DNA from: a bacterium
GTDB taxonomy: Bacteria > UBA8248
Length of the DNA stretch: 64,000 bases
Direction of reading: 5' to 3'
Assembly: GCA_965213625.1 (NCBI GenBank)
Contig: CBDBZU010000004.1
Span: 3,616,001 to 3,680,000 of the forward strand
Below, one piece after another: positions 1 through 64,000 of the stretch; positions within the stretch are counted from its first letter, which is position 1, and the number at the start of each line of letters is the position of its first letter. Made by a program: the position numbers and the translations under genes. The notes under the pieces were generated by a model, which saw only the letters and a list, made by a program, of their open reading frames with translations, was not told the DNA's origin and searched no databases.

Positions 1-1
1 T

Positions 2-232
2 GTCGACCGCGGTGATGCCCATGTTCTGCTTGACTGCGCAGGAATGACATATGTCAGCAGCGCCGGGTTACGCATTTTTCTCACAGGCGCCAGAAAATGC
101 CAACAAAGCGGCGGTAAGTTGTTGATTTGCGCACTACAGCCCGATTGCAAGACAGTGATAGAAACCAGCGGTTTCCATACCGTAATTGATTGCCACGATA
201 CCCGTGAGGCTGCCCTCGCGGCGGCTTCATAA
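2..232 (+). CDS. STAS-domain anti-sigma factor antagonist (5' partial)
   Basis: Frame is open from base 2 (VDRGDAHVLLDCAGMTYVSSAGLR); the LDC..MTYVSSAGLR motif carries the phosphorylatable Ser of SpoIIAA/RsbV-type proteins. Confidence 0.85.
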   Translation, partial: VDRGDAHVLLDCAGMTYVSSAGLRIFLTGARKCQQSGGKLLICALQPDCKTVIETSGFHTVIDCHDTREAALAAAS

Positions 233-243
233 AGGAGCGCTCC

Positions 244-897
244 ATGCTGACATTTGTCGATGAAATCCTTTTGCTGATGCTGGATGACGAGAAAGGTTCG
301 TTCCTCCCCATTCGCGAAAGCACGATGGGATATGTGCTCGCGGGCGCGGTTCTCATGGATCTGGCATTTACAAACCGCATCGACACCGACCCCAGCCAGT
401 TGATGGTTCTGGACAAAACCCCTATTGGGCACTCAGCTCATGACCGGATTCTCGGAAATATAGCGGATTCCAACGAAACCAAAGATACCAAGGCTTGGAT
501 CGAAACGATTTCCCGAGAGGCCACTGAAATCCGAGAGGAATCCCTGTCCGGTTTGGTCGAAAACGGTATTCTAGAATCCCAGGAAGAAAAGTTCTTGTGG
601 GTTTTCCGGGCGCGGAGATACCCGATGATCGATGGTCGCGCCGAGCGTGAAGTGAAGCTGCGCATTACCGGCGTGTTACTTACAGATGAAACTCCGGACC
701 CCAAAGATGTCGCAATTATCTGCCTCGCTGATGCGTGCAATATACTGCGTGACGTATTTTCCGACAGGGAGATCAGCCGGATTCGGCCCCGTATCGATCA
801 GATACGCAAACTGGACCTCATCGGTCGTGAAGTCAGCGGAGCGATTCAGGAAATCGAACAAGCGATCATGGCGGCGATGACGCATGCCCACCACTAA
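244..897 (+). CDS. GOLPH3/VPS74 (GPP34) family protein
   Basis: MLTFVDEILLLMLDD, LAGAVLMDL..RI and L..GIL...KFLWVF..RRYP patterns; AAGGAG RBS. Confidence 0.8.
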   Translation: MLTFVDEILLLMLDDEKGSFLPIRESTMGYVLAGAVLMDLAFTNRIDTDPSQLMVLDKTPIGHSAHDRILGNIADSNETKDTKAWIETISREATEIREESLSGLVENGILESQEEKFLWVFRARRYPMIDGRAEREVKLRITGVLLTDETPDPKDVAIICLADACNILRDVFSDREISRIRPRIDQIRKLDLIGREVSGAIQEIEQAIMAAMTHAHH

Positions 898-1030
898 TCA
901 TCGGGACTTCTGACCAACACCTGATGTAAAGTGCGCTGAATCTGACATTCAATGCTGGTTGTTAAGGTAAATCTGTACCGCTTTGCCTTAACCACAGGCG
1001 TCATGACCTAACTCGTAAAATACCTTTTAC

Positions 1031-1498
1031 CTATATATTTCCGCTATCTCGCCTGCGCACCAAACTCACGGATCTCATCGAAAGCACCAATTCGTTTTCC
1101 TGGTTGAATGTCCTGAAATCCATGAGAACAATCCCGCGTCCTGGCTCCGAGCGGGACGCTCTTGTCTCGATGACTTCCGCCTCGACCCGCAAGGTATCTC
1201 CAGGACGAACGGGTTTTATCCAGCGAATGGAATCCATGCCAGGCGAACCCATGCCAGTAGTCCCGATAACGCCTGTATCGATAAACAGGCGAAACGAGGT
1301 TCCTATCGTATGGAACCCACTGGCTATGATGCCACCAAATGGAGAATCAGCTGCCGCTTTTTCATCAATATGGAACGGCTGCGGATCGTACAACTCGGCG
1401 AATTCTATAATTTCTTCGGTGGAGAGAGTTTTTTGTTTCGTGTGAAACTTCTCTCCAACATTGAAATCCTCAAAATATTTTTCTTTCATCACGGACAA
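1031..1498 (-). CDS. MaoC family (hot-dog fold) dehydratase
   Basis: YFEDF.VG, FA..YDPQPFHID, IASGFHT, RW.KPVRPGD. Confidence 0.9.
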   Translation of the reverse strand: MSVMKEKYFEDFNVGEKFHTKQKTLSTEEIIEFAELYDPQPFHIDEKAAADSPFGGIIASGFHTIGTSFRLFIDTGVIGTTGMGSPGMDSIRWIKPVRPGDTLRVEAEVIETRASRSEPGRGIVLMDFRTFNQENELVLSMRSVSLVRRRDSGNI

Positions 1499-1513
1499 CC
1501 TTAAAATCTCATG

Positions 1514-1918
1514 TTATGCAGAGCTCCCGGGATATTTCTTCTCTGCTTCCTCGGCCCCTTGCGCCATGTTGTAATCCTCATCGAGTTCCCCCGTTCCGGC
1601 CGGAAATTTCACGGTGAAGAAAGTGGCCTCGCCATCAATGGCCCTGCTCCTGTGGTTCGTATACCTGGGGATGTGAATCAAATCTCCACGCTCCACGATT
1701 TTGTCTTCCTCATCGAGTATATAGTGCAGCTTGCCATCCAGTATGAGCGTGAATTGCTCTTCGTTCGGATGCATGTGCAGTGGGGGACCCTCGCCCTCTG
1801 GCTTCGTGACGATGCCAACTTTCATGAATTCACCCACAACGCTTTTCGCCCTGACTTTGGGATTCGTTTTGCTGTTGCTCTCCTTCATTCCTTCAATTTC
1901 GTAAAAAGGCATGCGCAT
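1514..1918 (-). CDS. Cupin domain protein
   Basis: PLHMHPNEEQ...GDLIHIP..TNH cupin motifs. Confidence 0.85.
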   Translation of the reverse strand: MRMPFYEIEGMKESNSKTNPKVRAKSVVGEFMKVGIVTKPEGEGPPLHMHPNEEQFTLILDGKLHYILDEEDKIVERGDLIHIPRYTNHRSRAIDGEATFFTVKFPAGTGELDEDYNMAQGAEEAEKKYPGSSA

Positions 1919-1941
1919 TTATCTCCATTCGTTGGAAAAAT

Positions 1942-3063
1942 CTATAATTCTTCATACTCACTGATAGTCATCGGTAACGAGACAGACTCTTTTCTTTTCG
2001 CCGAAACGTCCATCGCCATGGTGAGCAGGAGGTTACTGTGTCCGTCTTGCACGGTAGCGTGCGGCGTGTCGAGCCCCGTGTACACCCGCCCGAACCATGC
2101 GTTGGTTTCTTCCCGCATCGGACCCCAGAGTTGGTCGAACACGACGTCTCCAGGCGGATAACTGGTCAGGAAATCCACGTTTCGCTTTACATCGGGCGTA
2201 TAACCCGCAGGTTGCGCATTTTCACTGGCAAGAACCAAATCTCTATGCGTGTCGTCGATAGTGAGAACACCCTCTGTCCCCACGATACCGATCTCCAGGC
2301 TATAGACGGAACCTGGCCAAACCGTCGGCAAGGCCCATGAGATATTCATGCTCCATATCGTGCCGTCATCAAAAGTAAAAATGCCCAAAGTCGCGTCTTT
2401 GGTTCCATAAGACGCGCCAAGGGCCTTATCCATTGAACGCGCATAGACTTCGACAGGCGTTTTCCCTTCCATCAACCACATGCAGACGTCGAGGCTGTGC
2501 GTCCCCGAGACAACCATCGGCGTGAGTATGCCTCGGTATTCCGTTTTTTCCACCGTGGCGATGGGCACCAGGCGATTCATGAAGGCTCTCGTAACGACCG
2601 TAGTCACATCACCCAACTGACCGGTGCGAATTTTTTCTTTGGCGACCAGAAACCTTCTTCTGAAACGTTGAGTATAACCGACAACCGCATCCAACCCTGC
2701 GTCTTCGATGGCCTTGAGGACCCGAGCTGAATCAGCCGCATTCGTTGCAAGTGGCTTCTCGATGAACATATCGTGGCCCCCATCCACGGAAGCCAATATG
2801 GGGCCGATATGCTCGTTCTCTTCGGTGGCGATAATCGAGGCCGTCACTTCCGGTCTGCCCAATAGCTCTTTGTAGTCCGTTGTGAAAAAATCGGCATTCG
2901 TATCATCGGCGAGTTTTCTCCCTACTTTCTCGTTGATGTCGCAAAGGCCCAGCCACTCGACGCCCGGATAATCACGGGCGAATTCAGCACGAACTCTTCC
3001 GATAGTCCCGCAACCGACGATCGCCAAACCGATGGGCTTTCTATTTCCATTTTCAGTGTTCAT
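1942..3063 (-). CDS. Gfo/Idh/MocA family oxidoreductase
   Basis: IVGCGTIG Rossmann motif, FIEKP, VGYTQRF. Confidence 0.9.
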   Translation of the reverse strand: MNTENGNRKPIGLAIVGCGTIGRVRAEFARDYPGVEWLGLCDINEKVGRKLADDTNADFFTTDYKELLGRPEVTASIIATEENEHIGPILASVDGGHDMFIEKPLATNAADSARVLKAIEDAGLDAVVGYTQRFRRRFLVAKEKIRTGQLGDVTTVVTRAFMNRLVPIATVEKTEYRGILTPMVVSGTHSLDVCMWLMEGKTPVEVYARSMDKALGASYGTKDATLGIFTFDDGTIWSMNISWALPTVWPGSVYSLEIGIVGTEGVLTIDDTHRDLVLASENAQPAGYTPDVKRNVDFLTSYPPGDVVFDQLWGPMREETNAWFGRVYTGLDTPHATVQDGHSNLLLTMAMDVSAKRKESVSLPMTISEYEEL

Positions 3064-3172
3064 TCACTACTCCCTGATAGGTACGATGAAATTTTCATTA
3101 AACGCGCTCTAGGATGACTTCCCTTTCAGCGGGAACACATAACAGGCACGCAAAATCGCCAAATTCTCAAAA

Positions 3173-3535
3173 CTAGTCTTTGATCTCCACGCGAATTGCT
3201 TCGAGAGGTTTGTCTCCATGATTCTCGACTGCGTGCAAACCCTCTCTGCCCAGCCAGAAAGGCACACCTTCTTTGCGATCTTCGCTGATGGCGCAAGGCT
3301 CGCCCTTTTCATTGTAGTAGGTGAGATTCGGAAAACTCATGATGGTGAACACGCTCTCCCATTTATGCGTGTGCTCTTTTTCCAGTTCACCAGGCTGAAT
3401 CGTCACCCGTAAAACGCGAACCCGTTCGTTTTCGAAAATAATATCGTGGTTATCGGGAGCCGCGACTACGGCATCCAACTCTTCAGGCGTTCCGGGAATG
3501 TATGGAGGCCTACTTCCTGTAGCATTTTCGCTCAT
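3173..3535 (-). CDS. Cupin-like small protein
   Basis: FENERVRV...PG....HTH...HAVEN.G...AIRVEIK; GGAGG RBS. Confidence 0.8.
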   Translation of the reverse strand: MSENATGSRPPYIPGTPEELDAVVAAPDNHDIIFENERVRVLRVTIQPGELEKEHTHKWESVFTIMSFPNLTYYNEKGEPCAISEDRKEGVPFWLGREGLHAVENHGDKPLEAIRVEIKD

Positions 3536-3570
3536 GTTTTAACCCTCCTATGAGATTACAAACACGTAAA

Positions 3571-4506
3571 TCACGTGAATAATGATTTCGGCAGCATGGC
3601 GTGAACTCCTTTCACGCCGTTTACGATTTGAGTAACCCTCAAGTCAACGGCGAGGCTGCAAAGCGTATATGCGTCATCCTTGCTCATGCCGCGCAACTCT
3701 CCCAGGAATTTTATCGTCTCCCGCAGCGCCATTTTGGCTGCGTTATCGAGAATAGGGTCAAATCCCATCAGGATATAATGGGTGTCTGTTTCCGCCCGGG
3801 GGTTTTCGAGGCGCAAATCCTTTCTAACGATAATTTCCATCGTTCCCGAGAGGCCCGTTTCAATGGCCGTCAGACAGGCTTCCCCGTCTCCCTGGCAGCC
3901 ATGCCCGTCGCCTACGGAAAACAATGCGCCATCGTTGAAAATCGGAAAATACGCTATGGAACCCGAGATGAGTTCCTTGTTGTCCAGATTCCCGCCCCAG
4001 GCGCTTGGGGGATAACTCCCCACACGGCCTACGGCAGGTGGAGGCGCAACGCCGAAGTTTCCGAAATACGGCCTGAGGGGCACCTTGACGCCCGCACCCC
4101 AGTCTCCCGTTTGCGCTTCCAAATCGAGGTCCACGATTACGGCGCGGGTATACGGAAAATCTTCTGGCAATCCGCCCATCATCGGCCTGATAGTGTTATA
4201 TCCCCAGTCATACCGCGTCTTGACTTCATGGATGCGGACTTCGAGCACGTCCCCGGGTTGCGCGTCTTCGATGGCGACGGGACCCGTCATGATATGGGGG
4301 CCAAGCTCTTGGGGAATTTGCGCAATGATGTCCCTCAAATTCTGGGACGCACGGTCCCCGAGTTCCGCCAGATATTCCTCACGGCCCGATTCTGTATGAA
4401 CCTCCAGCGTATCGCCCGAGCGAATGTTCATCACAGGCTCCAGAGAGGCGTCATAATAGCCCCAATGGATAGTGTCCGGGTTCGCAATCAATTCATGAGT
4501 CGCCAT
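3571..4506 (-). CDS. Acetamidase/formamidase family protein (paralog 3)
   Basis: HIMTGPV, GGNLDNKE, GDGHGCQGDGE, AYTLCSLAVD; ATG overlaps the upstream stop (TGATG). Confidence 0.92.
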   Translation of the reverse strand: MATHELIANPDTIHWGYYDASLEPVMNIRSGDTLEVHTESGREEYLAELGDRASQNLRDIIAQIPQELGPHIMTGPVAIEDAQPGDVLEVRIHEVKTRYDWGYNTIRPMMGGLPEDFPYTRAVIVDLDLEAQTGDWGAGVKVPLRPYFGNFGVAPPPAVGRVGSYPPSAWGGNLDNKELISGSIAYFPIFNDGALFSVGDGHGCQGDGEACLTAIETGLSGTMEIIVRKDLRLENPRAETDTHYILMGFDPILDNAAKMALRETIKFLGELRGMSKDDAYTLCSLAVDLRVTQIVNGVKGVHAMLPKSLFT

Positions 4507-5453
4507 CAACACACTCCTTCGTCAAGAATACTCTTCGGCAATATCGCATGAACGCCTTTTACCCCGTTCACAATCTGCGTGACGCGCAGATCCACCGCCA
4601 GGCTGCATAGCGTATAGGCATCATCTTTGCTCATGCCGCGCAATTCCCCTAAAAACCGAATCGTTTCTCTTAACGCCATTTTGGCTGCATTATCGAGAAT
4701 GGGATCGAACCCCATGAGGATATAGTGCGTGGGCGTCTCCGCGCGGGGCATTTTCAGACTCAAATCCTTTCGGACGATGAGCTCGACCCTTGCAGACATG
4801 CCGCACTCCAGGGCCGAGAGACAACTCTCCCCGTCTCCTTGGCAGCCGTGCCCATCGCCAATGGCGAACAAAGCGCCATCCTGGAATACGGGAAGATAAA
4901 CGCGAGAGCCGGCGATGAATTCCTTGTTGTCCATGTTTCCGCCCCAGATTCCCGGCGGAGTAGACGGAACACGGCCAAAATCGCTGGGTGGTGCCACACC
5001 GAAATTCCCGAAATAGGGCCTCAAAGGCACCTTCACGCCTGCTCCCCAATCTCCCGTATACGCTTCTTTGTCGATTTCCACGATTACTGTTCTTGAATAC
5101 GGGAAATCCTCAGGCAAGCCACCCGCCAGGGGCCGGATGACGTTGAAACCCCAATTGTAGCGCGGCCAGATATCCAAAAAATGCACTTCCAGGATGTCTC
5201 CCGCCACAGCTCCTTCCAACGCGATGGGACCAGTGAGGATATGGCCTCCCAGGTCTCTCTTTCCTCGATCGGCGATGTCTCGCAAGCTTTGAGACGCTCT
5301 TTCCCGAATCGGAGATTCAAGAGTTCGTATCCCCGGTTCGGAGTGAATTTCAATCACATCACCCGAGGCAATGGTGAGAACCGGGGAAAGACCGGCATCA
5401 TAATAACCCCACTGGATGTTGTCGGGGTTTTGCGTGATCACATGATCGGCCAA
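4506..5453 (-). CDS. Acetamidase/formamidase family protein (paralog 2)
   Basis: HILTGPI, GGNMDNKE, GDGHGCQGDGE; TTG start at 5453 after AAGGGG chosen by alignment with the paralogs. Confidence 0.92.
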   Translation of the reverse strand: MADHVITQNPDNIQWGYYDAGLSPVLTIASGDVIEIHSEPGIRTLESPIRERASQSLRDIADRGKRDLGGHILTGPIALEGAVAGDILEVHFLDIWPRYNWGFNVIRPLAGGLPEDFPYSRTVIVEIDKEAYTGDWGAGVKVPLRPYFGNFGVAPPSDFGRVPSTPPGIWGGNMDNKEFIAGSRVYLPVFQDGALFAIGDGHGCQGDGESCLSALECGMSARVELIVRKDLSLKMPRAETPTHYILMGFDPILDNAAKMALRETIRFLGELRGMSKDDAYTLCSLAVDLRVTQIVNGVKGVHAILPKSILDEGVC

Positions 5454-5478
5454 GTATGGCCCCTTATAAATACGAAAC

Positions 5479-6414
5479 TCATTCGAACAAAGATTTGGGC
5501 ACCATAGCGTGAACACCCTTGGTGCCGTTCACGATTTGGGTAACGCGCAGGTCTACCGCCAGGCTGCACAACCTGTACGCATCATCAGGGCTCATACCGC
5601 GAAGCTCACCAAGGAACTGAATCGTCTCCCGCAAGGCCATCTTGGCCGCGTTATCTAAAATCGGGTCAAACCCCATCAAAATGTAGTGCGATTCCGTCTC
5701 CGCGCGTGGGGTCTTGATATTCATGTCCTTGCGGACGTTCATCTCGAAAGTGCCAATGAGGCCCATCTCGATTCCGTTGATGTTCGCTTCGCCATCCCCC
5801 TGGCAACCATGCCCATCACCTACTGAGAACAAGGCTCCTTCGTTGAAAACCGGCAAGTAGATGGTCGATCCGGCCGTGAATTCTTTGCAATCCGTATTAC
5901 CGCCCCACTCTCCTGGAGGAGACGACGGTACACGCTCAAGCTCCTGTGCGGGCGCTATTCCAAAGTTTCCGAAAAAAGGTCCAAGCGGCACCTTGACTCC
6001 CGCGCCCCAGTCACCCGTTCCGCTTTCCTCGTCAATCTCGACAAGTACGACTCTCGTGTAGGGGAAATCCTCCGGCAGACCACCCACCAAGGGCCTGAAG
6101 CCGTTATAACCCCAGTCATAGCGGGGTTTGACCTCTTGAACCTTGATCTCCAGCACATCGCCGGGTTCGGCGCCCTCGATGGCCACCGGACCCGTCATGA
6201 TGTGCGCCCCGGGCCCCTGCTCCATCGTCTCCAGGATCCGCCTCAGATTTCCCGAAATTCTCTCGGGATGTTTTTTCAGAAAATCCTTGCGTCCAGATTC
6301 GGTTTTCACTACGAGCGTATCGCCGGAAGCAATCGTCAAGACGGGAGCAAGGGCGGCATCATAAAAACCCCAATGGCAGGTATCGACGGTGGTATCCAGT
6401 TCATGCGTGGCCAC
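5479..6414 (-). CDS. Acetamidase/formamidase family protein (paralog 1)
   Basis: HIMTGPV, GGNTDCKE, GDGHGCQGDGE; GTG start at 6414 or 6420 after AGGGAGG. Confidence 0.92.
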   Translation of the reverse strand: MATHELDTTVDTCHWGFYDAALAPVLTIASGDTLVVKTESGRKDFLKKHPERISGNLRRILETMEQGPGAHIMTGPVAIEGAEPGDVLEIKVQEVKPRYDWGYNGFRPLVGGLPEDFPYTRVVLVEIDEESGTGDWGAGVKVPLGPFFGNFGIAPAQELERVPSSPPGEWGGNTDCKEFTAGSTIYLPVFNEGALFSVGDGHGCQGDGEANINGIEMGLIGTFEMNVRKDMNIKTPRAETESHYILMGFDPILDNAAKMALRETIQFLGELRGMSPDDAYRLCSLAVDLRVTQIVNGTKGVHAMVPKSLFE

Positions 6415-6581
6415 AAGCACCCCTCCCTTTTATTCACAGTGAAACAAAAAATATCCTGGAAGGATATCGTCAGGCGTCCATTGAATCCCCGGGCAATTAT
6501 CATCCGGTTATATGTTCTGGATTCGCCGTCGACTCTATCATCCAGGGACTGGAAGATCAAAAATCCACTTGTTGTATTTAT

Positions 6582-7355
6582 TCAAGCAAGAACTGCGTTC
6601 ACGAGCGCAGGCAACACATTGCCTGTTTTTCCTTGAATCCGTATGTCCGCTTTGGCGTCGAAGCGTGTAGGGCCTTCGTTCACGATGATGAGGCGCGCCC
6701 CTGCTTTTCTGGCGCGCTCGGGCAAGCCGCCTGCCGGTCTGACCGACAATGAAGAGCCGGCAACCAGGAAAACCTCTGCCTCTTTCGATGCCTCTACCGC
6801 CCGGGACAATTTTTCCGGAGGCAATCCCTCACCGAAGAAAACCGCATCCGGTTTCAATAAGCACCCACAATCCCCACATTTTGGTATCGCTTCGCCGCGC
6901 TTAACACGCGCGTGCACTTCGGAGCGAGGCAATTTCGCTCCACACCCCACACAAACACATACATGACTCGTTCCGTGCAATTCCACGATCTTTTCCGGAT
7001 CATGACCCGCTTTCTGGTGAAGCCCATCTGTATTTTGCGTCACGAGCAATTTCAGGCGACCGTGCCGGGACAACCTCGCCAAGGCGAAATGTCCACTCGA
7101 TGGAGGGGCATTTTGGACCAGGTTGTATCCTTCTCGCGCAACGTCCCAGTAGCGCGTTTGAATGTCCTCAGAAGCGAGCCACCGACGAATTTCGAAATCT
7201 TTCGGTTCGAATCGATCCCAGATGCCACCTTTGGACCTGAAATCGGGAATACCGCTTTCAGTGCTAATGCCGGCGCCGGTAAGGCACACGGTAGAATGGG
7301 ATTCCACAACCCATGCCGCCGCTTGCTCGATGAGTTTTTCCTGGATATCAACCAA
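6582..7355 (-). CDS. cobB: NAD-dependent protein deacylase (Sir2/CobB family)
   Basis: TGAGISTESGIPDFRS, TQNTDGLHQKAG, ELHG, two CxxC zinc motifs, GSSL; start approximate. Confidence 0.9.
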   Translation of the reverse strand: MVDIQEKLIEQAAAWVVESHSTVCLTGAGISTESGIPDFRSKGGIWDRFEPKDFEIRRWLASEDIQTRYWDVAREGYNLVQNAPPSSGHFALARLSRHGRLKLLVTQNTDGLHQKAGHDPEKIVELHGTSHVCVCVGCGAKLPRSEVHARVKRGEAIPKCGDCGCLLKPDAVFFGEGLPPEKLSRAVEASKEAEVFLVAGSSLSVRPAGGLPERARKAGARLIIVNEGPTRFDAKADIRIQGKTGNVLPALVNAVLA

Positions 7356-7490
7356 TCTTATTCCTCGGGTTGAAAATAAATAATAGCAATAACAACAATG
7401 AGATGTGAAATTCAGCCGCCAATTGATGTATGGTACGCAAGAATAGAGCATGTGCAAACAAGAAGTGATGAAATCGTGGGGATAAGAAAA

Positions 7491-8759
7491 TTGTCTGACG
7501 CGAAAAAGCACTTGTTCAGATTAACAACACTCTTCACTCTTCTCGCGCTGGGGATAAGCTTGTCCGGCTGTGCCGATTCCCTTCACCCCAAGGTGAATGA
7601 AAGTTCCGTTAAAATCCTGAAAAACGCCATTGAAGTGGAATTTACCCAACTGACCGGCGAATTTGACCAACTCGATCAAAAAGGCGATCTGGGACTTTGC
7701 GCTCCCCTGCTCTTCGGCGTAGCGCGTTATGCCGTTTATCAGGCGGTAGAGGAGAAACGAACCGCCACTATGGCGCAACTGACCCGATTCATTATGAGAG
7801 CGCGATCGGCAATCATGCACGCAGAAGAGAAAATGCTAAAAAAACAATGTGTCGATACGGATGGGGATGGACTCACCGACCTTACGGAATACCGTAAACA
7901 TAAGACGAAACCTGATAATTCCGACACTGATGGAGATAAGATCTCCGATGCCGAGGAAATTCGTCGGTACCGGACCAACCCGCTCAAAGCGGATACGGAC
8001 GGAGACCTGCTCGACGATGGGGACGAGATATCACGCGGCTTGAGCCCGCTACTCGCCGATAGTGATGGAGACGGATTCATCGACGGCCTAGAAATTGCTC
8101 ATGGTTCGAACGCGCGCGATGCGTGTTCTCAGCCCCTGGATGCGCAAAATCTCGACAGTCTGCGCGAATGCAAACCGAAACAGAATCACGCCAAACCGGT
8201 TCAAGTTCAAATACAGAAAAAGCGAACTCCGGCGTCCACGCCAAAGAAAAAACAATTCCCGAGGGAAAAAAGAAGACACGAGGCCGAAAAGCCGAAAACG
8301 AAACCCTCTCTCAAGCCGCAAGAAAAACGAACCAGAATCATCGAAAAAGCCAATATCGAGAAGAAAAAATCGAAACCGGCGCTATACCACAACGGTTCGC
8401 AACCTGCGCAAAAAGCCCAGGCGATTCGAACCCGCCAGGCCAGCGTGGCCACTCCTGCAGACAAAGAGTCTCAAAATGAGATCACAAATGCGAAAAGAAA
8501 TCATCTCCCCGTGAAAACGCAAAACACAAATCAACACATCGTGAAGAAAGTGAATGCCGAGGGAGCACAAACAAAATCAAGCCCCGAAGATTCGCCCATT
8601 CAAGCGCCAGTCGCGGTTTATCTCATGGAAAACCCTGCAAAAACAGAAAATCCAGCTACGGCTCGGCGGATACCCGAACCTCCTGTGCCAGCAAAGAAAA
8701 AAAGTTCTCCATCTGCCTCTGAGAACTTCCCCTCCGCGATATTCTTGAGGTTGTGGTAG
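7491..8759 (+). CDS. Putative lipoprotein with Ca-binding DxDGDG (TSP3-like) repeats and a Lys/Pro-rich tail
   Basis: Lipobox LSGC after a hydrophobic stretch; DTDGDGLTD, DTDGDKISD, DTDGDLLDD, DSDGDGFID; start approximate. Confidence 0.7.
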   Translation: MSDAKKHLFRLTTLFTLLALGISLSGCADSLHPKVNESSVKILKNAIEVEFTQLTGEFDQLDQKGDLGLCAPLLFGVARYAVYQAVEEKRTATMAQLTRFIMRARSAIMHAEEKMLKKQCVDTDGDGLTDLTEYRKHKTKPDNSDTDGDKISDAEEIRRYRTNPLKADTDGDLLDDGDEISRGLSPLLADSDGDGFIDGLEIAHGSNARDACSQPLDAQNLDSLRECKPKQNHAKPVQVQIQKKRTPASTPKKKQFPREKRRHEAEKPKTKPSLKPQEKRTRIIEKANIEKKKSKPALYHNGSQPAQKAQAIRTRQASVATPADKESQNEITNAKRNHLPVKTQNTNQHIVKKVNAEGAQTKSSPEDSPIQAPVAVYLMENPAKTENPATARRIPEPPVPAKKKSSPSASENFPSAIFLRLW

Positions 8760-8907
8760 AGTCAATCCCGATGTCTCTGGTAAATAGATACGCTTTAATC
8801 TTTGCGGCCATAAGTTGTGGATGCTTCCGCGCCGAACACTGAAAATATTGCACCGCGAACAGTATCGTTTTCATCAGTTGGAGAAGAAGAGAATAGGAGA
8901 AAAGAAC

Positions 8908-10599
8908 ATGACGGAGCAGAAAACAGCCCTGAACCGATTTAGCCGGCGCATCACCCAGCCACCCTCACAGGCCGCCTCACAGGCCATGCTCTACGGTGCG
9001 GGTCTGGATGAAATCGACATGAAAAACCCCCAGATCGGTATTGCCAGCATGTGGTGGGAAGGAAACTCCTGCAATTTCCACCTCAATCGGCTCGCCGAAT
9101 ACATCAAGCAAAGCGTGAATGCCGAGAAAAAAATGGTCGGACTCATTTTCAATACGATCGGTGTGAGCGACGGAATCTCAATGGGCACGGAGGGTATGAA
9201 ATACTCTTTGCAGTCTCGAGATCTCATTGCCGATTCGATCGAGACCGTCGTCGGCGCGCAATGGTACGACGCTCTGGTCACGCTGCCCGGATGCGACAAG
9301 AATATGCCAGGCTCCATCATGGCCATGGCGCGGCTCAACCGTCCCAGCCTGATGGTTTATGGCGGCACCATCAGCCCGGGGTTTCTGAATGGGGACAAGC
9401 TGGACGTGGTCTCCGCCTTTCAGGCCTACGGCGAATATTTCTCGGAAAAAATCGACGAAGAACGTTTTCAGGACGTCATCCGGCATGCCTGCCCGAGCGG
9501 CGGGGCCTGTGGGGGCATGTACACGGCGAACACGATGTCCTCATCCATTGAAACGCTGGGTATGAGCCTGCCCTACAGTTCGTCGAATCCTGCTATGAGC
9601 GAAGACAAGAAAAACGAGTGTCTCGACGTGGGAAAAGCCGTTTATCATCTGCTGGAAAACGACATCAAGCCCAGCGACATCATGACGAGAGAAGCGTTCG
9701 AGAACGCGATTACTATCATCATGGCGCTCGGCGGCTCGACGAACGCCGTTCTCCATTACATTGCCATCGCCAAGGCTGTCGGAGTCGAATTCACGATCGA
9801 CGATTTCCAGGAAATCAGTGACAGAACGCCTTATGTCGCGGATTTAAAACCCAGCGGGAAATTCGTTATGGAAGACCTACACGACGTCGGCGGCGTGCCG
9901 GCCGTCCAAAAACTTCTCTTAAAAGAAGGCCTGCTTCACGGTGATTGTCTTACCGTGACGGGCAAGACGCTCGGCGAGAACATTGAAGCCTTGCCCGACC
10001 TTCATTCCGGCCAGAAGATCATTGTGCCGCTTTCCTCCCCAATCAAGAAATCCGGGCACCTCCAGATTCTCTACGGGAACCTCGCGAGTGAGGGCGCCGT
10101 CGCCAAGATTACGGGTAAAGAAGGCGAGCGCTACGAGGGCCCTGCGCGCTGCTTCGATTCCGAGGAAGACGCTCTCAAAGGATTGGAAGAAAACAGAATT
10201 GAAAAGGGAGACGTCGTCATCATTCGCTACGAAGGACCCAAAGGCGGCCCCGGAATGCGGGAGATGCTGACGGTTACGTCCGCAATCATGGGGGCCGGCC
10301 TCGGGAACGACCTCGCCCTCATCACGGACGGAAGATTCTCAGGCGGCACGCATGGGTTCGTCGTCGGACACGTCACACCCGAAGCCCAAACCGGTGGTCT
10401 GCTCGCTCTTGTTGAAGACGACGACATTGTTTTGATTGATGCCCAAAACCGCATCATGGAACTCAAGGTGCCCGGGGAAGAAATAGAGCGGCGACGGCAG
10501 AACTGGAATGCACCCCCGATAAAATTCACGAAAGGTACACTCTACAAGTACGCCAAGTGCGTATCTTCCGCATCAGAAGGATGCGTGACGGACGAATAG
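8908..10599 (+). CDS. ilvD: Dihydroxy-acid dehydratase
   Basis: [61 protein letters not shown]; AGGAG RBS. Confidence 0.96.
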
Positions 10600-10606
10600 G
10601 CACTGC

Positions 10607-10650
10607 CCATACAAAAAGAGGGGAGCAAATACTCCCCTCTTTTTGTATGG
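10607..10650. terminator. Bidirectional intrinsic terminator
   Basis: Perfect 19-bp inverted repeat CCATACAAAAAGAGGGGAG-CAAATA-CTCCCCTCTTTTTGTATGG between convergent genes. Confidence 0.85.
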
Positions 10651-10663
10651 CTACTATACTTTT

Positions 10664-11128
10664 CTAAGATGTACCCGTTCTTTTTCTTTTGTTGGCGAAT
10701 TCCTCGAAATATCCTCCGATGGAGGAAGCAGCCCAGTCAAAGTCCATATCTTGGGCTTTTTGCAGCACTTCGTCTCCGCTCAGGTCTTCTTCCTCGGCCA
10801 GATGAATCAGCGAGCAAATCCCGGCTCGCCCTACGCCTTTTCAGTGTACGTACACCGGGCCATCTTTCCTGGCCTCGCTGAGCTTTTGGTGGATTTCCCC
10901 GGACAACTCGTCGCTGATGTTTGCTGCGTTCACGGGAATATGCACGAAGTTCATTCCCAATTCATGCGCCGCCTTGCTCTCTGCATCGGGCGGCAACTCC
11001 GGTTCTTCCTCATCGGCGAAACGCAAATTGACCAGGGTCTTGATCCCCTCATTCGCCAGCGATTCCATATCCTTCCGTCCCGGTTGTCTGCCGAACACGA
11101 GATTTTCAGCCAACTCAATATATTCCAT
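10664..11128 (-). CDS. DUF442/TIGR01244-type (PTP-like fold) sulfurtransferase, probable selenoprotein (UGA at 10841-10843)
   Basis: GRQP, GIKTLVNLR, FVHIPV, then PVYVH-UGA-KGVGRAG at the catalytic Cx4R loop; frame continues to TAG at 10664-10666; hairpin just downstream of the UGA. Confidence 0.8.
10810..10829 (-). promoter_or_regulatory. Candidate bacterial SECIS hairpin
   Basis: GCGAGC-CGGGAUUU-GCUCGC starting 11 nt after the UGA. Confidence 0.55.
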
Positions 11129-11151
11129 GCGCGTTTTCCTCTTTGCGAGTA

Positions 11152-11994
11152 TTACACCCGTTGCACCAGTTCTCGACAGCGAATCAGGCAGGTCGCCCTG
11201 TCATCTTCCCCGTCACGCTTATAAATTCCAAGCAGATTGTTGATCATTCTCTCCACGATTCGGCGGGGCGGGGTTTCCTGTAAAAACCGCATGTCGAAAT
11301 GGTATCCGAGTCCTCGCACAATCGCAGCGCAATCCCCCACGCTCAAGCGTTTTCCCCTCTCGAAGGGGTCTAAAAATATGGGTTCCTCATCTCCCTGGTA
11401 TTTGACGATAAAATGCCCCGGCATCCCGACCCCGTGAAAGGGAAGCCCCAGCCGATTGCCAAGTATCAAATACAAAGCGGAAAGCGATATGGGAATGCCC
11501 CGCCTTCGCTCCAGGACGCGATTCATAAAGCTGTTCTGCACATCATAATAATTCTCGCGAGCGCCATCGAAGCGAAGCTCTCCGTGCAAGTATTCCACGA
11601 CTTCATCGACAATGGCGTCGGCCGTGCGCATGCCATTCAGACGTCCGCGCAAATGGTTTTCCATACTCGTTAGTTCGCCTCTTTTCATCTCCATGTCTTC
11701 GAGGGGATGGCCAAAGGACGCCAACAAGAAACACGCAGCTTCCAAGTCCGCATCTTCCACCGTAGAAAGAGACCAGTCTGAAAAAGCCATTTCGATTTGG
11801 CTGTGATGGAATTCCTGAAGCGACAGCGGCAGTATCACCTCGCTCATCTCGCTCTTCTTCATTATGTCCAGAAGCCTTTTTTGTTCTTCGTCCGAAAATT
11901 CGGAAACCTGGCGGTCCAAAGCCGCCGTCATGCCTGGGGAATCATCACCCAACAAATGACAAATGGCTTCTAATTGTGAGTCACTCAACGACAA
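11152..11994 (-). CDS. SirB1-family transglutaminase-like domain protein
   Basis: F.G...NYYD..NSF...VLERRRGIPISLS, GVGMPGHF, FLDPF, RMINNL. Confidence 0.88.
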   Translation of the reverse strand: MSLSDSQLEAICHLLGDDSPGMTAALDRQVSEFSDEEQKRLLDIMKKSEMSEVILPLSLQEFHHSQIEMAFSDWSLSTVEDADLEAACFLLASFGHPLEDMEMKRGELTSMENHLRGRLNGMRTADAIVDEVVEYLHGELRFDGARENYYDVQNSFMNRVLERRRGIPISLSALYLILGNRLGLPFHGVGMPGHFIVKYQGDEEPIFLDPFERGKRLSVGDCAAIVRGLGYHFDMRFLQETPPRRIVERMINNLLGIYKRDGEDDRATCLIRCRELVQRV

Positions 11995-12099
11995 AATGGC
12001 ACTCCTTCATTCGTGGTCGTTCATTCCCTGGCGCCGCAATTCAAATATGGTATTATCATTCGGACTTATCCACAATTCGCGCTTAACGTGAGGGATCGA

Positions 12100-13725
12100 A
12101 TGTCGACGTATGCCGACGTAGTGGCGGAGGTTCTTCAAGACGCAGGCATCGAATTTATCTTTGGAGTTCCTGGAAGCTTGAGTTCCGTCGAACTCATTGA
12201 AGCTGCGAGAAAGCGGAACATTCGCTACATTCTTTGCAGCAACGAGAGCAGTGCGGCCGTGAAGGCGGGCACGTACGGCATCATGACGGGTCGACCGGGA
12301 GTCGTGAGCACGGGCGTCGGTCCAGGGGCTGCCGCCGTCCTCCACGGCGTGGCGAATAATTTTCTCGAACGCGCGCCATGCCTCATTTTGACTGACCGTT
12401 TTTCCGATGCTCAGTTCCACCGTGAGGGCCGGCAAAAACTCGATCAGGATCGGTTGCTGCGCCCCATCACGAAAGCCACCATCAAGCTCGCAAAAGACAA
12501 CGCCGCGGTAGCCATCAGGCGCGCGCTGGCCTTGGCCGTAGAGGGAAGGCCTGGTCCCGTGCATGTAGACCTCCCCTACGACGTAATGCTGGCAAGTGCT
12601 GAAGAAAACGATTTCCCCCCAAAGGATGCCCCTCAAAAATTTATCCGCCGCACCGGCTCGGCTCACCCTGGCATCGTCACAACTCTCAACGCAATCTCGG
12701 AGTCAACAAACCCGATTGTGATAGCAGGCCTCCAGGTAAACCGTTCGGGAAGAGAAGCCGAAAAGGAATTCGTATCTTTCACTGAAAAACTCGGAGCGCC
12801 TGTTCTCGCCGCACCTTCAGCCAAGGGCGTTTTGCCGGAAAACCATCCTCTCGCCATGGGCACCTTCCGGGGCGCACCCTCTGAGCGGGAATTGATAGAC
12901 AAGTCGGACCTGTTCGTTCTGGTAGGCTTCGACACGGTGGAAGTGTTCGCCCCCGGAAATTGGAACTATCCCCAGAAAGTGATAAATCTGGATGAAGTGC
13001 CGCATCTCAGTGATTTAATTCGGCCGGAAATTGAAGTCGTCGCTGATCTCGCCGATATCCTCAGAGAGTTGAGCGCCTCCGTCACCTCCAAGCATGCCTG
13101 GAACACCGAGGAGATGGATTCATATAAGAAAATGAGACAATCCGCATTGTTCCCCACTGGGGAAGGCTTGATGCCCGGCGCAGTCATCCGGATTGCGAGG
13201 GAATGTCTCCCCGACAACGGCATCATGACCGCCGATGCGGGAAGCCATAAAGTTTTGGCCAATGACATATGGGAGACGAGGCGCCCTCTGGGTTACCTGA
13301 CATCCAGCGGGCTGGGTTCGATGGCCGTCGCCACACCGGCCGCCATGGCCGCCAAATTAACCGAACCGGGCACGCCCGTTGTATGCCTCACTGGGGATGG
13401 AGGTTTTCTCATGCGGATTGGCGACATGGAAGTCGCCGTTCGAGAAAATATCCCCTTCGTTACTGTCGTATTCAATGACCGCTACCTGAACCTGATCAAA
13501 ATCAAACAAGACAACCGCTCTTTCCCGCGGCTTGGAACCGAATTTCGCGATTCCGACTATTCATCCGTGGCAAAGGGACTGGGCTGTGAGGGCGAGAGAG
13601 TTTCTACTGAAGAAGAATTGAAAAATGCGCTCAATCGTGCATTTACATCCGATAAACCCTGGGTAATCGACGCCGTTATAAATCCCGACGGCTATATGGC
13701 TTCAAAAGACGTCCGCGCAGAGTAA
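12100..13725 (+). CDS. Thiamine pyrophosphate-dependent enzyme (acetolactate synthase-like superfamily)
   Basis: IFGVPG, GPGA, GRPGPVHVDLP, GDGGF...N TPP motif. Confidence 0.9.
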   Translation: MSTYADVVAEVLQDAGIEFIFGVPGSLSSVELIEAARKRNIRYILCSNESSAAVKAGTYGIMTGRPGVVSTGVGPGAAAVLHGVANNFLERAPCLILTDRFSDAQFHREGRQKLDQDRLLRPITKATIKLAKDNAAVAIRRALALAVEGRPGPVHVDLPYDVMLASAEENDFPPKDAPQKFIRRTGSAHPGIVTTLNAISESTNPIVIAGLQVNRSGREAEKEFVSFTEKLGAPVLAAPSAKGVLPENHPLAMGTFRGAPSERELIDKSDLFVLVGFDTVEVFAPGNWNYPQKVINLDEVPHLSDLIRPEIEVVADLADILRELSASVTSKHAWNTEEMDSYKKMRQSALFPTGEGLMPGAVIRIARECLPDNGIMTADAGSHKVLANDIWETRRPLGYLTSSGLGSMAVATPAAMAAKLTEPGTPVVCLTGDGGFLMRIGDMEVAVRENIPFVTVVFNDRYLNLIKIKQDNRSFPRLGTEFRDSDYSSVAKGLGCEGERVSTEEELKNALNRAFTSDKPWVIDAVINPDGYMASKDVRAE

Positions 13726-13889
13726 TGAAAATTTTTTGCTTGACACAATCCTTTCAACAACGCATCTTATACAATATCGCTTTAAACTTGAGAGAGGGAG
13801 TTCGTTAATCCCTGTGATTCAGGCGTCCAGGCAGGGGCTGGGCTTTATGTCCTCGACCTCATGAGGGGTCTCGCGCGGGAGGATAGTAG

Positions 13890-14096
13890 GTGCCAGAAGG
13901 AACTGTAAAGTGGTTTAGCGATAAAAAGGGGTATGGTTTCATTTCTCGGGAAGATGGCGACGACATCTTCGTTCATTTTTCCGCCATCGTTGCGGATGGA
14001 TTCAAATCGCTGAAAGAAGGTGAAAAGGTTACATTCGAAATCACCCAAGGCCCCAAAGGGCTTCAGGCGGCGAATGTAACCAAACTGGAAGAATAA
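13890..14096 (+). CDS. Cold-shock protein (CspA family)
   Basis: [39 protein letters not shown]; GGAGG RBS and long 5' leader. Confidence 0.97.
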
Positions 14097-14134
14097 CTCT
14101 CCTCCCAATCATCGTATTTTTCATCGGGTATAAG

Positions 14135-15490
14135 CTATACGCTGGCCTCGGTATACTCTAAAACCGCCTTTGCAGCATTTTCTCCGCTTCTCACCGCACC
14201 TTCTACAGTTGCCGGCAGGCCCGTTCGAGTCCAGTCTCCAGCCAGAAAAAAACCTTCTATCGGTGTTTTCGTATCTATCCGGTATTTTTGTTCCGACACA
14301 CCGTTCGCCCAGGTAGCCGCGCGCTCCCGAACCACCAAAACATCTAGAATACGGTTACGGGGAATCATGTGATTCAGGCAATCTCGTGCAGACAACTCGA
14401 TGGCCGATCGTTCCTCAGATGCGATGGAATCGTCCGCCCCGGCCAACAGACACACCAGATTTTCCGCACCTTTTCCGCCAGCTTGCGGACGAAAAAGCCA
14501 ATCCCAGTCCTCGTTAACAATCGCTTCGAACGGAGGCCCCTCATTCGGTTCATCAAGCCAGCAATATGCGCTGGCGATAGGCCCTGGACATAGTTTTCCA
14601 AGATTGGAAAAAGGTAATTGTTCACCAAGATCCCCGCCCAGCAGTCTGGCAAAGGCATCGGGCGGCACCGCAGAAATTACTGCGGCAGCACGCAAGCACT
14701 CGTGTTTATTCAGAATTACACCGCTGATAATTGAATTTTTGACCTCAATACCTACTGCGGGTTGCTGAAGCCTAACCTCTCCTCCGAAGTGCCGGATGCG
14801 TTGAGCCGCTCTGTTCGCCCAAAGCGTACCCAAGGCCTTCATCGGCACTCCCAGGGCAGCACCCTCAGGCCCATCGGCGAAGGCCTCGCGTATCACGGTC
14901 TTGAAAAGTTCCGCACTCCCTTGATCCAAAGGCAAGTTCAGTACCGCACGCGCAAACGGCTCCCAGAACCAGCGCACCACCTCATCCTTCTGGCCAAGAC
15001 GCTCGAGCATCTCACTCATGGATTCATTCGGATTCTCATCACCAGATTTCGAAATAATCTTCGAAAGGCCTTTCAAAAGATTCACTTTCTCTCCAAAACG
15101 CGGCCCTCGCCATTTGAGCATGCCTCTAAGTTGCGCAAAAACCCCTCCGCCCTCTGGAAATGACAATTGCGTTCGTCTGGGTGACTCCGCTTCCCGAATA
15201 AGGTAACTCACCTCCAAGGAGGGAGAGAAAAATACATCATCAGCGGCGCCCACCCTTTCCAACAGTGCCCGCAAGGCCGGGTTCGCAGCCATGAATAAAT
15301 GTGGACCCCAATCCAACTCCAGGCCTGTGGATGAGTGCATGAAACTTCTTGCTCGACCTCCGAGAAGCTTTCCCGCCTCGAGCACGATAACTTTGACGCC
15401 CGACTCGGCAAGACGCAAGGCGGCGGAGAGGCCCGCTGCACCGGCCCCTATGATGATAACCGGCCTCTCGAAACCAACAAGCTCAGACAT
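14135..15490 (-). CDS. hpnE: Hydroxysqualene dehydroxylase HpnE
   Basis: GAGAAGL FAD motif, GGRARSF, RERAAT, LAGDWTRTGLPATVEGAVRSG; directly downstream of hpnCD. Confidence 0.88.
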   Translation of the reverse strand: MSELVGFERPVIIIGAGAAGLSAALRLAESGVKVIVLEAGKLLGGRARSFMHSSTGLELDWGPHLFMAANPALRALLERVGAADDVFFSPSLEVSYLIREAESPRRTQLSFPEGGGVFAQLRGMLKWRGPRFGEKVNLLKGLSKIISKSGDENPNESMSEMLERLGQKDEVVRWFWEPFARAVLNLPLDQGSAELFKTVIREAFADGPEGAALGVPMKALGTLWANRAAQRIRHFGGEVRLQQPAVGIEVKNSIISGVILNKHECLRAAAVISAVPPDAFARLLGGDLGEQLPFSNLGKLCPGPIASAYCWLDEPNEGPPFEAIVNEDWDWLFRPQAGGKGAENLVCLLAGADDSIASEERSAIELSARDCLNHMIPRNRILDVLVVRERAATWANGVSEQKYRIDTKTPIEGFFLAGDWTRTGLPATVEGAVRSGENAAKAVLEYTEASV

Positions 15491-17650
15491 TTACGCTTCC
15501 AGAAAACAGCGAAGCGCTTCTAGTAGTTTTTCCCTGGAATTCAGTGAGGGACGATAATCCATGTGCCGAAAATGATTCTGCTCCATCTCACTCAGAAGTC
15601 TACGATAAATCCGGCCCATGATTCTCGCGGGTAGAAGGTTCTCTTTTTTCTCGTGATTCAAGGCTTCGTTCGCCCCCTCATAGTAGTCACGCGCCCGATG
15701 CGCCAGATTTCCAAGGAGGCTCAATACTTGGGGGGAATCCGTTTTGTCTCTCAAATCAGAGTCCGTTACGCCATATTTTTCCATTTCGCCTTGAGGAAGA
15801 TAAATTCGCCCTTGTTCCGCATCCTCCCAAACGTCTCTTAAAATGTTCGTCATCTGTAACGCTCTTCCTAAACAAACGGCGTAGTCTTTCGCAAATTCCG
15901 ATTTCGCGCCGAAAATACTCAGGCACGCCAGCCCTACTGCGGATGCCACTTTGTCACAATAATTTTCAAGGTCTGTTAAATTTTCAATTCGCCGTTCTTC
16001 CAAATCCATCCCAACGCCATCACAAATCGCCCGGAGATGCTCCGGTGGCAGGTCGTATTTTCGTGACGCCCACGCAAGTTCCCCAATTATGGGATGAAGT
16101 TGAGACTCCTCGCCTAGCTGCTCCAATGCATTTTTCCATTCGCGCAACGAAGATTTCTTGTCTGATATTTCGCCCGGCTCATCGGCGATGTCGTCAGCCA
16201 TGCGGCAATATGCATAAACCGCCGTGATAGCGCGTCTTTTCTCCGCAGGCAGACTGAAGAAAGACAGATAAAAATTCGACCGGCTCGCGCGAATGAACCA
16301 GCGGCAGTATGCGCGGTTCAACGCATTTTCTGCCTGTCGATCCACATTGGATTCGAGTCGATAGACCGGCCGAAACGCCGCGAACAACGTTTTGGCCTTA
16401 TCCCAACCATTCAAATGCGGAGACCCCGCGCAGACGTCCCAATTCTGACGGGAAATGGAATCCAATGCCGCGATGCCGCCACGCCAAATCGCACGAAGCT
16501 CACGGCCCAGCGCGCCGCGGGTACGGTACAAAAGAGGCAGGCCCTGCCTGAAGAGACGCTTCGTCCTTTTTATTTGGAAGACCAGGAACGCGCGCAATTG
16601 AGGCGTCGCCACGTCTGCGAGTAAATCATCCTCGGAGACGGCGAACCGTTTCATTTCATCCTGCGGCATGTAGACGATGCCGCGTTCGGCATCTTCTTTC
16701 ACGTCTTGTAAATGATTCGCAATCTGCAAGGCCGTACAGATAGCATCTGACGCGTGAAGGGCCTCTTCATCACGAATCCCGTGCAACATGAGAACGATTC
16801 TTCCGACGGGATCCGCCGAGCGGCGACAATAATCGAGCAAGGCTTCATAGTTCGGGTACCGGAGAACGGTGACATCTTGTTTGAATGCCGAAAGCAAATC
16901 CAGAAAAGGCTGTAAGGGCAAATTGAATTGTTGAATCGTGTGAGAAAGAGCTATGAAAACATCAGTTTCCGCGACTCCCATCTGGGCTAATACGAGTTTA
17001 TCTTCCCATTCGTCGAGTCGGGCGATGCGCTCATGGGCGGGTCTTGTCGTATCCGCGATGTCATCGGCGCCTCTGGCAAATGCGTAGACCGCAGCAACAT
17101 GCGGCCTAATTTTCGCCGGCAACAATTTAGAAGCGACGGGAAAATTCTCGTAGTGGCCGACTACGATTTTCATACACGTATCATAGGCGGCGCTTAATTC
17201 TGCCATTGAAACTTTCTTTACCTCTTTGCCTGAATCCCGTGATTCTTCGCCATTCATTAGAGTTTCTATCAATTGTGCATCCGCAGGCAAAAAATCAAAA
17301 TCACCCAATGAGGCAGGATGCACCCACTCATGCCCCGCCACTCCCAAATTCTTAACCACTCCGCTTGCCCACTCACAATCATAAAATCGTAGATGGATTT
17401 CTCTGTCTGGATAGCTGTGGCATGTCTCCCAATGAAGACGGCCAACGCGCACTGCGATGCCTAGTTCCTCGCATATCTCACGTTGTAAGGCTTCCCGATC
17501 GTTCTCCCCTTCCTCTATTTTGCCACCGGGAAACTCCCAGAAACCTGGCATGTGACCGCCCGCAGGACGCTGGCAAATGAGAATGCGCCCTTCGTTCCAG
17601 ACAATTCCAGCGACGACGCTCAGTTCCAAGATCGAAACTTCGTCCTCCAT
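15491..17650 (-). CDS. NUDIX (MutT-like)-HpnC-HpnD triple fusion, squalene synthesis
   Basis: Nudix box GGKIEEGENDREALQREICEELG; HpnC HYENFPVAS..YAFARGADDIAD, YCRRSADPVGR; HpnD SNFYLSF..YAYCRMADDIAD, ALQMTNILRDV; no internal stop. Confidence 0.85.
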   Translation of the reverse strand: MEDEVSILELSVVAGIVWNEGRILICQRPAGGHMPGFWEFPGGKIEEGENDREALQREICEELGIAVRVGRLHWETCHSYPDREIHLRFYDCEWASGVVKNLGVAGHEWVHPASLGDFDFLPADAQLIETLMNGEESRDSGKEVKKVSMAELSAAYDTCMKIVVGHYENFPVASKLLPAKIRPHVAAVYAFARGADDIADTTRPAHERIARLDEWEDKLVLAQMGVAETDVFIALSHTIQQFNLPLQPFLDLLSAFKQDVTVLRYPNYEALLDYCRRSADPVGRIVLMLHGIRDEEALHASDAICTALQIANHLQDVKEDAERGIVYMPQDEMKRFAVSEDDLLADVATPQLRAFLVFQIKRTKRLFRQGLPLLYRTRGALGRELRAIWRGGIAALDSISRQNWDVCAGSPHLNGWDKAKTLFAAFRPVYRLESNVDRQAENALNRAYCRWFIRASRSNFYLSFFSLPAEKRRAITAVYAYCRMADDIADEPGEISDKKSSLREWKNALEQLGEESQLHPIIGELAWASRKYDLPPEHLRAICDGVGMDLEERRIENLTDLENYCDKVASAVGLACLSIFGAKSEFAKDYAVCLGRALQMTNILRDVWEDAEQGRIYLPQGEMEKYGVTDSDLRDKTDSPQVLSLLGNLAHRARDYYEGANEALNHEKKENLLPARIMGRIYRRLLSEMEQNHFRHMDYRPSLNSREKLLEALRCFLEA

Positions 17651-17665
17651 CTCTTCTCCAAGTGT

Positions 17666-18463
17666 TCAACCCTGTGCAGCTTCAGGTTCCGTATGTCCAG
17701 GTAATCGTCTCAGGACACTTGAAAACACAATGGGTTCCGCAAGGGGCAACGCATCGGCCAGTTCTTTTTCATCCGCAAAAAACTCGCCCGGCAGGACCAA
17801 CCCCGGCATTCGCAGTCTGATCGAATCCTCTGAAAACGGCCACGGGAATATTTCCAGATCATCCATGTTGGCTGTCTTCACTTGCAAACCGCTTTGCGTC
17901 AAGGGATGGACGGCGTCATCGGGCGGGGTGATTTCCGGCGCCCGGCACGCCAACAGGGATAACGTATCGCAAACCCTGAGCAAAGACACTGAATTTTCAA
18001 TCGCATCTTTATGCTCCGGTTCAATGAGGACGTCCAGCTTTTTCTGCCGCTTCGATTCAGCGTGAATGAAGTCGTTCAACACCCTGGAAACTTCAAGTGG
18101 GGCACCCCTTCTCCCCCCTTCGGCGAGCGAAGAGAAGTGAATACTGACAAGACAACCCGTAAATGGATGAAAAGATGCGCAGGAATCAATTCCCTCCGAC
18201 CATATCTCCACCGCCTTGTCCGCTGTTATGCCGAAAAAACTATACGGCAGTTTCGTCAGCGCATCCCACCTCGGTGTGGCGTCCGGTCGGCACCACCCGA
18301 CGTCATGGTTATCGACGGCGAACAAAACTTTCTCTCTGAGCTCATACGGCGGTGAGGGAAGCGATTCTATCCCTATCCAATTTCGCGCAATCGTGCCCGC
18401 GGCCCGGGCGTGGTCATGTTGACTGATAAGGCGAACATGGTTATCTCGCGGACAAACTATCAT
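17666..18463 (-). CDS. DUF3891-like family protein
   Basis: MIV.....LISQHDHARAAG..A..W, HDVGW, S.HF, CDTLSL..C, PWPF pattern. Confidence 0.7.
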   Translation of the reverse strand: MIVCPRDNHVRLISQHDHARAAGTIARNWIGIESLPSPPYELREKVLFAVDNHDVGWCRPDATPRWDALTKLPYSFFGITADKAVEIWSEGIDSCASFHPFTGCLVSIHFSSLAEGGRRGAPLEVSRVLNDFIHAESKRQKKLDVLIEPEHKDAIENSVSLLRVCDTLSLLACRAPEITPPDDAVHPLTQSGLQVKTANMDDLEIFPWPFSEDSIRLRMPGLVLPGEFFADEKELADALPLAEPIVFSSVLRRLPGHTEPEAAQG

Positions 18464-18694
18464 TTGAAACACCAAAAAATGGCGGAGTATACAGTCCCAA
18501 TCCGTTGAATCTCCAAGTCCATGACCTGGAGGTATTTTATTTCGCCGATGAAAAATGTAACAACCGTCATTGCAGCAAACAAGAGAAAAACAAGTAAATT
18601 CAACATCCACTTGAACAAACGTGTGCAAAACACATAATTTTGCTACAAGTCAGTATATATTCTTGTCTTGGAAATAAGGAAATCGCGCCAAATC

Positions 18695-20131
18695 ATGAAT
18701 CAAAAAAATTCCCCGCAAGAACCTGGTTCTGTCGGCCTCACGAAAACGCGGACGATCGCCCTCCCCGAGCCGTTTCGGACCGATTCCGATGAAACATTAC
18801 CCCAAGTCCATGTTGCCTATGAAACATATGGTAAACTCTCTCCCGGCGCCGATAACGCCGTTTTGGTCATCCACGCGCTCACGGGCGACGCGCACGCAGC
18901 CGGCTACCATAGCCCCGACGACCCGCGCCCGGGCTGGTGGGACCCGATGATAGGCCCGGGCAAAGCCATCGATACACGAAAATATTTTGTCGTCTCCTCG
19001 AACAACCTAGGGGGATGTTCTGGCACCACGGGGCCCGCTTCGATCAATTCCGCTACGGGCAGAGCCTACAACACCGCTTTTCCCGTCACCACGGTGGAAG
19101 ATACCGTTCGCGTCCAAAAAATGCTTCTCGACCATCTGGGCGTGAAACGCCTCAAAACGGTCATAGGCGGCTCGCTCGCCGGGATGCAAACCCTCGAATG
19201 GGGCCTGCGCTACAGCGATTTTTGCGATTCCGTCATACCGGTCGCCGGAGCCGCGCGCCTGGACCCGATGGGAATCGCATGGGACAAAATCGCTCGCAGG
19301 GCCATCACTGCCGACGGCGACTGGAAAGACGGCAACTACGCCGCTGGAGAAGGACCACGCAAAGGTCTAAGCGCGGCGCGCATGCTGGCCCACATCACCT
19401 ACCTGAGCCGAGGGATCATGTGGGAGAAATTCGGCCGCGAGATCAGGGACAAGGGAAAAATGCTGGACGACATCACCTCGCGCTTCGAGGTGGAGAGCTA
19501 TCTCGATCACCAGGGAGACAAATTCGTCGATCGTTTCGACGCCAATTCGTATCTGTACATATCCCGGATGATGGACTTGTACGACGCCTCTATGGGTTAT
19601 GAGAGTCTCGAAGCGTCACTGTCCCGGTTGAAAACAAAATGCCTGCTCGTCTGCTTCATATCCGATTGGCTCTTCCCGCCGGAAAGAAGTATGGAGATCG
19701 CCCAAATTCTCCAAATACTCGACCATGAGGTGGAATTGCACACGGTGGAGTCCACCTACGGGCACGATGCTTTTCTGGTCCAATACGACAAGCTCACCGA
19801 AATCGTGGGTGGTTTTCTCAGAAGACTTGATGCCGGGGGACCAATCGGCATCAACGCGGCACCCATACCCCGAGGCTGCAAGCGGCTTGTCCTCTCTTAT
19901 CCAGGTCATCTCGTGCAGAAACCCATTTTGTGGGAACTCGGCCGAAAATACTCGTTTTCCATCAACATCATGAGGAGTGAGCTGGATGCCCAATCGGGGT
20001 GGCAGGTTTGTGAATTCGATGGAAACGAGGAGGAAATCACACAAGCAGTCACTGAACTCCGCAATATGGGAGTGTGGGTAGACCCCGGAGGGCATGACGC
20101 CATCGACCACGACCGCGCCGAAGTGGTATAA
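18695..20131 (+). CDS. metX: Homoserine O-acetyltransferase with C-terminal NIL domain
   Basis: AYETYG, HALTGDAH, GWWD.MIGPG, GGSLAGMQ, RFDANSY, SDWLFPP, GHDAFL; C-terminal ~75 aa resemble a NIL domain. Confidence 0.92.
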   Translation: MNQKNSPQEPGSVGLTKTRTIALPEPFRTDSDETLPQVHVAYETYGKLSPGADNAVLVIHALTGDAHAAGYHSPDDPRPGWWDPMIGPGKAIDTRKYFVVSSNNLGGCSGTTGPASINSATGRAYNTAFPVTTVEDTVRVQKMLLDHLGVKRLKTVIGGSLAGMQTLEWGLRYSDFCDSVIPVAGAARLDPMGIAWDKIARRAITADGDWKDGNYAAGEGPRKGLSAARMLAHITYLSRGIMWEKFGREIRDKGKMLDDITSRFEVESYLDHQGDKFVDRFDANSYLYISRMMDLYDASMGYESLEASLSRLKTKCLLVCFISDWLFPPERSMEIAQILQILDHEVELHTVESTYGHDAFLVQYDKLTEIVGGFLRRLDAGGPIGINAAPIPRGCKRLVLSYPGHLVQKPILWELGRKYSFSINIMRSELDAQSGWQVCEFDGNEEEITQAVTELRNMGVWVDPGGHDAIDHDRAEVV

Positions 20132-20207
20132 ACCGGAAAATTGCTGCCTGGATAAAAGTTCACCGATATTCTTCAGAAATTCGTTAGAAACCAGACGGAG
20201 GCACGCC

Positions 20208-20840
20208 ATGAGCAAGTTGAAAGAACCAATCGTTGTGGTGAAATACTCGGACTACACATGACCGTTTTGCTATGTCGCCACCGTTGGTGGCACGCCCGTG
20301 ATTGAAGAAGACCCCGATGTCGTCGTCGAGTGGGTCAGTTGGGAGGGGAGACCACCCGGCCAGGAGTTCGCCGGTTACTCGCCCGAGCAGAAAAAAGAAA
20401 GTTACGAAAATAACCACAAACCTCTCGCAGAGAAATACAACGTGCCCATCCGTGTGGCGGGGGGCGACTACCGCACCACCAACCTGCACATGGCCACCTA
20501 TTACGCCCGCGATAAGGGAAAGTTCAAGGAATTCCGGAATCGCTGCTACAAGGCCCGCTGGGAGGACGACCTGAATCTCGAAGATTTGGACGTCATCGCC
20601 GGGCTCGCCGAAGACGTCGGCTTGGACGGCGAGGAAATCAAGGCCGTCATCTCCGAGGGACGCTACATCGGCGCACTCCACAGCCAGCGCGCCCAGGGAA
20701 AAGGCCTGGGTATTTTCGGAATCCCCACGTTCGTGGTTGAAGGAAAGCTCTTCTGGGGCAAAGACGTCATCGACGACGTCAAGGCGGAGGTCGCGCGCGT
20801 GAAGCAAGAACGGATCGAGAAGGAGAAACAGGAGAACTAG
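20208..20840 (+). CDS. DsbA/FrnE-family thioredoxin-fold protein, probable selenoprotein (UxxC, UGA at 20259-20261)
   Basis: GGAGG RBS then MSKLKEPIVVVKYSDYT-UGA-PFCY in frame with the 20298..20840 ORF; GIFGIPTF cis-Pro motif. Confidence 0.88.
20274..20293 (+). promoter_or_regulatory. Candidate bacterial SECIS hairpin
   Basis: GU-C-GCCACC-GUU-GGUGGC-AC; the G-starting loop begins 21 nt after the UGA. Confidence 0.6.
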
Positions 20841-21469
20841 CCTACACCTCACCCGTATGAATCAGGCGCCCGCTCCCGCGGGGTCGCCGAACCGCCCCGT
20901 TTCGGGGCCGGGCGATCCGGGCGGGCGGGTTCGCCGCGCGGGGAAACGCGGGCAATTGCGAGGCTGCGAAAAAACTTTTTAATTCGATAAATTTCTATAA
21001 ATCACTCATTATCTACTTTATATTATACCGGTTACCATTTGAATAAATATGAAATATAATTTTTCGTTCTGTCCGATAAATTCCCAGGAATTTATCGAAA
21101 AACCCCGTGAATTTATCTAATTTTATTGGAAATTGGATTATTTTTATTTCTCCGCCTGCTCCCGCGTCCATGAGCGCCACGGCCCAGACCGGGTGAAGAA
21201 CGCCGGGAGACGCCTCTGCCTTCACCCGAAACAGGGCCTTGGCGAACGGCATCACGCGGTGAAGAACGCGGACAGACGCCCTTAACCTCTCTCGAATACC
21301 CGATTCCATGAGAAAACCTCCTCTCGTCTCCGTCTCGATCCGCTAGCGGGGGAGCTCTCCCCCGCGCGGCGCGCACGATACACCGCTTCGGGGTTCGGGG
21401 GAGGACGGCAAATGCGCCCAAATGCGCGGACGCCCGGCCTCCTCGCCGAACCTCCCGCCCCCCCTTGTC

Positions 21470-21779
21470 AAGGTTGTTGAAAAAGCCCCGTCTGCGACCC
21501 CCGCAAACCACCAACACCTCTTTCCTCTACCTGAGTAGCGGCTACTCAGGATGAGGAGGAGGTTTCGCGCGGGTCGCCGATGAACGAATCGGTAGTAGGG
21601 ACAGGCCCCCGTACCTGTCAGCTACGGACGTGCGTAGTTATCCTTCGTCATTCCGGCCTTGAGCCGGAATGACGAGCAAAACCCCAAGCCGAGAAATGGC
21701 TCCCTCACCGCTGGCCCTCTCTCGACTCGAAAGGCAACCCCCCCTATCCCCTGACAAGGAGGCCTTATTCAACAGCCCC
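21470..21779. mobile_element. MITE-like non-autonomous element with IS1182-type ends
   Basis: Ends AAGGTTGTTGAAAAA ... TTATTCAACAGCCCC resemble the IS at 54611; TTGTC on both sides (21465-21469, 21780-21784); contains several palindromes. Confidence 0.7.
21595..21619 (+). repeat. GTAG-type REP-like palindrome
   Basis: GTAGGGACAGGCCCCCGTACCTGTC; near-identical copy on the minus strand at 60490-60515. Confidence 0.6.
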
Positions 21780-21898
21780 TTGTCGAAGCGCTTTCAGCGG
21801 TCCCCTGCGGCGGGGTGTTTTTCGTTCGTCTTTTTGCCCTTTCATCCCGGATTCGATAAGCTGGAAGTTCTCTATCCACCATTTGAGGAGAGAATCCG

Positions 21899-23491
21899 AT
21901 GGCGCAATTCGATGGTGTTGTGATCGGTGCGGGACATAATGGCCTGGTATGCGCGGCGTATCTCGCTCGGGCCGGGCTCAAAGTCGCCGTTCTGGATTGC
22001 GAGCCCGAAATCGGCGGCGGATCGAGCACCAAGGAATTCCTGCTGCCCGGCTACCAATCCAATATGCACGCGAATTTCTTCATCGGTCTCGATGATTTTC
22101 CAATCGTCAAAGACTTGGAATTGGACAAATACGGGTTCAACTGGCTCACGCCGGACGTGCAGCACGCCTCGCTGTATCGCGACGGCACGGCCATTCTGCT
22201 GCACCGGGACGCCGAGAAAAGCGCGGCATCCATTTCGAAATTTTCCAAGAAAGACGCCGAATCATACGTCTATCTCCACCGGCGATTCGCCGTGGAACTC
22301 GCCCCGCTCCTGCGCAGTTTTTTGTTTCATCCGCCCTTGCCTCCAGACGAAATCGTCTCCCGGATGGATAGCGATGCGGGACGGGAGATTTTGAGCTTTG
22401 CGAAGATGTCAATTTTCGAGGCTATCGAAACACATTTCGAGCATCCCAAAATGCGGGCCTTGTTCTTCTTATTCTCTCACGCCATCACTGTGGAGAACGC
22501 TCCAGGCACGGGCATTTTCCTCCCGAGTCTGTTTTCCACCCACACGACGCTCGGTCTTCCGGTGGGAGGCGCGATGCAACTGCCTCTGGCGCTCGAGCGC
22601 ATCGTCATCCAGAACGGAGGCGTTGTCTTGAGAAACAGTCATGTGCGCGAGGTGATACGGGAAAACGGACGCGCAACGGGCGTCATGCTCGAAGGCGGGG
22701 AGAAGATGATGGCGACTCAATTTGTCGCCTCAAGCCTCAATGCGCCGGCATCCATTAAGATGGCCGGAGAAGACGCCTTCCCCGATGAGGTGAACGAAAA
22801 GGTGCGAAACTGGGATTGGGGTTTCCACTCTCTGAGTACGTTGCATCTCGCTCTGGCCGAAATCCCGCGGTATACCGCTGAGAGCTTCGACCCCGACGTA
22901 GGCAGGGCCTACAACATCATCTTCGGCGCGGACTCCGGCGAGGAGATGGCCGAAAATACCGAAGAACGCAAAAACGGCTTAATTCCCTCACGCCCTATGG
23001 GCAACGGCTCATGCAACAGCCAGCACGACCCCTCCTATGCGCCTCAAGGCGGCCACGTGGCGTTCTGGTGGCCGGGCGCGCCCTATGAACTCAAAGACGG
23101 CGGCCCCCGGAAGTGGGATGAAATAAAAGAGGAATACACCGAACGCCTCGTAGACGTGTGGCGCGGCTACGCCCCGAATCTCACGCCGGACAACGTACGT
23201 GCGGCGAAACTCTACACACCGCTCGATGTGGAGCGCGGAAACAAGAACATGGTCCGGGGCGGCGTTCGCATGGGGGCGTATATTCCCGAACAGTTGGGGA
23301 TCAACAGGCCCCACCCGCTGCTCTCCGGAATGCGGACGCCGCTGGAAGGGTTCTATCTGTGCAGTTCGAGTTGCCAGGGGGGTGGTTTGAACGGGGCGCC
23401 CGGCTACAACGCCGCCGGCGTCATCGCGGAAGATCTCGGTGTGGCGAAATGGTGGGAGCCGCTTCCTGCGCCCGCGGCGCCCGCAGGCTAA
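21899..23491 (+). CDS. FAD-dependent oxidoreductase, phytoene dehydrogenase-like (PYROXD2-type)
   Basis: IGAGHNGLVCAAYLARAG, PVGG, YAPN, TPLD, GFYLC, GAPGYNAA; GAGGAG RBS. Confidence 0.88.
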   Translation: MAQFDGVVIGAGHNGLVCAAYLARAGLKVAVLDCEPEIGGGSSTKEFLLPGYQSNMHANFFIGLDDFPIVKDLELDKYGFNWLTPDVQHASLYRDGTAILLHRDAEKSAASISKFSKKDAESYVYLHRRFAVELAPLLRSFLFHPPLPPDEIVSRMDSDAGREILSFAKMSIFEAIETHFEHPKMRALFFLFSHAITVENAPGTGIFLPSLFSTHTTLGLPVGGAMQLPLALERIVIQNGGVVLRNSHVREVIRENGRATGVMLEGGEKMMATQFVASSLNAPASIKMAGEDAFPDEVNEKVRNWDWGFHSLSTLHLALAEIPRYTAESFDPDVGRAYNIIFGADSGEEMAENTEERKNGLIPSRPMGNGSCNSQHDPSYAPQGGHVAFWWPGAPYELKDGGPRKWDEIKEEYTERLVDVWRGYAPNLTPDNVRAAKLYTPLDVERGNKNMVRGGVRMGAYIPEQLGINRPHPLLSGMRTPLEGFYLCSSSCQGGGLNGAPGYNAAGVIAEDLGVAKWWEPLPAPAAPAG

Positions 23492-23889
23492 GTCTCCGCT
23501 CCGGGGATCATCACCACTGCTTCGATTTCGACGATGTCTTCCTGATTCAACCGGCTCACTTCCACAATGGTGCGCGTGGGTAGGTTCGGCCCGAAGTATT
23601 CCTCATACAGCCGGTTGATGGTCGGGCGGTGAGCATCCATATCCCTCACATAAACGACGGTGGAAACAAAAGTGGCGAGCGACCCGCCCCCCGCCTCCGC
23701 AATGGCTTTTAAGTTCTCGAAAGTTCTCCTGGCGCGCGCCTCTATGGTTCTCTCGACGAGTTCTCCTGATTCGGGGTCGATGCCGCGCTGGCCTGCGATG
23801 AACAACAGATTCCCCACGCGGCGCGCCTGAACGAAGGGCCCTGTGGGTGAAGGGGCCTGGCTTGTCTGAATGGTTTGAGGCGACTCCAA
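23488..23889 (-). CDS. RidA/YjgF/UK114 family protein
   Basis: AP.PTGPF.QA, LFIAGQ, FENLKAI, PTRTIVEV, VEIEAV; TTG start after GGGGGA. Confidence 0.9.
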   Translation of the reverse strand: MESPQTIQTSQAPSPTGPFVQARRVGNLLFIAGQRGIDPESGELVERTIEARARRTFENLKAIAEAGGGSLATFVSTVVYVRDMDAHRPTINRLYEEYFGPNLPTRTIVEVSRLNQEDIVEIEAVVMIPGAET

Positions 23890-23954
23890 AGCGTCCCCCC
23901 GGTTGGCAAGCAGGGAAAAAGCTGCCCGATTGGCATTCCTGCCGTTCGTCGTCG

Positions 23955-24179
23955 CTATTTTTTCTTGCCTTTTGGCAATTCCGCCGGAAAAGCGATTTTG
24001 AGCCATTGCTGCGTCAGAATGGTCGCGGCGTTCTCATCTTTTCCAGGAATAAACGCGATGGGTTCTTTGGGCTGAGCGCCATCCTGCTCGAGCATATAAA
24101 CATCGACGCCAAACCCATACAGATCATGTTCTCGGGTTTCGAGGTTGTATTTCACCCCATTGTTCGTCAATTGATTCAT
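23955..24179 (-). CDS. Small hypothetical protein (74 aa)
   Basis: AAAGGA RBS, protein-like composition, fills the gap upstream of the RidA gene. Confidence 0.6.
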   Translation of the reverse strand: MNQLTNNGVKYNLETREHDLYGFGVDVYMLEQDGAQPKEPIAFIPGKDENAATILTQQWLKIAFPAELPKGKKK

Positions 24180-24338
24180 CTGGGACTATCCTTTCAAGTT
24201 CGCTGGCGAAATATCGACGATGAGGGTTTCTACTGCCGTTATAATAGCCGATGGCTGGAACCCGCGTAAAGTTTGGAGGCCGTCTCAAACACATCTGTTC
24301 TTGACCCTGTTTGGGGCCTATGATAAACGCAAAACCCT

Positions 24339-24413
24339 GGGCCGTTAGCTCAGTGGCAGAGCGCTGCCTTCACACGGCAGAAGTCACTGGTTCAAATCCA
24401 GTACGGCCCACCA
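24339..24413 (+). tRNA. tRNA-Val (CAC)
   Basis: Acceptor GGGCCGT/ACGGCCC, anticodon arm CTGCC-TTCACAC-GGCAG, TTCAAAT T-loop, encoded CCA. Confidence 0.97.
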
Positions 24414-24453
24414 TTTTTTATTTCGTACAGCAATCAACGGAAACCGACTGTTC

Positions 24454-25506
24454 CTAAATATCGATACCGGCCAGAAGTGCTCCCATCTCTATTTTTCTTC
24501 CCTCCTCCGCCGAGCGGCACGAACCCTCCACCAAGGCGAGGGCATGAACGGCCTCCCGTGGACCTGTTTCGGGCGCAACGCCAGTGCGGGCGCAATCTGC
24601 GAATTCCTCCACCTCGTCGAGTATCATGTCCGCCATTTCGGGAACGGGCACGTCCGTCCAGCCGGCCTCGCCCGCATTTTGAATCGCCAGTGTCGTCTCA
24701 TCATTCGTCCGGTGGGCCAGTGTGATGTTCTCGCGAACCATTTCGAGAGAGACTACAGCCTTCGTGCCGTGCAGCTTGAGCGTGAATACGCCCGGCGTCA
24801 CGAAACTCGTCATCAGGGTCGAGACGGGGCCTCCTTCGTGTTCGGTGATTGTCATGGTAACGTCGTCTATCTCAGCAGGCGTGACAAGCTTTTTATGCAC
24901 CCCGGTAACGCTTACGGGCTCGCCCAACAGGTAGTTCAGCGTGTCACAGTGGTGAATCCCCATCTGCATGAGAGGGCCGCCCGGACACTCGTCTCTAAAA
25001 TAACGCCACCTGTCAGGAGTGAAAAACTGGCCCATGTGATTTGAAAACACCGCCTCCGCCCATAGTGGTTTGCCGATGGTTCCATCTTCAATCAGCGCAC
25101 GGATTTTCCTATGCCCCGCAGCGCGACGGTAGCAATGCCCCACCGCCAAGGTCTTGCCGGACGCTCGCCAGGCTTTGAGCACCTCTGGCGCTTCGGCCAA
25201 AACGTTCGTTATCGGTTTCTCCACCCAGACGTGTTTGCCCGCTTCGAGCGCGGCTATGATTTGGGCCGCATGCACCTTGTTCGGCGTAGTGAGGAGTATC
25301 CCCTCCACGTCGGGATTCTCCAGTATCGCCTCATAGCTGGTCGCCGCCTCACATCCGTACTCTTCTGCGAATGAGGCGCGCTTTTCTTCGTTGCGCGTAT
25401 AGCAGGCAATTAAGTCTATCTTCTCGCTTCTGCGAAGGGCATCACCAATTGGTGTCGCCCACCACCCAAGGCCTACGAGGGCCGTTCTGAAATTTTCCCG
25501 AGACAT
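24454..25506 (-). CDS. Gfo/Idh/MocA family oxidoreductase
   Basis: VGLGWW, TPN..H, GKHVWVEKP, GIH..D. Confidence 0.9.
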   Translation of the reverse strand: MSRENFRTALVGLGWWATPIGDALRRSEKIDLIACYTRNEEKRASFAEEYGCEAATSYEAILENPDVEGILLTTPNKVHAAQIIAALEAGKHVWVEKPITNVLAEAPEVLKAWRASGKTLAVGHCYRRAAGHRKIRALIEDGTIGKPLWAEAVFSNHMGQFFTPDRWRYFRDECPGGPLMQMGIHHCDTLNYLLGEPVSVTGVHKKLVTPAEIDDVTMTITEHEGGPVSTLMTSFVTPGVFTLKLHGTKAVVSLEMVRENITLAHRTNDETTLAIQNAGEAGWTDVPVPEMADMILDEVEEFADCARTGVAPETGPREAVHALALVEGSCRSAEEGRKIEMGALLAGIDI

Positions 25507-25637
25507 ATAAAAAAACTCCCCGATCTGAAATATCTGGTTCCTGAGATTTTGGCTCCCTTGAGGATGAGTTCCCTCACATTAAACGCATCGACTACATATA
25601 CGCCACCAGACGGCTAGCGCGACCCTTCAGCTGCGCT

Positions 25638-28211
25638 TTACATCAAACTCATCGGGTCTACGTCCACCGCCAGACGGACAGAAGAAAAGAAAGCTTGCCC
25701 TTCGAATTCAGCCGCCAGAGATTTGAGCGCTTCACCCAGGCGCTTCGACCCTTTGGCCTTCAAAATCATGTGATACCGCCAAACTCCGCGAATCCTCACG
25801 AGAGGCGCCGGCGCGGGACCCAGGTATTCGATTCTATCCGTATCAATGGCGCGTCCTGACGCCGCAGCGCCATGCCTACGCAAGTAAGACGCCACCCATT
25901 CACCAGCTTTCGCCGCCAAGTGCTTGTTCTTGGACTCGAAACGGAGTCTGGCCAATCGTCGATACGGCGGGTAGCCCATCCGCTCCCTCGCCAGAGCTTC
26001 CCGTTTATAGAATCCGGCGTAATCATGCGTCCGCGCGCACTGAACCGCAAAATGATCCGGCCTGAACGTCTGAATGATGACTTCACCGGGTAGATCGGCT
26101 CGGCCCGCCCGGCCGGCCACCTGGGTCAATAGCTGAAAAGTGCGCTCGCTCGCCCTGAAGTCGGGCAGATGAAGCCCGACGTCGGCCACCACGACGCCCA
26201 CGAGCGTCAGTTTCGGAAAATCATGGCCCTTCGCCACCATTTGCGTCCCGATGAGTATGTCGATCTCCCCGCATCGCATGGCGCCAAATATGCTCTCGTA
26301 TGCGCCTGACCGACGCACAATGTCTCGATCCAGACGCTGGACGCGAGCACCCGGGAATCGCGCTTTAACGGCCTGCTCGACGCGCTCGGTACCAACGCCG
26401 AAGTAACCCACCCGACCGCTGCGGCAGGAGGAGCAACTGTTCGGCGGATGCGCGCTGTAATCGCACCAATGGCACTGCACCCTGCCCCCGCCTTCCCGAT
26501 GAAAAGTCAGCGGGATGGAGCAATGAGGACACTGAAGCGCCTCACCACAATCGCGGCACAAGATGACCGAAGAGAAACCGCGCCGGTTCAGAAACAAAAG
26601 CGTCTGCTCACCTCGCTCCAGGCGTTCACCGATAGCCGCCGCCAAATCGCGCGTGAGAAGCTCGGGCGTCTTGGGGTCGGAACCGGCTTCTTTTCTCAAA
26701 TCCACCAGGCGCACCTGCGGCAATGTCCCCCCCGTTGGCCGGTGCGACAACAAGCGCAGGCGGTAGCGGCCGCTTCTGGCGCTCGTATAGCTTTCAATCG
26801 ATGGCGTTGCGGAACCCAACACGACCGGTATTCCCAGATTCCTGGCGCGCACGATTCCGGTATCCCGCGCATGGTAGCGAGGGGATTCCTCCTGTTTGTA
26901 GGAGCCGTCGTGCTCCTCATCCACCGCGATCATCCCCAGATTTGGAATCGGGGCAAAAACGGCGGACCTCGTGCCCACTACAATGGGCGCATCCCCGTTC
27001 TTGATGCGCCGCCATTCCGATAGGCGTTTTTTGTCGGAATACGCACTGTGCAGACAGGCCACCGAATGCCCGAAGCGCTCCTGAAACCGCCCTAGAAGCT
27101 GGGGAGTCAGGCCAATTTCCGGGACCAGAATCAACGCGCCCAGCCCGTTTTCCAAGGCTTTTTGCGCAAGCTGGATGTAGACTTCCGTTTTTCCGCTTCC
27201 CGTGACGCCGTGAAGAAGCGTGACCGAAAAATTCTTTTGTTCAATGTCCGTTTTCACCAGTTCATACGATTCTTTCTGCTCATCGGTCAGACCCATAGAG
27301 GGCGCGATCGGACTTGGACTCGGCTCTTTCATATCCTCCGCGTCAGGGAGGAGGCCTTCTTCTACCTCGACCCATCCTTTTTTCTCCAAAGCCGCGCAAG
27401 CGGCGCGTGCGCCTTTCGAGAGGATTTCCAGCTCCCCCAGACGCATCCGCTTATCTTGCGCTCGATCCAACAGGCGCAGGATTTCCGCCTGCCGCTTCGC
27501 GCGTTTTTCCAAATTCCTGAGATCATCTTCTTCGGGCTTCCTGCAAAGGCGAACGAATTTGGCCTTCCGCTGTTTAGAACCACCTACGGCGTCGACGATT
27601 TTCTCCACGAAGCCCGCATCGACCAGACGCATGAGTTCCGGGCGCGTTCCGCGCCCGAACGACGCCGTAAGAGAATGAAGAGTCCGAGGACCCTTGCGAA
27701 GCGCAACCAGAATGCGCGCTTTGTGGCTTCCCTTTCCATCCGAGGGTTTAAGGCCGGGTAGACTCAGGCCGCCTTCTTCGAACGCAGCCTCAAGCCGACC
27801 CGCCTCACTCAGCCGATAACGCTCTACCGTTTTCTTCTCCTTGTGGGACGGCAACGCGAATTTAAGCGCCTCCCCCCAGCCGCAACAATAATATTCCGCC
27901 ACCCATCCGGTGAGTTCCAATAGCTCGGGCGTGAGCAACGGCTCGTCGTCAATCATCTCCAGAACGGATTTAATTGAGCTGGGCTCGACTCCGGGGGGCG
28001 GGTTCTCGCCCGGCGGCTGGATGACATATCCCGTCACCTTCCGATTACCCAGCGGCACCAGCACGCGCAGCCCGGGTGCCAGCCTCTCCGAGAACTCATG
28101 CTCTACCCGGTAGGTGAGCGGATTTAGCTGGGGAACGCTGAGCGCGACTTCGACATACCAGTTCCCCTGTTCATGCGCTCGCGCGGCCTCTTTTTTGATG
28201 ACGTATTTCAC
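25638..28211 (-). CDS. priA: Primosomal protein N' (replication restart helicase)
   Basis: GVTGSGKTEVY, LVPEIGLTPQ, DEEHDGSYKQ, LNRRG, four CxxC, GTQMVAKGHDF, QVAGRAGR, VDVDP; GTG start overlaps upstream stop. Confidence 0.96.
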   Translation of the reverse strand: MKYVIKKEAARAHEQGNWYVEVALSVPQLNPLTYRVEHEFSERLAPGLRVLVPLGNRKVTGYVIQPPGENPPPGVEPSSIKSVLEMIDDEPLLTPELLELTGWVAEYYCCGWGEALKFALPSHKEKKTVERYRLSEAGRLEAAFEEGGLSLPGLKPSDGKGSHKARILVALRKGPRTLHSLTASFGRGTRPELMRLVDAGFVEKIVDAVGGSKQRKAKFVRLCRKPEEDDLRNLEKRAKRQAEILRLLDRAQDKRMRLGELEILSKGARAACAALEKKGWVEVEEGLLPDAEDMKEPSPSPIAPSMGLTDEQKESYELVKTDIEQKNFSVTLLHGVTGSGKTEVYIQLAQKALENGLGALILVPEIGLTPQLLGRFQERFGHSVACLHSAYSDKKRLSEWRRIKNGDAPIVVGTRSAVFAPIPNLGMIAVDEEHDGSYKQEESPRYHARDTGIVRARNLGIPVVLGSATPSIESYTSARSGRYRLRLLSHRPTGGTLPQVRLVDLRKEAGSDPKTPELLTRDLAAAIGERLERGEQTLLFLNRRGFSSVILCRDCGEALQCPHCSIPLTFHREGGGRVQCHWCDYSAHPPNSCSSCRSGRVGYFGVGTERVEQAVKARFPGARVQRLDRDIVRRSGAYESIFGAMRCGEIDILIGTQMVAKGHDFPKLTLVGVVVADVGLHLPDFRASERTFQLLTQVAGRAGRADLPGEVIIQTFRPDHFAVQCARTHDYAGFYKREALARERMGYPPYRRLARLRFESKNKHLAAKAGEWVASYLRRHGAAASGRAIDTDRIEYLGPAPAPLVRIRGVWRYHMILKAKGSKRLGEALKSLAAEFEGQAFFSSVRLAVDVDPMSLM

Positions 28212-29176
28212 GGACGAGGCGTCCCGCCGCTGAGGATGATACCGAGGTGCTCGCTGGTAAGATTGCGCCCGCTCAGGATTGCGGCGACTCGCTTGTCCTT
28301 CAGGTCCATTTTCATGGCGGCAGCCGTCGGGGCGGCGCCTGCGCCCTCGGCGATAACGTGTACTTCGGAAACGAGCAGGCGAATGGCGTCGCACATCTCC
28401 TCTTCGCTCACGGTCACGATTTCATCCACGTATCGTTTGATCATCGAAAATGTCAGTTCGAAAGGCACCCGCGTAGCAAGCCCGTCAGCGAAGGTGTCCG
28501 CTGAGGGCTGGGGCAGCAATTCCCCTGCATAGAAGCTTTTGTAGAAGGCGGGGGCGTTTTCCGCCTGGACCCCCACAACGTGGATATTGGGGTTGACCTG
28601 TTTGGCGACGAGGCCTGCGCCGCACAAGCCGCTCCCCCCGCCGAGGGGGACGATGAGCACCTCGATATCCGGCTCAGTATCCATGATCTCGAGCGTCTGG
28701 GTAGCCACGCCCGCGATGAGGCGCGGCTCATTGGCTGAGTGAACGTAGCGCATACCTCGTTCTTCGCATTGCTCCTCGCACCAAACCCTGGCGTCGTCGA
28801 AATCCTTGCCCACGAACGCGACTTCCGCTCCCAGCCTCTCGATGGCCGATATTTTATCCGCATTCGCTCCGTTCGGTGCCGCGATCAACGCTTTGACCCC
28901 GAAAATCCGCGCGGCATAGGCAATGGATTGACCATGGTTGCCGGTCGAGGCCGTAATGAGGCCCGCTTGTTTCTCTTCCGGCCCGAGTTGGGAGACCAGA
29001 TTCACGCCGCCGCGCACCTTGAACGCGCCGACGGGCTGCATGGACTCGTATTTGAGGAAATACCGGCACCCGATGCGTTCTGAAATTACAGGCACCTCGT
29101 GAAAGGGTGTGGGCTGCAAGTAGGCGGCGATGCGTTTTTGCGCCTCCAGAACATCGTCAAACGTGGGCTCGCGCAT
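28208..29176 (-). CDS. PLP-dependent threonine/serine dehydratase family protein
   Basis: GAFKVRGG, ASTGNHG, VPLGGGSG, ADGLA, EGAGA, LSGRN; no ACT domain. Confidence 0.9.
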   Translation of the reverse strand: MREPTFDDVLEAQKRIAAYLQPTPFHEVPVISERIGCRYFLKYESMQPVGAFKVRGGVNLVSQLGPEEKQAGLITASTGNHGQSIAYAARIFGVKALIAAPNGANADKISAIERLGAEVAFVGKDFDDARVWCEEQCEERGMRYVHSANEPRLIAGVATQTLEIMDTEPDIEVLIVPLGGGSGLCGAGLVAKQVNPNIHVVGVQAENAPAFYKSFYAGELLPQPSADTFADGLATRVPFELTFSMIKRYVDEIVTVSEEEMCDAIRLLVSEVHVIAEGAGAAPTAAAMKMDLKDKRVAAILSGRNLTSEHLGIILSGGTPRP

Positions 29177-29423
29177 GGTTCCTCCACAGGTGGGCGTATC
29201 ACATCCTCTTATATCAAAATATCCGTCCCGGAGAGTCCCCGAAAGGTAAGGAGTCCATAGTTTGCGCTATCCGCCTGAAAACCTGCGCATTACGCCCTCA
29301 TCACGAGGCGAAGGTGAATACGGAGTTCGGGCCGTTCCCCTTCAAGGACGTGGATGTTGACCCCTTTCTTTGCGCAACCTAGAATGCCTTGGTGCAAAAA
29401 ACTTTACACCGCCGTGGAGGGTC

Positions 29424-29756
29424 ATGATGAAAAGCGCCCTGGAATTAGCGATGGAGAAAACTTCCGCCATCGGCGAGCAAGCGCGCCTGGAACTGGAAAA
29501 ACTCTCTCCTGAGCAAAGGGACAAGATTGAGGAAATTAAAAAGGTATACGAGGGAAAAATCGCCGAGAAAGACGTTCTCCATCAGCAGGAATTGATGAAA
29601 ATGACGGGCGGCGCTCCCATCGAAGCCGTCGAGGCGCAATTGGAACCCGAGGCCAGAGAGGCGCTGGGCGCATTCCGCCAAAAATTCAGGGACGAGCGCG
29701 AGGCGCTCGAAGCGGAACGCGACGATAAGATTGAAGCCATCAAAAATGAAAGTTAA
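29424..29756 (+). CDS. Conserved hypothetical coiled-coil protein
   Basis: GGAGG RBS; MKSALELAMEK N-terminus; charged helical composition. Confidence 0.75.
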   Translation: MMKSALELAMEKTSAIGEQARLELEKLSPEQRDKIEEIKKVYEGKIAEKDVLHQQELMKMTGGAPIEAVEAQLEPEAREALGAFRQKFRDEREALEAERDDKIEAIKNES

Positions 29757-29762
29757 ACGCAC

Positions 29763-30734
29763 ATGAGCCGCGTTGCGATTGTCCGTTGCGAAGATTATGA
29801 GAAAGAGCGCGTGAACGACGCCGTAGCCGAGGCTCTAGAAGCCTTGGGCGGGGCCGCGCAATTCGCCTCCAAATCCGAAGAAATCCTCCTGAAACCCAAC
29901 ATCCTCAAAGGCGCGCCGCCCGAGAGTGCGCTGACGACCCATCCTGAAATACTCCGGGCGGTGGCGGAGCAGTTTCAGAATATGGCTACGCCGCCACGGA
30001 AAATATCCATGGGCGACAGCCCCGCCTGGGGAAGTCTCGCGAGTTGCGCCGAGCAAACCGGCTTGTCGAGGGTATGCGAAGAACTTAGGATTCCGCTCGT
30101 CACCTTCCGAAAGGGGGTGAAGGTTCCCAATCCCGATGGAGTCGTTTACGCGCACCTCACCATGGCGAAAGAGGCCATGGATGCGGACGGAATTATTAAT
30201 TTGCCGAAGCTCAAGACCCATTGCCAACTCTACATGACGGGCGCGGTCAAGAATCTCTTCGGCTGCGTAGCGGGAAAAAGAAAGGCGTGGTGGCATTTCA
30301 AGGCGGGAACTTTCGAGGATTACTTCCCGCTCATGCTCGTTGAAACGGCGCGTTTGCTCAAGACGAGGCTCTCCGTACTGGACGCTGTCTACGCGATGGA
30401 AGGCCAGGGACCCGCACAGGGAACTCCCCGCAACGTGGGTCTCATCATCGTGAGCGCCGATCCGGTGGCGCTCGATCGCGTCGCCTGCGAGGTCACGGGA
30501 CTCTCGCCCGAGAAACTCAGAACCCTGGAAGCCGCCCGCGTAACGGGCTTCGGCGAAACGGACCTGGAGAAAATAGAAATAGTGGGGCTGCCTCTTCAGG
30601 AAGCGAGCTTATCCCGTCCCCTGGTCGAGCCGAGGATGATACCGATAGGCTTCAGCATCCCGCGCGTCGTCAAGAGCACGCTGAAGCAGCAGTGGCTCAC
30701 GCGCGTGCGCGAACCCCTCCACAAAGTGTCGTGA
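29763..30734 (+). CDS. DUF362 domain protein
   Basis: LLKPN, TTHPE, GDSP, INLPKLKTH, TGAVKNLFG, MEG.GP, DPVALD. Confidence 0.9.
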   Translation: MSRVAIVRCEDYEKERVNDAVAEALEALGGAAQFASKSEEILLKPNILKGAPPESALTTHPEILRAVAEQFQNMATPPRKISMGDSPAWGSLASCAEQTGLSRVCEELRIPLVTFRKGVKVPNPDGVVYAHLTMAKEAMDADGIINLPKLKTHCQLYMTGAVKNLFGCVAGKRKAWWHFKAGTFEDYFPLMLVETARLLKTRLSVLDAVYAMEGQGPAQGTPRNVGLIIVSADPVALDRVACEVTGLSPEKLRTLEAARVTGFGETDLEKIEIVGLPLQEASLSRPLVEPRMIPIGFSIPRVVKSTLKQQWLTRVREPLHKVS

Positions 30735-30747
30735 ATTTCAGCTCAGA

Positions 30748-31521
30748 TTAGATATTCGAGCGGCTTTGCGAGCCGTCCACGTTCCAGCAGGCCCCGTGCA
30801 CGAGGCTCGCTCTCGGGCTCACCATAAAGACGGCTACCGCAGAGAGTTCCTCGGGTCGTCCGAACCGGCCCAGCGGCATTTCTGAGTCGACGAAGCCCTG
30901 CAAGCCGTCTGGCGCTTCGTTCACCCGCCGCTCCCAGACCCCGCCCGGGAAAATGATGCTGCCCGGCGCAATCGAGTTCACGCGAATGTTGTCCTGCGCC
31001 GTCTGCTGGGCGAGCCCCTTGGAGAAGCTGATGAGCGCCGCCTTGGAGGCGTTGTAAGTCATCGCGCCCTTCGACTCGCGCCCGTAGATGGAGGCGACGT
31101 TCAGGATGGAGCCGCCGCCTCTTTTTTTCATTTCCGGTATCACGAGGCGCGAGAGCGTCACCGCATGGTAGAGGTTGAATCCGAACCCTTCGCGCCACTC
31201 CTCATCCGTGATGTCGAGAAAGGCCTTGGGATTGCTGCCGCCGACGTTGTTCACGAGAATGTCGACGGCACCGAACGCATCGAGCGTCTTCCGTAGAAAT
31301 GCATTGGGTACACCTTCCTGGGTCACGTCGCCCGTGAAACCCGCCGCGCGTCCGCCGCCCAGCGCGTTCAACTCATCGACGGCCTGATTCAATCGCTCCT
31401 CGCCCCGCGCGCTGATCGCCACGTGGCACCCCTCGCCCACCAGATCTTTTGCGATATGGAAGCCGAGACCTCGACTGCCGCCGGAGATCATCGCCACTTT
31501 ATCGGTGAGCATCAAATCCAT
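30748..31521 (-). CDS. Short-chain dehydrogenase/reductase
   Basis: SGGSRGLG, ILVNNVG, YNASKAA, RVNSIAPG. Confidence 0.92.
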   Translation of the reverse strand: MDLMLTDKVAMISGGSRGLGFHIAKDLVGEGCHVAISARGEERLNQAVDELNALGGGRAAGFTGDVTQEGVPNAFLRKTLDAFGAVDILVNNVGGSNPKAFLDITDEEWREGFGFNLYHAVTLSRLVIPEMKKRGGGSILNVASIYGRESKGAMTYNASKAALISFSKGLAQQTAQDNIRVNSIAPGSIIFPGGVWERRVNEAPDGLQGFVDSEMPLGRFGRPEELSAVAVFMVSPRASLVHGACWNVDGSQSRSNI

Positions 31522-31592
31522 CGTTTTTTCTCCCGAGCTGGTGAACGTCCGGACACCGAGCGAACAGCCCCGCAACGGCATCACACGACGTA

Positions 31593-32777
31593 TTATGCGG
31601 GCTCGTCCAGCGTCTGGGCGGCGCGCAGCAGCGTCATCGAGTCCGTCCCGTCGCCGTGCAGGAAGGTGAGGAGGTCGCGCATCATCTTCTCCGTCGGCGT
31701 CTCCTTCATGATGCCGATGCCGCCGAGAATATCCGTGGCGAAGGCAATCGTCTTGAGCGCCACCTGATCGCTGAACACCTTTCCGTAACGCGTAAAGCGC
31801 GTATTGTAGCTCTCATCGTTCTCCACGCCCCAGCAGATGCGCCACATGAACTGTTCGGCCACCTCGATGTTCATCAACATCTCGGCGAGTTGGTGCTGTA
31901 TCGTCTGGTGCTCGATGATGGGCTTGCCGCCCTGGATGCGTTCTTTCGCGTGCTGGAGGCAGAAATTATAGATGCCGCGCGCGATGCCCGTATTGCACGC
32001 CGGAAGCTCGGCGCTGCCCCGGAACACCGTGCCGAAGGTGTAAAAACCCTTGTTCACCCCGCCGAGGATGTCGTCCTTATGCACACGCACGTTGTCGTAA
32101 TAGCTCTCGGCATTGGGATACAGCCTGTAGCCAAGCTTGTCATGCACGTTGCCGTAAGAGACCCCCTCCTGATCACCATGTACGAGAAAGCAGCTGGTTC
32201 CCTGATGAAGCGGAACAGTGGGGTCCGTTCTCGCAAAGACCAGCAATATCTGCGCCCAACTCGTGAGAGAAGTGAACCGTTTCGCACCGTTGAGGATGTA
32301 GTAGTCGCCATCCTCGACCGCCGAGGTCTTGAGACCCAGCGCGGGGTCGGACTGTCGGTAGATGTTGTCCGAGCCATAATCGGGTTCGGTGATGACGAAC
32401 GAGCCCACGCAGTCGTGATCTTCCACGAACATCTTGCCCCACTTTTCGATCTGCGCCTCCGTGCCGCACTTGAAGATCGCGTTCGATATCTTCCAGCACT
32501 GGCTCAGGCACTTGATGACGCCGATCTCGATTTGCGCGCCCGTCCAGAGACAAAGGGCCTTGGTCGTCGTGTCGGCCCCGATGCCGCCATGTTCTTCCGG
32601 CACCGCCATGGTTCGCAGGCCGAGTTGCGACGCCTTGTTCAAAAGCTCGCCCGGATAACAATCCTTCGGGTCGGGCCGCCTGTCCATCTCCGCGGCGACG
32701 GGCGCGACCTCGCGCTCCATGAAATCGCGGGTCAGATCGGCCAGGGCCAGTTGTTCTTCGGTGAATGGATATTGCAT
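31593..32777 (-). CDS. Acyl-CoA dehydrogenase family protein
   Basis: ITEPDYGSD, LNGAKRF, KLGYR, RIQGGKPI..HQ, ILGGIG, MRD. Confidence 0.9.
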   Translation of the reverse strand: MQYPFTEEQLALADLTRDFMEREVAPVAAEMDRRPDPKDCYPGELLNKASQLGLRTMAVPEEHGGIGADTTTKALCLWTGAQIEIGVIKCLSQCWKISNAIFKCGTEAQIEKWGKMFVEDHDCVGSFVITEPDYGSDNIYRQSDPALGLKTSAVEDGDYYILNGAKRFTSLTSWAQILLVFARTDPTVPLHQGTSCFLVHGDQEGVSYGNVHDKLGYRLYPNAESYYDNVRVHKDDILGGVNKGFYTFGTVFRGSAELPACNTGIARGIYNFCLQHAKERIQGGKPIIEHQTIQHQLAEMLMNIEVAEQFMWRICWGVENDESYNTRFTRYGKVFSDQVALKTIAFATDILGGIGIMKETPTEKMMRDLLTFLHGDGTDSMTLLRAAQTLDEPA

Positions 32778-32886
32778 AACTCCTCCAAATCATCAAGAAG
32801 AATTCTCATCGAAAGTGAGTGTATATTCCTTGGTTATCCTCTCGTGCTCGTAGTGTCAACTTCTAATCCGGATGGCTCTCAGATCT

Positions 32887-34554
32887 TCAGGCGCTCGCAT
32901 GGCGCGATGCCGCCTCACGCAATTCATCGGATATGGGTAATTTAACGTGAGCCGGCGTTCCATCAGACCCCAGTGATATATGAATGTTAGCCAGCCAGGT
33001 CTCATCGTCACGCTCGGGATAATCAGACCGCGTGTGCGCACCCCGGCTCTCTGCCCGCAAGGACATCGAGCCCAGCATCGCCTCGGCCGTCAGGCACATG
33101 AGCCTCGCCTGGGCATGGCGCGAGACGAGCGAAGAAGGGGGAGAGGACACTGCAATCTTCTCTTTTTGAGCGGTGATTCTCACCAGTCCATCCGCCAGCG
33201 CTTCCGAAGTCCGCTCGATGCCTCCAGCCGAAAACATGGCGTCGCGTAAGTTTTCTTCGATTTCATCGAGTTGATCTTCACTCGATTCATCAGCGCCTCG
33301 CAGGTCTCCCTCTTTCTTCTCGGGTGGTCCGCCCTCTCCTTCCACATGAGCAGCGGTCCGGCCCGCCCGGTCACCCATGACGGCGCACACGGTGAGGCCC
33401 CCGCTCGCGAGACGATTCGCCCCGTGCAGGCCGCCACCGTTCTCACCGGCGGCGAAGAGGCCGTCCACGTCCGTCCGCCCGTTCGTGTCGATGATAACGC
33501 CGCCCATGCACGAATGCGCCGCGGGAGCGATTTCTATCGGCTCTTTTCGCACGTCGAGACCCGCCGCCTCGAAATCGTCGATGATCTCACCCATCACGTC
33601 TCTCAGCCCTTCGTAGGACACCTTCGTCAAATCGAGATAAAGGCCGCCGTTTTCGGTTCCCCGCCCCTCGACGATTTCGCGGTGCATCGCGCGGGAGAGC
33701 ACGTCGCGCTTGGCGTGCTCCATATCATCAGGCGCATAGCGGGCCATGAATCGCTCGTTCAGGCTGTTTCTCAACCGCGTTTCGGGGAAAGAAAGCGCCA
33801 TTCCGCCTGAGTTTCTGCCCCTGAGTTGCGGTGGATGGGCCATTGCCGTCGGCGTGAACTGCACGAATTCCATGTCCCGCAACCGCGCCCCCGCGTCGAG
33901 AGCCGCCCCATAGCCGACTCCCGCGACGCCCGGCGCATTCGTCGTGATGGGGTACATCCCCCCCAATCCGCCCATCGCGAGTATCGTGGCGCGTGCATGC
34001 ACCCGTACCAAAATTCCGCTTCTCTCTTCTTGAAATTCAGCCCCTACGACTCTTCCGCCCCCGTCACGCAGCACTCCGATGAAGGACAGCCCCTCCAGAA
34101 TGCGCGCTCCGCTCTGCGCGAGCCGCGCACCCAGAATCGTCATCATCCTGGGCCCGCCTCCCGGCACGCGCGCTCCCCGGGGATAGGTGTGGCCGGGGAG
34201 TTTCGTGGGCGTCATCCGCCCGTTTTTCCCCAGGAAAGGAACCACGTGAGCGCGCAAGCGTTCTATCGCGCCGCCCGATTCGGCTGCGACCGTGCGCACC
34301 AGGGCAGGGTCGGACATGAACCATCCGCTGCGGTAATTATCCGCCACCATGGTTTCCACAGAATCATCCGGCAGGGAGAAACCGTCCAGTATCGTTGCGA
34401 AAACGCCGCCCGCGCGCGCGGAGTTGCCTGTCAGGCCGGCCTCGCCCTTCATGGCGATGCAGACGTCCGCCCCCTCTTCGCGAGCGGCCAGAGCGGCCAG
34501 CGTGCCGGCCAGCCCGCCGCCTACGACCAATACGTCCGTGCGCATCTCTTCCAC
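32887..34554 (-). CDS. FAD-binding protein of the succinate dehydrogenase/L-aspartate oxidase flavoprotein family
   Basis: VVGGGLAG, DMEFVQF.PT, H.CMGG, GLFAAGE, HGANRL, RAESRGAH.RSDYP; GTG start after GGAGG. Confidence 0.88.
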   Translation of the reverse strand: MEEMRTDVLVVGGGLAGTLAALAAREEGADVCIAMKGEAGLTGNSARAGGVFATILDGFSLPDDSVETMVADNYRSGWFMSDPALVRTVAAESGGAIERLRAHVVPFLGKNGRMTPTKLPGHTYPRGARVPGGGPRMMTILGARLAQSGARILEGLSFIGVLRDGGGRVVGAEFQEERSGILVRVHARATILAMGGLGGMYPITTNAPGVAGVGYGAALDAGARLRDMEFVQFTPTAMAHPPQLRGRNSGGMALSFPETRLRNSLNERFMARYAPDDMEHAKRDVLSRAMHREIVEGRGTENGGLYLDLTKVSYEGLRDVMGEIIDDFEAAGLDVRKEPIEIAPAAHSCMGGVIIDTNGRTDVDGLFAAGENGGGLHGANRLASGGLTVCAVMGDRAGRTAAHVEGEGGPPEKKEGDLRGADESSEDQLDEIEENLRDAMFSAGGIERTSEALADGLVRITAQKEKIAVSSPPSSLVSRHAQARLMCLTAEAMLGSMSLRAESRGAHTRSDYPERDDETWLANIHISLGSDGTPAHVKLPISDELREAASRHASA

Positions 34555-34568
34555 GATTCCTCCGAATA

Positions 34569-35258
34569 TCAAGCAGCGGGATAAGGGAGCGGGTCGCGCT
34601 CCCCGATTTCCTCGAACCCCTTACGCCTCAGGATGCAGGCGTCGCACGAACCGCAGGGCCGTTTCTCATCCAGCGGATCGTAACAGGTGTGGGTGAGAGA
34701 AAAATCCACCCCCAAATCCAGACCCTTGCGCGCGATGTCGGACTTTCGCATCGCACTCAAAGGCGTATGAATTTCGAGAAGCGCACCTTCTACGCCGGAT
34801 TTCGTAGCCAACCGCGCCATTTGCGTATAAGCGTCAATGTATTCTGGGCGGCAATCGGGATATCCCGAATAATCGAGCGCGTTCACACCGATGTAGATAT
34901 CGCTCGCACCCTTGACCTCGGCCAGGGCGAGCGCATAGCTCAAAAAAATGGTGTTCCGCGCAGGCACATAAGTTACCGGTATCCCCTCTCCGATGTCGGC
35001 ACGCTCCTTGGGAACTTCGATGTCGCCGGTGAGTGCACTACCGCCGATGGGACGCATATCGATCGACAAAACCGTATGGCCGCCTGCGCCGATTTGTTCC
35101 GCCACTTTTCGGGCGGCCATCAACTCGCAGCGGTGTCTTTGCCCATAGTCGAAACTGAGCGCCTCGCAGGCGAATCCCTCCCGTTTCGCGATGGCCAGAA
35201 CGACGGCCGAATCCATGCCGCCGCTCAAGAGGACGACCGCCACTCTTTTCTCGTCCAT
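34569..35258 (-). CDS. queC: 7-cyano-7-deazaguanine synthase
   Basis: [32 protein letters not shown]...PCGSCDAC. Confidence 0.96.
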
Positions 35259-35378
35259 GCGCAATTTCCTGTCTATGACCGCTCGGATGAGCTGTTCTGC
35301 GAAAAACCGCATAATAGGGTATTCTAGCGGTTCGGCAAAGGCGAAATGTGTGTTTTTCTCAACCCAAAGGAGCGGACG

Positions 35379-36179
35379 ATGCCCGTGGCGACTGTGAACG
35401 GCGTGAACCTCACATACACCGTGAAAGGAGACGGCGCGCCCCTGGTCGCGATGCACGGATTCGCCAACTCCATATACACCTGGGAGCCGGTGATGGATGC
35501 GCTTTCCCGTCGCTTTCAGGCCTTCACCTACGATCACAGAGGCCACGGGGGGTCGAGCAAGCGACAGGGCCCATTTGGTATCGAAACCCTCACCGATGAC
35601 CTGCTCGCCCTTCTCAACTTCTGGGGGCTCGACAGGGTCCACCTCATGGGACACAGCATGGGCGGGCGGGTGGCCCTGTGGTGCGCACTCGAACACCCCG
35701 AGAGGGTCAACAGCCTGATGCTCGTCGGCGCATCCGCCGCAGCGCCCGAAGGAGAAATGAGGGGACGATTCGAGTTATTGCGAAAGATTGCGCTCGATGA
35801 GGGGATAGAAACAGCCCTTGCGAGCGAGGGGATGCAGGCGACGCTGCCCCGGGACTATATCGATGGAGCAAGCGCGGAAGAATTCAGAAAACGCTTCCTC
35901 AAGAACACCCCTGAGGATTACGCCGCGGCGGTGGACGCCATCCTCGACACGCCGGACATGAGGGAGCGGCTGGGTGAAATCAACGTCCCCACCTGGGTCT
36001 GCGCGGGCGAGGGGGACGCCGGGCCGATGGCATATGGGGAGATGTTCGAAGAGCAAATACCGGGTTGTGTGAGAACGATTATCCCCGCCTGCGGGCATTT
36101 CCCGATGCAGGATGCGCCCGAGGCTTTCTGCGCCGCGTTCGATGACTTCGTCGAGACGGCGATTGATACGGATTCATAA
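35379..36179 (+). CDS. Alpha/beta fold hydrolase
   Basis: HGF, DHRGHG, GHSMGG nucleophile elbow, CGH; AAGGAG RBS. Confidence 0.9.
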
Positions 36180-36196
36180 CTCATAAGGAGAACCCC

Positions 36197-36598
36197 ATGA
36201 CACACGACGAGGCGCTGGCCTTCCTGAACAAGCAGCAATACGGCGTCCTGAGCACCCTTCTCGAGGACGGCAGATCGCACCCCACGCCCATCGTGTTCGA
36301 TTATGCAGACGGCGTCGCGGAGATATCCATGACGTGGGACCGCGTGAAGGCCAAAAACCTGAGGCGCGACCCCAGGGCCACGCTTTGCGTGATGCCGCAG
36401 GACAACTTCTACCCCTACCTCTGCGCGGAAGGAGAGGCCGAACTCGTTGAAGACCCGGACGGCACGAAAAACCTCGACCTCTACCGCCGCATCACCGGAA
36501 AAGACCCCGACGACCTCGACGAATACCTGCAAGCGATGAAGAAAGAGAAGCGACTCGTGGCGAGGCTGAGCGTCAAGCGGATGTATCCGGTTAACTGA
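36197..36598 (+). CDS. PPOX-class (pyridoxamine 5'-phosphate oxidase-like, possibly F420-dependent) oxidoreductase
   Basis: LSTL..DG.SH.TPI, KAKNLRRDPR.TL. Confidence 0.85.
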   Translation: MTHDEALAFLNKQQYGVLSTLLEDGRSHPTPIVFDYADGVAEISMTWDRVKAKNLRRDPRATLCVMPQDNFYPYLCAEGEAELVEDPDGTKNLDLYRRITGKDPDDLDEYLQAMKKEKRLVARLSVKRMYPVN

Positions 36599-36657
36599 GT
36601 TGTCAGTTGTTCATGCTATAATTCGGAGAGAGACCCATCAAACAAGGAGGATGCCTC

Positions 36658-36972
36658 ATGGCCGTTACCGCAGTTGTCCGCTTCCCGTTTCCAGAAGTGA
36701 AAACCGAGGAGGAGCTGATCGCGTCTTTCGAGAGTTCCTCGGCTCTCTACCACGGTGTGCCCGGCCTCTTGCGCAAATACTATCTGATGTCCGAAGACCG
36801 GATGTCAGGGGGCGGGGTCTATATTTTCGAGTCACGCGCCGACGCCGAGCGTGTCCACGACGAGGTGTGGCGCAACAGGCTGATCGAACGCATGGGCGTC
36901 GAGCCCGACGTCCAGTACTTCGACTCGCCCGTCATCGTCGACAACGAAGCCAGGGCCGCCACCACCGCATAA
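36658..36972 (+). CDS. YdhR-like dimeric alpha/beta barrel protein (copy 1)
   Basis: VPGLLRKYYL, GGGVYIFESRADAE, F.SPVIVDN; AGGAGG RBS. Confidence 0.85.
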   Translation: MAVTAVVRFPFPEVKTEEELIASFESSSALYHGVPGLLRKYYLMSEDRMSGGGVYIFESRADAERVHDEVWRNRLIERMGVEPDVQYFDSPVIVDNEARAATTA

Positions 36973-36983
36973 GGAGGACGTTC

Positions 36984-37301
36984 ATGGCCGTCACCGCAAT
37001 CGTTCGCTTCACGCTTCCCGAGGGAAAGACCCAAGAGGAGATGGCCGCGGCCTTCGAACACTCGGCCCCTCTCTACCGCGACGTACCGGGGCTGGTGCGA
37101 AAATACTACCTGGTGTCGGACGACGTTCGCACCGGAGGCGGGGTCTACCTGTTCGAGTCGCGCGAGGATGCCGAGCGGCTCTACGACGACGCCTGGCGCG
37201 CCGGGATACGCGAGCGCCTGGGAGTCGAACCCACGATCGAATTCTTCACCTCGCCGGTAATCGTGGACAACGAAGTCGGAGCGATATCGACCGCTTCTTG
37301 A
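36984..37301 (+). CDS. YdhR-like dimeric alpha/beta barrel protein (copy 2)
   Basis: AAGGAGG RBS then MAVTAIVRF; VPGLVRKYYL, GGGVYLFESREDAE. Confidence 0.85.
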   Translation: MAVTAIVRFTLPEGKTQEEMAAAFEHSAPLYRDVPGLVRKYYLVSDDVRTGGGVYLFESREDAERLYDDAWRAGIRERLGVEPTIEFFTSPVIVDNEVGAISTAS

Positions 37302-37401
37302 CCCCTAGGCGATTCGCGCTCTTTTCCTAGCTCGCCCAGGGGAGGAGATACGTTCGTTCACATTCCAATGATGGAATGTCCAATTAAAGCCGGGAGGTCG
37401 T

Positions 37402-37980
37402 ATGTTCCGGGCGAATGCGCTGATGCTCTACCTCGTCTTCCTGGTGTTCGCCGTGGGCGGGAAAATTGGTCTTCACTACCTGGCCACCGGAGAATTCGGC
37501 ATTCGCACGGTGAAACGGGATGCTCCCCAAAAAGCCAAATTCGCAAGCATCCTCCTGATGACATCATTCATCGGGACGTTCGTTGTTTCTCTCCTCGATG
37601 CCGCCGAAACGATTCAGCCACAAGTCGAACTTGGCGGGTCCATAAACACGACCGGCGCAGCAATATCTCTGGCCGGAATCGCCATCATGGTAATCGCCCA
37701 ATATCAGATGGGAAGCGCATGGAGGTTCGGCGTCGATCAATACGAGAAAACCGATTTGGTGACGGGGGGCTTCTACTCTCTCGTCAGGAACCCTATCTAC
37801 AGCGGTGTGTTCCTGTTCTTAATCGGCCTTCTGGTGTTGCTGCCCCACATATCGATGCTGTTATTCATCGCCATGGCTTGTTTAAGCATCGAGATGCAGG
37901 TGCGCTTCGTCGAAGAGCCGCATCTTCGTGACCTACACGGCGCCGCTTATAAAGATTACACCGAGCAGACGGGCCGCTAA
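37402..37980 (+). CDS. Isoprenylcysteine carboxyl methyltransferase/PEMT-family membrane protein
   Basis: MG.AWR.G, LVTGG.YS.VRNPIY, EEP.L...HG..Y..Y; stop may be slightly premature. Confidence 0.85.
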   Translation: MFRANALMLYLVFLVFAVGGKIGLHYLATGEFGIRTVKRDAPQKAKFASILLMTSFIGTFVVSLLDAAETIQPQVELGGSINTTGAAISLAGIAIMVIAQYQMGSAWRFGVDQYEKTDLVTGGFYSLVRNPIYSGVFLFLIGLLVLLPHISMLLFIAMACLSIEMQVRFVEEPHLRDLHGAAYKDYTEQTGR

Positions 37981-38024
37981 TTCCCAAGGCTTCTACGCAA
38001 ATTCAGTCGATAGGGGAAAATAAC

Positions 38025-38840
38025 TCAACCCACGAGGGCCTCGAGTCGCGCGCAGATATCAGGAGGAAGCGCGCCGCCGCCCGATGCCGCCGCGTTCTCG
38101 CTCATGCGGCCCGCCCTGCCGGTGGCGGGGATGACGCTGGAGACCCTCTCGTCCGCGAGTAGGTATTTCAGGAGCGCCTGCCCCGGCGTTCCTGAATGAT
38201 GGGCTTTCAGTTCCGGCATGCGGGCGATACTGCCTCCGGGACCAAGCAGGCCGCTCTTCAAGTGACTGAAAGGCCGCATGACGATAACGCCCAGGTTCAT
38301 CCGCTGCGCCAGGGGCAGAACCTCCTCGCGGCACTGCACCTCGCCCAGATAGTAGGGTATCTGGATCGCGTCGTAGGCGTCCGTCTTCATGGCTTCGATG
38401 AGTTCGGGGAAATTCTCGGGCCTCCTGTCGGTGATTCCCAGATGACGTATTCTGCCCTCTTCCTGATACGCCTTCATTACGGGCGTCACCTCGCGCCAGC
38501 CCGCCATGTTGTGAATCTGTAAGAGGTCGATGACGTCCGTGCGAAGGTGTCTGAAGGAGCGCTCGATGCTCGCGCGGGCCGCCGATGCGCTCGACTCCCA
38601 CACCTTGGTCGCCAGGACGATCTTCTCCCTGGCGCCTTCCAGCGCCTCACCCAGCACCCGCTCGGAATCCCCGTATATCGGCGCGGTGTCGAAAAAATTG
38701 ACCCCGCAATCCAGGCATTCCCGGACGATTTCGACGCACCGGGCGGGTTCGCTGCTCGCCATGTGCATGAAATTGTGCGAAGTGCCCAGGCCGATTTCGC
38801 TTACCTGCAATTCGGTCCGGCCGAGACGGCGATGGTTCAT
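38025..38840 (-). CDS. Aldo/keto reductase
   Basis: RRLGRT.L.VS.IGLG, FDTAPIYG, LATK, IDLLQIH. Confidence 0.92.
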   Translation of the reverse strand: MNHRRLGRTELQVSEIGLGTSHNFMHMASSEPARCVEIVRECLDCGVNFFDTAPIYGDSERVLGEALEGAREKIVLATKVWESSASAARASIERSFRHLRTDVIDLLQIHNMAGWREVTPVMKAYQEEGRIRHLGITDRRPENFPELIEAMKTDAYDAIQIPYYLGEVQCREEVLPLAQRMNLGVIVMRPFSHLKSGLLGPGGSIARMPELKAHHSGTPGQALLKYLLADERVSSVIPATGRAGRMSENAAASGGGALPPDICARLEALVG

Positions 38841-38877
38841 GTGCTCACTCCAGTTGAAGGTCTATGTCTTTCGCGCT

Positions 38878-39561
38878 TTAACCCGCCGCTCTCGCCAGAA
38901 TCTCGCGGTAGCCCTCATACACCGCCTCCCCGTAGGCGGGCGGGGCGTGGACTTCGGTGAGCTTGCCGTCCTCAATCGTCTTATCCGAAGCGTAGGGATT
39001 GAAGACGGCCTCCCCGTTCGGGAAGATGAGGGTGGGGCTGGTCATCGACATGCCCTCTTCGTCCCTCAAGCGCATGGCTTCCCTGTAGTCATCCATCACG
39101 CCCTCCTCGTATGCGCCGGATTCCAAATCCGCGCGCACTTTGGCGCCATCGAGGCCCGCTTCTTCCGCCATATCGCACAAAACCGCGTCCTCATCCACGC
39201 GTTTTCCCTCGTAGAAAAAACCGCGCCTGATCGCAAGATCGTAGACGCGCGCCTTTTCGGGGTCCAGCGCGTAGGCGCTCGCATAGGCCTGGAAGGCGCG
39301 GATGGTTGTCCTCAGGTATTCCTCGTGCGGCCAGCTTCTGCACGGCGAGAGCGGTTCCTGAACGGCTATCAGGGGCCATTCCTGGTCCACGATGTAGCGC
39401 GGCGCCGGGCGGTCGTTGATGACCTCCAGCGGAAACGCGCGCCATTTAAGCTGCAGCTTGTCCTCGAACTCAGGCATCACCTTGTCCAACCGCGCCGCGG
39501 CCATGTACGCCCAGGGTCAGTGGTATTCGTGAAAAATCTCGACAACCGCCGTTTCCGCCAT
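38878..39561 (-). CDS. DsbA/FrnE-family thioredoxin-fold protein, probable selenoprotein (UGA at 39517-39519)
   Basis: GAGGAG RBS then MAETAVVEIFHEYH-UGA-PWAY, in frame with ORF 38878..39504; matches DxxCPWxY; WRAFPLE, SPTL. Confidence 0.85.
39487..39503 (-). promoter_or_regulatory. Candidate bacterial SECIS hairpin
   Basis: UGGCCGC-GGC-GCGGUUG (with G-U pairs); the G-starting loop begins 20 nt after the UGA. Confidence 0.5.
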
Positions 39562-39731
39562 CTCATCTCCTCACTCGAAAAAAGTCTTATGATGAAATCA
39601 GGACAGAGAGCGTCCCCTACCCGATGATTTACACCCCGGATTCATCAAGGGCAAGTTGTTTCCTATGCTCCATGCCTCATGTACTCGATAAAAGCTGTGG
39701 TATCATGCCGAAAATTTTGGAGACCGCAGGA

Positions 39732-40148
39732 ATGAACCCTGAGGATCAGACACTCGCCTCCATACTCGCAGGCGCCGAGACCATCGCCGTGGTCGGTCTT
39801 TCGGACAATCCCTCGCGCACGAGCCACCGAATCGCCTCATATATGCAGGAGGCGGGCTACCAGGTCATTCCCATAAATCCCGGAATAAAATCCGCCCTCG
39901 GCGAGATGGCCTATCCCAGCCTGGGTGAAGTTACCGAGCGTATCGACATCGTGAACGCCTTCAGGCGATCCGAGGAAATACCCGCCCTGGTGGATGACGC
40001 CATCGAAAAACGCCCGCGAGCGTTCTGGATGCAAAAGGGCATCACCCACCCCGGCTCCGCGCGCCGCCTGGAGGATGCAGGCATCACCACGATTCAGAAC
40101 CTCTGCATCAAGACCGCTCACCGGAAACTCGCGCAAACCCCTCGATGA
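39732..40148 (+). CDS. CoA-binding protein (YccU-like)
   Basis: TIAVVGLSDNP.R.S, VIPINP, AYPSL, IDIV..FR, WMQ.G, NLC; start uncertain (39705 possible). Confidence 0.9.
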   Translation: MNPEDQTLASILAGAETIAVVGLSDNPSRTSHRIASYMQEAGYQVIPINPGIKSALGEMAYPSLGEVTERIDIVNAFRRSEEIPALVDDAIEKRPRAFWMQKGITHPGSARRLEDAGITTIQNLCIKTAHRKLAQTPR

Positions 40149-40158
40149 GAATGGGCCG

Positions 40159-40992
40159 CTGCGAATCTCGCAAAAACTCCATCGCTACCTGCTCCTCGGC
40201 GCAGGCGCTTTGTTGGTCGTGGGAATGTTTGGGTTTTTAGAGAATTTCCTGCTTTATCATCCCTACCGGGAAATCGAGGTCACGCCCAAAGCCTATCGAA
40301 TAGCGTATGAGGACGTCTCCTTCAGTGCAGAGGACGGCGTGCGCCTTCACGGCTGGTACGTTGCTCCCAAAGACCCTGACGGTCCGGTACTCCTGTGGAC
40401 GCACGGCAACGCGGGCAACCTCTCACACCGTGCGGAGAACATCGCGCTCATCCAGAAAGAACTGGGGGCGGGCGTGTTCATCTTCGACTACCGGGGATAC
40501 GGCAAGAGTGAGGGTCGACCTAGCGAGGAAGGTCTCTATGCCGACGGCAGGGCCGCGTACGCCTGGCTCGCCGAGCGCGTGCCGCACGAGCGTATTTTTC
40601 TCTTCGGACGCTCCCTGGGCGCCGCCGTAGTAGTGAAACTCGCCGCGGAAGGAAAGAAAGCGCGCGGCCTCATCCTGGAGAGTCCCTTCGAGAGCACTCT
40701 CGCCATGGGCAAGAAGATGTTCCCTTTCCTGCCTGTGGGATGGCTCATCTCCCCGAAATTCGACAGCGCGGCCATGATACCCAAAGTGAAGATGCCCCTG
40801 TTCGTTCTGCATGGGGATAAGGACGGAATCGTCCCCTACGCGCAGGGGCTACGGCTCTTCGAGACTGCCGGCTCTCCGCACAAGCGATTTTTCACCATCA
40901 AGGGTGCGGGCCACAACGACACGTATTACGCGGGGGGTGCGCCCTACTGGGAGGCGTGGCGGGATTTTTTGGAAAAACCCGAGTCAGGGTGA
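40159..40992 (+). CDS. Alpha/beta hydrolase (Bem46/ABHD13-like)
   Basis: LHGWY, HGNAGN, DYRGYGKSEG.PSE.G, GRSLG, HG..D.IVP, GAGHND; start uncertain. Confidence 0.88.
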   Translation: MRISQKLHRYLLLGAGALLVVGMFGFLENFLLYHPYREIEVTPKAYRIAYEDVSFSAEDGVRLHGWYVAPKDPDGPVLLWTHGNAGNLSHRAENIALIQKELGAGVFIFDYRGYGKSEGRPSEEGLYADGRAAYAWLAERVPHERIFLFGRSLGAAVVVKLAAEGKKARGLILESPFESTLAMGKKMFPFLPVGWLISPKFDSAAMIPKVKMPLFVLHGDKDGIVPYAQGLRLFETAGSPHKRFFTIKGAGHNDTYYAGGAPYWEAWRDFLEKPESG

Positions 40993-41790
40993 ATCGGGAG
41001 TCGGGTTCGTCTTCCTGGCCCTGCGCCTCGCCCGGAACTCCTGCAGCAGCCTTTCGTGATGTACGCTCGTGAAGAAACTCTTAACGAACGAATCCGCCGG
41101 ATGGTTGATGAGGTTCTCCGGCGTATCGACCTGGACGATAACGCCGTCGCGCATCACGGCGATTCTGTCGGCAATCTGAAACGCATCCGTCAAATCGTGC
41201 GTCACCAGCAGGCTGATCGCCCCGATCTCGTCGTGCACTCTCCTCAATTCTTTTCGGACCTCCAGCCTGGCGACCGGATCGATGTTCGCCAGTGGCTCAT
41301 CGAGAAGAAAAACCTGCGGGGGGATGGCGATGGCGCGGCCGATGGCAACTTTCTGCTGCTGGCCCGCGCTCAAGCTGTCCGGACTGCGGCGGGACCATTT
41401 TGGGTTGATCCCCAAACGCCGCATCACGTCCTGGGCGCGCTCGTTCAGGATGCCCGGCAGCCAGCGGCGGATTTTAAGCGCGAAGCTTAGGTTCGAGTAT
41501 TTTTTCTCATCGAAAACCTTCATGTGCGGCCAAAGGGCATAACTCTGGAAAACGAGCTGCACCCCGCGCCTACCGGGCGGGATGCCGTTCAGCCGCACGC
41601 CGTCCAAATAGATGTGACCCGCATCCTCATCTTCCACGCCGGCGATCAGGCGCAAGAGCGTCGATTTGCCGCAACCCGTGGGACCGACGAGCACCATGAA
41701 TTCCCTGTCATCCAGCGCAAGGGACAGGTTGTCGACCGCGCACACGTCGTCGAAATCTTTCTTGAGTCCCGTAATCGTCAGACGGCTCAT
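40984..41790 (-). CDS. ABC transporter ATP-binding protein (MalK-like)
   Basis: GPTGCGKST, FQSYALWPH, LSAGQQQ, LLDEP, VTHD. Confidence 0.9.
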   Translation of the reverse strand: MSRLTITGLKKDFDDVCAVDNLSLALDDREFMVLVGPTGCGKSTLLRLIAGVEDEDAGHIYLDGVRLNGIPPGRRGVQLVFQSYALWPHMKVFDEKKYSNLSFALKIRRWLPGILNERAQDVMRRLGINPKWSRRSPDSLSAGQQQKVAIGRAIAIPPQVFLLDEPLANIDPVARLEVRKELRRVHDEIGAISLLVTHDLTDAFQIADRIAVMRDGVIVQVDTPENLINHPADSFVKSFFTSVHHERLLQEFRARRRARKTNPTPDSP

Positions 41791-41807
41791 GCCTCTCTCC
41801 GGCCCAT

Positions 41808-42164
41808 TCAATTTTCAAGCGCGAGTTTGTTCAGCGCCTCCATGCCCGGCGTGAAGATTTCCTCCAGCACGAGCGGCCCATCGCCCGCGTTTCGCGTGGA
41901 GTGCTCCTGGTTCGGCGGAAAAATCACGACGCCGCCGGGACCGAGCTCCACTTCCTTCCCGCCGCACGCGAACCTCGCCCGTCCTTCGAGCACGATCGTC
42001 ATCTGCTCGTTCGGGTGCGAATGGGGGTTGTACATGTCCACACCTGCGCGAATCGTCTGGCGAAGTACTGTCAGGCTCTCGCCCGCCACTACGCGTTGAA
42101 TCCTCTCGCCGGTATCGTGCGCTGCCATCTCCTCGAAATGATAGTGTTTCACGCTTTTCTCCAC
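41808..42164 (-). CDS. Cupin domain protein
   Basis: PHSHPNEQ, PPNQEH, EIFTP. Confidence 0.85.
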   Translation of the reverse strand: MEKSVKHYHFEEMAAHDTGERIQRVVAGESLTVLRQTIRAGVDMYNPHSHPNEQMTIVLEGRARFACGGKEVELGPGGVVIFPPNQEHSTRNAGDGPLVLEEIFTPGMEALNKLALEN

Positions 42165-42298
42165 CTGAATGGATGAAACTTTACGAAAAATTTAAGCTCC
42201 GCTGCGGGAACCGCCTGATTCATCGTATATAAGTATTTGCATCGGCTCAAACCTTCTCCTAAAGTGTTCACAGGCCGTATTTATCTTAGGAGACCACC

Positions 42299-42823
42299 AT
42301 GAAGCGAACCCTCATATGCATCATCGCCATCGCATTGATCGCCGCGTTCTGGACCTTTCACCAGGCGGGCGCATCGGGACTCGGACCCGGCGCGCAAGCG
42401 CCTGAGCTCAAGGGCGGGCCCTGGATTGGCGGCGAGCCCGTCAAGCTCGAAGAATTGCGCGGCAAGGTCGTTCTCCTCGACATGTGGACGTTCGCCTGAA
42501 TCAATTGCGTGCGGGAGATCCCCACGCTGCGTTCGTGGCACGAGCGCTATGAAGACAAGGGGCTGGTCATCATCGGGAACCATGCGCCCGAGTTCAACTT
42601 CGACAGGAAAAAAGAAAACATCGAAGAGGCAATGGCCAAGCTCGGCATCAAGTACCGCGTCGTGATGGACAATGACTTCAAGAACTGGGACGCCTTTCAG
42701 AATCGCTTCTGGCCGACGAAATACCTGATCGACAAAAAGGGTATCGTGCGTTTCAAGACGATCGGTGAGGGCAACCACGAGCGCACCGAGGCGATGATCA
42801 TGAAGCTGCTCGCCGAAAAATAA
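42299..42823 (+). CDS. Exported TlpA/DipZ-like thioredoxin, probable selenoprotein (UxxC, UGA at 42497-42499)
   Basis: Signal peptide, LRGKVVLLDMWTFA-UGA-INC continuing in frame to H.PEF, WP.KYLIDK.G, GEG; joins ORFs 42299..42499 and 42509..42823. Confidence 0.92.
42507..42527 (+). promoter_or_regulatory. Candidate bacterial SECIS hairpin
   Basis: GCGUG-C-GGG-AGAU-CCC-CACGC; the loop begins 16 nt after the UGA. Confidence 0.6.
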
Positions 42824-43812
42824 TGAAAACCGAGGAAACGACGCAAAATCCCCCAGCCGCTCCTGCATATCCCTATTCATCGCTCTTAAGGATTACTCAC
42901 TGGCTGAACGTACCGCTTCTGCTCCTGATGATGGCGAGCGGGTTTCAGATATGGTGGGCGTATCCCGCCTTCGGCCCGGACAGGCCCAACCCAGAGGCCA
43001 TCTACGAGGCGCTCCGGGGGACGGAAACCCAGGTAGACCCGCGCGCCATCAATATAGGGGGCGACTACAGGGTTTTCGTACAAGGCCTCACGAAGACATT
43101 CGGCATCGGCGGGTGGCTCGCGGGCGCGCTGCGCTGGCACTTCGCCCTCATGTGGCCCTATACCATCAACGGGCTGATCTTCCTGTTCCTGCTCCTCCTG
43201 ACGGAAGAAGGGAGGCACTACCGCATCAAGCGGGCGGATTTTTCGGGCGCCAAGGAGATGCTTCTCCATCCAATCAAGACCTTTCACCACCCCCCGGGAG
43301 AGGGGAAATTCAACCCGATTCAAAAACTCGCCTACAACGTCGTCATACTGGCCGGGGTGATGTCCGTTCTGACTGGCCTCGCCATTCTGAAACCCGTCCA
43401 GCTCAAGTGGCTGACCTGGCTTTTCGGGGGCTATCAGCCGAGCCGGTTCCTGCATTTTCTGGTGATGCTGTTTCTCGTCGTTTTCATTGTCGGCCATTTC
43501 CTGATGGTGATTTCCCACGGATGGCGGCGCGGGCTCGCGCCCATGATCGTCGGGATCAAGGCGGAGCGCGAAGCCTTTCTTGCCAGGCAAAAGCAATTCG
43601 CCAGGAGGCTTGGGCGCGTCGCCGAGGAGGCGGCGATCCTGATAATTTCCTTCTGGATTGGAGGCCTCGTTGCGGATATGATGAACGCGGCTTTGGGCGG
43701 TGAGGCTCAGGGCCTTTGGTTCGGCGCGCCGGGCTATCTCCTGGTACGGTTTGGCCTCATGCGCGGACGGCGCGTCGGTGATTTCTGGCGCAAGGCGAGG
43801 ATGGGAAGCTGA
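42823..43812 (+). CDS. Cytochrome b/b6-domain membrane protein
   Basis: RITHWLN, WHF, KFNPIQKLAY, LTGLAI.KPVQ, R.LHF, GH heme ligands; TAATG overlap with the upstream gene. Confidence 0.88.
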   Translation: MKTEETTQNPPAAPAYPYSSLLRITHWLNVPLLLLMMASGFQIWWAYPAFGPDRPNPEAIYEALRGTETQVDPRAINIGGDYRVFVQGLTKTFGIGGWLAGALRWHFALMWPYTINGLIFLFLLLLTEEGRHYRIKRADFSGAKEMLLHPIKTFHHPPGEGKFNPIQKLAYNVVILAGVMSVLTGLAILKPVQLKWLTWLFGGYQPSRFLHFLVMLFLVVFIVGHFLMVISHGWRRGLAPMIVGIKAEREAFLARQKQFARRLGRVAEEAAILIISFWIGGLVADMMNAALGGEAQGLWFGAPGYLLVRFGLMRGRRVGDFWRKARMGS

Positions 43813-44096
43813 TGAACACGGAAGAACAAACGGAATTCGTATTACCGACCCAAATGGCGAAGCGCAGACTGTTCGCGGGCAGGCTGGTTTTGAGCGTCGT
43901 ATGCATCAACGCCGTTCTGGCCCTGATCGCCGCATATATCCTGAGCGGGCCGATGGCCTGGATAACGAGTTTTGGGTTCGGCTTTCTGACGTGGGCCTGC
44001 ATTCTGTACCCAACCTCTCTCATCCTGGCCGTCCCGATCATCGCCCCCGTCGTCATAAAGGTGCTGAAGCCGCCGCCTGAGACGCCCGGAGAGTGA
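43812..44096 (+). CDS. Small membrane protein
   Basis: Hydrophobic helices; overlaps both neighbours (TGATG, GTGA). Confidence 0.7.
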   Translation: MNTEEQTEFVLPTQMAKRRLFAGRLVLSVVCINAVLALIAAYILSGPMAWITSFGFGFLTWACILYPTSLILAVPIIAPVVIKVLKPPPETPGE

Positions 44097-44911
44097 AGAT
44101 GAGAAAAGGCGAAAAGCGAAGCCCGGGTTCCGGCGAGGGCAAGTCGACGTCTTCGCGGCGCGGATTCATGAAAATGCTCCTTGCACTCGCCTCCGCCTTC
44201 ATGGCCGGGTGCTCGCGCCTCAATGAGGAGCCCGGTGTGCAGGCCGTGCTGAGCTGGTTCGACCGTCTGAACCACAAGGTGGGCCTCATGACGGACAGCA
44301 ACTACCGTCTGGCGCGCACCTATCCCCGGAATGCCGTTCAGCCCGAACAGATGCGGCCCAACGGCTCGGTGGTCACCCCGAACTCCCAAATCATCGAGAC
44401 CCCTCCCGAGGAATGGCGGCTCGTCGTGGGGGAGGCCCATCTCAGAGAGGGCCAGATGATGAAGCGTCACTGGGTCCGGGAATACACGCTGGCGCAGCTA
44501 CGCCAAATGCCCGTGCTGGAACAGACGGTGGAGCACATCTGCGTGGAGGGCTGGAGCGCGATATGCCACTGGCGGGGAGTGCACCTCGCGCGCTTCATCG
44601 AAATGCACAAGCTCAAGCCCGAGAGCCGCTACGTGTTCTTCCTGTGCGACGATTTGCTCGCCACTGCGAACGGGCACGAGCGCTACAGCGTGACGTTCGA
44701 TCTCAAGCAAGCGATGCACCCGCAGAACGTCCTCGCGTATGAGTACAACGGCGAAACGCTGCCCCTGAACCACGGCGCTCCACTTCGCCTCGCCTCGCCC
44801 ACGAACGTGGGCTGGAAGAGCGCGAAATTCCTCCGTTACGTCTTCTTCACGAACGAGGACCTGGGCGGGTTCTGGGAGAAGCAGGGTTATCCGCGCTATT
44901 ACGGCTTCTGA
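44093..44911 (+). CDS. Molybdopterin-dependent oxidoreductase, sulfite oxidase family (MsrP/YedY-like), Tat lipoprotein
   Basis: SRRGFMK Tat motif, MAGC lipobox, HICVEGWS Mo-ligand Cys, W.GV, HGAPLRL, G.KSAK, GGFWE..GY. Confidence 0.9.
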   Translation: MKMRKGEKRSPGSGEGKSTSSRRGFMKMLLALASAFMAGCSRLNEEPGVQAVLSWFDRLNHKVGLMTDSNYRLARTYPRNAVQPEQMRPNGSVVTPNSQIIETPPEEWRLVVGEAHLREGQMMKRHWVREYTLAQLRQMPVLEQTVEHICVEGWSAICHWRGVHLARFIEMHKLKPESRYVFFLCDDLLATANGHERYSVTFDLKQAMHPQNVLAYEYNGETLPLNHGAPLRLASPTNVGWKSAKFLRYVFFTNEDLGGFWEKQGYPRYYGF

Positions 44912-44944
44912 TGAACCCGGGAACCTTGGCGAACGTTGTTTCCA

Positions 44945-45249
44945 GCAGTTGTTGAAAAAGTCCTGATAAATGAAGGTTCGACACGATAGGATTGCAGGGG
45001 CAGTTCGTTCGAGCTTCTCTTTCCCAGGAAGCTCGACACTCCTGCGGGCGAATGTGGTTTTGCTCGTCATTCCGGCGAAAGCCGGAATCCATTTGTTTTG
45101 CCTTTGTTTTTAGCTTCTGATTGATCCCCGTCAACGACGAGGAAATGAAAAGCCAGTATATCGTCATTCTGCATTAGAATGGATTCCGGCTTTCGCCGGA
45201 AAGACGGCGGTGGTCAATTCCGAGCGAGGAGGTTTTTTTCAACAACCCC
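44945..45249. mobile_element. MITE-like non-autonomous element with IS1182-type ends
   Basis: GCAGTTGTTGAAAAA ... TTTTTCAACAACCCC; flanks TTCCA/CTCCA; contains an inverted pair of CGTCATTCCGGCGAAAGCCGGAATCCA-type palindromes (45064-45091, 45180-45206). Confidence 0.65.
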
Positions 45250-45282
45250 CTCCATCTACGACTGATACCCGATTTTAACCCC

Positions 45283-45325
45283 TTGACAGCAACCGAACGT
45301 TAGATAGAATGTTTTTGTTAACAAA
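45283..45325 (+). promoter_or_regulatory. Sigma70-like promoter with a downstream palindromic operator candidate
   Basis: TTGACA-N16-TAGAAT followed by TTTGTTAACAAA (45314-45325), upstream of the TRAP operon. Confidence 0.55.
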
Positions 45326-45419
45326 CACATGGCATGGGAGGTAATCGGGGGCGGCGTCTCAATGGTTGAGATAGGTCGTCCCTATTTTTATGCGTTAACT
45401 CGAAGGGAGGGAACGGCAG

Positions 45420-46481
45420 ATGGCGATCAGGAAACTAACGACGATCGGATTTATGATCTGTGCGCTAAGCGTCGCGCTGGTGGCGTCGAGCGTCGGCGAG
45501 GTGGATGCCGCGAAGCGCATACGCTGGAAAATGGCGAGTTGGTTCCCGAGCAAATTGACCCAGCTCGGCTCGATGGGCAAAGCCATGGTCGACCGTCTGG
45601 AGCGGGTTTCCGGCGGCAACATCAAGATCAGGTTCTTCGAGCCCAACGCGCTTATCCCGGCCAAGGAGTGCTTCGACGCCGTGGCCAAGGGCTCGGTGGA
45701 TGCGTGCTGGTCGACGCCCGGCTACTGGTACGGCAAGGAGCCGGCTCTCGCGATGTTCGCAGCCGTTCCCTTCGGCCCCAGAGCCGGCGAATATATGGGC
45801 TGGATTTTCTACGGCGGCGGCTACAAGCTCTGGGACGAAATTTACAAGAAGCACGGCCTGAAATCGTTGCCCTGCGGCGTCATCGCGCCCGAAGCTTCGG
45901 GCTGGTTCCGCAAGGAGATCAAGAGCATCGATGACTTGAAGGGTCTCAAGATGCGCTTCTTCGGGCTGGGCGCGAAGGTCATGCAAAAAATCGGCGTTTC
46001 CACCCAGCTCATCGCGGGCGGCGACATCTTCCCGGCGCTCGAGCGCGGCTCCATCGACGCGACGGAATACTCGATGCCCGCGATCGACCTCAACCTCGGC
46101 TTCTACCAGGTGGCGAAGCATTACTACTTCCCCGGCTGGCACCAGCAGTCGACGGTGTTTGAATTGCTGCTGAACAGGAAGGCCTGGGATGCGCTCAACG
46201 ACACCCAGCGGGCGCAGATTGAGGTATCGTGCGGCGACGCGTTCCGCCAGGGGCTCGCCGAGGGCGAGGCAATCCAGGGCAAGGCTCTGGTCGAACTCAA
46301 GAAGAAGGGCGTGCAGATCCACCGCTGGCCCCAGTCGATCCTGGACACGCTCGAGAAGAAATGGGCCGAAGTCGCAGCAGCGGACGCCGCGCGCGACGCG
46401 ACCTTCAAGAAGGTCTGGGAATCCTACAGCGCGTTCCGCAAGGAATACGCGGTATGGAAGGACCTCGGATACTTAAGGTAA
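45420..46481 (+). CDS. dctP: TRAP transporter substrate-binding protein (TakP/DctP-like)
   Basis: Signal peptide, WKMAS, VPFG, GWFRKEI...DLKGLKMR, LERG.IDATE, YYFPGWH. Confidence 0.93.
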   Translation: MAIRKLTTIGFMICALSVALVASSVGEVDAAKRIRWKMASWFPSKLTQLGSMGKAMVDRLERVSGGNIKIRFFEPNALIPAKECFDAVAKGSVDACWSTPGYWYGKEPALAMFAAVPFGPRAGEYMGWIFYGGGYKLWDEIYKKHGLKSLPCGVIAPEASGWFRKEIKSIDDLKGLKMRFFGLGAKVMQKIGVSTQLIAGGDIFPALERGSIDATEYSMPAIDLNLGFYQVAKHYYFPGWHQQSTVFELLLNRKAWDALNDTQRAQIEVSCGDAFRQGLAEGEAIQGKALVELKKKGVQIHRWPQSILDTLEKKWAEVAAADAARDATFKKVWESYSAFRKEYAVWKDLGYLR

Positions 46482-46526
46482 TACCCGTGTGACGGCGCGC
46501 TGCGCCGTCTCGCTTGCAAAACTTAC

Positions 46527-46567
46527 AGGCGCCGGAACCGTAACGGTCACGGTTCCGGCGCCTTTTT
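46527..46567 (+). terminator. Hairpin terminator/attenuator between dctP and dctQ
   Basis: AGGCGCCGGAACCGT-N7-ACGGTTCCGGCGCCT followed by a T tract. Confidence 0.7.
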
Positions 46568-46595
46568 CGCGTACGTTGCGCCGGGAAGCCTATTG

Positions 46596-47174
46596 ATGCG
46601 GCAACTGTTTCGAATACAAGAGTTTCTCGCCCGGATCGTGGTCAGCGTCGGGAAGCTCAGCGCCTGGCTCTCGATTCCGCTGATGTTCGTCATCATCTTC
46701 GACGTCGTGACCCGGCGCTTCCTGGTGCTGGGATCGACCAAGCTGCAGGAAGCCGAGTGGCACCTGCACGCGGTCCTGTTTTTACTGTGCATCGGCTTCT
46801 GCTATATCGAGGACGCCCACGTTCGGATCGACCTGCTTCGAGAGCGGCTGAGTTTGCGCGCCAGGGATTGGGTCGAGTTCATCGGCTGCATCATTTTCGT
46901 GATCCCCTACTGTCTCATCGTCACCTATTTCGCCGAGGACTTCGTCGAGAGGTCCTGGGCGGTCGGCGAGGCCTCGGACTCCGCGACCGGCCTCCCCTAT
47001 CGTTGGGCGATCAAGGCGGGCCTGCCGATCGGGCTGTTCGTCCTGCTCCTCTCGGGGATCACCATTCTGCTGCGCAAGATCATCGAGTTGTTCGGCCCGG
47101 CGGACCTCAGAGAACTCATCCCCCGGAAGGAAGAACGCCCGACCGAACAGATCGACCAGATCGGGCCGAACTAG
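46596..47174 (+). CDS. dctQ: TRAP transporter small permease
   Basis: LQEAEWH, HVRID, four TM segments. Confidence 0.92.
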   Translation: MRQLFRIQEFLARIVVSVGKLSAWLSIPLMFVIIFDVVTRRFLVLGSTKLQEAEWHLHAVLFLLCIGFCYIEDAHVRIDLLRERLSLRARDWVEFIGCIIFVIPYCLIVTYFAEDFVERSWAVGEASDSATGLPYRWAIKAGLPIGLFVLLLSGITILLRKIIELFGPADLRELIPRKEERPTEQIDQIGPN

Positions 47175-47186
47175 GGACGCCTGCGC

Positions 47187-48551
47187 ATGTTTTATATCGA
47201 AGATTACCTGCCGGCCTGCATGTTCATCACCCTGGCGATTCTGCTGTTCTCGGGCTTCCCGGTCGGATTCGTTCTCGGCGGCGTGGGACTCGCCTTCGGC
47301 TTCATCGGCATGTATTTCGAGGTTTTCTCCCAGGTCGAGTTCTTCAACCTCGTGCTCCGCATCTGGGGATTCGCAGACAACCTGGTGCTGGTGGCGATTC
47401 CGATGTTCATCTTCATGGGGACGATGCTGGAACGCTCCGGCGTCGCCGCCAATCTCCTGTACTGCCTCCAGGTGGTGCTGCGGCGCACGCCGGGCGGGCT
47501 GGCGCTCGCCGTCACGGTCATGGGCACGATCCTCGCGGCGACGACCGGCATCATCGGCGCGTCGGTGGTGATGATCAGTCTGATGGCGCTGCCGGTCATG
47601 GTCGAGCGCGAGTACAACCTGGAGCTCGCGACAGGCACCATCGCCGCCTCGGGCACGCTCGGGATACTGATACCGCCCAGCATCATGCTGGTCATCATGG
47701 CCGATCTCCTCGGGCGTTCGGTGGGAACCCTGTTCGTCGCGGCCATCTTCCCCGGCCTGATACTGTCGGGGCTTTACTTCATCTATATCTTCACCAGATG
47801 CGCTCTAAACCCCGCCCTGGCGCCGCGCCTGCCCAAGGAGATGGGTCCGCAGACGTCGGGCGAACTGCTCCTCCTATTGCTCAAGGGCCTGGTGCCGGCG
47901 GTTTTCCTGATCGTCCTGGTGCTGGGGTCGATAGTCGCCGGTTGGGCGACGCCCACCGAGGCGGCCGGGGTCGGCGCGGCCGGCGCGACGCTGCTCGCCA
48001 TCGTCAACCGGCAGCTGACCTGGTCGGTCCTGAAAGACGTGGTCGAGCGCACCTCACTCACCAACGCGATGCTGTTCTTTATCTTCGTCGGGGCGACCGC
48101 CTTCTCCTACGTCTTCCGCTCGCTAGGGGGCGACGACTTCATCCAGGACGTGATCTATTCCGTGGGAACGAACCCATGGTGGATCCTGATGATCCTGATG
48201 GCGGTGACTTTTATCCTCGGGTTCTTCTTCGACTGGATCGAGATCACGCTCATCGTGCTACCTGTGTTCGCGCCGATCCTCGCCGAACTGGATTTCGGCG
48301 ACCACCTGCCCAAGAGCGAGGTCATCTACTGGTTCTCGATTCTGATGGCGGTCAACCTGCAGACGTCGTTCCTCACGCCGCCGTTCGGCTTCGCGTTGTT
48401 CTACATGAAGGGAGTCGCCCCGCCCCAGGTGCGTCTACAGCAGATTTATCGCGGGATTATCCCCTTCGTACTCCTGCAGCTCATCGGGCTGGGGCTGGTC
48501 ATCGTCTTCCCCGAAATCGCCATGTGGCTGCCGAGGGTGCTGCTCGACTAG
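47187..48551 (+). CDS. dctM: TRAP transporter large permease
   Basis: AIPMFIFMG, ATTGIIGAS, GTLGILIPPS, TPTEAA, SFLTPPFG. Confidence 0.95.
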   Translation: MFYIEDYLPACMFITLAILLFSGFPVGFVLGGVGLAFGFIGMYFEVFSQVEFFNLVLRIWGFADNLVLVAIPMFIFMGTMLERSGVAANLLYCLQVVLRRTPGGLALAVTVMGTILAATTGIIGASVVMISLMALPVMVEREYNLELATGTIAASGTLGILIPPSIMLVIMADLLGRSVGTLFVAAIFPGLILSGLYFIYIFTRCALNPALAPRLPKEMGPQTSGELLLLLLKGLVPAVFLIVLVLGSIVAGWATPTEAAGVGAAGATLLAIVNRQLTWSVLKDVVERTSLTNAMLFFIFVGATAFSYVFRSLGGDDFIQDVIYSVGTNPWWILMILMAVTFILGFFFDWIEITLIVLPVFAPILAELDFGDHLPKSEVIYWFSILMAVNLQTSFLTPPFGFALFYMKGVAPPQVRLQQIYRGIIPFVLLQLIGLGLVIVFPEIAMWLPRVLLD

Positions 48552-48910
48552 CGCATTTCGGCCTCCTCTGCTCCACACCCTGAACACCTCGCAAATCTAA
48601 CGATTCACTGGAGATCATGGCGTCTCGCCGCATAATCCGCGATGGATCATTTTTCTTCACTTGGCCGGGCAACCCGTATAGACTTGTCCCTGACTCCCTA
48701 TCCGCACGGGATATCGGAGTCTAGCCGCTAGTGACAGGGAAGTTTTCCCATGCTCGATGACCCTGCAAGCGCTCCTGATACCGAAACGCAGCGTCTCCCT
48801 CGCTTATCGCTCCGACTCATCAAATTCTCCGGCGCAATTCGTCCGATATCGGCCTTTTCACTCCGGTTGAACAGCGCCGCGTCCAGCCGCCGTTTCGAAT
48901 CGAGAAAAAG

Positions 48911-49867
48911 ATGGAGGGACCGACAATGGCAGGCAGACGTAAAATAATCCTGTTGACCGGCGCGACTGGATACATCGGGGGAAGGCTGCGCCGCCGTCTC
49001 GAAGCCGACTCGCACCAGGTCCGGTGCCTGGCGCGCCGCCCCGAAATCCTTGAAGCGCAGGTCGCGCCGAGTACCGAGGTAGTGCGCGGCGACCTCTTAA
49101 GGCCGGAAACGCTCCCGGCAGCCATGCGCGGCGTATCCACGGCCTACTACCTCGTGCACTCGATGGCGTCCGGTGGAGACTTCGCCGCAGAAGACCGCGA
49201 GGCCGCAATAGGGTTCGCATCCGCAGCCCGGGCGGCAGGGATTGAGCGCATCGTCTATCTGGGCGGGCTGGGAAACGAGGATGAACTGTCCGACCACCTC
49301 GCGAGCAGGCAGGAGGTGGGCCGCATTCTCCGGGACTCCGGGGTCCAGACGATTGAGCTGAGGGCCTCGATCATAATCGGTTCGGGAAGTCTCTCGTTCG
49401 AGATGATCCGCGCGCTGGTGGAGCGGCTGCCCGTCATGGTGACGCCCCGGTGGGTCCGCACGCTCGCCCAGCCCATCAGTATAGATGACGTCATCGAATA
49501 CCTTATCGCCGCTCTCGACGCACCCGCGGGCCACAGCCTCGTCCTGGAAATCGGGGGAGCCGAACGCGCCTCCTACGGGGACATCATGGCGGAATACGCC
49601 CGCCAGCGGGGGCTCCATAGAGTGATGATCGCCGTGCCCGTGCTCACCCCCCGCCTCTCCAGCCTGTGGCTCGCGCTGGTCACGCCCGCCTACGCCAGAG
49701 TCGGCCGCAAACTCGTCGATAGCCTCCGCAACGAGACGACCGTGAGCGACCAAGCGGCCTTGGGCATGTTCGGCATCCGCCCTCACGGTCTGGCCGAAGC
49801 GATCGGACAAGCGCTGGCCGGCGAAGAACGCGAGTTTGCGCAAACGCGCTGGCCCAAGGCGTCTTGA
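48911..49867 (+). CDS. NAD(P)-binding atypical SDR (YbjT-like)
   Basis: TGATGYIGG, AYYLVHSM, IVYLGGLG, IIGSGS.SFE, LTP.LSS.W. Confidence 0.9.
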   Translation: MEGPTMAGRRKIILLTGATGYIGGRLRRRLEADSHQVRCLARRPEILEAQVAPSTEVVRGDLLRPETLPAAMRGVSTAYYLVHSMASGGDFAAEDREAAIGFASAARAAGIERIVYLGGLGNEDELSDHLASRQEVGRILRDSGVQTIELRASIIIGSGSLSFEMIRALVERLPVMVTPRWVRTLAQPISIDDVIEYLIAALDAPAGHSLVLEIGGAERASYGDIMAEYARQRGLHRVMIAVPVLTPRLSSLWLALVTPAYARVGRKLVDSLRNETTVSDQAALGMFGIRPHGLAEAIGQALAGEEREFAQTRWPKAS

Positions 49868-49893
49868 CAAGCCCGCTCCCGCTTCCCTATAAA
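49864..49893 (+). promoter_or_regulatory. Possible sigma70 promoter for tRNA-Asn
   Basis: TTGACA-N18-TATAAA about 65 nt upstream of the tRNA. Confidence 0.4.
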
Positions 49894-49958
49894 CCCCTTA
49901 CGCTTGGGAGCCGGCGCCGATTCCGGTAGAATGCCGACTCAAGCAAAACGCCTCTCAC

Positions 49959-50033
49959 TCCGGCGTAGCTCAACGGCAGAGCAATCGGCTGTTAACCGAT
50001 GGGTTGTAGGTTCGAATCCTACCGCCGGAGCCA
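49959..50033 (+). tRNA. tRNA-Asn (GTT)
   Basis: Acceptor TCCGGCG/CGCCGGA, anticodon arm ATCGG-CTGTTAA-CCGAT, TTCGAAT T-loop, encoded CCA. Confidence 0.97.
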
Positions 50034-50477
50034 GGAGTGCATTTATACTATTGTATTTCAAGGGGTTACAGAATCAAAAGAAAGGCTATCCCAACACTTG
50101 CCCCAACACAATAACACCATAAGCAAAGCATTTTCCGGCCCTGTAAGGCCCTCGAAAAGGGAAAAAACACATGAATTGGAGAAAAAATAAAAAAAGTACG
50201 TCTCAGAATATATGGAAGACGATTTTCGTCCTCGTTGGTTGTGTCATTTTAACCGGATGCTCGATGGACGCGGGTGGCTTCCAACTGTTTTAAGTTAAGT
50301 AAATTGCCCGAAGAACATAAAACACTCTTTCCGGGGGTCTAAATCGGGGAGGAAGAAGTTACTAGCTCTCATCCTGCGCCAACGCAGCGAGTTTTTCAGG
50401 GGGCTCTTCACCGCTACCGGCCAGATAACCGGGTCATTTGGCCCGGTTCCTCTCATCTGCCTCCGCTCGATCCCCCC

Positions 50478-51599
50478 TCAAACGCCGCTTTTCGCTTTTT
50501 TGAGCGTCGCGACGTTCACCGGGTGCGCGTTGCGGCGGCGCTTGTCGACGCGGACGCCTAGGCGCGCGGCATCGGTGATACTCAGGCCCGCTTCCTGCAA
50601 TTCTTTCCGGCTGAACCCCTTGCCGGGCCGCCAGCTCCCACGGGCATCTCTTACGAGAGGGAGGAATCCGTTATCCGAGGGCTCTTCCGGCTGCTCCAGA
50701 GGCGCTTCGGCGGCTACCGGGCCAGCCTCGGGCGCGCGCTCCTCGGGGATTTCCGGCTCAAGAGCTGTCGCCTCCACGACACTTTCGGCTATCTCCAAGA
50801 CGGCTTCTTCGTTTTCGAGTGGTAGTTCTTCCTCATCCGGCGACTCTTCCGGCGAGGCTTCCAATTCAGCCTCGGTCAGCGTCTCGAGCTCGAGTCCATC
50901 TTCCTCATACGGCGCTGCATCACTCTGCGGCAACGGCTCATGCGGCGAGACATCCTTGACCGGCGCCGCTGGGGGTTCCTCGGCCCCCTGAACGATTTCG
51001 TCCATGGCTTCCGGATCACTCTCTTGAGGAGTTTCCGTCTCGGGCGGGGAAGTCTCAACAACGCTTTCGAGCTGGAGTTCTTCAACTTCCTGAACAGGAT
51101 CGTCCGCAGCTTCCGGATCGATCGCTTGAGAGATTCCCGGCGCGGGCGCAGACGCTTCCGCTACACTTTCCGCTGCGACTGAGGGTGCTCCATCATCTTG
51201 CTCAGACGTCTCCGCCTCACCCAGCGACGCTTCTGATTCCGTTTCGGTCAACGAATCGAGTTCGAGGCCATATTCCTCGAACGGAGCGGCTTCAAGAGAT
51301 GGTTCCGGCGCATCCGGCGTCTCATCCGAGACTGGCGCCGTCAACGATTCCATGGCGGGGGCAGGGTCGCTATCACCAGCGTCCGCTCCGTTTGCCGAAT
51401 CCATGCGAGGCGGCTCATCGGCAGCCAGCAGTTCCAATTCTTGATGAGAGTCATAGCCGCTGTCCTCCGTATCTCCCGCCGTATAAGGAACTCCCGGCTC
51501 GATGGCCGAAGGAGGCGGAATTTCGTAAGTTTCTTCTTCCGGCTCGGCAGAGGTGGAACCCTTGCGACGCGTTATACGGCTCAAAAAATTTTTCTTCAT
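50478..51599 (-). CDS. Acidic low-complexity protein with a C-terminal ribosomal protein eL13 (L13e)-like domain
   Basis: About 300 aa E/P/A-rich region, then RPGKGFSRKELQEAGLSITDAARLGVRVDKRRRNAHPVNVATLK. Confidence 0.8.
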   Translation of the reverse strand: MKKNFLSRITRRKGSTSAEPEEETYEIPPPSAIEPGVPYTAGDTEDSGYDSHQELELLAADEPPRMDSANGADAGDSDPAPAMESLTAPVSDETPDAPEPSLEAAPFEEYGLELDSLTETESEASLGEAETSEQDDGAPSVAAESVAEASAPAPGISQAIDPEAADDPVQEVEELQLESVVETSPPETETPQESDPEAMDEIVQGAEEPPAAPVKDVSPHEPLPQSDAAPYEEDGLELETLTEAELEASPEESPDEEELPLENEEAVLEIAESVVEATALEPEIPEERAPEAGPVAAEAPLEQPEEPSDNGFLPLVRDARGSWRPGKGFSRKELQEAGLSITDAARLGVRVDKRRRNAHPVNVATLKKAKSGV

Positions 51600-51790
51600 G
51601 TCGATACCACCCTCATTGAGTCAAAAACTCACCAGTGGATAAACTATCGTCGAGAAATTACAGGGGGCGGTAAAAGAGGAGAGAAAACTTATTGATTAAG
51701 ACTAGCGATAACAAATACTTGGTGTCAAGCCGCGCACGCAATTGGGTATGCTCAATGACTTCAAGTACGGGAAGGCCGAGTGAGGATATT

Positions 51791-52558
51791 CTATTCCTCG
51801 CCCACCTCACCCGCCAGTTCCTCGGCGGTTCGGATGATGAGTTCGATGTCCCTGTCCCGCGAGAGGCGGTGGCCGCCGTCCTTGACGAGGGTCAGGCGCA
51901 CGTCGTCACATTTCAAGACCTTCGTCAGTTTCAAGGAAACTTCCCAGGACACGGTCTCATCCGCCATTCCGTGGATGAGGCGCACCGGGCAGTTCACATC
52001 GATCTCGCCGCGCAGGAGCAGGTGATCGTCCCCTTCATCGAGCAGCCTTTTGGTGACGCGATACGGCTCCTCCCAGATGTTGGGCGCGTGCATGACGTAT
52101 CCGCGCTCGTCGAGTTCTCGCTTCAACTCTTCGGTGAGCCTGTGCTTCTTGAAACCATCCGTAAAATCTGGTCCCGACGCTATGCCCACCAGGCCCTTCA
52201 CGCGTTCGGGCCGGGCCAGTGCGGCGAGCAGCATCATCCACCCGCCCATGCTGGAACCCACGAGCACCTGAGGACCCTGAGCTACTTCGTCCAGTATCGT
52301 GAGGGCGTCCCCCGCCCATTCGCCGATGGTTCCGTCTTCGAATTTACCGGAAGATTCCCCGTGTCCGCCGTAATCGAAGCGAACGTAGGCGCGCCCGACC
52401 TTTCGGCAATGGGCTTCAAGCGCGCTCGCCTTCGTCCCGCTCATGTCCGAGCGGAAACCGCCCAGAAACATCAGGCCGGGCGATTCGCCCTCCAACCTGA
52501 AATAGGCGAGCGAAGCGCCGTTTTCCCTGTTCAGAAAACTCGTTGCTGAGTCGGGCAT
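51791..52558 (-). CDS. Alpha/beta hydrolase (ABHD10-like)
   Basis: GGFRSDM.GTKA, RFDYGGHGES, GSSMGGW, IHG..D, GGHRLS. Confidence 0.9.
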   Translation of the reverse strand: MPDSATSFLNRENGASLAYFRLEGESPGLMFLGGFRSDMSGTKASALEAHCRKVGRAYVRFDYGGHGESSGKFEDGTIGEWAGDALTILDEVAQGPQVLVGSSMGGWMMLLAALARPERVKGLVGIASGPDFTDGFKKHRLTEELKRELDERGYVMHAPNIWEEPYRVTKRLLDEGDDHLLLRGEIDVNCPVRLIHGMADETVSWEVSLKLTKVLKCDDVRLTLVKDGGHRLSRDRDIELIIRTAEELAGEVGEE

Positions 52559-52565
52559 TTTCGTT

Positions 52566-53099
52566 TCAGGATGAATTGTTGAGATGTTCGAGCAACTGCG
52601 CGGCGACGCCACGGACGGCAGCTTCCGACTCCTCGTCCACGCAGCGGCCGTCCTCATCGAAGACATTGTGGACGCTCCCGACCGAGGCCTGGCCGGGCAG
52701 AACCTCTCCGCCGATGTGGGTGAGAATTTGCCTCAGGTGCGCGAGGGCGTTGTCCGCGCTCGGTCCCATCGCCACTCCCAAAATGGCGACGGTCTTCCCC
52801 TCGAACGTGGAGGGATAGCCCAGATTGTCTATCGCCAACTTGAGCGTGCTGCTGATGCTCCCGTGATACTCGGGCGTCGCGATGAGGATGCCCGCCGCCT
52901 TCGTGACGAGTTGCTTTAGCATGTCGGGGTCTTTCGACTCGCTCGGCTGCCCGGGCAGGGGAAGATCGAGTTCGCCCAAGTGGACGCGGTTGATCTCAAA
53001 ATCGCCTTTCGCCAGCTCATCAAGCGCTAGGGCAAGGGCTTTATCGGTATTGTTTTGCGGCCTGCGGCTGCCGCCGAAGACGAGGATATAGGGGGTCAT
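52566..53099 (-). CDS. NADPH-dependent FMN reductase
   Basis: GSRR....T, ATPEYHGS....LK..ID. Confidence 0.9.
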   Translation of the reverse strand: MTPYILVFGGSRRPQNNTDKALALALDELAKGDFEINRVHLGELDLPLPGQPSESKDPDMLKQLVTKAAGILIATPEYHGSISSTLKLAIDNLGYPSTFEGKTVAILGVAMGPSADNALAHLRQILTHIGGEVLPGQASVGSVHNVFDEDGRCVDEESEAAVRGVAAQLLEHLNNSS

Positions 53100-53114
53100 T
53101 TCGTGCTTTTTCGA

Positions 53115-54221
53115 TTACGCTGCGACGCCGGCGGGTTCGGGCAGTACGACGGGATTGGTGTCCTTGAGAAGCGGCAGGACCTCCCTGCCGAAAATTTCCG
53201 CTTCTTCCTTGTGGGGCCACCCGTTCATGATGAAATGCCGCACGCCCGCGTCGTAATATTCGCGGATGACGCTCGCCACCATGTCCGGCGTGCCGACGAA
53301 CATCGTTCCCGCACCGCCGCGCACCTTGTTCACGCCCATCCAGATGGTATCGGTGAGCCAGAGATTTCCGCGCGAGCCCATCTCGTTGATGCGCATCTGG
53401 CCGGTCGATTCGGTGTTGTTCTTCATGTCGTTCCAGGTGCCCGTGTTCGAGATGTCACTCTTGTCGATGAGCGCCTCGGCGGCGCGCACCGCCTCCTTCT
53501 TCGTCTCGCGCACGCAGACCAGATGGCGAATTCCGTAGCTGAGCGGGCGCTCACGCTCGTATCTTTGAGACTCACGCCTGCCCTCCTCGATATCCTTCCC
53601 GACGATTTCGGGTTCTGCGGCGTACATGACGTGCACATCCCCATGCTCCCACGCCACGCGCTTGCCAGGGTCGGAGCTGCCCGCCAGGAAAACAGGGGGA
53701 TTCGGCTTCGTCACCCGCTCGGGGAAGATACCGGCGTTCTCGATCTCGAAGAATTTGCCCTTGTAGTCCAGCGGGCCGTCCGCGTTCCAGAGCTTTCGCA
53801 CCACGTCGAGGAACTCGCCCGTACGCGCGTAACGATCTTCGTGCGGCATGAAATCCCCGTACCTTTTCTGATCCACGGGCGTGCTACCCGTCACCACGTT
53901 CAGGGTGCAGCGCCCGCCTGTCAGGTAATCGAGGCTGTTCGCCTGTTGCGCAGCGTAGATTGGACCGGTGATTCCGGGCCGGAAGGCCACGAGGAACTTT
54001 ATCTTCTTCGTCCGGCTTGAGATCGCGCCAGCGGCCGTCCAGGCGTCGATGCAGTGCGTACCGCACGGGACGAGGATGTTGGCGAAGCCCGCCTCCTCGG
54101 CCGTCGCCGTCACTTCGGCGAGATAATCCAGGGTGGCGGGACGATCGGGCTTCTTCTGGTTCACCTGCGTCCCGTCTCCCGCCCTGTGGGAACAGAGCGC
54201 CCAAATGTATTCGGTGGACAT
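53115..54221 (-). CDS. LLM-class flavin-dependent monooxygenase (SsuD-like)
   Basis: AEEAGF, KFLVAFRPG, GGR..LNVVTG, RY.RT.EF, AGSS, VGTP; paired with the FMN reductase. Confidence 0.9.
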   Translation of the reverse strand: MSTEYIWALCSHRAGDGTQVNQKKPDRPATLDYLAEVTATAEEAGFANILVPCGTHCIDAWTAAGAISSRTKKIKFLVAFRPGITGPIYAAQQANSLDYLTGGRCTLNVVTGSTPVDQKRYGDFMPHEDRYARTGEFLDVVRKLWNADGPLDYKGKFFEIENAGIFPERVTKPNPPVFLAGSSDPGKRVAWEHGDVHVMYAAEPEIVGKDIEEGRRESQRYERERPLSYGIRHLVCVRETKKEAVRAAEALIDKSDISNTGTWNDMKNNTESTGQMRINEMGSRGNLWLTDTIWMGVNKVRGGAGTMFVGTPDMVASVIREYYDAGVRHFIMNGWPHKEEAEIFGREVLPLLKDTNPVVLPEPAGVAA

Positions 54222-54457
54222 CTCTCGTCTCCTAAGCGCCTACCTCACCAGCGTGACGCGCGCATCGGAAGAAGCCATAAAGTCTTATCCGGAACAAGGT
54301 CAACAAGATAAAGCCAACGACCTCATGGATCAAGCCCGCGAATCGGCTGCGAGGCGGGGCTGTTGAAAAAGCCCTTGTCGATCGGAATCCACCTCCACCA
54401 GCTCAGTTGCGAGTTTCGCACTTGAACGGTATTGCCAACCGAAAGAGAGAAGAGAAC

Positions 54458-54610
54458 CACTCCCCCCTTGAGGGGGAGTCAGTGAACTGAGGGCGTAAGC
54501 CCGAAAGTGAACTGGTGGGGGGTATAATTCGGAATGGCAATAAAACGCGTTTTACCCCCCACCGATTCAGCCTTCGCAAATATCGCTCGGCTTCATCGAC
54601 TCCCCCTCAA
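54458..54610. repeat. 163-bp palindromic repeat element, copy 1 (interrupted by the IS; remainder at 56131-56145)
   Basis: Near-identical to 60544-60706. Confidence 0.85.
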
Positions 54611-56130
54611 GGGGCTGTTGAAAAACCCCCGGCATTGTGATTGGGTGTAATGACACTATCTCGCCCGAGATGGGAGTTCCCTCGATGATAGGCAGCAAGA
54701 GGCGCGAGCAGATGGATTTGTTCGTGGCCGGTTCGCTGGATCGGCTGATCCCCGAGGATCACGTCCTGATGCGCGTGGACCGCGTACTGGATTTGAGTTG
54801 GCTTCGTGAGGAGGTGGCGGATTGCTATTGCGCGGACAATGGTCGACCGGGGATCGACCCGGAGGTGGCGCTCCGCTTGATGCTTGCGGGTATGTTGCTG
54901 GGCTACGTACACGACCGGCGTCTGCTTCGCGAGGCGCGTGCGCACCTGGCGATCCGGTGGTTCATCGGATACGGGTTGCACGAGGAGTTGCCGCATCATT
55001 CGAGCCTGACGCGGATTCGTCAGCGGTGGGGGGAGGCTCGGTTCAAGGAGATATTCCGCCGGACGGTGCAGGCTTGTCTGGAGGCGAATGTGGCGAAGGG
55101 GGAAGTGGTGCACGTGGACGCCTCGTTGATACGCGCGGACGTGAGCTGGGAGAGCCTGGCGGCGCACCACGCGGAGAAGGTGATTCAGGAGAATCCCGTC
55201 GATGATGAGGTCGGGAAGAAGGGAGGAGGCCGCGGTGGCGGGGGTCCGGTGAGCCGGACGGACCCGGACGCGCGGCTTGCGCGCAAGAGCGCGCGGGCGG
55301 GGTTCGAGCCGAGCTACAAGCAGCACGCGGCGGTGGACGATGAGCGGGGTGTTGTTCTCGACGTGTCGGTGACGGAGGGGACGCGGAACGAGCGTGAGAT
55401 GATGGCGTCCCATATAGAGGCGGTAAGCGAGTTGTCGGGCCGCGCGCCGGAGATGGTGACGGCGGATTCGGGCTACGCGTACTCGAAGGTTTATGGCGAA
55501 TTGGAGCGGCGGGGCGTGGAAGCGCTGATACCAGCGAAGAAGGAACCCAGCCAGAGCCGTGTTCCGCTGCAGTTGTTCCACTACGACGCGCGCAACGAGG
55601 TGGTGAAGTGTCCGGGAGGCAAGACGCTGCGCCCCCGGCAGGCGACGGAGCGGGGGCGCTCCTATGTATCGAAGACGCGGGATTGCGCGGGCTGCGCGCT
55701 CCGTGCGGATTGTCTGTCGAAGTCGCGCACGAGCAGGACGGTGTTGATTCCGCACGCGTATCCGGCGCTGTTGCGCGCGCGTCGGCGGCATGCGCGCTGG
55801 GGGGAGGAGGAGAAGCGTCTCTATGGCCGCCACCGTTGGCGCTCGGAGGGCTACCACGGCGAGGCGAAGAGCCGGCACGGACTGGGGCGGGCGGTGCGCC
55901 GGGGCCTTGCGAACATGCGGATCCAGTCCTACCTGACGGCGATAGCGGTGAACCTCAAGCGGCTGGCCGCCGCTTTTGCGGCGCGTATATTCGCCCTCTG
56001 GACGGCCTGTGCCGCCCGGAGACGCCGGCTGCGCGCACATGGCGCCCTCACGCGCCAATTGGGCTGCCTCCCCGCCGCCGCGTGAGCCGCCAAAACGCCC
56101 GCTTCCAACACCGGGTTTTTCAACAGACCC
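54611..56130 (+). mobile_element. IS1182-family insertion sequence
   Basis: Ends GGGGCTGTTGAAAAACCC / GGGTTTTTCAACAGACCC; CTCAA duplicated at 54606-54610 and 56131-56135; single transposase ORF. Confidence 0.88.
54685..56085 (+). CDS. IS1182-family DDE transposase
   Basis: IPEDH, GRPGIDPE, RWF.G, P.HSSLTR.R, VDAS, TDPDA, ADSGY, CP.GK, CAGC.LR..C, SEG..GEAK..HGL, NLKR. Confidence 0.92.
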   Translation: MIGSKRREQMDLFVAGSLDRLIPEDHVLMRVDRVLDLSWLREEVADCYCADNGRPGIDPEVALRLMLAGMLLGYVHDRRLLREARAHLAIRWFIGYGLHEELPHHSSLTRIRQRWGEARFKEIFRRTVQACLEANVAKGEVVHVDASLIRADVSWESLAAHHAEKVIQENPVDDEVGKKGGGRGGGGPVSRTDPDARLARKSARAGFEPSYKQHAAVDDERGVVLDVSVTEGTRNEREMMASHIEAVSELSGRAPEMVTADSGYAYSKVYGELERRGVEALIPAKKEPSQSRVPLQLFHYDARNEVVKCPGGKTLRPRQATERGRSYVSKTRDCAGCALRADCLSKSRTSRTVLIPHAYPALLRARRRHARWGEEEKRLYGRHRWRSEGYHGEAKSRHGLGRAVRRGLANMRIQSYLTAIAVNLKRLAAAFAARIFALWTACAARRRRLRAHGALTRQLGCLPAAA

Positions 56131-56219
56131 CTCAAGGGGGGAGTGGTTGGTTGGCGCTCTGCAGAGAAGGAGTAAAGTTACATCCTTCACTGATCGTCTC
56201 TAGACGTCGAATCATCTAA

Positions 56220-56810
56220 TCAGGGCGCTTTCTCCAGAACGACCGTATAGCGGCGCTCGCGCCTGCGCTCGACAATGACTTTGCGGCGCTCCATACCGTG
56301 CCCCGGCAGGCGCAGCCACATCGAATACTCGCCCGGAGTGAGGTCCGTCACCTCGATCGCCGAGGAAGCTTTGCCGTAATACCGGCTCCCGATGAAGACC
56401 TCCGCACCCGGCGGGTCCGAACGAACGACGAGGCGGCCTGCGCCGTCTTTCGTCAATTTGATCTCGATGGACATTTTCTTCGAACGCATGTCGACTTCGA
56501 CAACCTGCCCGACGTAGCCCGGGAACTCCGCCCGTATCGAATGGCGCCCGAAGTCCACGCCCTTGATCTCTACGGGTTTCAGGGAATAGGTCTCCCCGCG
56601 CGGGTTGCCGTTATATATGACGAAGGCGCCCTCGGGCTTGCTCGTCACGATGATCTCGCCCTTGCCGCTGAGCGTGGCTTCGGCGGCTTTTTTCCCCCGA
56701 GCGCACCCCGTACCCAAGACCAGGGCGCAAAACGTGAATAACATGATAATAGAATGGATATATCGATTCGGCGGCCACATTAAAGCAAAGAATCCGTATT
56801 GCATGCTCAT
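56220..56810 (-). CDS. PEGA-domain lipoprotein
   Basis: Two V.S.P.GA.V..G...G repeats; GTGC lipobox-like motif; start uncertain. Confidence 0.8.
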   Translation of the reverse strand: MSMQYGFFALMWPPNRYIHSIIMLFTFCALVLGTGCARGKKAAEATLSGKGEIIVTSKPEGAFVIYNGNPRGETYSLKPVEIKGVDFGRHSIRAEFPGYVGQVVEVDMRSKKMSIEIKLTKDGAGRLVVRSDPPGAEVFIGSRYYGKASSAIEVTDLTPGEYSMWLRLPGHGMERRKVIVERRRERRYTVVLEKAP

Positions 56811-56976
56811 CCCTCCTGTCGCGCGAGTACTGAGCCATTAAGCAATTTACCCTGTTTGGCGGATGAGGGAAAGCCGCCGTAAAAGATGACCCTGAGCGCG
56901 CTTGCCCATTCCCCGCCCATGAGGAATGATGCGAATGGATTCCACAAAACTTACACACAAGGGAGAAGATTCCAAG

Positions 56977-58671
56977 ATGCGAGGCCACCTGAGAGGACTG
57001 ACGAATTATGGCGATCCGGGCTTCAGCGTTTTCGCAAGAGGCGCTTACGCGCGGGGATTCGGCCTGACGAAAGAGGACCTGGATAAACCCATCATCGGCA
57101 TCGCCCAGACATGGAGCGAACTCAACCCGTGCCATCGCCATTTGAGGGAGATCGCCGAAGCCGTCAAGCGCGGTGTCTGGCAGACGGGCGGCCTGCCCCT
57201 GGAGTTTCCCACCATCTCCCTGGGCGAGATGTACATGAACCCCACGGCCATGTTCTTCAGGAACCTCCTCTCGATGGATACCGAGGAGATGATCAAGGGC
57301 CAGCCCATGGACGGCGTGGTGCTTCTCGGCGGCTGCGACAAGACCCTGCCCGCACAGCTCATGGGTGCGTCCAGCGCGGGGATTCCCGCCATCTGCGTGA
57401 CGGCGGGGCCGATGATCGGCGGACGATTCGAGGACAAGGTGCTGGGCGCGTGTTCTGATTGCCGCGGAACGTGGGCCGAATACCGGGCGGGCAACTACGA
57501 CGACGAGCGGCTCGAGGAAGTCCAAGGTTCGCTCTTTCCCTCCACGGGTACCTGCATGGTGATGGGCACGGCGAGCACCATGGCGTCCCTCACCGAGGCG
57601 ATGGGTATGATGCTCCCCGGCCTTGCGGCGGTTCCGGCGGTGAACTCGAACCGCATCCGCCTGGCGGAGTATAGCGGGCGGCGCATCGTCGACCTGATCG
57701 AGAAGGACATTACGCCCGAGAAGATCATCACGCGCGAGGCGTTCGAGAACGCCATCCGCGTGCTCATGGCCGTGGGCGGCTCGACGAACGCCGTCGTCCA
57801 TCTGCCGGCCATCGCCGGACGCCTGGGGATCGATCTTCCGCTCTCACTGTTCGATGAAATCTCGCGAACTACGCCCATGATCGGCAACATCCGCCCATCA
57901 GGGAAGAAATACCTGATGGAAGATCTCGCGGCGGCGGGCGGCATCCCCGTGGTGATGAAAGAACTCGAACCCCTGCTCCACGGGGACTGCCTGACGGTGA
58001 CGGGGGAGACCGTGACCGAGAACCTCAGACAAGTCCAAGGAGCGCAGCCCTGGCAGGACGTCATCTACACGCGGGAGAAACCAATTTCGGAAGAAGGCGG
58101 CCTCGTCATCGTGAAAGGCTCGCTCGCGCCCGACGGCGCCGTCATCAAGATTTCGGCTGCAAACTCCGATTTACTGACGCACACGGGGCCTGCGGTCGTA
58201 TTCTCATCCCAGCAGGACCTCGTCGAGCGGATCGACGACCCCGACCTCCCCGCGACGGCGGAGAGCGTATTCGTGCTTCAGAACACAGGCCCCATCGGCG
58301 CGCCCGGCTTCCCGGAGGCAGGCTCCATGCCCCTTCCCAAAAAACTGCTCGAAGCGGGCGTGCGCGACGTCGTCCGCGTCTCGGACGCGCGCATGAGCGG
58401 GACGGCGTCTGGAACCATCGTGCTGCACGTGGCGCCCGAAGCGGCGGCGGGAGGCCCCCTCGCCCTGGTCCGGGACGGCGACATGATTACCCTGGACGTT
58501 CCCAACCGAAAACTCGATCTGAACGTCCCGGAAGAAGAACTCGCACGTCGACGCACCGCGCTGGAGCCTGCGCCGCCTCATTACGACAGGGGCTACGGCA
58601 AGCTGTTTATCGAAAACGTGCTCCAGGCGCCCGATGGCTGTGATTTCGGTTTCCTGAAGAAGACGGAGTAA
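56977..58671 (+). CDS. IlvD/Edd-family dehydratase (sugar-acid dehydratase type)
   Basis: NPCH.HL, GCDKT.PA, GTCMVMGTASTM, GGSTNA, GP.GAPG.PE, SDARMSGT, LHVAPE. Confidence 0.92.
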   Translation: MRGHLRGLTNYGDPGFSVFARGAYARGFGLTKEDLDKPIIGIAQTWSELNPCHRHLREIAEAVKRGVWQTGGLPLEFPTISLGEMYMNPTAMFFRNLLSMDTEEMIKGQPMDGVVLLGGCDKTLPAQLMGASSAGIPAICVTAGPMIGGRFEDKVLGACSDCRGTWAEYRAGNYDDERLEEVQGSLFPSTGTCMVMGTASTMASLTEAMGMMLPGLAAVPAVNSNRIRLAEYSGRRIVDLIEKDITPEKIITREAFENAIRVLMAVGGSTNAVVHLPAIAGRLGIDLPLSLFDEISRTTPMIGNIRPSGKKYLMEDLAAAGGIPVVMKELEPLLHGDCLTVTGETVTENLRQVQGAQPWQDVIYTREKPISEEGGLVIVKGSLAPDGAVIKISAANSDLLTHTGPAVVFSSQQDLVERIDDPDLPATAESVFVLQNTGPIGAPGFPEAGSMPLPKKLLEAGVRDVVRVSDARMSGTASGTIVLHVAPEAAAGGPLALVRDGDMITLDVPNRKLDLNVPEEELARRRTALEPAPPHYDRGYGKLFIENVLQAPDGCDFGFLKKTE

Positions 58672-58675
58672 ACCC

Positions 58676-59722
58676 ATGCGCCGAGTCCGTGTCGTCGCAC
58701 GCATGCTGCCCTGCATCCGCGCATTGCGCGGCAGGCCCGTCTCGCCCGAAATCGAAGAACGCCTCGCCCGCGCGCTGGATGAGGAGAAGATAGAACTCAT
58801 CATCGAGCCCGACGCCAAAACGCGTATGGCGGCGATGGAAGAAGCGGATTTCTTTCTCTGCGAGAACGACCCGCTGCCCGAGGATTTCTACGCGCTCGCC
58901 AAGAAACTCAAGCTCATCCAGGCGGGCGGCTATTTTTTCGAAAAACTGCAAATCGAACGCGCCACGCAGGCGGGCGTGCCCGTGATGACCTTCCCGATGC
59001 CGATCACCGACTCGGTGGCGGACCACACCATGATGATGCTGTTGGCACTCACGAGAAACTTTGAGGAAACGACCCGCGCCTCCCGCGAGGGCTCGGACAA
59101 TCCCCCTTCCCCCCAGCGGCCGGACGGCAGCGCTTTCAACTGGACACAAACGCAGGGCATCGCCCCACTGCGCGGCATGCGGTTGGGCGTTCTGGGCATG
59201 GGCGACATCGGACGCGGCGTGTCCCTGCGCGCCCGCGCGTTCGGGATGGAAATTCTCTACTGGAACAGAACGCCGATGCCAGAATCCGTGAACGAGGCGC
59301 TCGGCGCGCGGCCCGTTGCGCAAGAGGAATTGTTCGAAAACGCGGATGCGCTGCTCGTCGGCGTCGCTCTGAACGAGGAGACACGCGGCATCATCGGCGA
59401 AAGCGTGATTCGAACACTCCCCAAGGGAGCATATCTGCTCAACATCGGGCGCGGGCCGCTGATCGATCAAGAAGCGATGTATCGCGCGCTCACAGACGGC
59501 CACCTGGGAGGCGCCGGGCTGGACGTATTCGACCCCGAACCGTTTCCGCCCGAACACCCTCTACTGCGTCTGCCCAACGTCATTCCCTCGCCTCACTGTG
59601 CGGGCGGTGACGATGTGAACATCGTCCGGGAAATCGAGATTTACTTCGAGAACATCCACCGCGCCCTGAACGGCGAAGCACCTCTGGGCGTCGTGAATGG
59701 CGTCCCCTGGCGGGGTCTATAG
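58676..59722 (+). CDS. D-isomer specific 2-hydroxyacid dehydrogenase
   Basis: SVADH, GMGDIG, NIGRG, GLDVF..EP, SPH.AG. Confidence 0.9.
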   Translation: MRRVRVVARMLPCIRALRGRPVSPEIEERLARALDEEKIELIIEPDAKTRMAAMEEADFFLCENDPLPEDFYALAKKLKLIQAGGYFFEKLQIERATQAGVPVMTFPMPITDSVADHTMMMLLALTRNFEETTRASREGSDNPPSPQRPDGSAFNWTQTQGIAPLRGMRLGVLGMGDIGRGVSLRARAFGMEILYWNRTPMPESVNEALGARPVAQEELFENADALLVGVALNEETRGIIGESVIRTLPKGAYLLNIGRGPLIDQEAMYRALTDGHLGGAGLDVFDPEPFPPEHPLLRLPNVIPSPHCAGGDDVNIVREIEIYFENIHRALNGEAPLGVVNGVPWRGL

Positions 59723-59725
59723 CCC

Positions 59726-60457
59726 ATGTGCGGACGCTTCACCCTCACCAAACCGATACCCTGGCTCGCAGAGATTCTGGACGTAAAAAACCCCGAAAGC
59801 GTGGGAAGCGTTCCGCCGCGCTACAACGTCGCGCCGGGAACGGAGGTCCTCATCGTTCGCGCGAAAGAAGCTACTGATACGAATGCGCGCGAACTCGCCC
59901 TCGCCCGCTGGGGTCTGGTGCCCTTCTGGGCGAAAGACCCCGATTTCGGGGCCAAAACGATTAACGCGCGCTCGGAGACCGCCGCCCAAAAACCCGCCTT
60001 CCGCGCCGCATTCCGCTACAGGCGATGCCTCATCCCAGCGGATGGCTTTTACGAGTGGGCCGGGAGCCGGAGAAAAAAACAGCCCTTCTTCATTCACCTG
60101 GAAGAGAGAAAACCCTTCGCATTCGCGGGTCTCTGGGAGAGCTGGACTGGGGCGGACGGGAGCATTCTCGAGACCTGTACGATCCTCACGACGGATGCGA
60201 ACGAGAAGCTGGCCGAACTGCACCACAGAATGCCCGTCATCCTGCCCGAGGTGTCCTATGCGGACTGGCTGAACCCGGGCGAGAACCGCTCAAAAAACCT
60301 GCAGCCGCTCCTCAAGCCGTATCCCTCGGAGGCCTTTGCGTATTACCCCGTGAGCGAGCGTGTCAACAGTCCCAGAAACGACGACGCAGCGTGCATTGAA
60401 AAACGAGCTAAAGAAGAGAAACCCCCGGAACTTCAAGGGTCGCTATTCGGGGATTGA
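59726..60457 (+). CDS. SOS response-associated peptidase (SRAP/YedK/HMCES)
   Basis: MCGRF N-terminus, RYNVAP, WGLVP.W, INARSET, GFYEW, HHRMPVIL, VNS. Confidence 0.95.
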   Translation: MCGRFTLTKPIPWLAEILDVKNPESVGSVPPRYNVAPGTEVLIVRAKEATDTNARELALARWGLVPFWAKDPDFGAKTINARSETAAQKPAFRAAFRYRRCLIPADGFYEWAGSRRKKQPFFIHLEERKPFAFAGLWESWTGADGSILETCTILTTDANEKLAELHHRMPVILPEVSYADWLNPGENRSKNLQPLLKPYPSEAFAYYPVSERVNSPRNDDAACIEKRAKEEKPPELQGSLFGD

Positions 60458-60489
60458 GGGTTATGTGCCAGATGAATACAGAGCTTAAT

Positions 60490-60515
60490 GGACAGGCACG
60501 GAGGCCTGGCCCTAC
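60490..60515 (-). repeat. GTAG-type REP-like palindrome
   Basis: Reverse complement reads GTAGGGCCAGGCCTCCGTGCCTGTCC; resembles 21595-21619. Confidence 0.6.
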
Positions 60516-60543
60516 ACACCCACCCTTGCAGAACGCCAACCAA

Positions 60544-60706
60544 CACTCCCCCCTTGAGGGGGAGTCAGTGAACTGAGGGCGTAAGCCCGAAAGTGAACTG
60601 GTGGGGGGTATGATTCGGAATGGCAAGAAAACGCATTTTACCCCCCACCGATTCAGCCTTCGCATAAACCGCTCGGCTTCATCGACTCCCCCTCAAGGGG
60701 GGAGTG
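60544..60706. repeat. 163-bp palindromic repeat element, intact copy 2
   Basis: 23-bp terminal inverted repeats CACTCCCCCCTTGAGGGGGAGTC / GACTCCCCCTCAAGGGGGGAGTG with inner pairing. Confidence 0.85.
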
Positions 60707-60944
60707 AACTTCAAAAGTGTGCATGCAACCAAAATCGCTCCCCGGAGCCTTTTCAACAACCCCGACAAGGGGGGTTGGGGGGGTACTCCCTTGACAAAGG
60801 CTTTTTCAACAACCCCATATACGTCCCCTGCGAACCGTTAGAAAAAACAGGGCGGACACATTCGGGCTTCGCTTCCTCAGCAAAGCCCGACACCCCTACA
60901 GTAGAATCCCCACATCATCCGTAAATCCACTGTAATGGCACAAC

Positions 60945-62165
60945 TCAGGAGATGGACGAACCCTCGGGTTGTTCTTCTATCGGCGCGTCGGTGGTGAGGC
61001 GCTTTTTCGCAGTGGGCGCATAGCCGCCGCCCGCCATGGTGGAGGCGATTTCCAGAATCTCGACCATCGATTCTGGCATTCCCGAGGGATAGGCCTCGTC
61101 GGGACACTTGCTGTTTGTCATGTAGGCGCACGGCTTGCACTCGATGCAGCGGATGACCTCTCCATCGCGCGCTTCGAGCGCCTTGTTCGCATAGTCCGGG
61201 TCCGTGAGCAGGGCGCGCCCCACGCCGACGAAATCGGCGCCCCCATCGAGATACGCCTGAATCCGCGCAGGCTCGAAGGCGGCCCCGTTCGCAACGAGGG
61301 GGACCTCCACCGCCTTTCGCAGACTGTCGAAAGCGGGGTTGTACAAATCGGGCATGACGGGCAGACCCACGCGCGCGTTTCGCGAACAATGGAGAATATC
61401 GACCCCCGCCTCCACGAGCGCAGGCGCAAGTGCCAGCGTATCCTCCACCGTGAAGCCGTTCTCGAAAGGCTCCAGGAGTCCCAGGCGGTAGCTCACCACC
61501 ATCTCGTCGCCCCCGCCCTCGCGCACCGCCTGCGCCACTTCGAGCGGAAAGCGCATGCGGTTCTCAAGCGAGCCGCCGTAACCATCCGTCCGCCGGTTCG
61601 AAGCGGGCGAGAAGAACTGCTGGCACAGATACCAGGTGGCCCCGTGAATCTCGATGATTTTACCGCCCGCCTCGCGCACCCGCCGCGCCGCGTCGCCATA
61701 GGCCCGGACGGCGGTTTTGATGTCCGCCTCGCTCATCTCGCGCGGCACCTCATCCTCGGTGGGATGCGGGACGGGAGAAGGCCCCACCGGCTCCACCCCC
61801 GTGATGGCGCTGAGCGCCGTTCTGCCCGCGTGATAAATCTGAACGGCAAGCGGCGCGCCCGCCACTTCCACCGCCTGGATCAGTTCGCCAAGGGCGGGGA
61901 CGAGCGCGTCGTCGTGCGTGCCGAGCTGGTTGGGAAAGCCCTTGCCCTCCTGGTTGACGTAGGTCGCTTCTGAGAAGCAAATCGCAGAGCCTCCACGGGC
62001 GCGGGCCTTGTAGTGCGCGTGCGACCAGGCGGATGGCGCGCCGTCCTCTTCTGCGCGCGAGGTCGTCATCGCGGACATAAGAATGCGGTGTTTGATGCGC
62101 TGACCGCGAACTTCGATGGGATCCGTAAATTTCGCCATTTCGAGAGTTCTCCCGTAAATCGACAT
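60945..62165 (-). CDS. NADH:flavin oxidoreductase (old yellow enzyme family)
   Basis: RI.MSAM, Y.ARARGG, QI.HAGR, QQFFSP..NRRTD.YGGSLENR.RF, GRALL.DPD, CIECKPC. Confidence 0.9.
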   Translation of the reverse strand: MSIYGRTLEMAKFTDPIEVRGQRIKHRILMSAMTTSRAEEDGAPSAWSHAHYKARARGGSAICFSEATYVNQEGKGFPNQLGTHDDALVPALGELIQAVEVAGAPLAVQIYHAGRTALSAITGVEPVGPSPVPHPTEDEVPREMSEADIKTAVRAYGDAARRVREAGGKIIEIHGATWYLCQQFFSPASNRRTDGYGGSLENRMRFPLEVAQAVREGGGDEMVVSYRLGLLEPFENGFTVEDTLALAPALVEAGVDILHCSRNARVGLPVMPDLYNPAFDSLRKAVEVPLVANGAAFEPARIQAYLDGGADFVGVGRALLTDPDYANKALEARDGEVIRCIECKPCAYMTNSKCPDEAYPSGMPESMVEILEIASTMAGGGYAPTAKKRLTTDAPIEEQPEGSSIS

Positions 62166-62255
62166 ATAAATACCATCGCGGCGAGCACAGCCGCGCCCGC
62201 CGCGATGCGATCTGAAAATCAGGAGGGCGGAAACTGCGCCCGCTCCCCGTTCGTA

Positions 62256-63050
62256 TTAGTTTCTCGCCAGAAATTCCTCGATGTCGCGCAAGGATTCCTC
62301 GAAGCACTGGATGAGGAAGAAGTGGCTCGCCTCCTCGTAAATCTTGATCTCACAACCCGGCACGCGGTCGGCAATCTCCTGCGAGGCGCTCGCCGCGCAA
62401 AGCACGTCCTGCCCGCCCGCGAAAACCTTCGTCGGGCACTTGACCTCGTGCAGCCTGTCGAGCGCGTCGTGCGTGAGACAGGCGTGGGTGGAATGCACGT
62501 AGCCGGGGATGGGGCGATCCGTATCGCCGAGCCCCGCCTCGAACGCGTCGAGTTGTTCCTTGTTCTCGTTGAAATATTGAGGCGGGAAAAAGAAGAGCGA
62601 CTGGTGCATGGCGGCAGGCCCGTAGCCCTGGGCCTTCACCACCTCGTTGATGTTGTAGAGGATCTGGTAGCCGTATCTGTCCAGCTTGCCGAATGAGGCG
62701 GTGATGAGGAGGCTCCGCACGCGGTCGGGATAGTCGAGCGCCATCATCTGTGCGATGGCTCCCCCCATCGAGCGGCCGATGACGTGAGCGGGCTCGGTGA
62801 TGCCCACCGCGTCCATCAAGCCGATGGTGTCGGCCGCGAAATGGCTCGACGTATATGGATAATCGGGCGCGGAACTCCTGCCCGCCCCGCGATTGTCGAA
62901 GGCCAGCACACGGTAGTTCTTCTCCAGGCTCGCGATTTGCGCCTTCCACGCGCTGCAATCGCCCGCGAGGCCGTGGATGAGAACCACGGGCACGCCTTCC
63001 CCGTATTCCTCATAGTAAAGCTCTACATCACCCACCTGAACTTTCGGCAT
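62256..63050 (-). CDS. Alpha/beta fold hydrolase
   Basis: IHGL, DNRGAGRS, GRSMGG, G.QD, ASH. Confidence 0.9.
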   Translation of the reverse strand: MPKVQVGDVELYYEEYGEGVPVVLIHGLAGDCSAWKAQIASLEKNYRVLAFDNRGAGRSSAPDYPYTSSHFAADTIGLMDAVGITEPAHVIGRSMGGAIAQMMALDYPDRVRSLLITASFGKLDRYGYQILYNINEVVKAQGYGPAAMHQSLFFFPPQYFNENKEQLDAFEAGLGDTDRPIPGYVHSTHACLTHDALDRLHEVKCPTKVFAGGQDVLCAASASQEIADRVPGCEIKIYEEASHFFLIQCFEESLRDIEEFLARN

Positions 63051-63158
63051 CTTGTAAATCCTCGTCAGTTAAGAGTCAAAAGCCGCTATTCGACCGCTTG
63101 CGGCTGCTACAGCCTACTGGTGAGACATTGGAAACGCTCTATATCGAGCGCGGGGAAA

Positions 63159-63896
63159 TCAGCTCTTCTTGCCTTCGGCGCCCTCGGCCACCTTGTCCAT
63201 GAACTCCTCGTTGTCGAACACCCAGCCGAGGCAGCGCATGACGTTCTGCATCCCGAAGACGTGCAGGTCGGGCCCGTACATGCTCTTCACGCAATCGGAG
63301 AGCATCACCACCCGGTAGTCGTAGTTGAAGGCGGTGAAGGCGGTGTTCAAAACGCACGTGTTCGTGTTGATGCCCATGAGGCAGACGTTCTTCGTGCCCA
63401 GCGAGTCCAGGAGCATCTGGAGGTCCGTTCCCATGAAGCAGTCGAGGCGCTTCTTGTTGTCGATGACGTAATCGCCCTCTTCCACGAGAGAGGGAATCAT
63501 CTCCGTCGTCACCTCGCCCATGATGTTGTGGTCGTTCACCGTGCTCTTGCGGCCAAGCGTCAAGCGGTTCTTCTCGTCCTGAATATCGTGGAGCGCCTTC
63601 CAGAAGTGGACCCGCATGCCCTCGCTTCCGAGGCCGGGAATTTTCCGGAAGATGAGCTTCACGTGGACGACGGGAATTCCGTGGCTTCTGGCGAAACCGA
63701 GGAGTTCCTCCGCGGCGCCGATGACGCTCTCGCAATCCTCGTCACTCGCCGGCATGGTGGCGACTTCGGGGTCGAGGTGGCCCCGGTGCATGTCGATGGT
63801 GACGATGGTGGTCTCTTTCGGGTCGAGCGAAATCATTTCCTTCAACTGATCCGTCATTTCCGAGCGATCGAGAATCTCTACTTGTTGCGCAGCCAT
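63159..63896 (-). CDS. Isochorismatase-family cysteine hydrolase
   Basis: TIDM, KKR.DCF..TDL, GINTNTCV catalytic Cys, SDC. Confidence 0.9.
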   Translation of the reverse strand: MAAQQVEILDRSEMTDQLKEMISLDPKETTIVTIDMHRGHLDPEVATMPASDEDCESVIGAAEELLGFARSHGIPVVHVKLIFRKIPGLGSEGMRVHFWKALHDIQDEKNRLTLGRKSTVNDHNIMGEVTTEMIPSLVEEGDYVIDNKKRLDCFMGTDLQMLLDSLGTKNVCLMGINTNTCVLNTAFTAFNYDYRVVMLSDCVKSMYGPDLHVFGMQNVMRCLGWVFDNEEFMDKVAEGAEGKKS

Positions 63897-64000
63897 GGCA
63901 CCATCCCCTCTTCTTGAGAATAGATGTACAGGTTCCTGTCGAATGCTCCTAGCATATTACATATCGCCGGGATTGAAAACGGGGGGATGAGCGGACTCGG

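Follow-up and report, generated by a model that had tools for sequence, protein, structure and literature searches.

Four very likely selenocysteine codons in one bacterial locus, one of them in the active-site loop of a DUF442-like protein

Introduction

Four open reading frames in a 64,000-nucleotide stretch of bacterial DNA (the window, meaning here the whole stretch that was analysed) contain an in-frame TGA triplet at the position where homologous proteins carry a catalytic cysteine. The question raised by this locus is whether these triplets end four short proteins, are read through as a standard residue, or encode selenocysteine (Sec). An earlier note on the same DNA had favoured the last reading. 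From the sequence and comparative evidence gathered below, we think that the four in-frame TGAs are very likely genuine selenocysteine codons, and that one of the genes, gene 1, deserves particular attention.

Four frames that continue past TGA

Of the 14 candidates for TGA read-through that a mechanical scan found in the window, only these four survived. Gene 1 (10664–11128, minus strand) would encode 154 aa, with its TGA at 10841–10843 of the minus strand (Sec96) in the motif VHUKGVGR, more fully VH-U-KGVG-R-AGICSL. Gene 2 (20208–20840, plus strand; 210 aa) is DsbA-like and has its TGA at 20259–20261, plus strand (Sec18), in DYTUPFC, while gene 3 (38878–39561, minus strand; 227 aa) is DsbA/FrnE-like and has it at 39517–39519, minus strand (Sec15), in EYHUPWAY. 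Gene 4 (42299–42823, plus strand; 174 aa) corresponds to a secreted ResA/TlpA-like redoxin with the TGA at 42497–42499, plus strand (Sec67), in FAUINC. The four triplets and the motifs quoted for them in the earlier note are exact, and the frames stay open to a normal C-terminus as it had described, each ending at an ordinary stop (TAG or TAA). Hexamer coding log-odds are positive on either side of every TGA, with values of 0.34–0.91 per codon.

The aligned codon was followed in 32 homologous loci per gene. It is TGA in 32/32 for gene 1, in 29 for gene 2 (one Cys and two Ser in the others), in 32/32 for gene 3, down to 27% identity, and in 27 for gene 4 (five Cys). The two Ser forms are degenerate DsbA-like SQNS copies with 28–29% identity to gene 2, and they are the only exceptions to the rule that homologs carry either TGA or Cys at this position, a check that had been proposed for this locus. 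The TGA is kept across genus, family, and class while neighbouring codons diverge, and every ortholog of genes 2–4 that covers the site has it. Placement of the TGA on the catalytic cysteine, as previously claimed, is confirmed by the Cys-containing homologs: 20/20 public full-length homologs of gene 1, one of gene 2, the first Cys of CPWC in FrnE (5cnw) and SCO1869 (3gl5) for gene 3, and five of gene 4, which read C-I-N-C. For gene 1 the loop concerned is of the DUF442 type, C-x4-R, and not the classical C-x5-R.

Public gene calls behave as the earlier note had anticipated for standard annotation, at least for the two genes examined in this respect. Judged by protein length, the gene 1 products are truncated to 84–95 aa in 26/26 cases. 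None of the 63 public matches of gene 3 extends over more than 92% of the query; they are mostly 208 aa long (28 among the best 30 of 63), which corresponds to a start at Met20 of the ORF, past the active site.

Selenocysteine machinery and selenoprotein content of the genome

The genome holds selA (564 bits) and selB (388 bits), adjacent to each other, together with selD (333 bits) and a tRNA-Sec (75.9 bits; anticodon tca by ARAGORN), all above curated cut-offs, so that the search for selA, selB, selC, and selD advocated in the earlier note had a positive outcome. The selD gene carries one in-frame TGA itself, and its product would also contain Sec. TGA is the commonest ordinary stop, ending 1433 of 3044 long ORFs; there is therefore no genome-wide reassignment of this codon.

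A genome scan found approximately 44 candidate selenoprotein genes in 4.15 Mb, in agreement with the suggestion of a selenoprotein-rich organism. The pattern seen in the four genes recurs in some 40 others, which belong to known selenoprotein families (for example GrdA, GrdB, SelD, UGSC, and OsmC-like proteins). This richness is already published for similarly labelled genomes, with counts of 48–54 selenoproteins. A CoA-transferase-like selenoprotein candidate was also observed elsewhere in the genome.

Hairpins downstream of the TGA codons

Criteria of the bSECISearch type look for a stem-loop that lies in the coding region immediately 3′ of the UGA and whose apical loop contains a G and sits approximately 16–37 nt downstream. 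Such a SECIS-like structure is present in all four genes. In genes 1–4, the stems start 10, 15, 15, and 7 nt past the TGA and the loops 17, 21, 20, and 16 nt past it, with a G within the first two loop bases in every case. The loop distance of 16–21 nt given in the earlier note is thus correct, but its stem distance of 7–13 nt has to be widened to 7–15 nt.

When the folding energy is compared with that of shuffled sequence, only site 4 stands out (−24.5 kcal/mol over 60 nt, z = −3.06), the hairpins of sites 1–3 being no more stable than shuffled sequence (z from −0.25 to +0.99). Since these three hairpins are singly not beyond chance, it is the comparative data that carry weight, and across relatives either the pairing is kept or the synonymous sites are frozen. 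Compensatory pairs are found in the hairpins of genes 2, 3, and 4. In that of gene 2 (20277–20291, plus strand; GCCACC / GUU / GGUGGC), the consensus core pair 22–30 occurs as A-U (23 sequences) or C-G (3 sequences). In that of gene 3 (39489–39501, minus strand; GCCGC / GGC / GCGGU), 18 sequences have G-C at pair 22–28, 5 have U-A, and 1 has A-U. The hairpin of gene 4 (42507–42527, plus strand; GCGUG-C-GGG / AGAU / CCC-CACGC) shows G-C in 5 and C-G in 4 of 11 family-level orthologs at pair 15–27, and a homolog of the Cys form reaches no more than −3.8 kcal/mol.

The hairpin of gene 1 (10809–10830, minus strand) has a 7-bp stem, GGCGAGC/GCUCGCU, and the loop CGGGAUUU. Among 28 distinct sequences, whose proteins are only ~40% identical, 18 of its 22 columns are invariant; the sole variable stem position changes from A-U to G-U in 13 of the 28, and a double compensatory change occurs in 0 of the 7 pairs. 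This hairpin overlaps the conserved peptide GRAGxCS, and given this overlap the nucleotide conservation could be partly due to selection at the protein level.

Stops, standard residues or selenocysteine

We consider it highly probable that the four UGAs are Sec codons decoded in the usual bacterial manner, in which SelB with Sec-tRNA(Sec) would bind the hairpin just 3′ of the UGA within the coding sequence, so that Sec is inserted and translation is not terminated. The products would be four distinct proteins for redox reactions or sulfur handling, in each of which Sec replaces the nucleophilic Cys; the incorporation of selenium and all the biochemical roles considered here are inferred from sequence. 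Were the TGAs true stops instead, the genes would be pseudogenes or misassembled, or the proteins would really be short or split. This agrees with the truncated products that public gene callers predict for genes 1 and 3, and with TGA being the commonest stop of the genome. We give it almost no credit, because the same TGA recurs in dozens of independent genomes over 27–98% protein identity with an open and conserved frame downstream, and because the truncated products would be devoid of the catalytic residue. Besides, a contig from another run, with ~92% identity over the region, has no change at any of the TGAs among the 40 differences listed (there are 399 more). Read-through with insertion of Cys, Trp, or another standard residue is very improbable as well, even if the Sec assignment has been made from sequence and other organisms are reported to insert Cys at Sec codons when selenium is scarce: against it speak the full Sec machinery, the hairpins at SECIS distance, and the ~40 more genes of known selenoprotein families in which this pattern recurs.

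Three members of catalogued families

Genes 2 and 3 (DsbA-like) and gene 4 (ResA/TlpA-like) belong to families already catalogued as selenoproteins, so that they bring nothing new beyond the correction of their annotation. Gene 2 (Pfam DSBA, 99.5 bits) has the active site U-P-F-C, and all its matches of at least 36% identity that cover residue 18 have TGA there. Its DSBA domain, Sec at the first Cys, and SECIS-like hairpin are those of the DsbA-like selenoprotein form 1 (PF01323 with UxxC; PMC9312934, PMC13188914), and the product would be a cytoplasmic DsbA/FrnE-like oxidoreductase with U-x-x-C.

Gene 3 (Pfam DSBA, 53.2 bits) shares with form 1 the PF01323 domain and the position of Sec, but its active site, U-P-W-A, is without a second Cys and corresponds neither to UxxC nor to DxxUP, the DsbA-like forms in the catalogues (PMC9312934, PMC13188914). 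None of the 25 loci with at least 44% identity has a resolving Cys; UPWC or UPYA is seen in paralogs at greater distance. We would expect the gene 3 protein to act through a single selenol working with an external thiol.

Gene 4 matches Pfam AhpC-TSA (51.7 bits) and Redoxin (38.6 bits), and NCBIfam ResA at 68.6 bits, below the cut-off. With its active site U-I-N-C it resembles the Prx-like, Redoxin, and TlpA-type selenoproteins (PF00578, PF08534, cd02966; UxxC), and it has the combination of PF00578 and UxxC that defines Prx-like thiol:disulfide oxidoreductase selenoproteins. Its 40 best matches (at least 51% identity) have TGA, and the next four, from other phyla, are without the stop. Particular to gene 4 at this locus are a hydrophobic, signal-like N-terminal segment and the genes that follow on the plus strand: a cytochrome b561-like gene (42823–43812; Pfam Ni_hydr_CYTB, 66.7 bits), a 94-aa ORF of the ORF map (43812–44096), and a molybdopterin oxidoreductase gene (44093–44911; Pfam Oxidored_molyb, 97.6 bits). 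From 42299 to 44911 stops and starts overlap or abut, from which we infer that gene 4 and the three genes downstream form an operon. Gene 4 would encode a secreted ResA/TlpA-like reductase with U-x-x-C, which probably serves redox maintenance in the envelope, because the gene precedes those for a cytochrome b and a molybdoenzyme.

Gene 1, a DUF442-like protein with a probable H-U-x4-R loop

In Pfam, gene 1 matches PF22741 (DSP-PTPase) best, at 36.6 bits, and PF04273 at 33.5 bits (cut-off 26.1), both above their cut-offs. Two NCBIfam matches fall below theirs: TIGR01244 (51.3 versus 85.85 bits) and the Blh sulfur-transferase domain (63.6 versus 625 bits). In the AF2 model (pLDDT 93.4), Sec ends strand 92–96, ahead of helix 100–113; by fold, the model comes closest to the DUF442 structures 3gxh and 2f46. 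The U aligns with the catalytic Cys of YCRTGTR in 2f46, and public full-length homologs read H-C-x4-R; past the TGA, W132 does not vary and A125 hardly does. Gene 1 shares with DUF442/TIGR01244 proteins (Blh of Xylella; 2f46, 3gxh) the PTP-like fold, the C-x4-R loop, and a length of ~150 aa, and with 2f46 also the Cys-Ser-Leu after the loop. It differs from them in having Sec instead of Cys, in standing alone without a dioxygenase domain, in scoring below the NCBIfam cut-offs, and, with respect to 2f46, in an extra A-G-I/V between Arg and Cys-Ser-Leu.

The classical signature of PTPs and dual-specificity phosphatases is H-C-x5-R. Gene 1 was considered as such a phosphatase and rejected, as the spacing from Sec/Cys to Arg is four residues in 22/22 aligned members. 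A less classical function as a Sec-dependent protein or phosphoinositide phosphatase, or as an arsenate reductase, is a possibility that we take seriously but regard as unlikely. It finds support in the phosphatase name of the best Pfam match, in the fold similarity to archaeal Tk-PTP, SsoPTP, and dual-specificity phosphatases (TM 0.72–0.78), and in the invariant His-Sec and Arg, which look like a phosphate-binding loop. That loop, however, is one residue shorter than in the PTPs, the nearest relatives in sequence and structure are DUF442 proteins, and a paralog of gene 1 has as conserved neighbour a peroxidase-type OsmC selenoprotein. Furthermore, thiosulfate:cyanide and thiosulfate:GSH sulfur-transferase activity was measured for one DUF442 domain, that of Xylella Blh (PMC5823870). 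By analogy with this domain, we think that the most likely role of gene 1, as a stand-alone PTP-fold DUF442-type protein with a H-U-x4-R loop, is that of a carrier or transferase of sulfane sulfur (or selenium) with a Se-S(H) intermediate.

The genomic surroundings show two conserved pairs for this family. A transglutaminase-like gene (11152–11994, minus strand; Transglut_core2, 146.7 bits in Pfam) lies directly upstream of gene 1, and the same arrangement is found in 24 of 43 related loci; the paralog directly follows the OsmC-like selenoprotein gene in 18 of the 43. Among the genomes that were searched, all occurrences of this protein family come from a single family within a small phylum labelled Nitrospinota or Tectomicrobia, where every full-length copy found has the TGA. 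For gene 1 the codon is TGA in 53 of 54 among the matches listed, and in 57 of 60 matches in the phylum.

Significance for selenoprotein catalogues

The gene 1 family is absent from the selenoprotein catalogues of 2022 and 2026, and gene 1 would extend the use of Sec to a fold without an entry in them. We incline, if only slightly, to the view that gene 1 and its paralog are an uncatalogued selenoprotein family and the first PTP/DUF442-fold proteins with Sec in the active-site loop. If so, the family might serve as a selenium-based carrier, either of sulfane sulfur or of selenium. Gene 1 and a public Cys form of 45% identity make up a natural Sec/Cys pair for studying what difference selenium makes in a C-x4-R sulfur-transfer loop. 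The family and the CoA-transferase-like candidate would also indicate that catalogues built on homology overlook lineage-specific selenoproteins, even in the genomes with most selenoproteins, and homology-based counts such as the published ones are probably underestimates. As the public calls for genes 1 and 3 drop the active site, functional and metabolic reconstructions for these uncultured bacteria leave out dozens of redox enzymes.

The rhodanese-type selenoproteins (PF00581, forms 1–5; PMC13188914) are alike in having Sec in place of the active-site Cys of a sulfur transferase, although the rhodanese fold is unrelated to the PTP-like fold of gene 1. Two double-rhodanese selenoprotein candidates are also present in this genome.

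Four In-Frame TGA Codons and Their Conservation

When TGA is read as selenocysteine (Sec, U), the window yields four ORFs without interruption, each with an ordinary start and a TAG or TAA stop. Gene 1 (10664–11128, minus strand) encodes 154 aa with the motif VHUKGVGR and its TGA at 10841–43; gene 2 (20208–20840, plus strand) encodes 210 aa with DYTUPFC and TGA at 20259–61; gene 3 (38878–39561, minus strand) encodes 227 aa with EYHUPWAY and TGA at 39517–19; and gene 4 (42299–42823, plus strand) encodes 174 aa with FAUINC and TGA at 42497–99. An earlier note, made from the sequence alone, had placed in-frame TGA codons at these positions and interpreted them as four hidden, probable selenoprotein genes. 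The positions are correct, all four codons are in frame, and we judge both the observation and its interpretation right overall. Under a hexamer coding model built from the long ORFs of the genome, log-odds are positive before and after each TGA, at 0.34–0.91 units per codon.

Each read-through protein was searched against 61 related genomes. TGA is present in 53 of the 54 gene 1 matches listed, which are distributed over 31 of the 61 genomes, all of the window's own taxonomic family. Genes 2 and 3 retain it in every match spanning the active site, from genus to class level and down to 36% and 23% identity, respectively. For gene 4 it is kept in the best 40 matches (at least 51% identity), and the next four, from other phyla (40–51%), have no stop. 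In alignments of 32 loci for each gene (20 picked as divergent plus the 12 nearest), the residue under the window TGA is U at all loci for genes 1 and 3, U at 27 and Cys at five for gene 4, and U at 29, Cys at one and Ser at two for gene 2. The Cys/Sec correspondence put forward in the earlier note is thus borne out, save for these two Ser residues, which belong to degenerate SQNS copies.

The sequence beyond the TGA is conserved at the protein level in all four genes; in gene 1, W132 never varies and A125 hardly does. A conserved TGA followed by a conserved protein rules out a sequencing error, a pseudogene or a true stop. A contig from another sequencing run adds little here: it differs from the region at 439 positions, and none of the 40 differences listed falls on a TGA. 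Reassignment of the codon is not the explanation either, since TGA ends 1433 of 3044 stop-to-stop frames of at least 300 codons and is therefore the main stop codon of this genome. The Sec machinery is also there, as the earlier note would have it: selA (564 bits) adjoins selB (388 bits) at C4:180953–185165, C4 being the contig of the window; selD (333 bits) has one in-frame TGA of its own; and a tRNA-Sec scores 75.9 bits, its anticodon being tca according to ARAGORN. The assembly comprises 4.15 Mb in 4 contigs, with 96.6% completeness and 5.2% contamination, and the window is C4:3616001–3680000.

A mechanical scan of the whole window returned 14 read-through candidates, genes 1–4 among them; the other 10 overlap better-scoring genes in other frames. 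Two stretches were also rejected as selenoprotein genes. The one at 15491–18718(−) consists of separate genes: in one frame, at 15491–18628(−), an ORF of about 320 codons whose coding score is very low precedes a TGA, beyond which come parts that we take, by eye, to be a NUDIX-like segment and a tandem pair of squalene/phytoene-synthase-like repeats. The one at 54637–56175(+) is an ORF of 482 aa (54637–56085), transposase-like by eye, with a 30-aa tail.

Hairpins 3′ of the UGA

A GC-rich hairpin with a G within the first two loop bases follows each UGA, and the loops of genes 1–4 begin 17, 21, 20 and 16 nt after it, within the 16–21 nt given in the earlier note. The gene 4 hairpin exceeds shuffled sequence in stability (z = −3.06); those of genes 1–3, taken singly, are not, so that the support from the hairpins comes from comparison across relatives. 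Among 28 distinct sequences of the gene 1 hairpin, 18 of 22 columns are invariant, and the sole variable stem base toggles between A-U and G-U, in 13 of the 28; no double compensatory change was found in this set. The third positions of its codons GGG, GCC, GGG, TGC and TCG never vary, and they are still fixed between two paralog groups whose proteins are only about 40% identical. A core pair of gene 2 occurs as A-U in 23 sequences and as C-G in three. The pair 22–28 of gene 3 is G-C in 18 sequences, U-A in 5 and A-U in 1. Pair 15–27 of gene 4 is G-C in 5 and C-G in 4 of 11 aligned orthologs, a set from which a distant paralog was left out because it misaligned; the corresponding stretch of a Cys-form homolog reaches no more than −3.8 kcal/mol, one further locus (L144), out of register, being disregarded in that comparison.

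Genes 2, 3 and 4: Probable Thiol Redox Proteins

The family assignments of these three genes follow from profile matches and motifs. Gene 2, with a Pfam DSBA score of 99.5 bits and the active site U-P-F-C, is assigned as DsbA-like. Gene 3 (DSBA, 53.2 bits) is assigned as DsbA/FrnE-like; in alignments with FrnE (5cnw) and SCO1869 (3gl5), its U falls on the leading Cys of CPWC, and the orthologs carry Ala at the position of the second active-site Cys, which would leave the protein a single selenol to act with. A paralog of gene 3, likewise devoid of the second Cys, is found about 6 kb before the window start (C4:3609138–3609848(−), in-frame TGA, NCYV-U-PYAY), and a further DsbA-like TGA gene with UPWC is located at C4:2987957–2988487. 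Gene 4, with a hydrophobic N-terminus, 51.7 bits to AhpC-TSA and 68.6 bits to the NCBIfam ResA model (under the ResA cut-off), is assigned as a ResA/TlpA-like redoxin, predicted to be secreted. It is followed by a cytochrome b561-like gene, a 94-codon ORF and a molybdopterin oxidoreductase gene (42299–44911(+) overall), with stop and start codons touching or overlapping throughout. This layout presumably resembles that of MsrPQ-type periplasmic (envelope) repair systems.

Two catalogues of selenoprotein families are available for comparison. A 2022 review gives 87 families as a complete list (PMC9312934), and the table of a 2026 review reaches 119 (PMC13188914). The latter includes DsbA-like form 1 (UxxC) and form 2 (DxxUP), a Prx-like thiol:disulfide oxidoreductase, Redoxin, TlpA-type proteins and five rhodanese forms (PMC13188914). 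Genes 2, 3 and 4 are ordinary members of known selenoprotein families, gene 3 being a motif variant.

Gene 1: a Probable Selenocysteine Form of a PTP/DUF442 Fold

Gene 1 matches the Pfam families PF22741 (DSP-PTPase, 36.6 bits) and PF04273 (DUF442/BLH, 33.5 bits) over their cut-offs, and the NCBIfam models for the Blh sulfur-transferase domain and TIGR01244 under theirs; no selenoprotein model of NCBIfam was matched. A profile of 20 family members matches the DUF442 structure PDB 2f46 (1e-9), and the Sec column falls on the Cys of YCRTGTR therein. The same profile finds 7438 relatives at E ≤ 0.001 among 1.84 billion representative proteins. In an alignment of 20 of the best-scoring public relatives (146–197 aa), the Sec column is Cys in all 20 and H-C-x4-R is invariant. 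One of these Cys forms, P0030, shares 45% identity and the GRAGVCS stretch with gene 1. Every Sec form carries Cys105, nine positions past the Sec, which the Cys forms, P0030 excepted, do not conserve; this residue may be a resolving Cys or may be kept by the overlying hairpin.

An AlphaFold model of the protein (pLDDT 93.4) places Sec96 at the end of strand 92–96, before helix 100–113. Its best structural matches are two DUF442 structures, followed by archaeal and dual-specificity phosphatases with TM values of 0.72–0.78. A role as phosphatase or arsenate reductase would fit within this wider fold, and we regard it as less likely than sulfur transfer. The phosphatase loop is C-x5-R, whereas that of gene 1 corresponds to C-x4-R, one residue shorter. 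The DUF442 domain of the Xylella protein Blh takes sulfane sulfur from thiosulfate and passes it to cyanide or glutathione, as described for that protein in PMC5823870. Because of the kinship with DUF442, the activity of Blh and the shorter loop, we think that gene 1 would probably function as a sulfur (or selenium) transferase.

Neither the 2022 nor the 2026 table includes DUF442, TIGR01244, PF04273, PF22741, Blh or any phosphatase (PMC9312934, PMC13188914). The main text of the BSepDB (bacterial selenoprotein database) paper, as distinct from its supplement and site, has no occurrence of 'phosphatase' or 'sulfur transferase'. A search of full-text literature gave no paper tying selenocysteine to DUF442, TIGR01244, PF04273 or PF22741. 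Gene 1 appears to represent an uncatalogued Sec family with a PTP/DUF442 fold, although supplements of the catalogues or of BSepDB, or the BSepDB site, might list it. In our opinion, the family is of value, though an incremental gain beside the 119 already listed.

The peptide pattern GRAG[IV]CSLxH was scanned in one genome per species for 185,579 species, giving 43 loci, all in MAG records titled Nitrospinota, Nitrospinaceae or Candidatus Tectomicrobia, or without a taxon name; the pattern is narrow and says nothing about other lineages. A transglutaminase-like gene lies directly upstream at 24 of the 43 loci, as in the window (11152–11994), and an OsmC-like selenoprotein gene at 18, as at C4:315499–316526; one locus has neither within the flank. 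The latter site is a tandem pair formed by an OsmC-like gene (C4:315499–316056(+), GF-U-LLT) and, after 26 nt, a gene-1 paralog (C4:316083–316526(+)). Within the phylum, the family is found in 36 of 51 genomes with TGA in 57 of 60 matches, the remaining three being two fragments and one weak partial match.

The note had also anticipated that standard annotation would truncate such genes, and this holds for genes 1 and 3, whose public proteins fall short of full length. The 26 public proteins found for gene 1 range from 84 to 95 aa, and none spans more than 62% of the query, so they stop at the TGA; one bears the name 'sulfur transferase domain-containing protein'. Of the 63 found for gene 3, which are called 'hypothetical' or 'DsbA family', none covers more than 92% of its query. 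Most have 208 aa, a length that we read as the ORF from Met20, without the active site.

Selenoprotein Richness of the Genome

TGA-containing frames from the whole genome were filtered by coding signal before and after the TGA, competition between frames, a crude rule for hairpins and clustering of paralogs, and were then put to Pfam. The candidates comprise 12 AhpD/CMD-like CxxU genes (an 11-member cluster plus one), one GrdB and three GrdB-C-terminal-like genes, one GrdA, three Deiodinase/Prx-like, five OsmC-like, three UGSC, two double rhodaneses, one each of thioredoxin, DsrE-like, Prx, DUF3179 and Grx-DinB, four DsbA-like, gene 4, two of gene-1 type, SelD and one CoA-transferase-like gene. 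The total of about 44 is an estimate, since the scan gave false positives and failed to pick up three known cases, namely selD, the paralog of gene 1 and a DsbA-like gene. Two TraL junctions and one holB/PSP1 junction were rejected as adjacent genes, and four loci (L224–L227) that matched no family were left out of the count. Conservation of the TGA was tested for the four window families and the CoA-transferase-like gene; the other candidates are assigned by family, motif and hairpin.

About 44 candidate genes in 4.15 Mb agree with the description of a very selenoprotein-rich organism in the earlier note. This number corresponds to about 0.7 expected per 64 kb, so that the four of the window are a mild local excess. 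The lineage that probably includes this genome is already on record as selenoprotein-rich: Table 2 of the BSepDB paper places three genomes with the labels Nitrospinota, Nitrospinaceae or Nitrospinae (GTDB UBA8248) among its ten richest bacteria, at 54, 50 and 48 selenoprotein genes.

The 11 paralogous AhpD/CMD-like C-x-x-U genes (for example C4:372958–373596 and C4:2409920–2410519) are an unusually large expansion for one genome; seven were put to Pfam, and six of these match CMD at E ≤ 0.001. The full-length GrdB gene (C4:3273139–3274452(−), 397 bits) and GrdA (C4:3275846–3276295(−), 206 bits) are about 1.4 kb apart, the three GrdB-C-terminal-like TGA genes being elsewhere; from its profile matches, the pair implies a putative glycine/betaine-type reductase in a genome with Nitrospinota-labelled relatives. 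The two TraL-containing loci (C4:3445751–3446338 and C4:4097479–4098078) are near-identical and suggest two copies of a conjugative element.

The CoA-transferase-like candidate (C4:3346739–3347575(+)) matches Pfam CoA_trans with 73.9 bits in one stretch across the TGA site, which is codon 106 (TEHA-U-ASVLAG) and is followed by a strong hairpin. Neither 'CoA transferase' nor PF01144 appears in the text of the 2026 catalogue (PMC13188914). The TGA is kept in 23 matches among relatives (65–100% identity), paralogs of at most 53% identity have no stop, and a paralog in the same genome carries Cys in this column; the gene may represent a second uncatalogued selenoprotein family.
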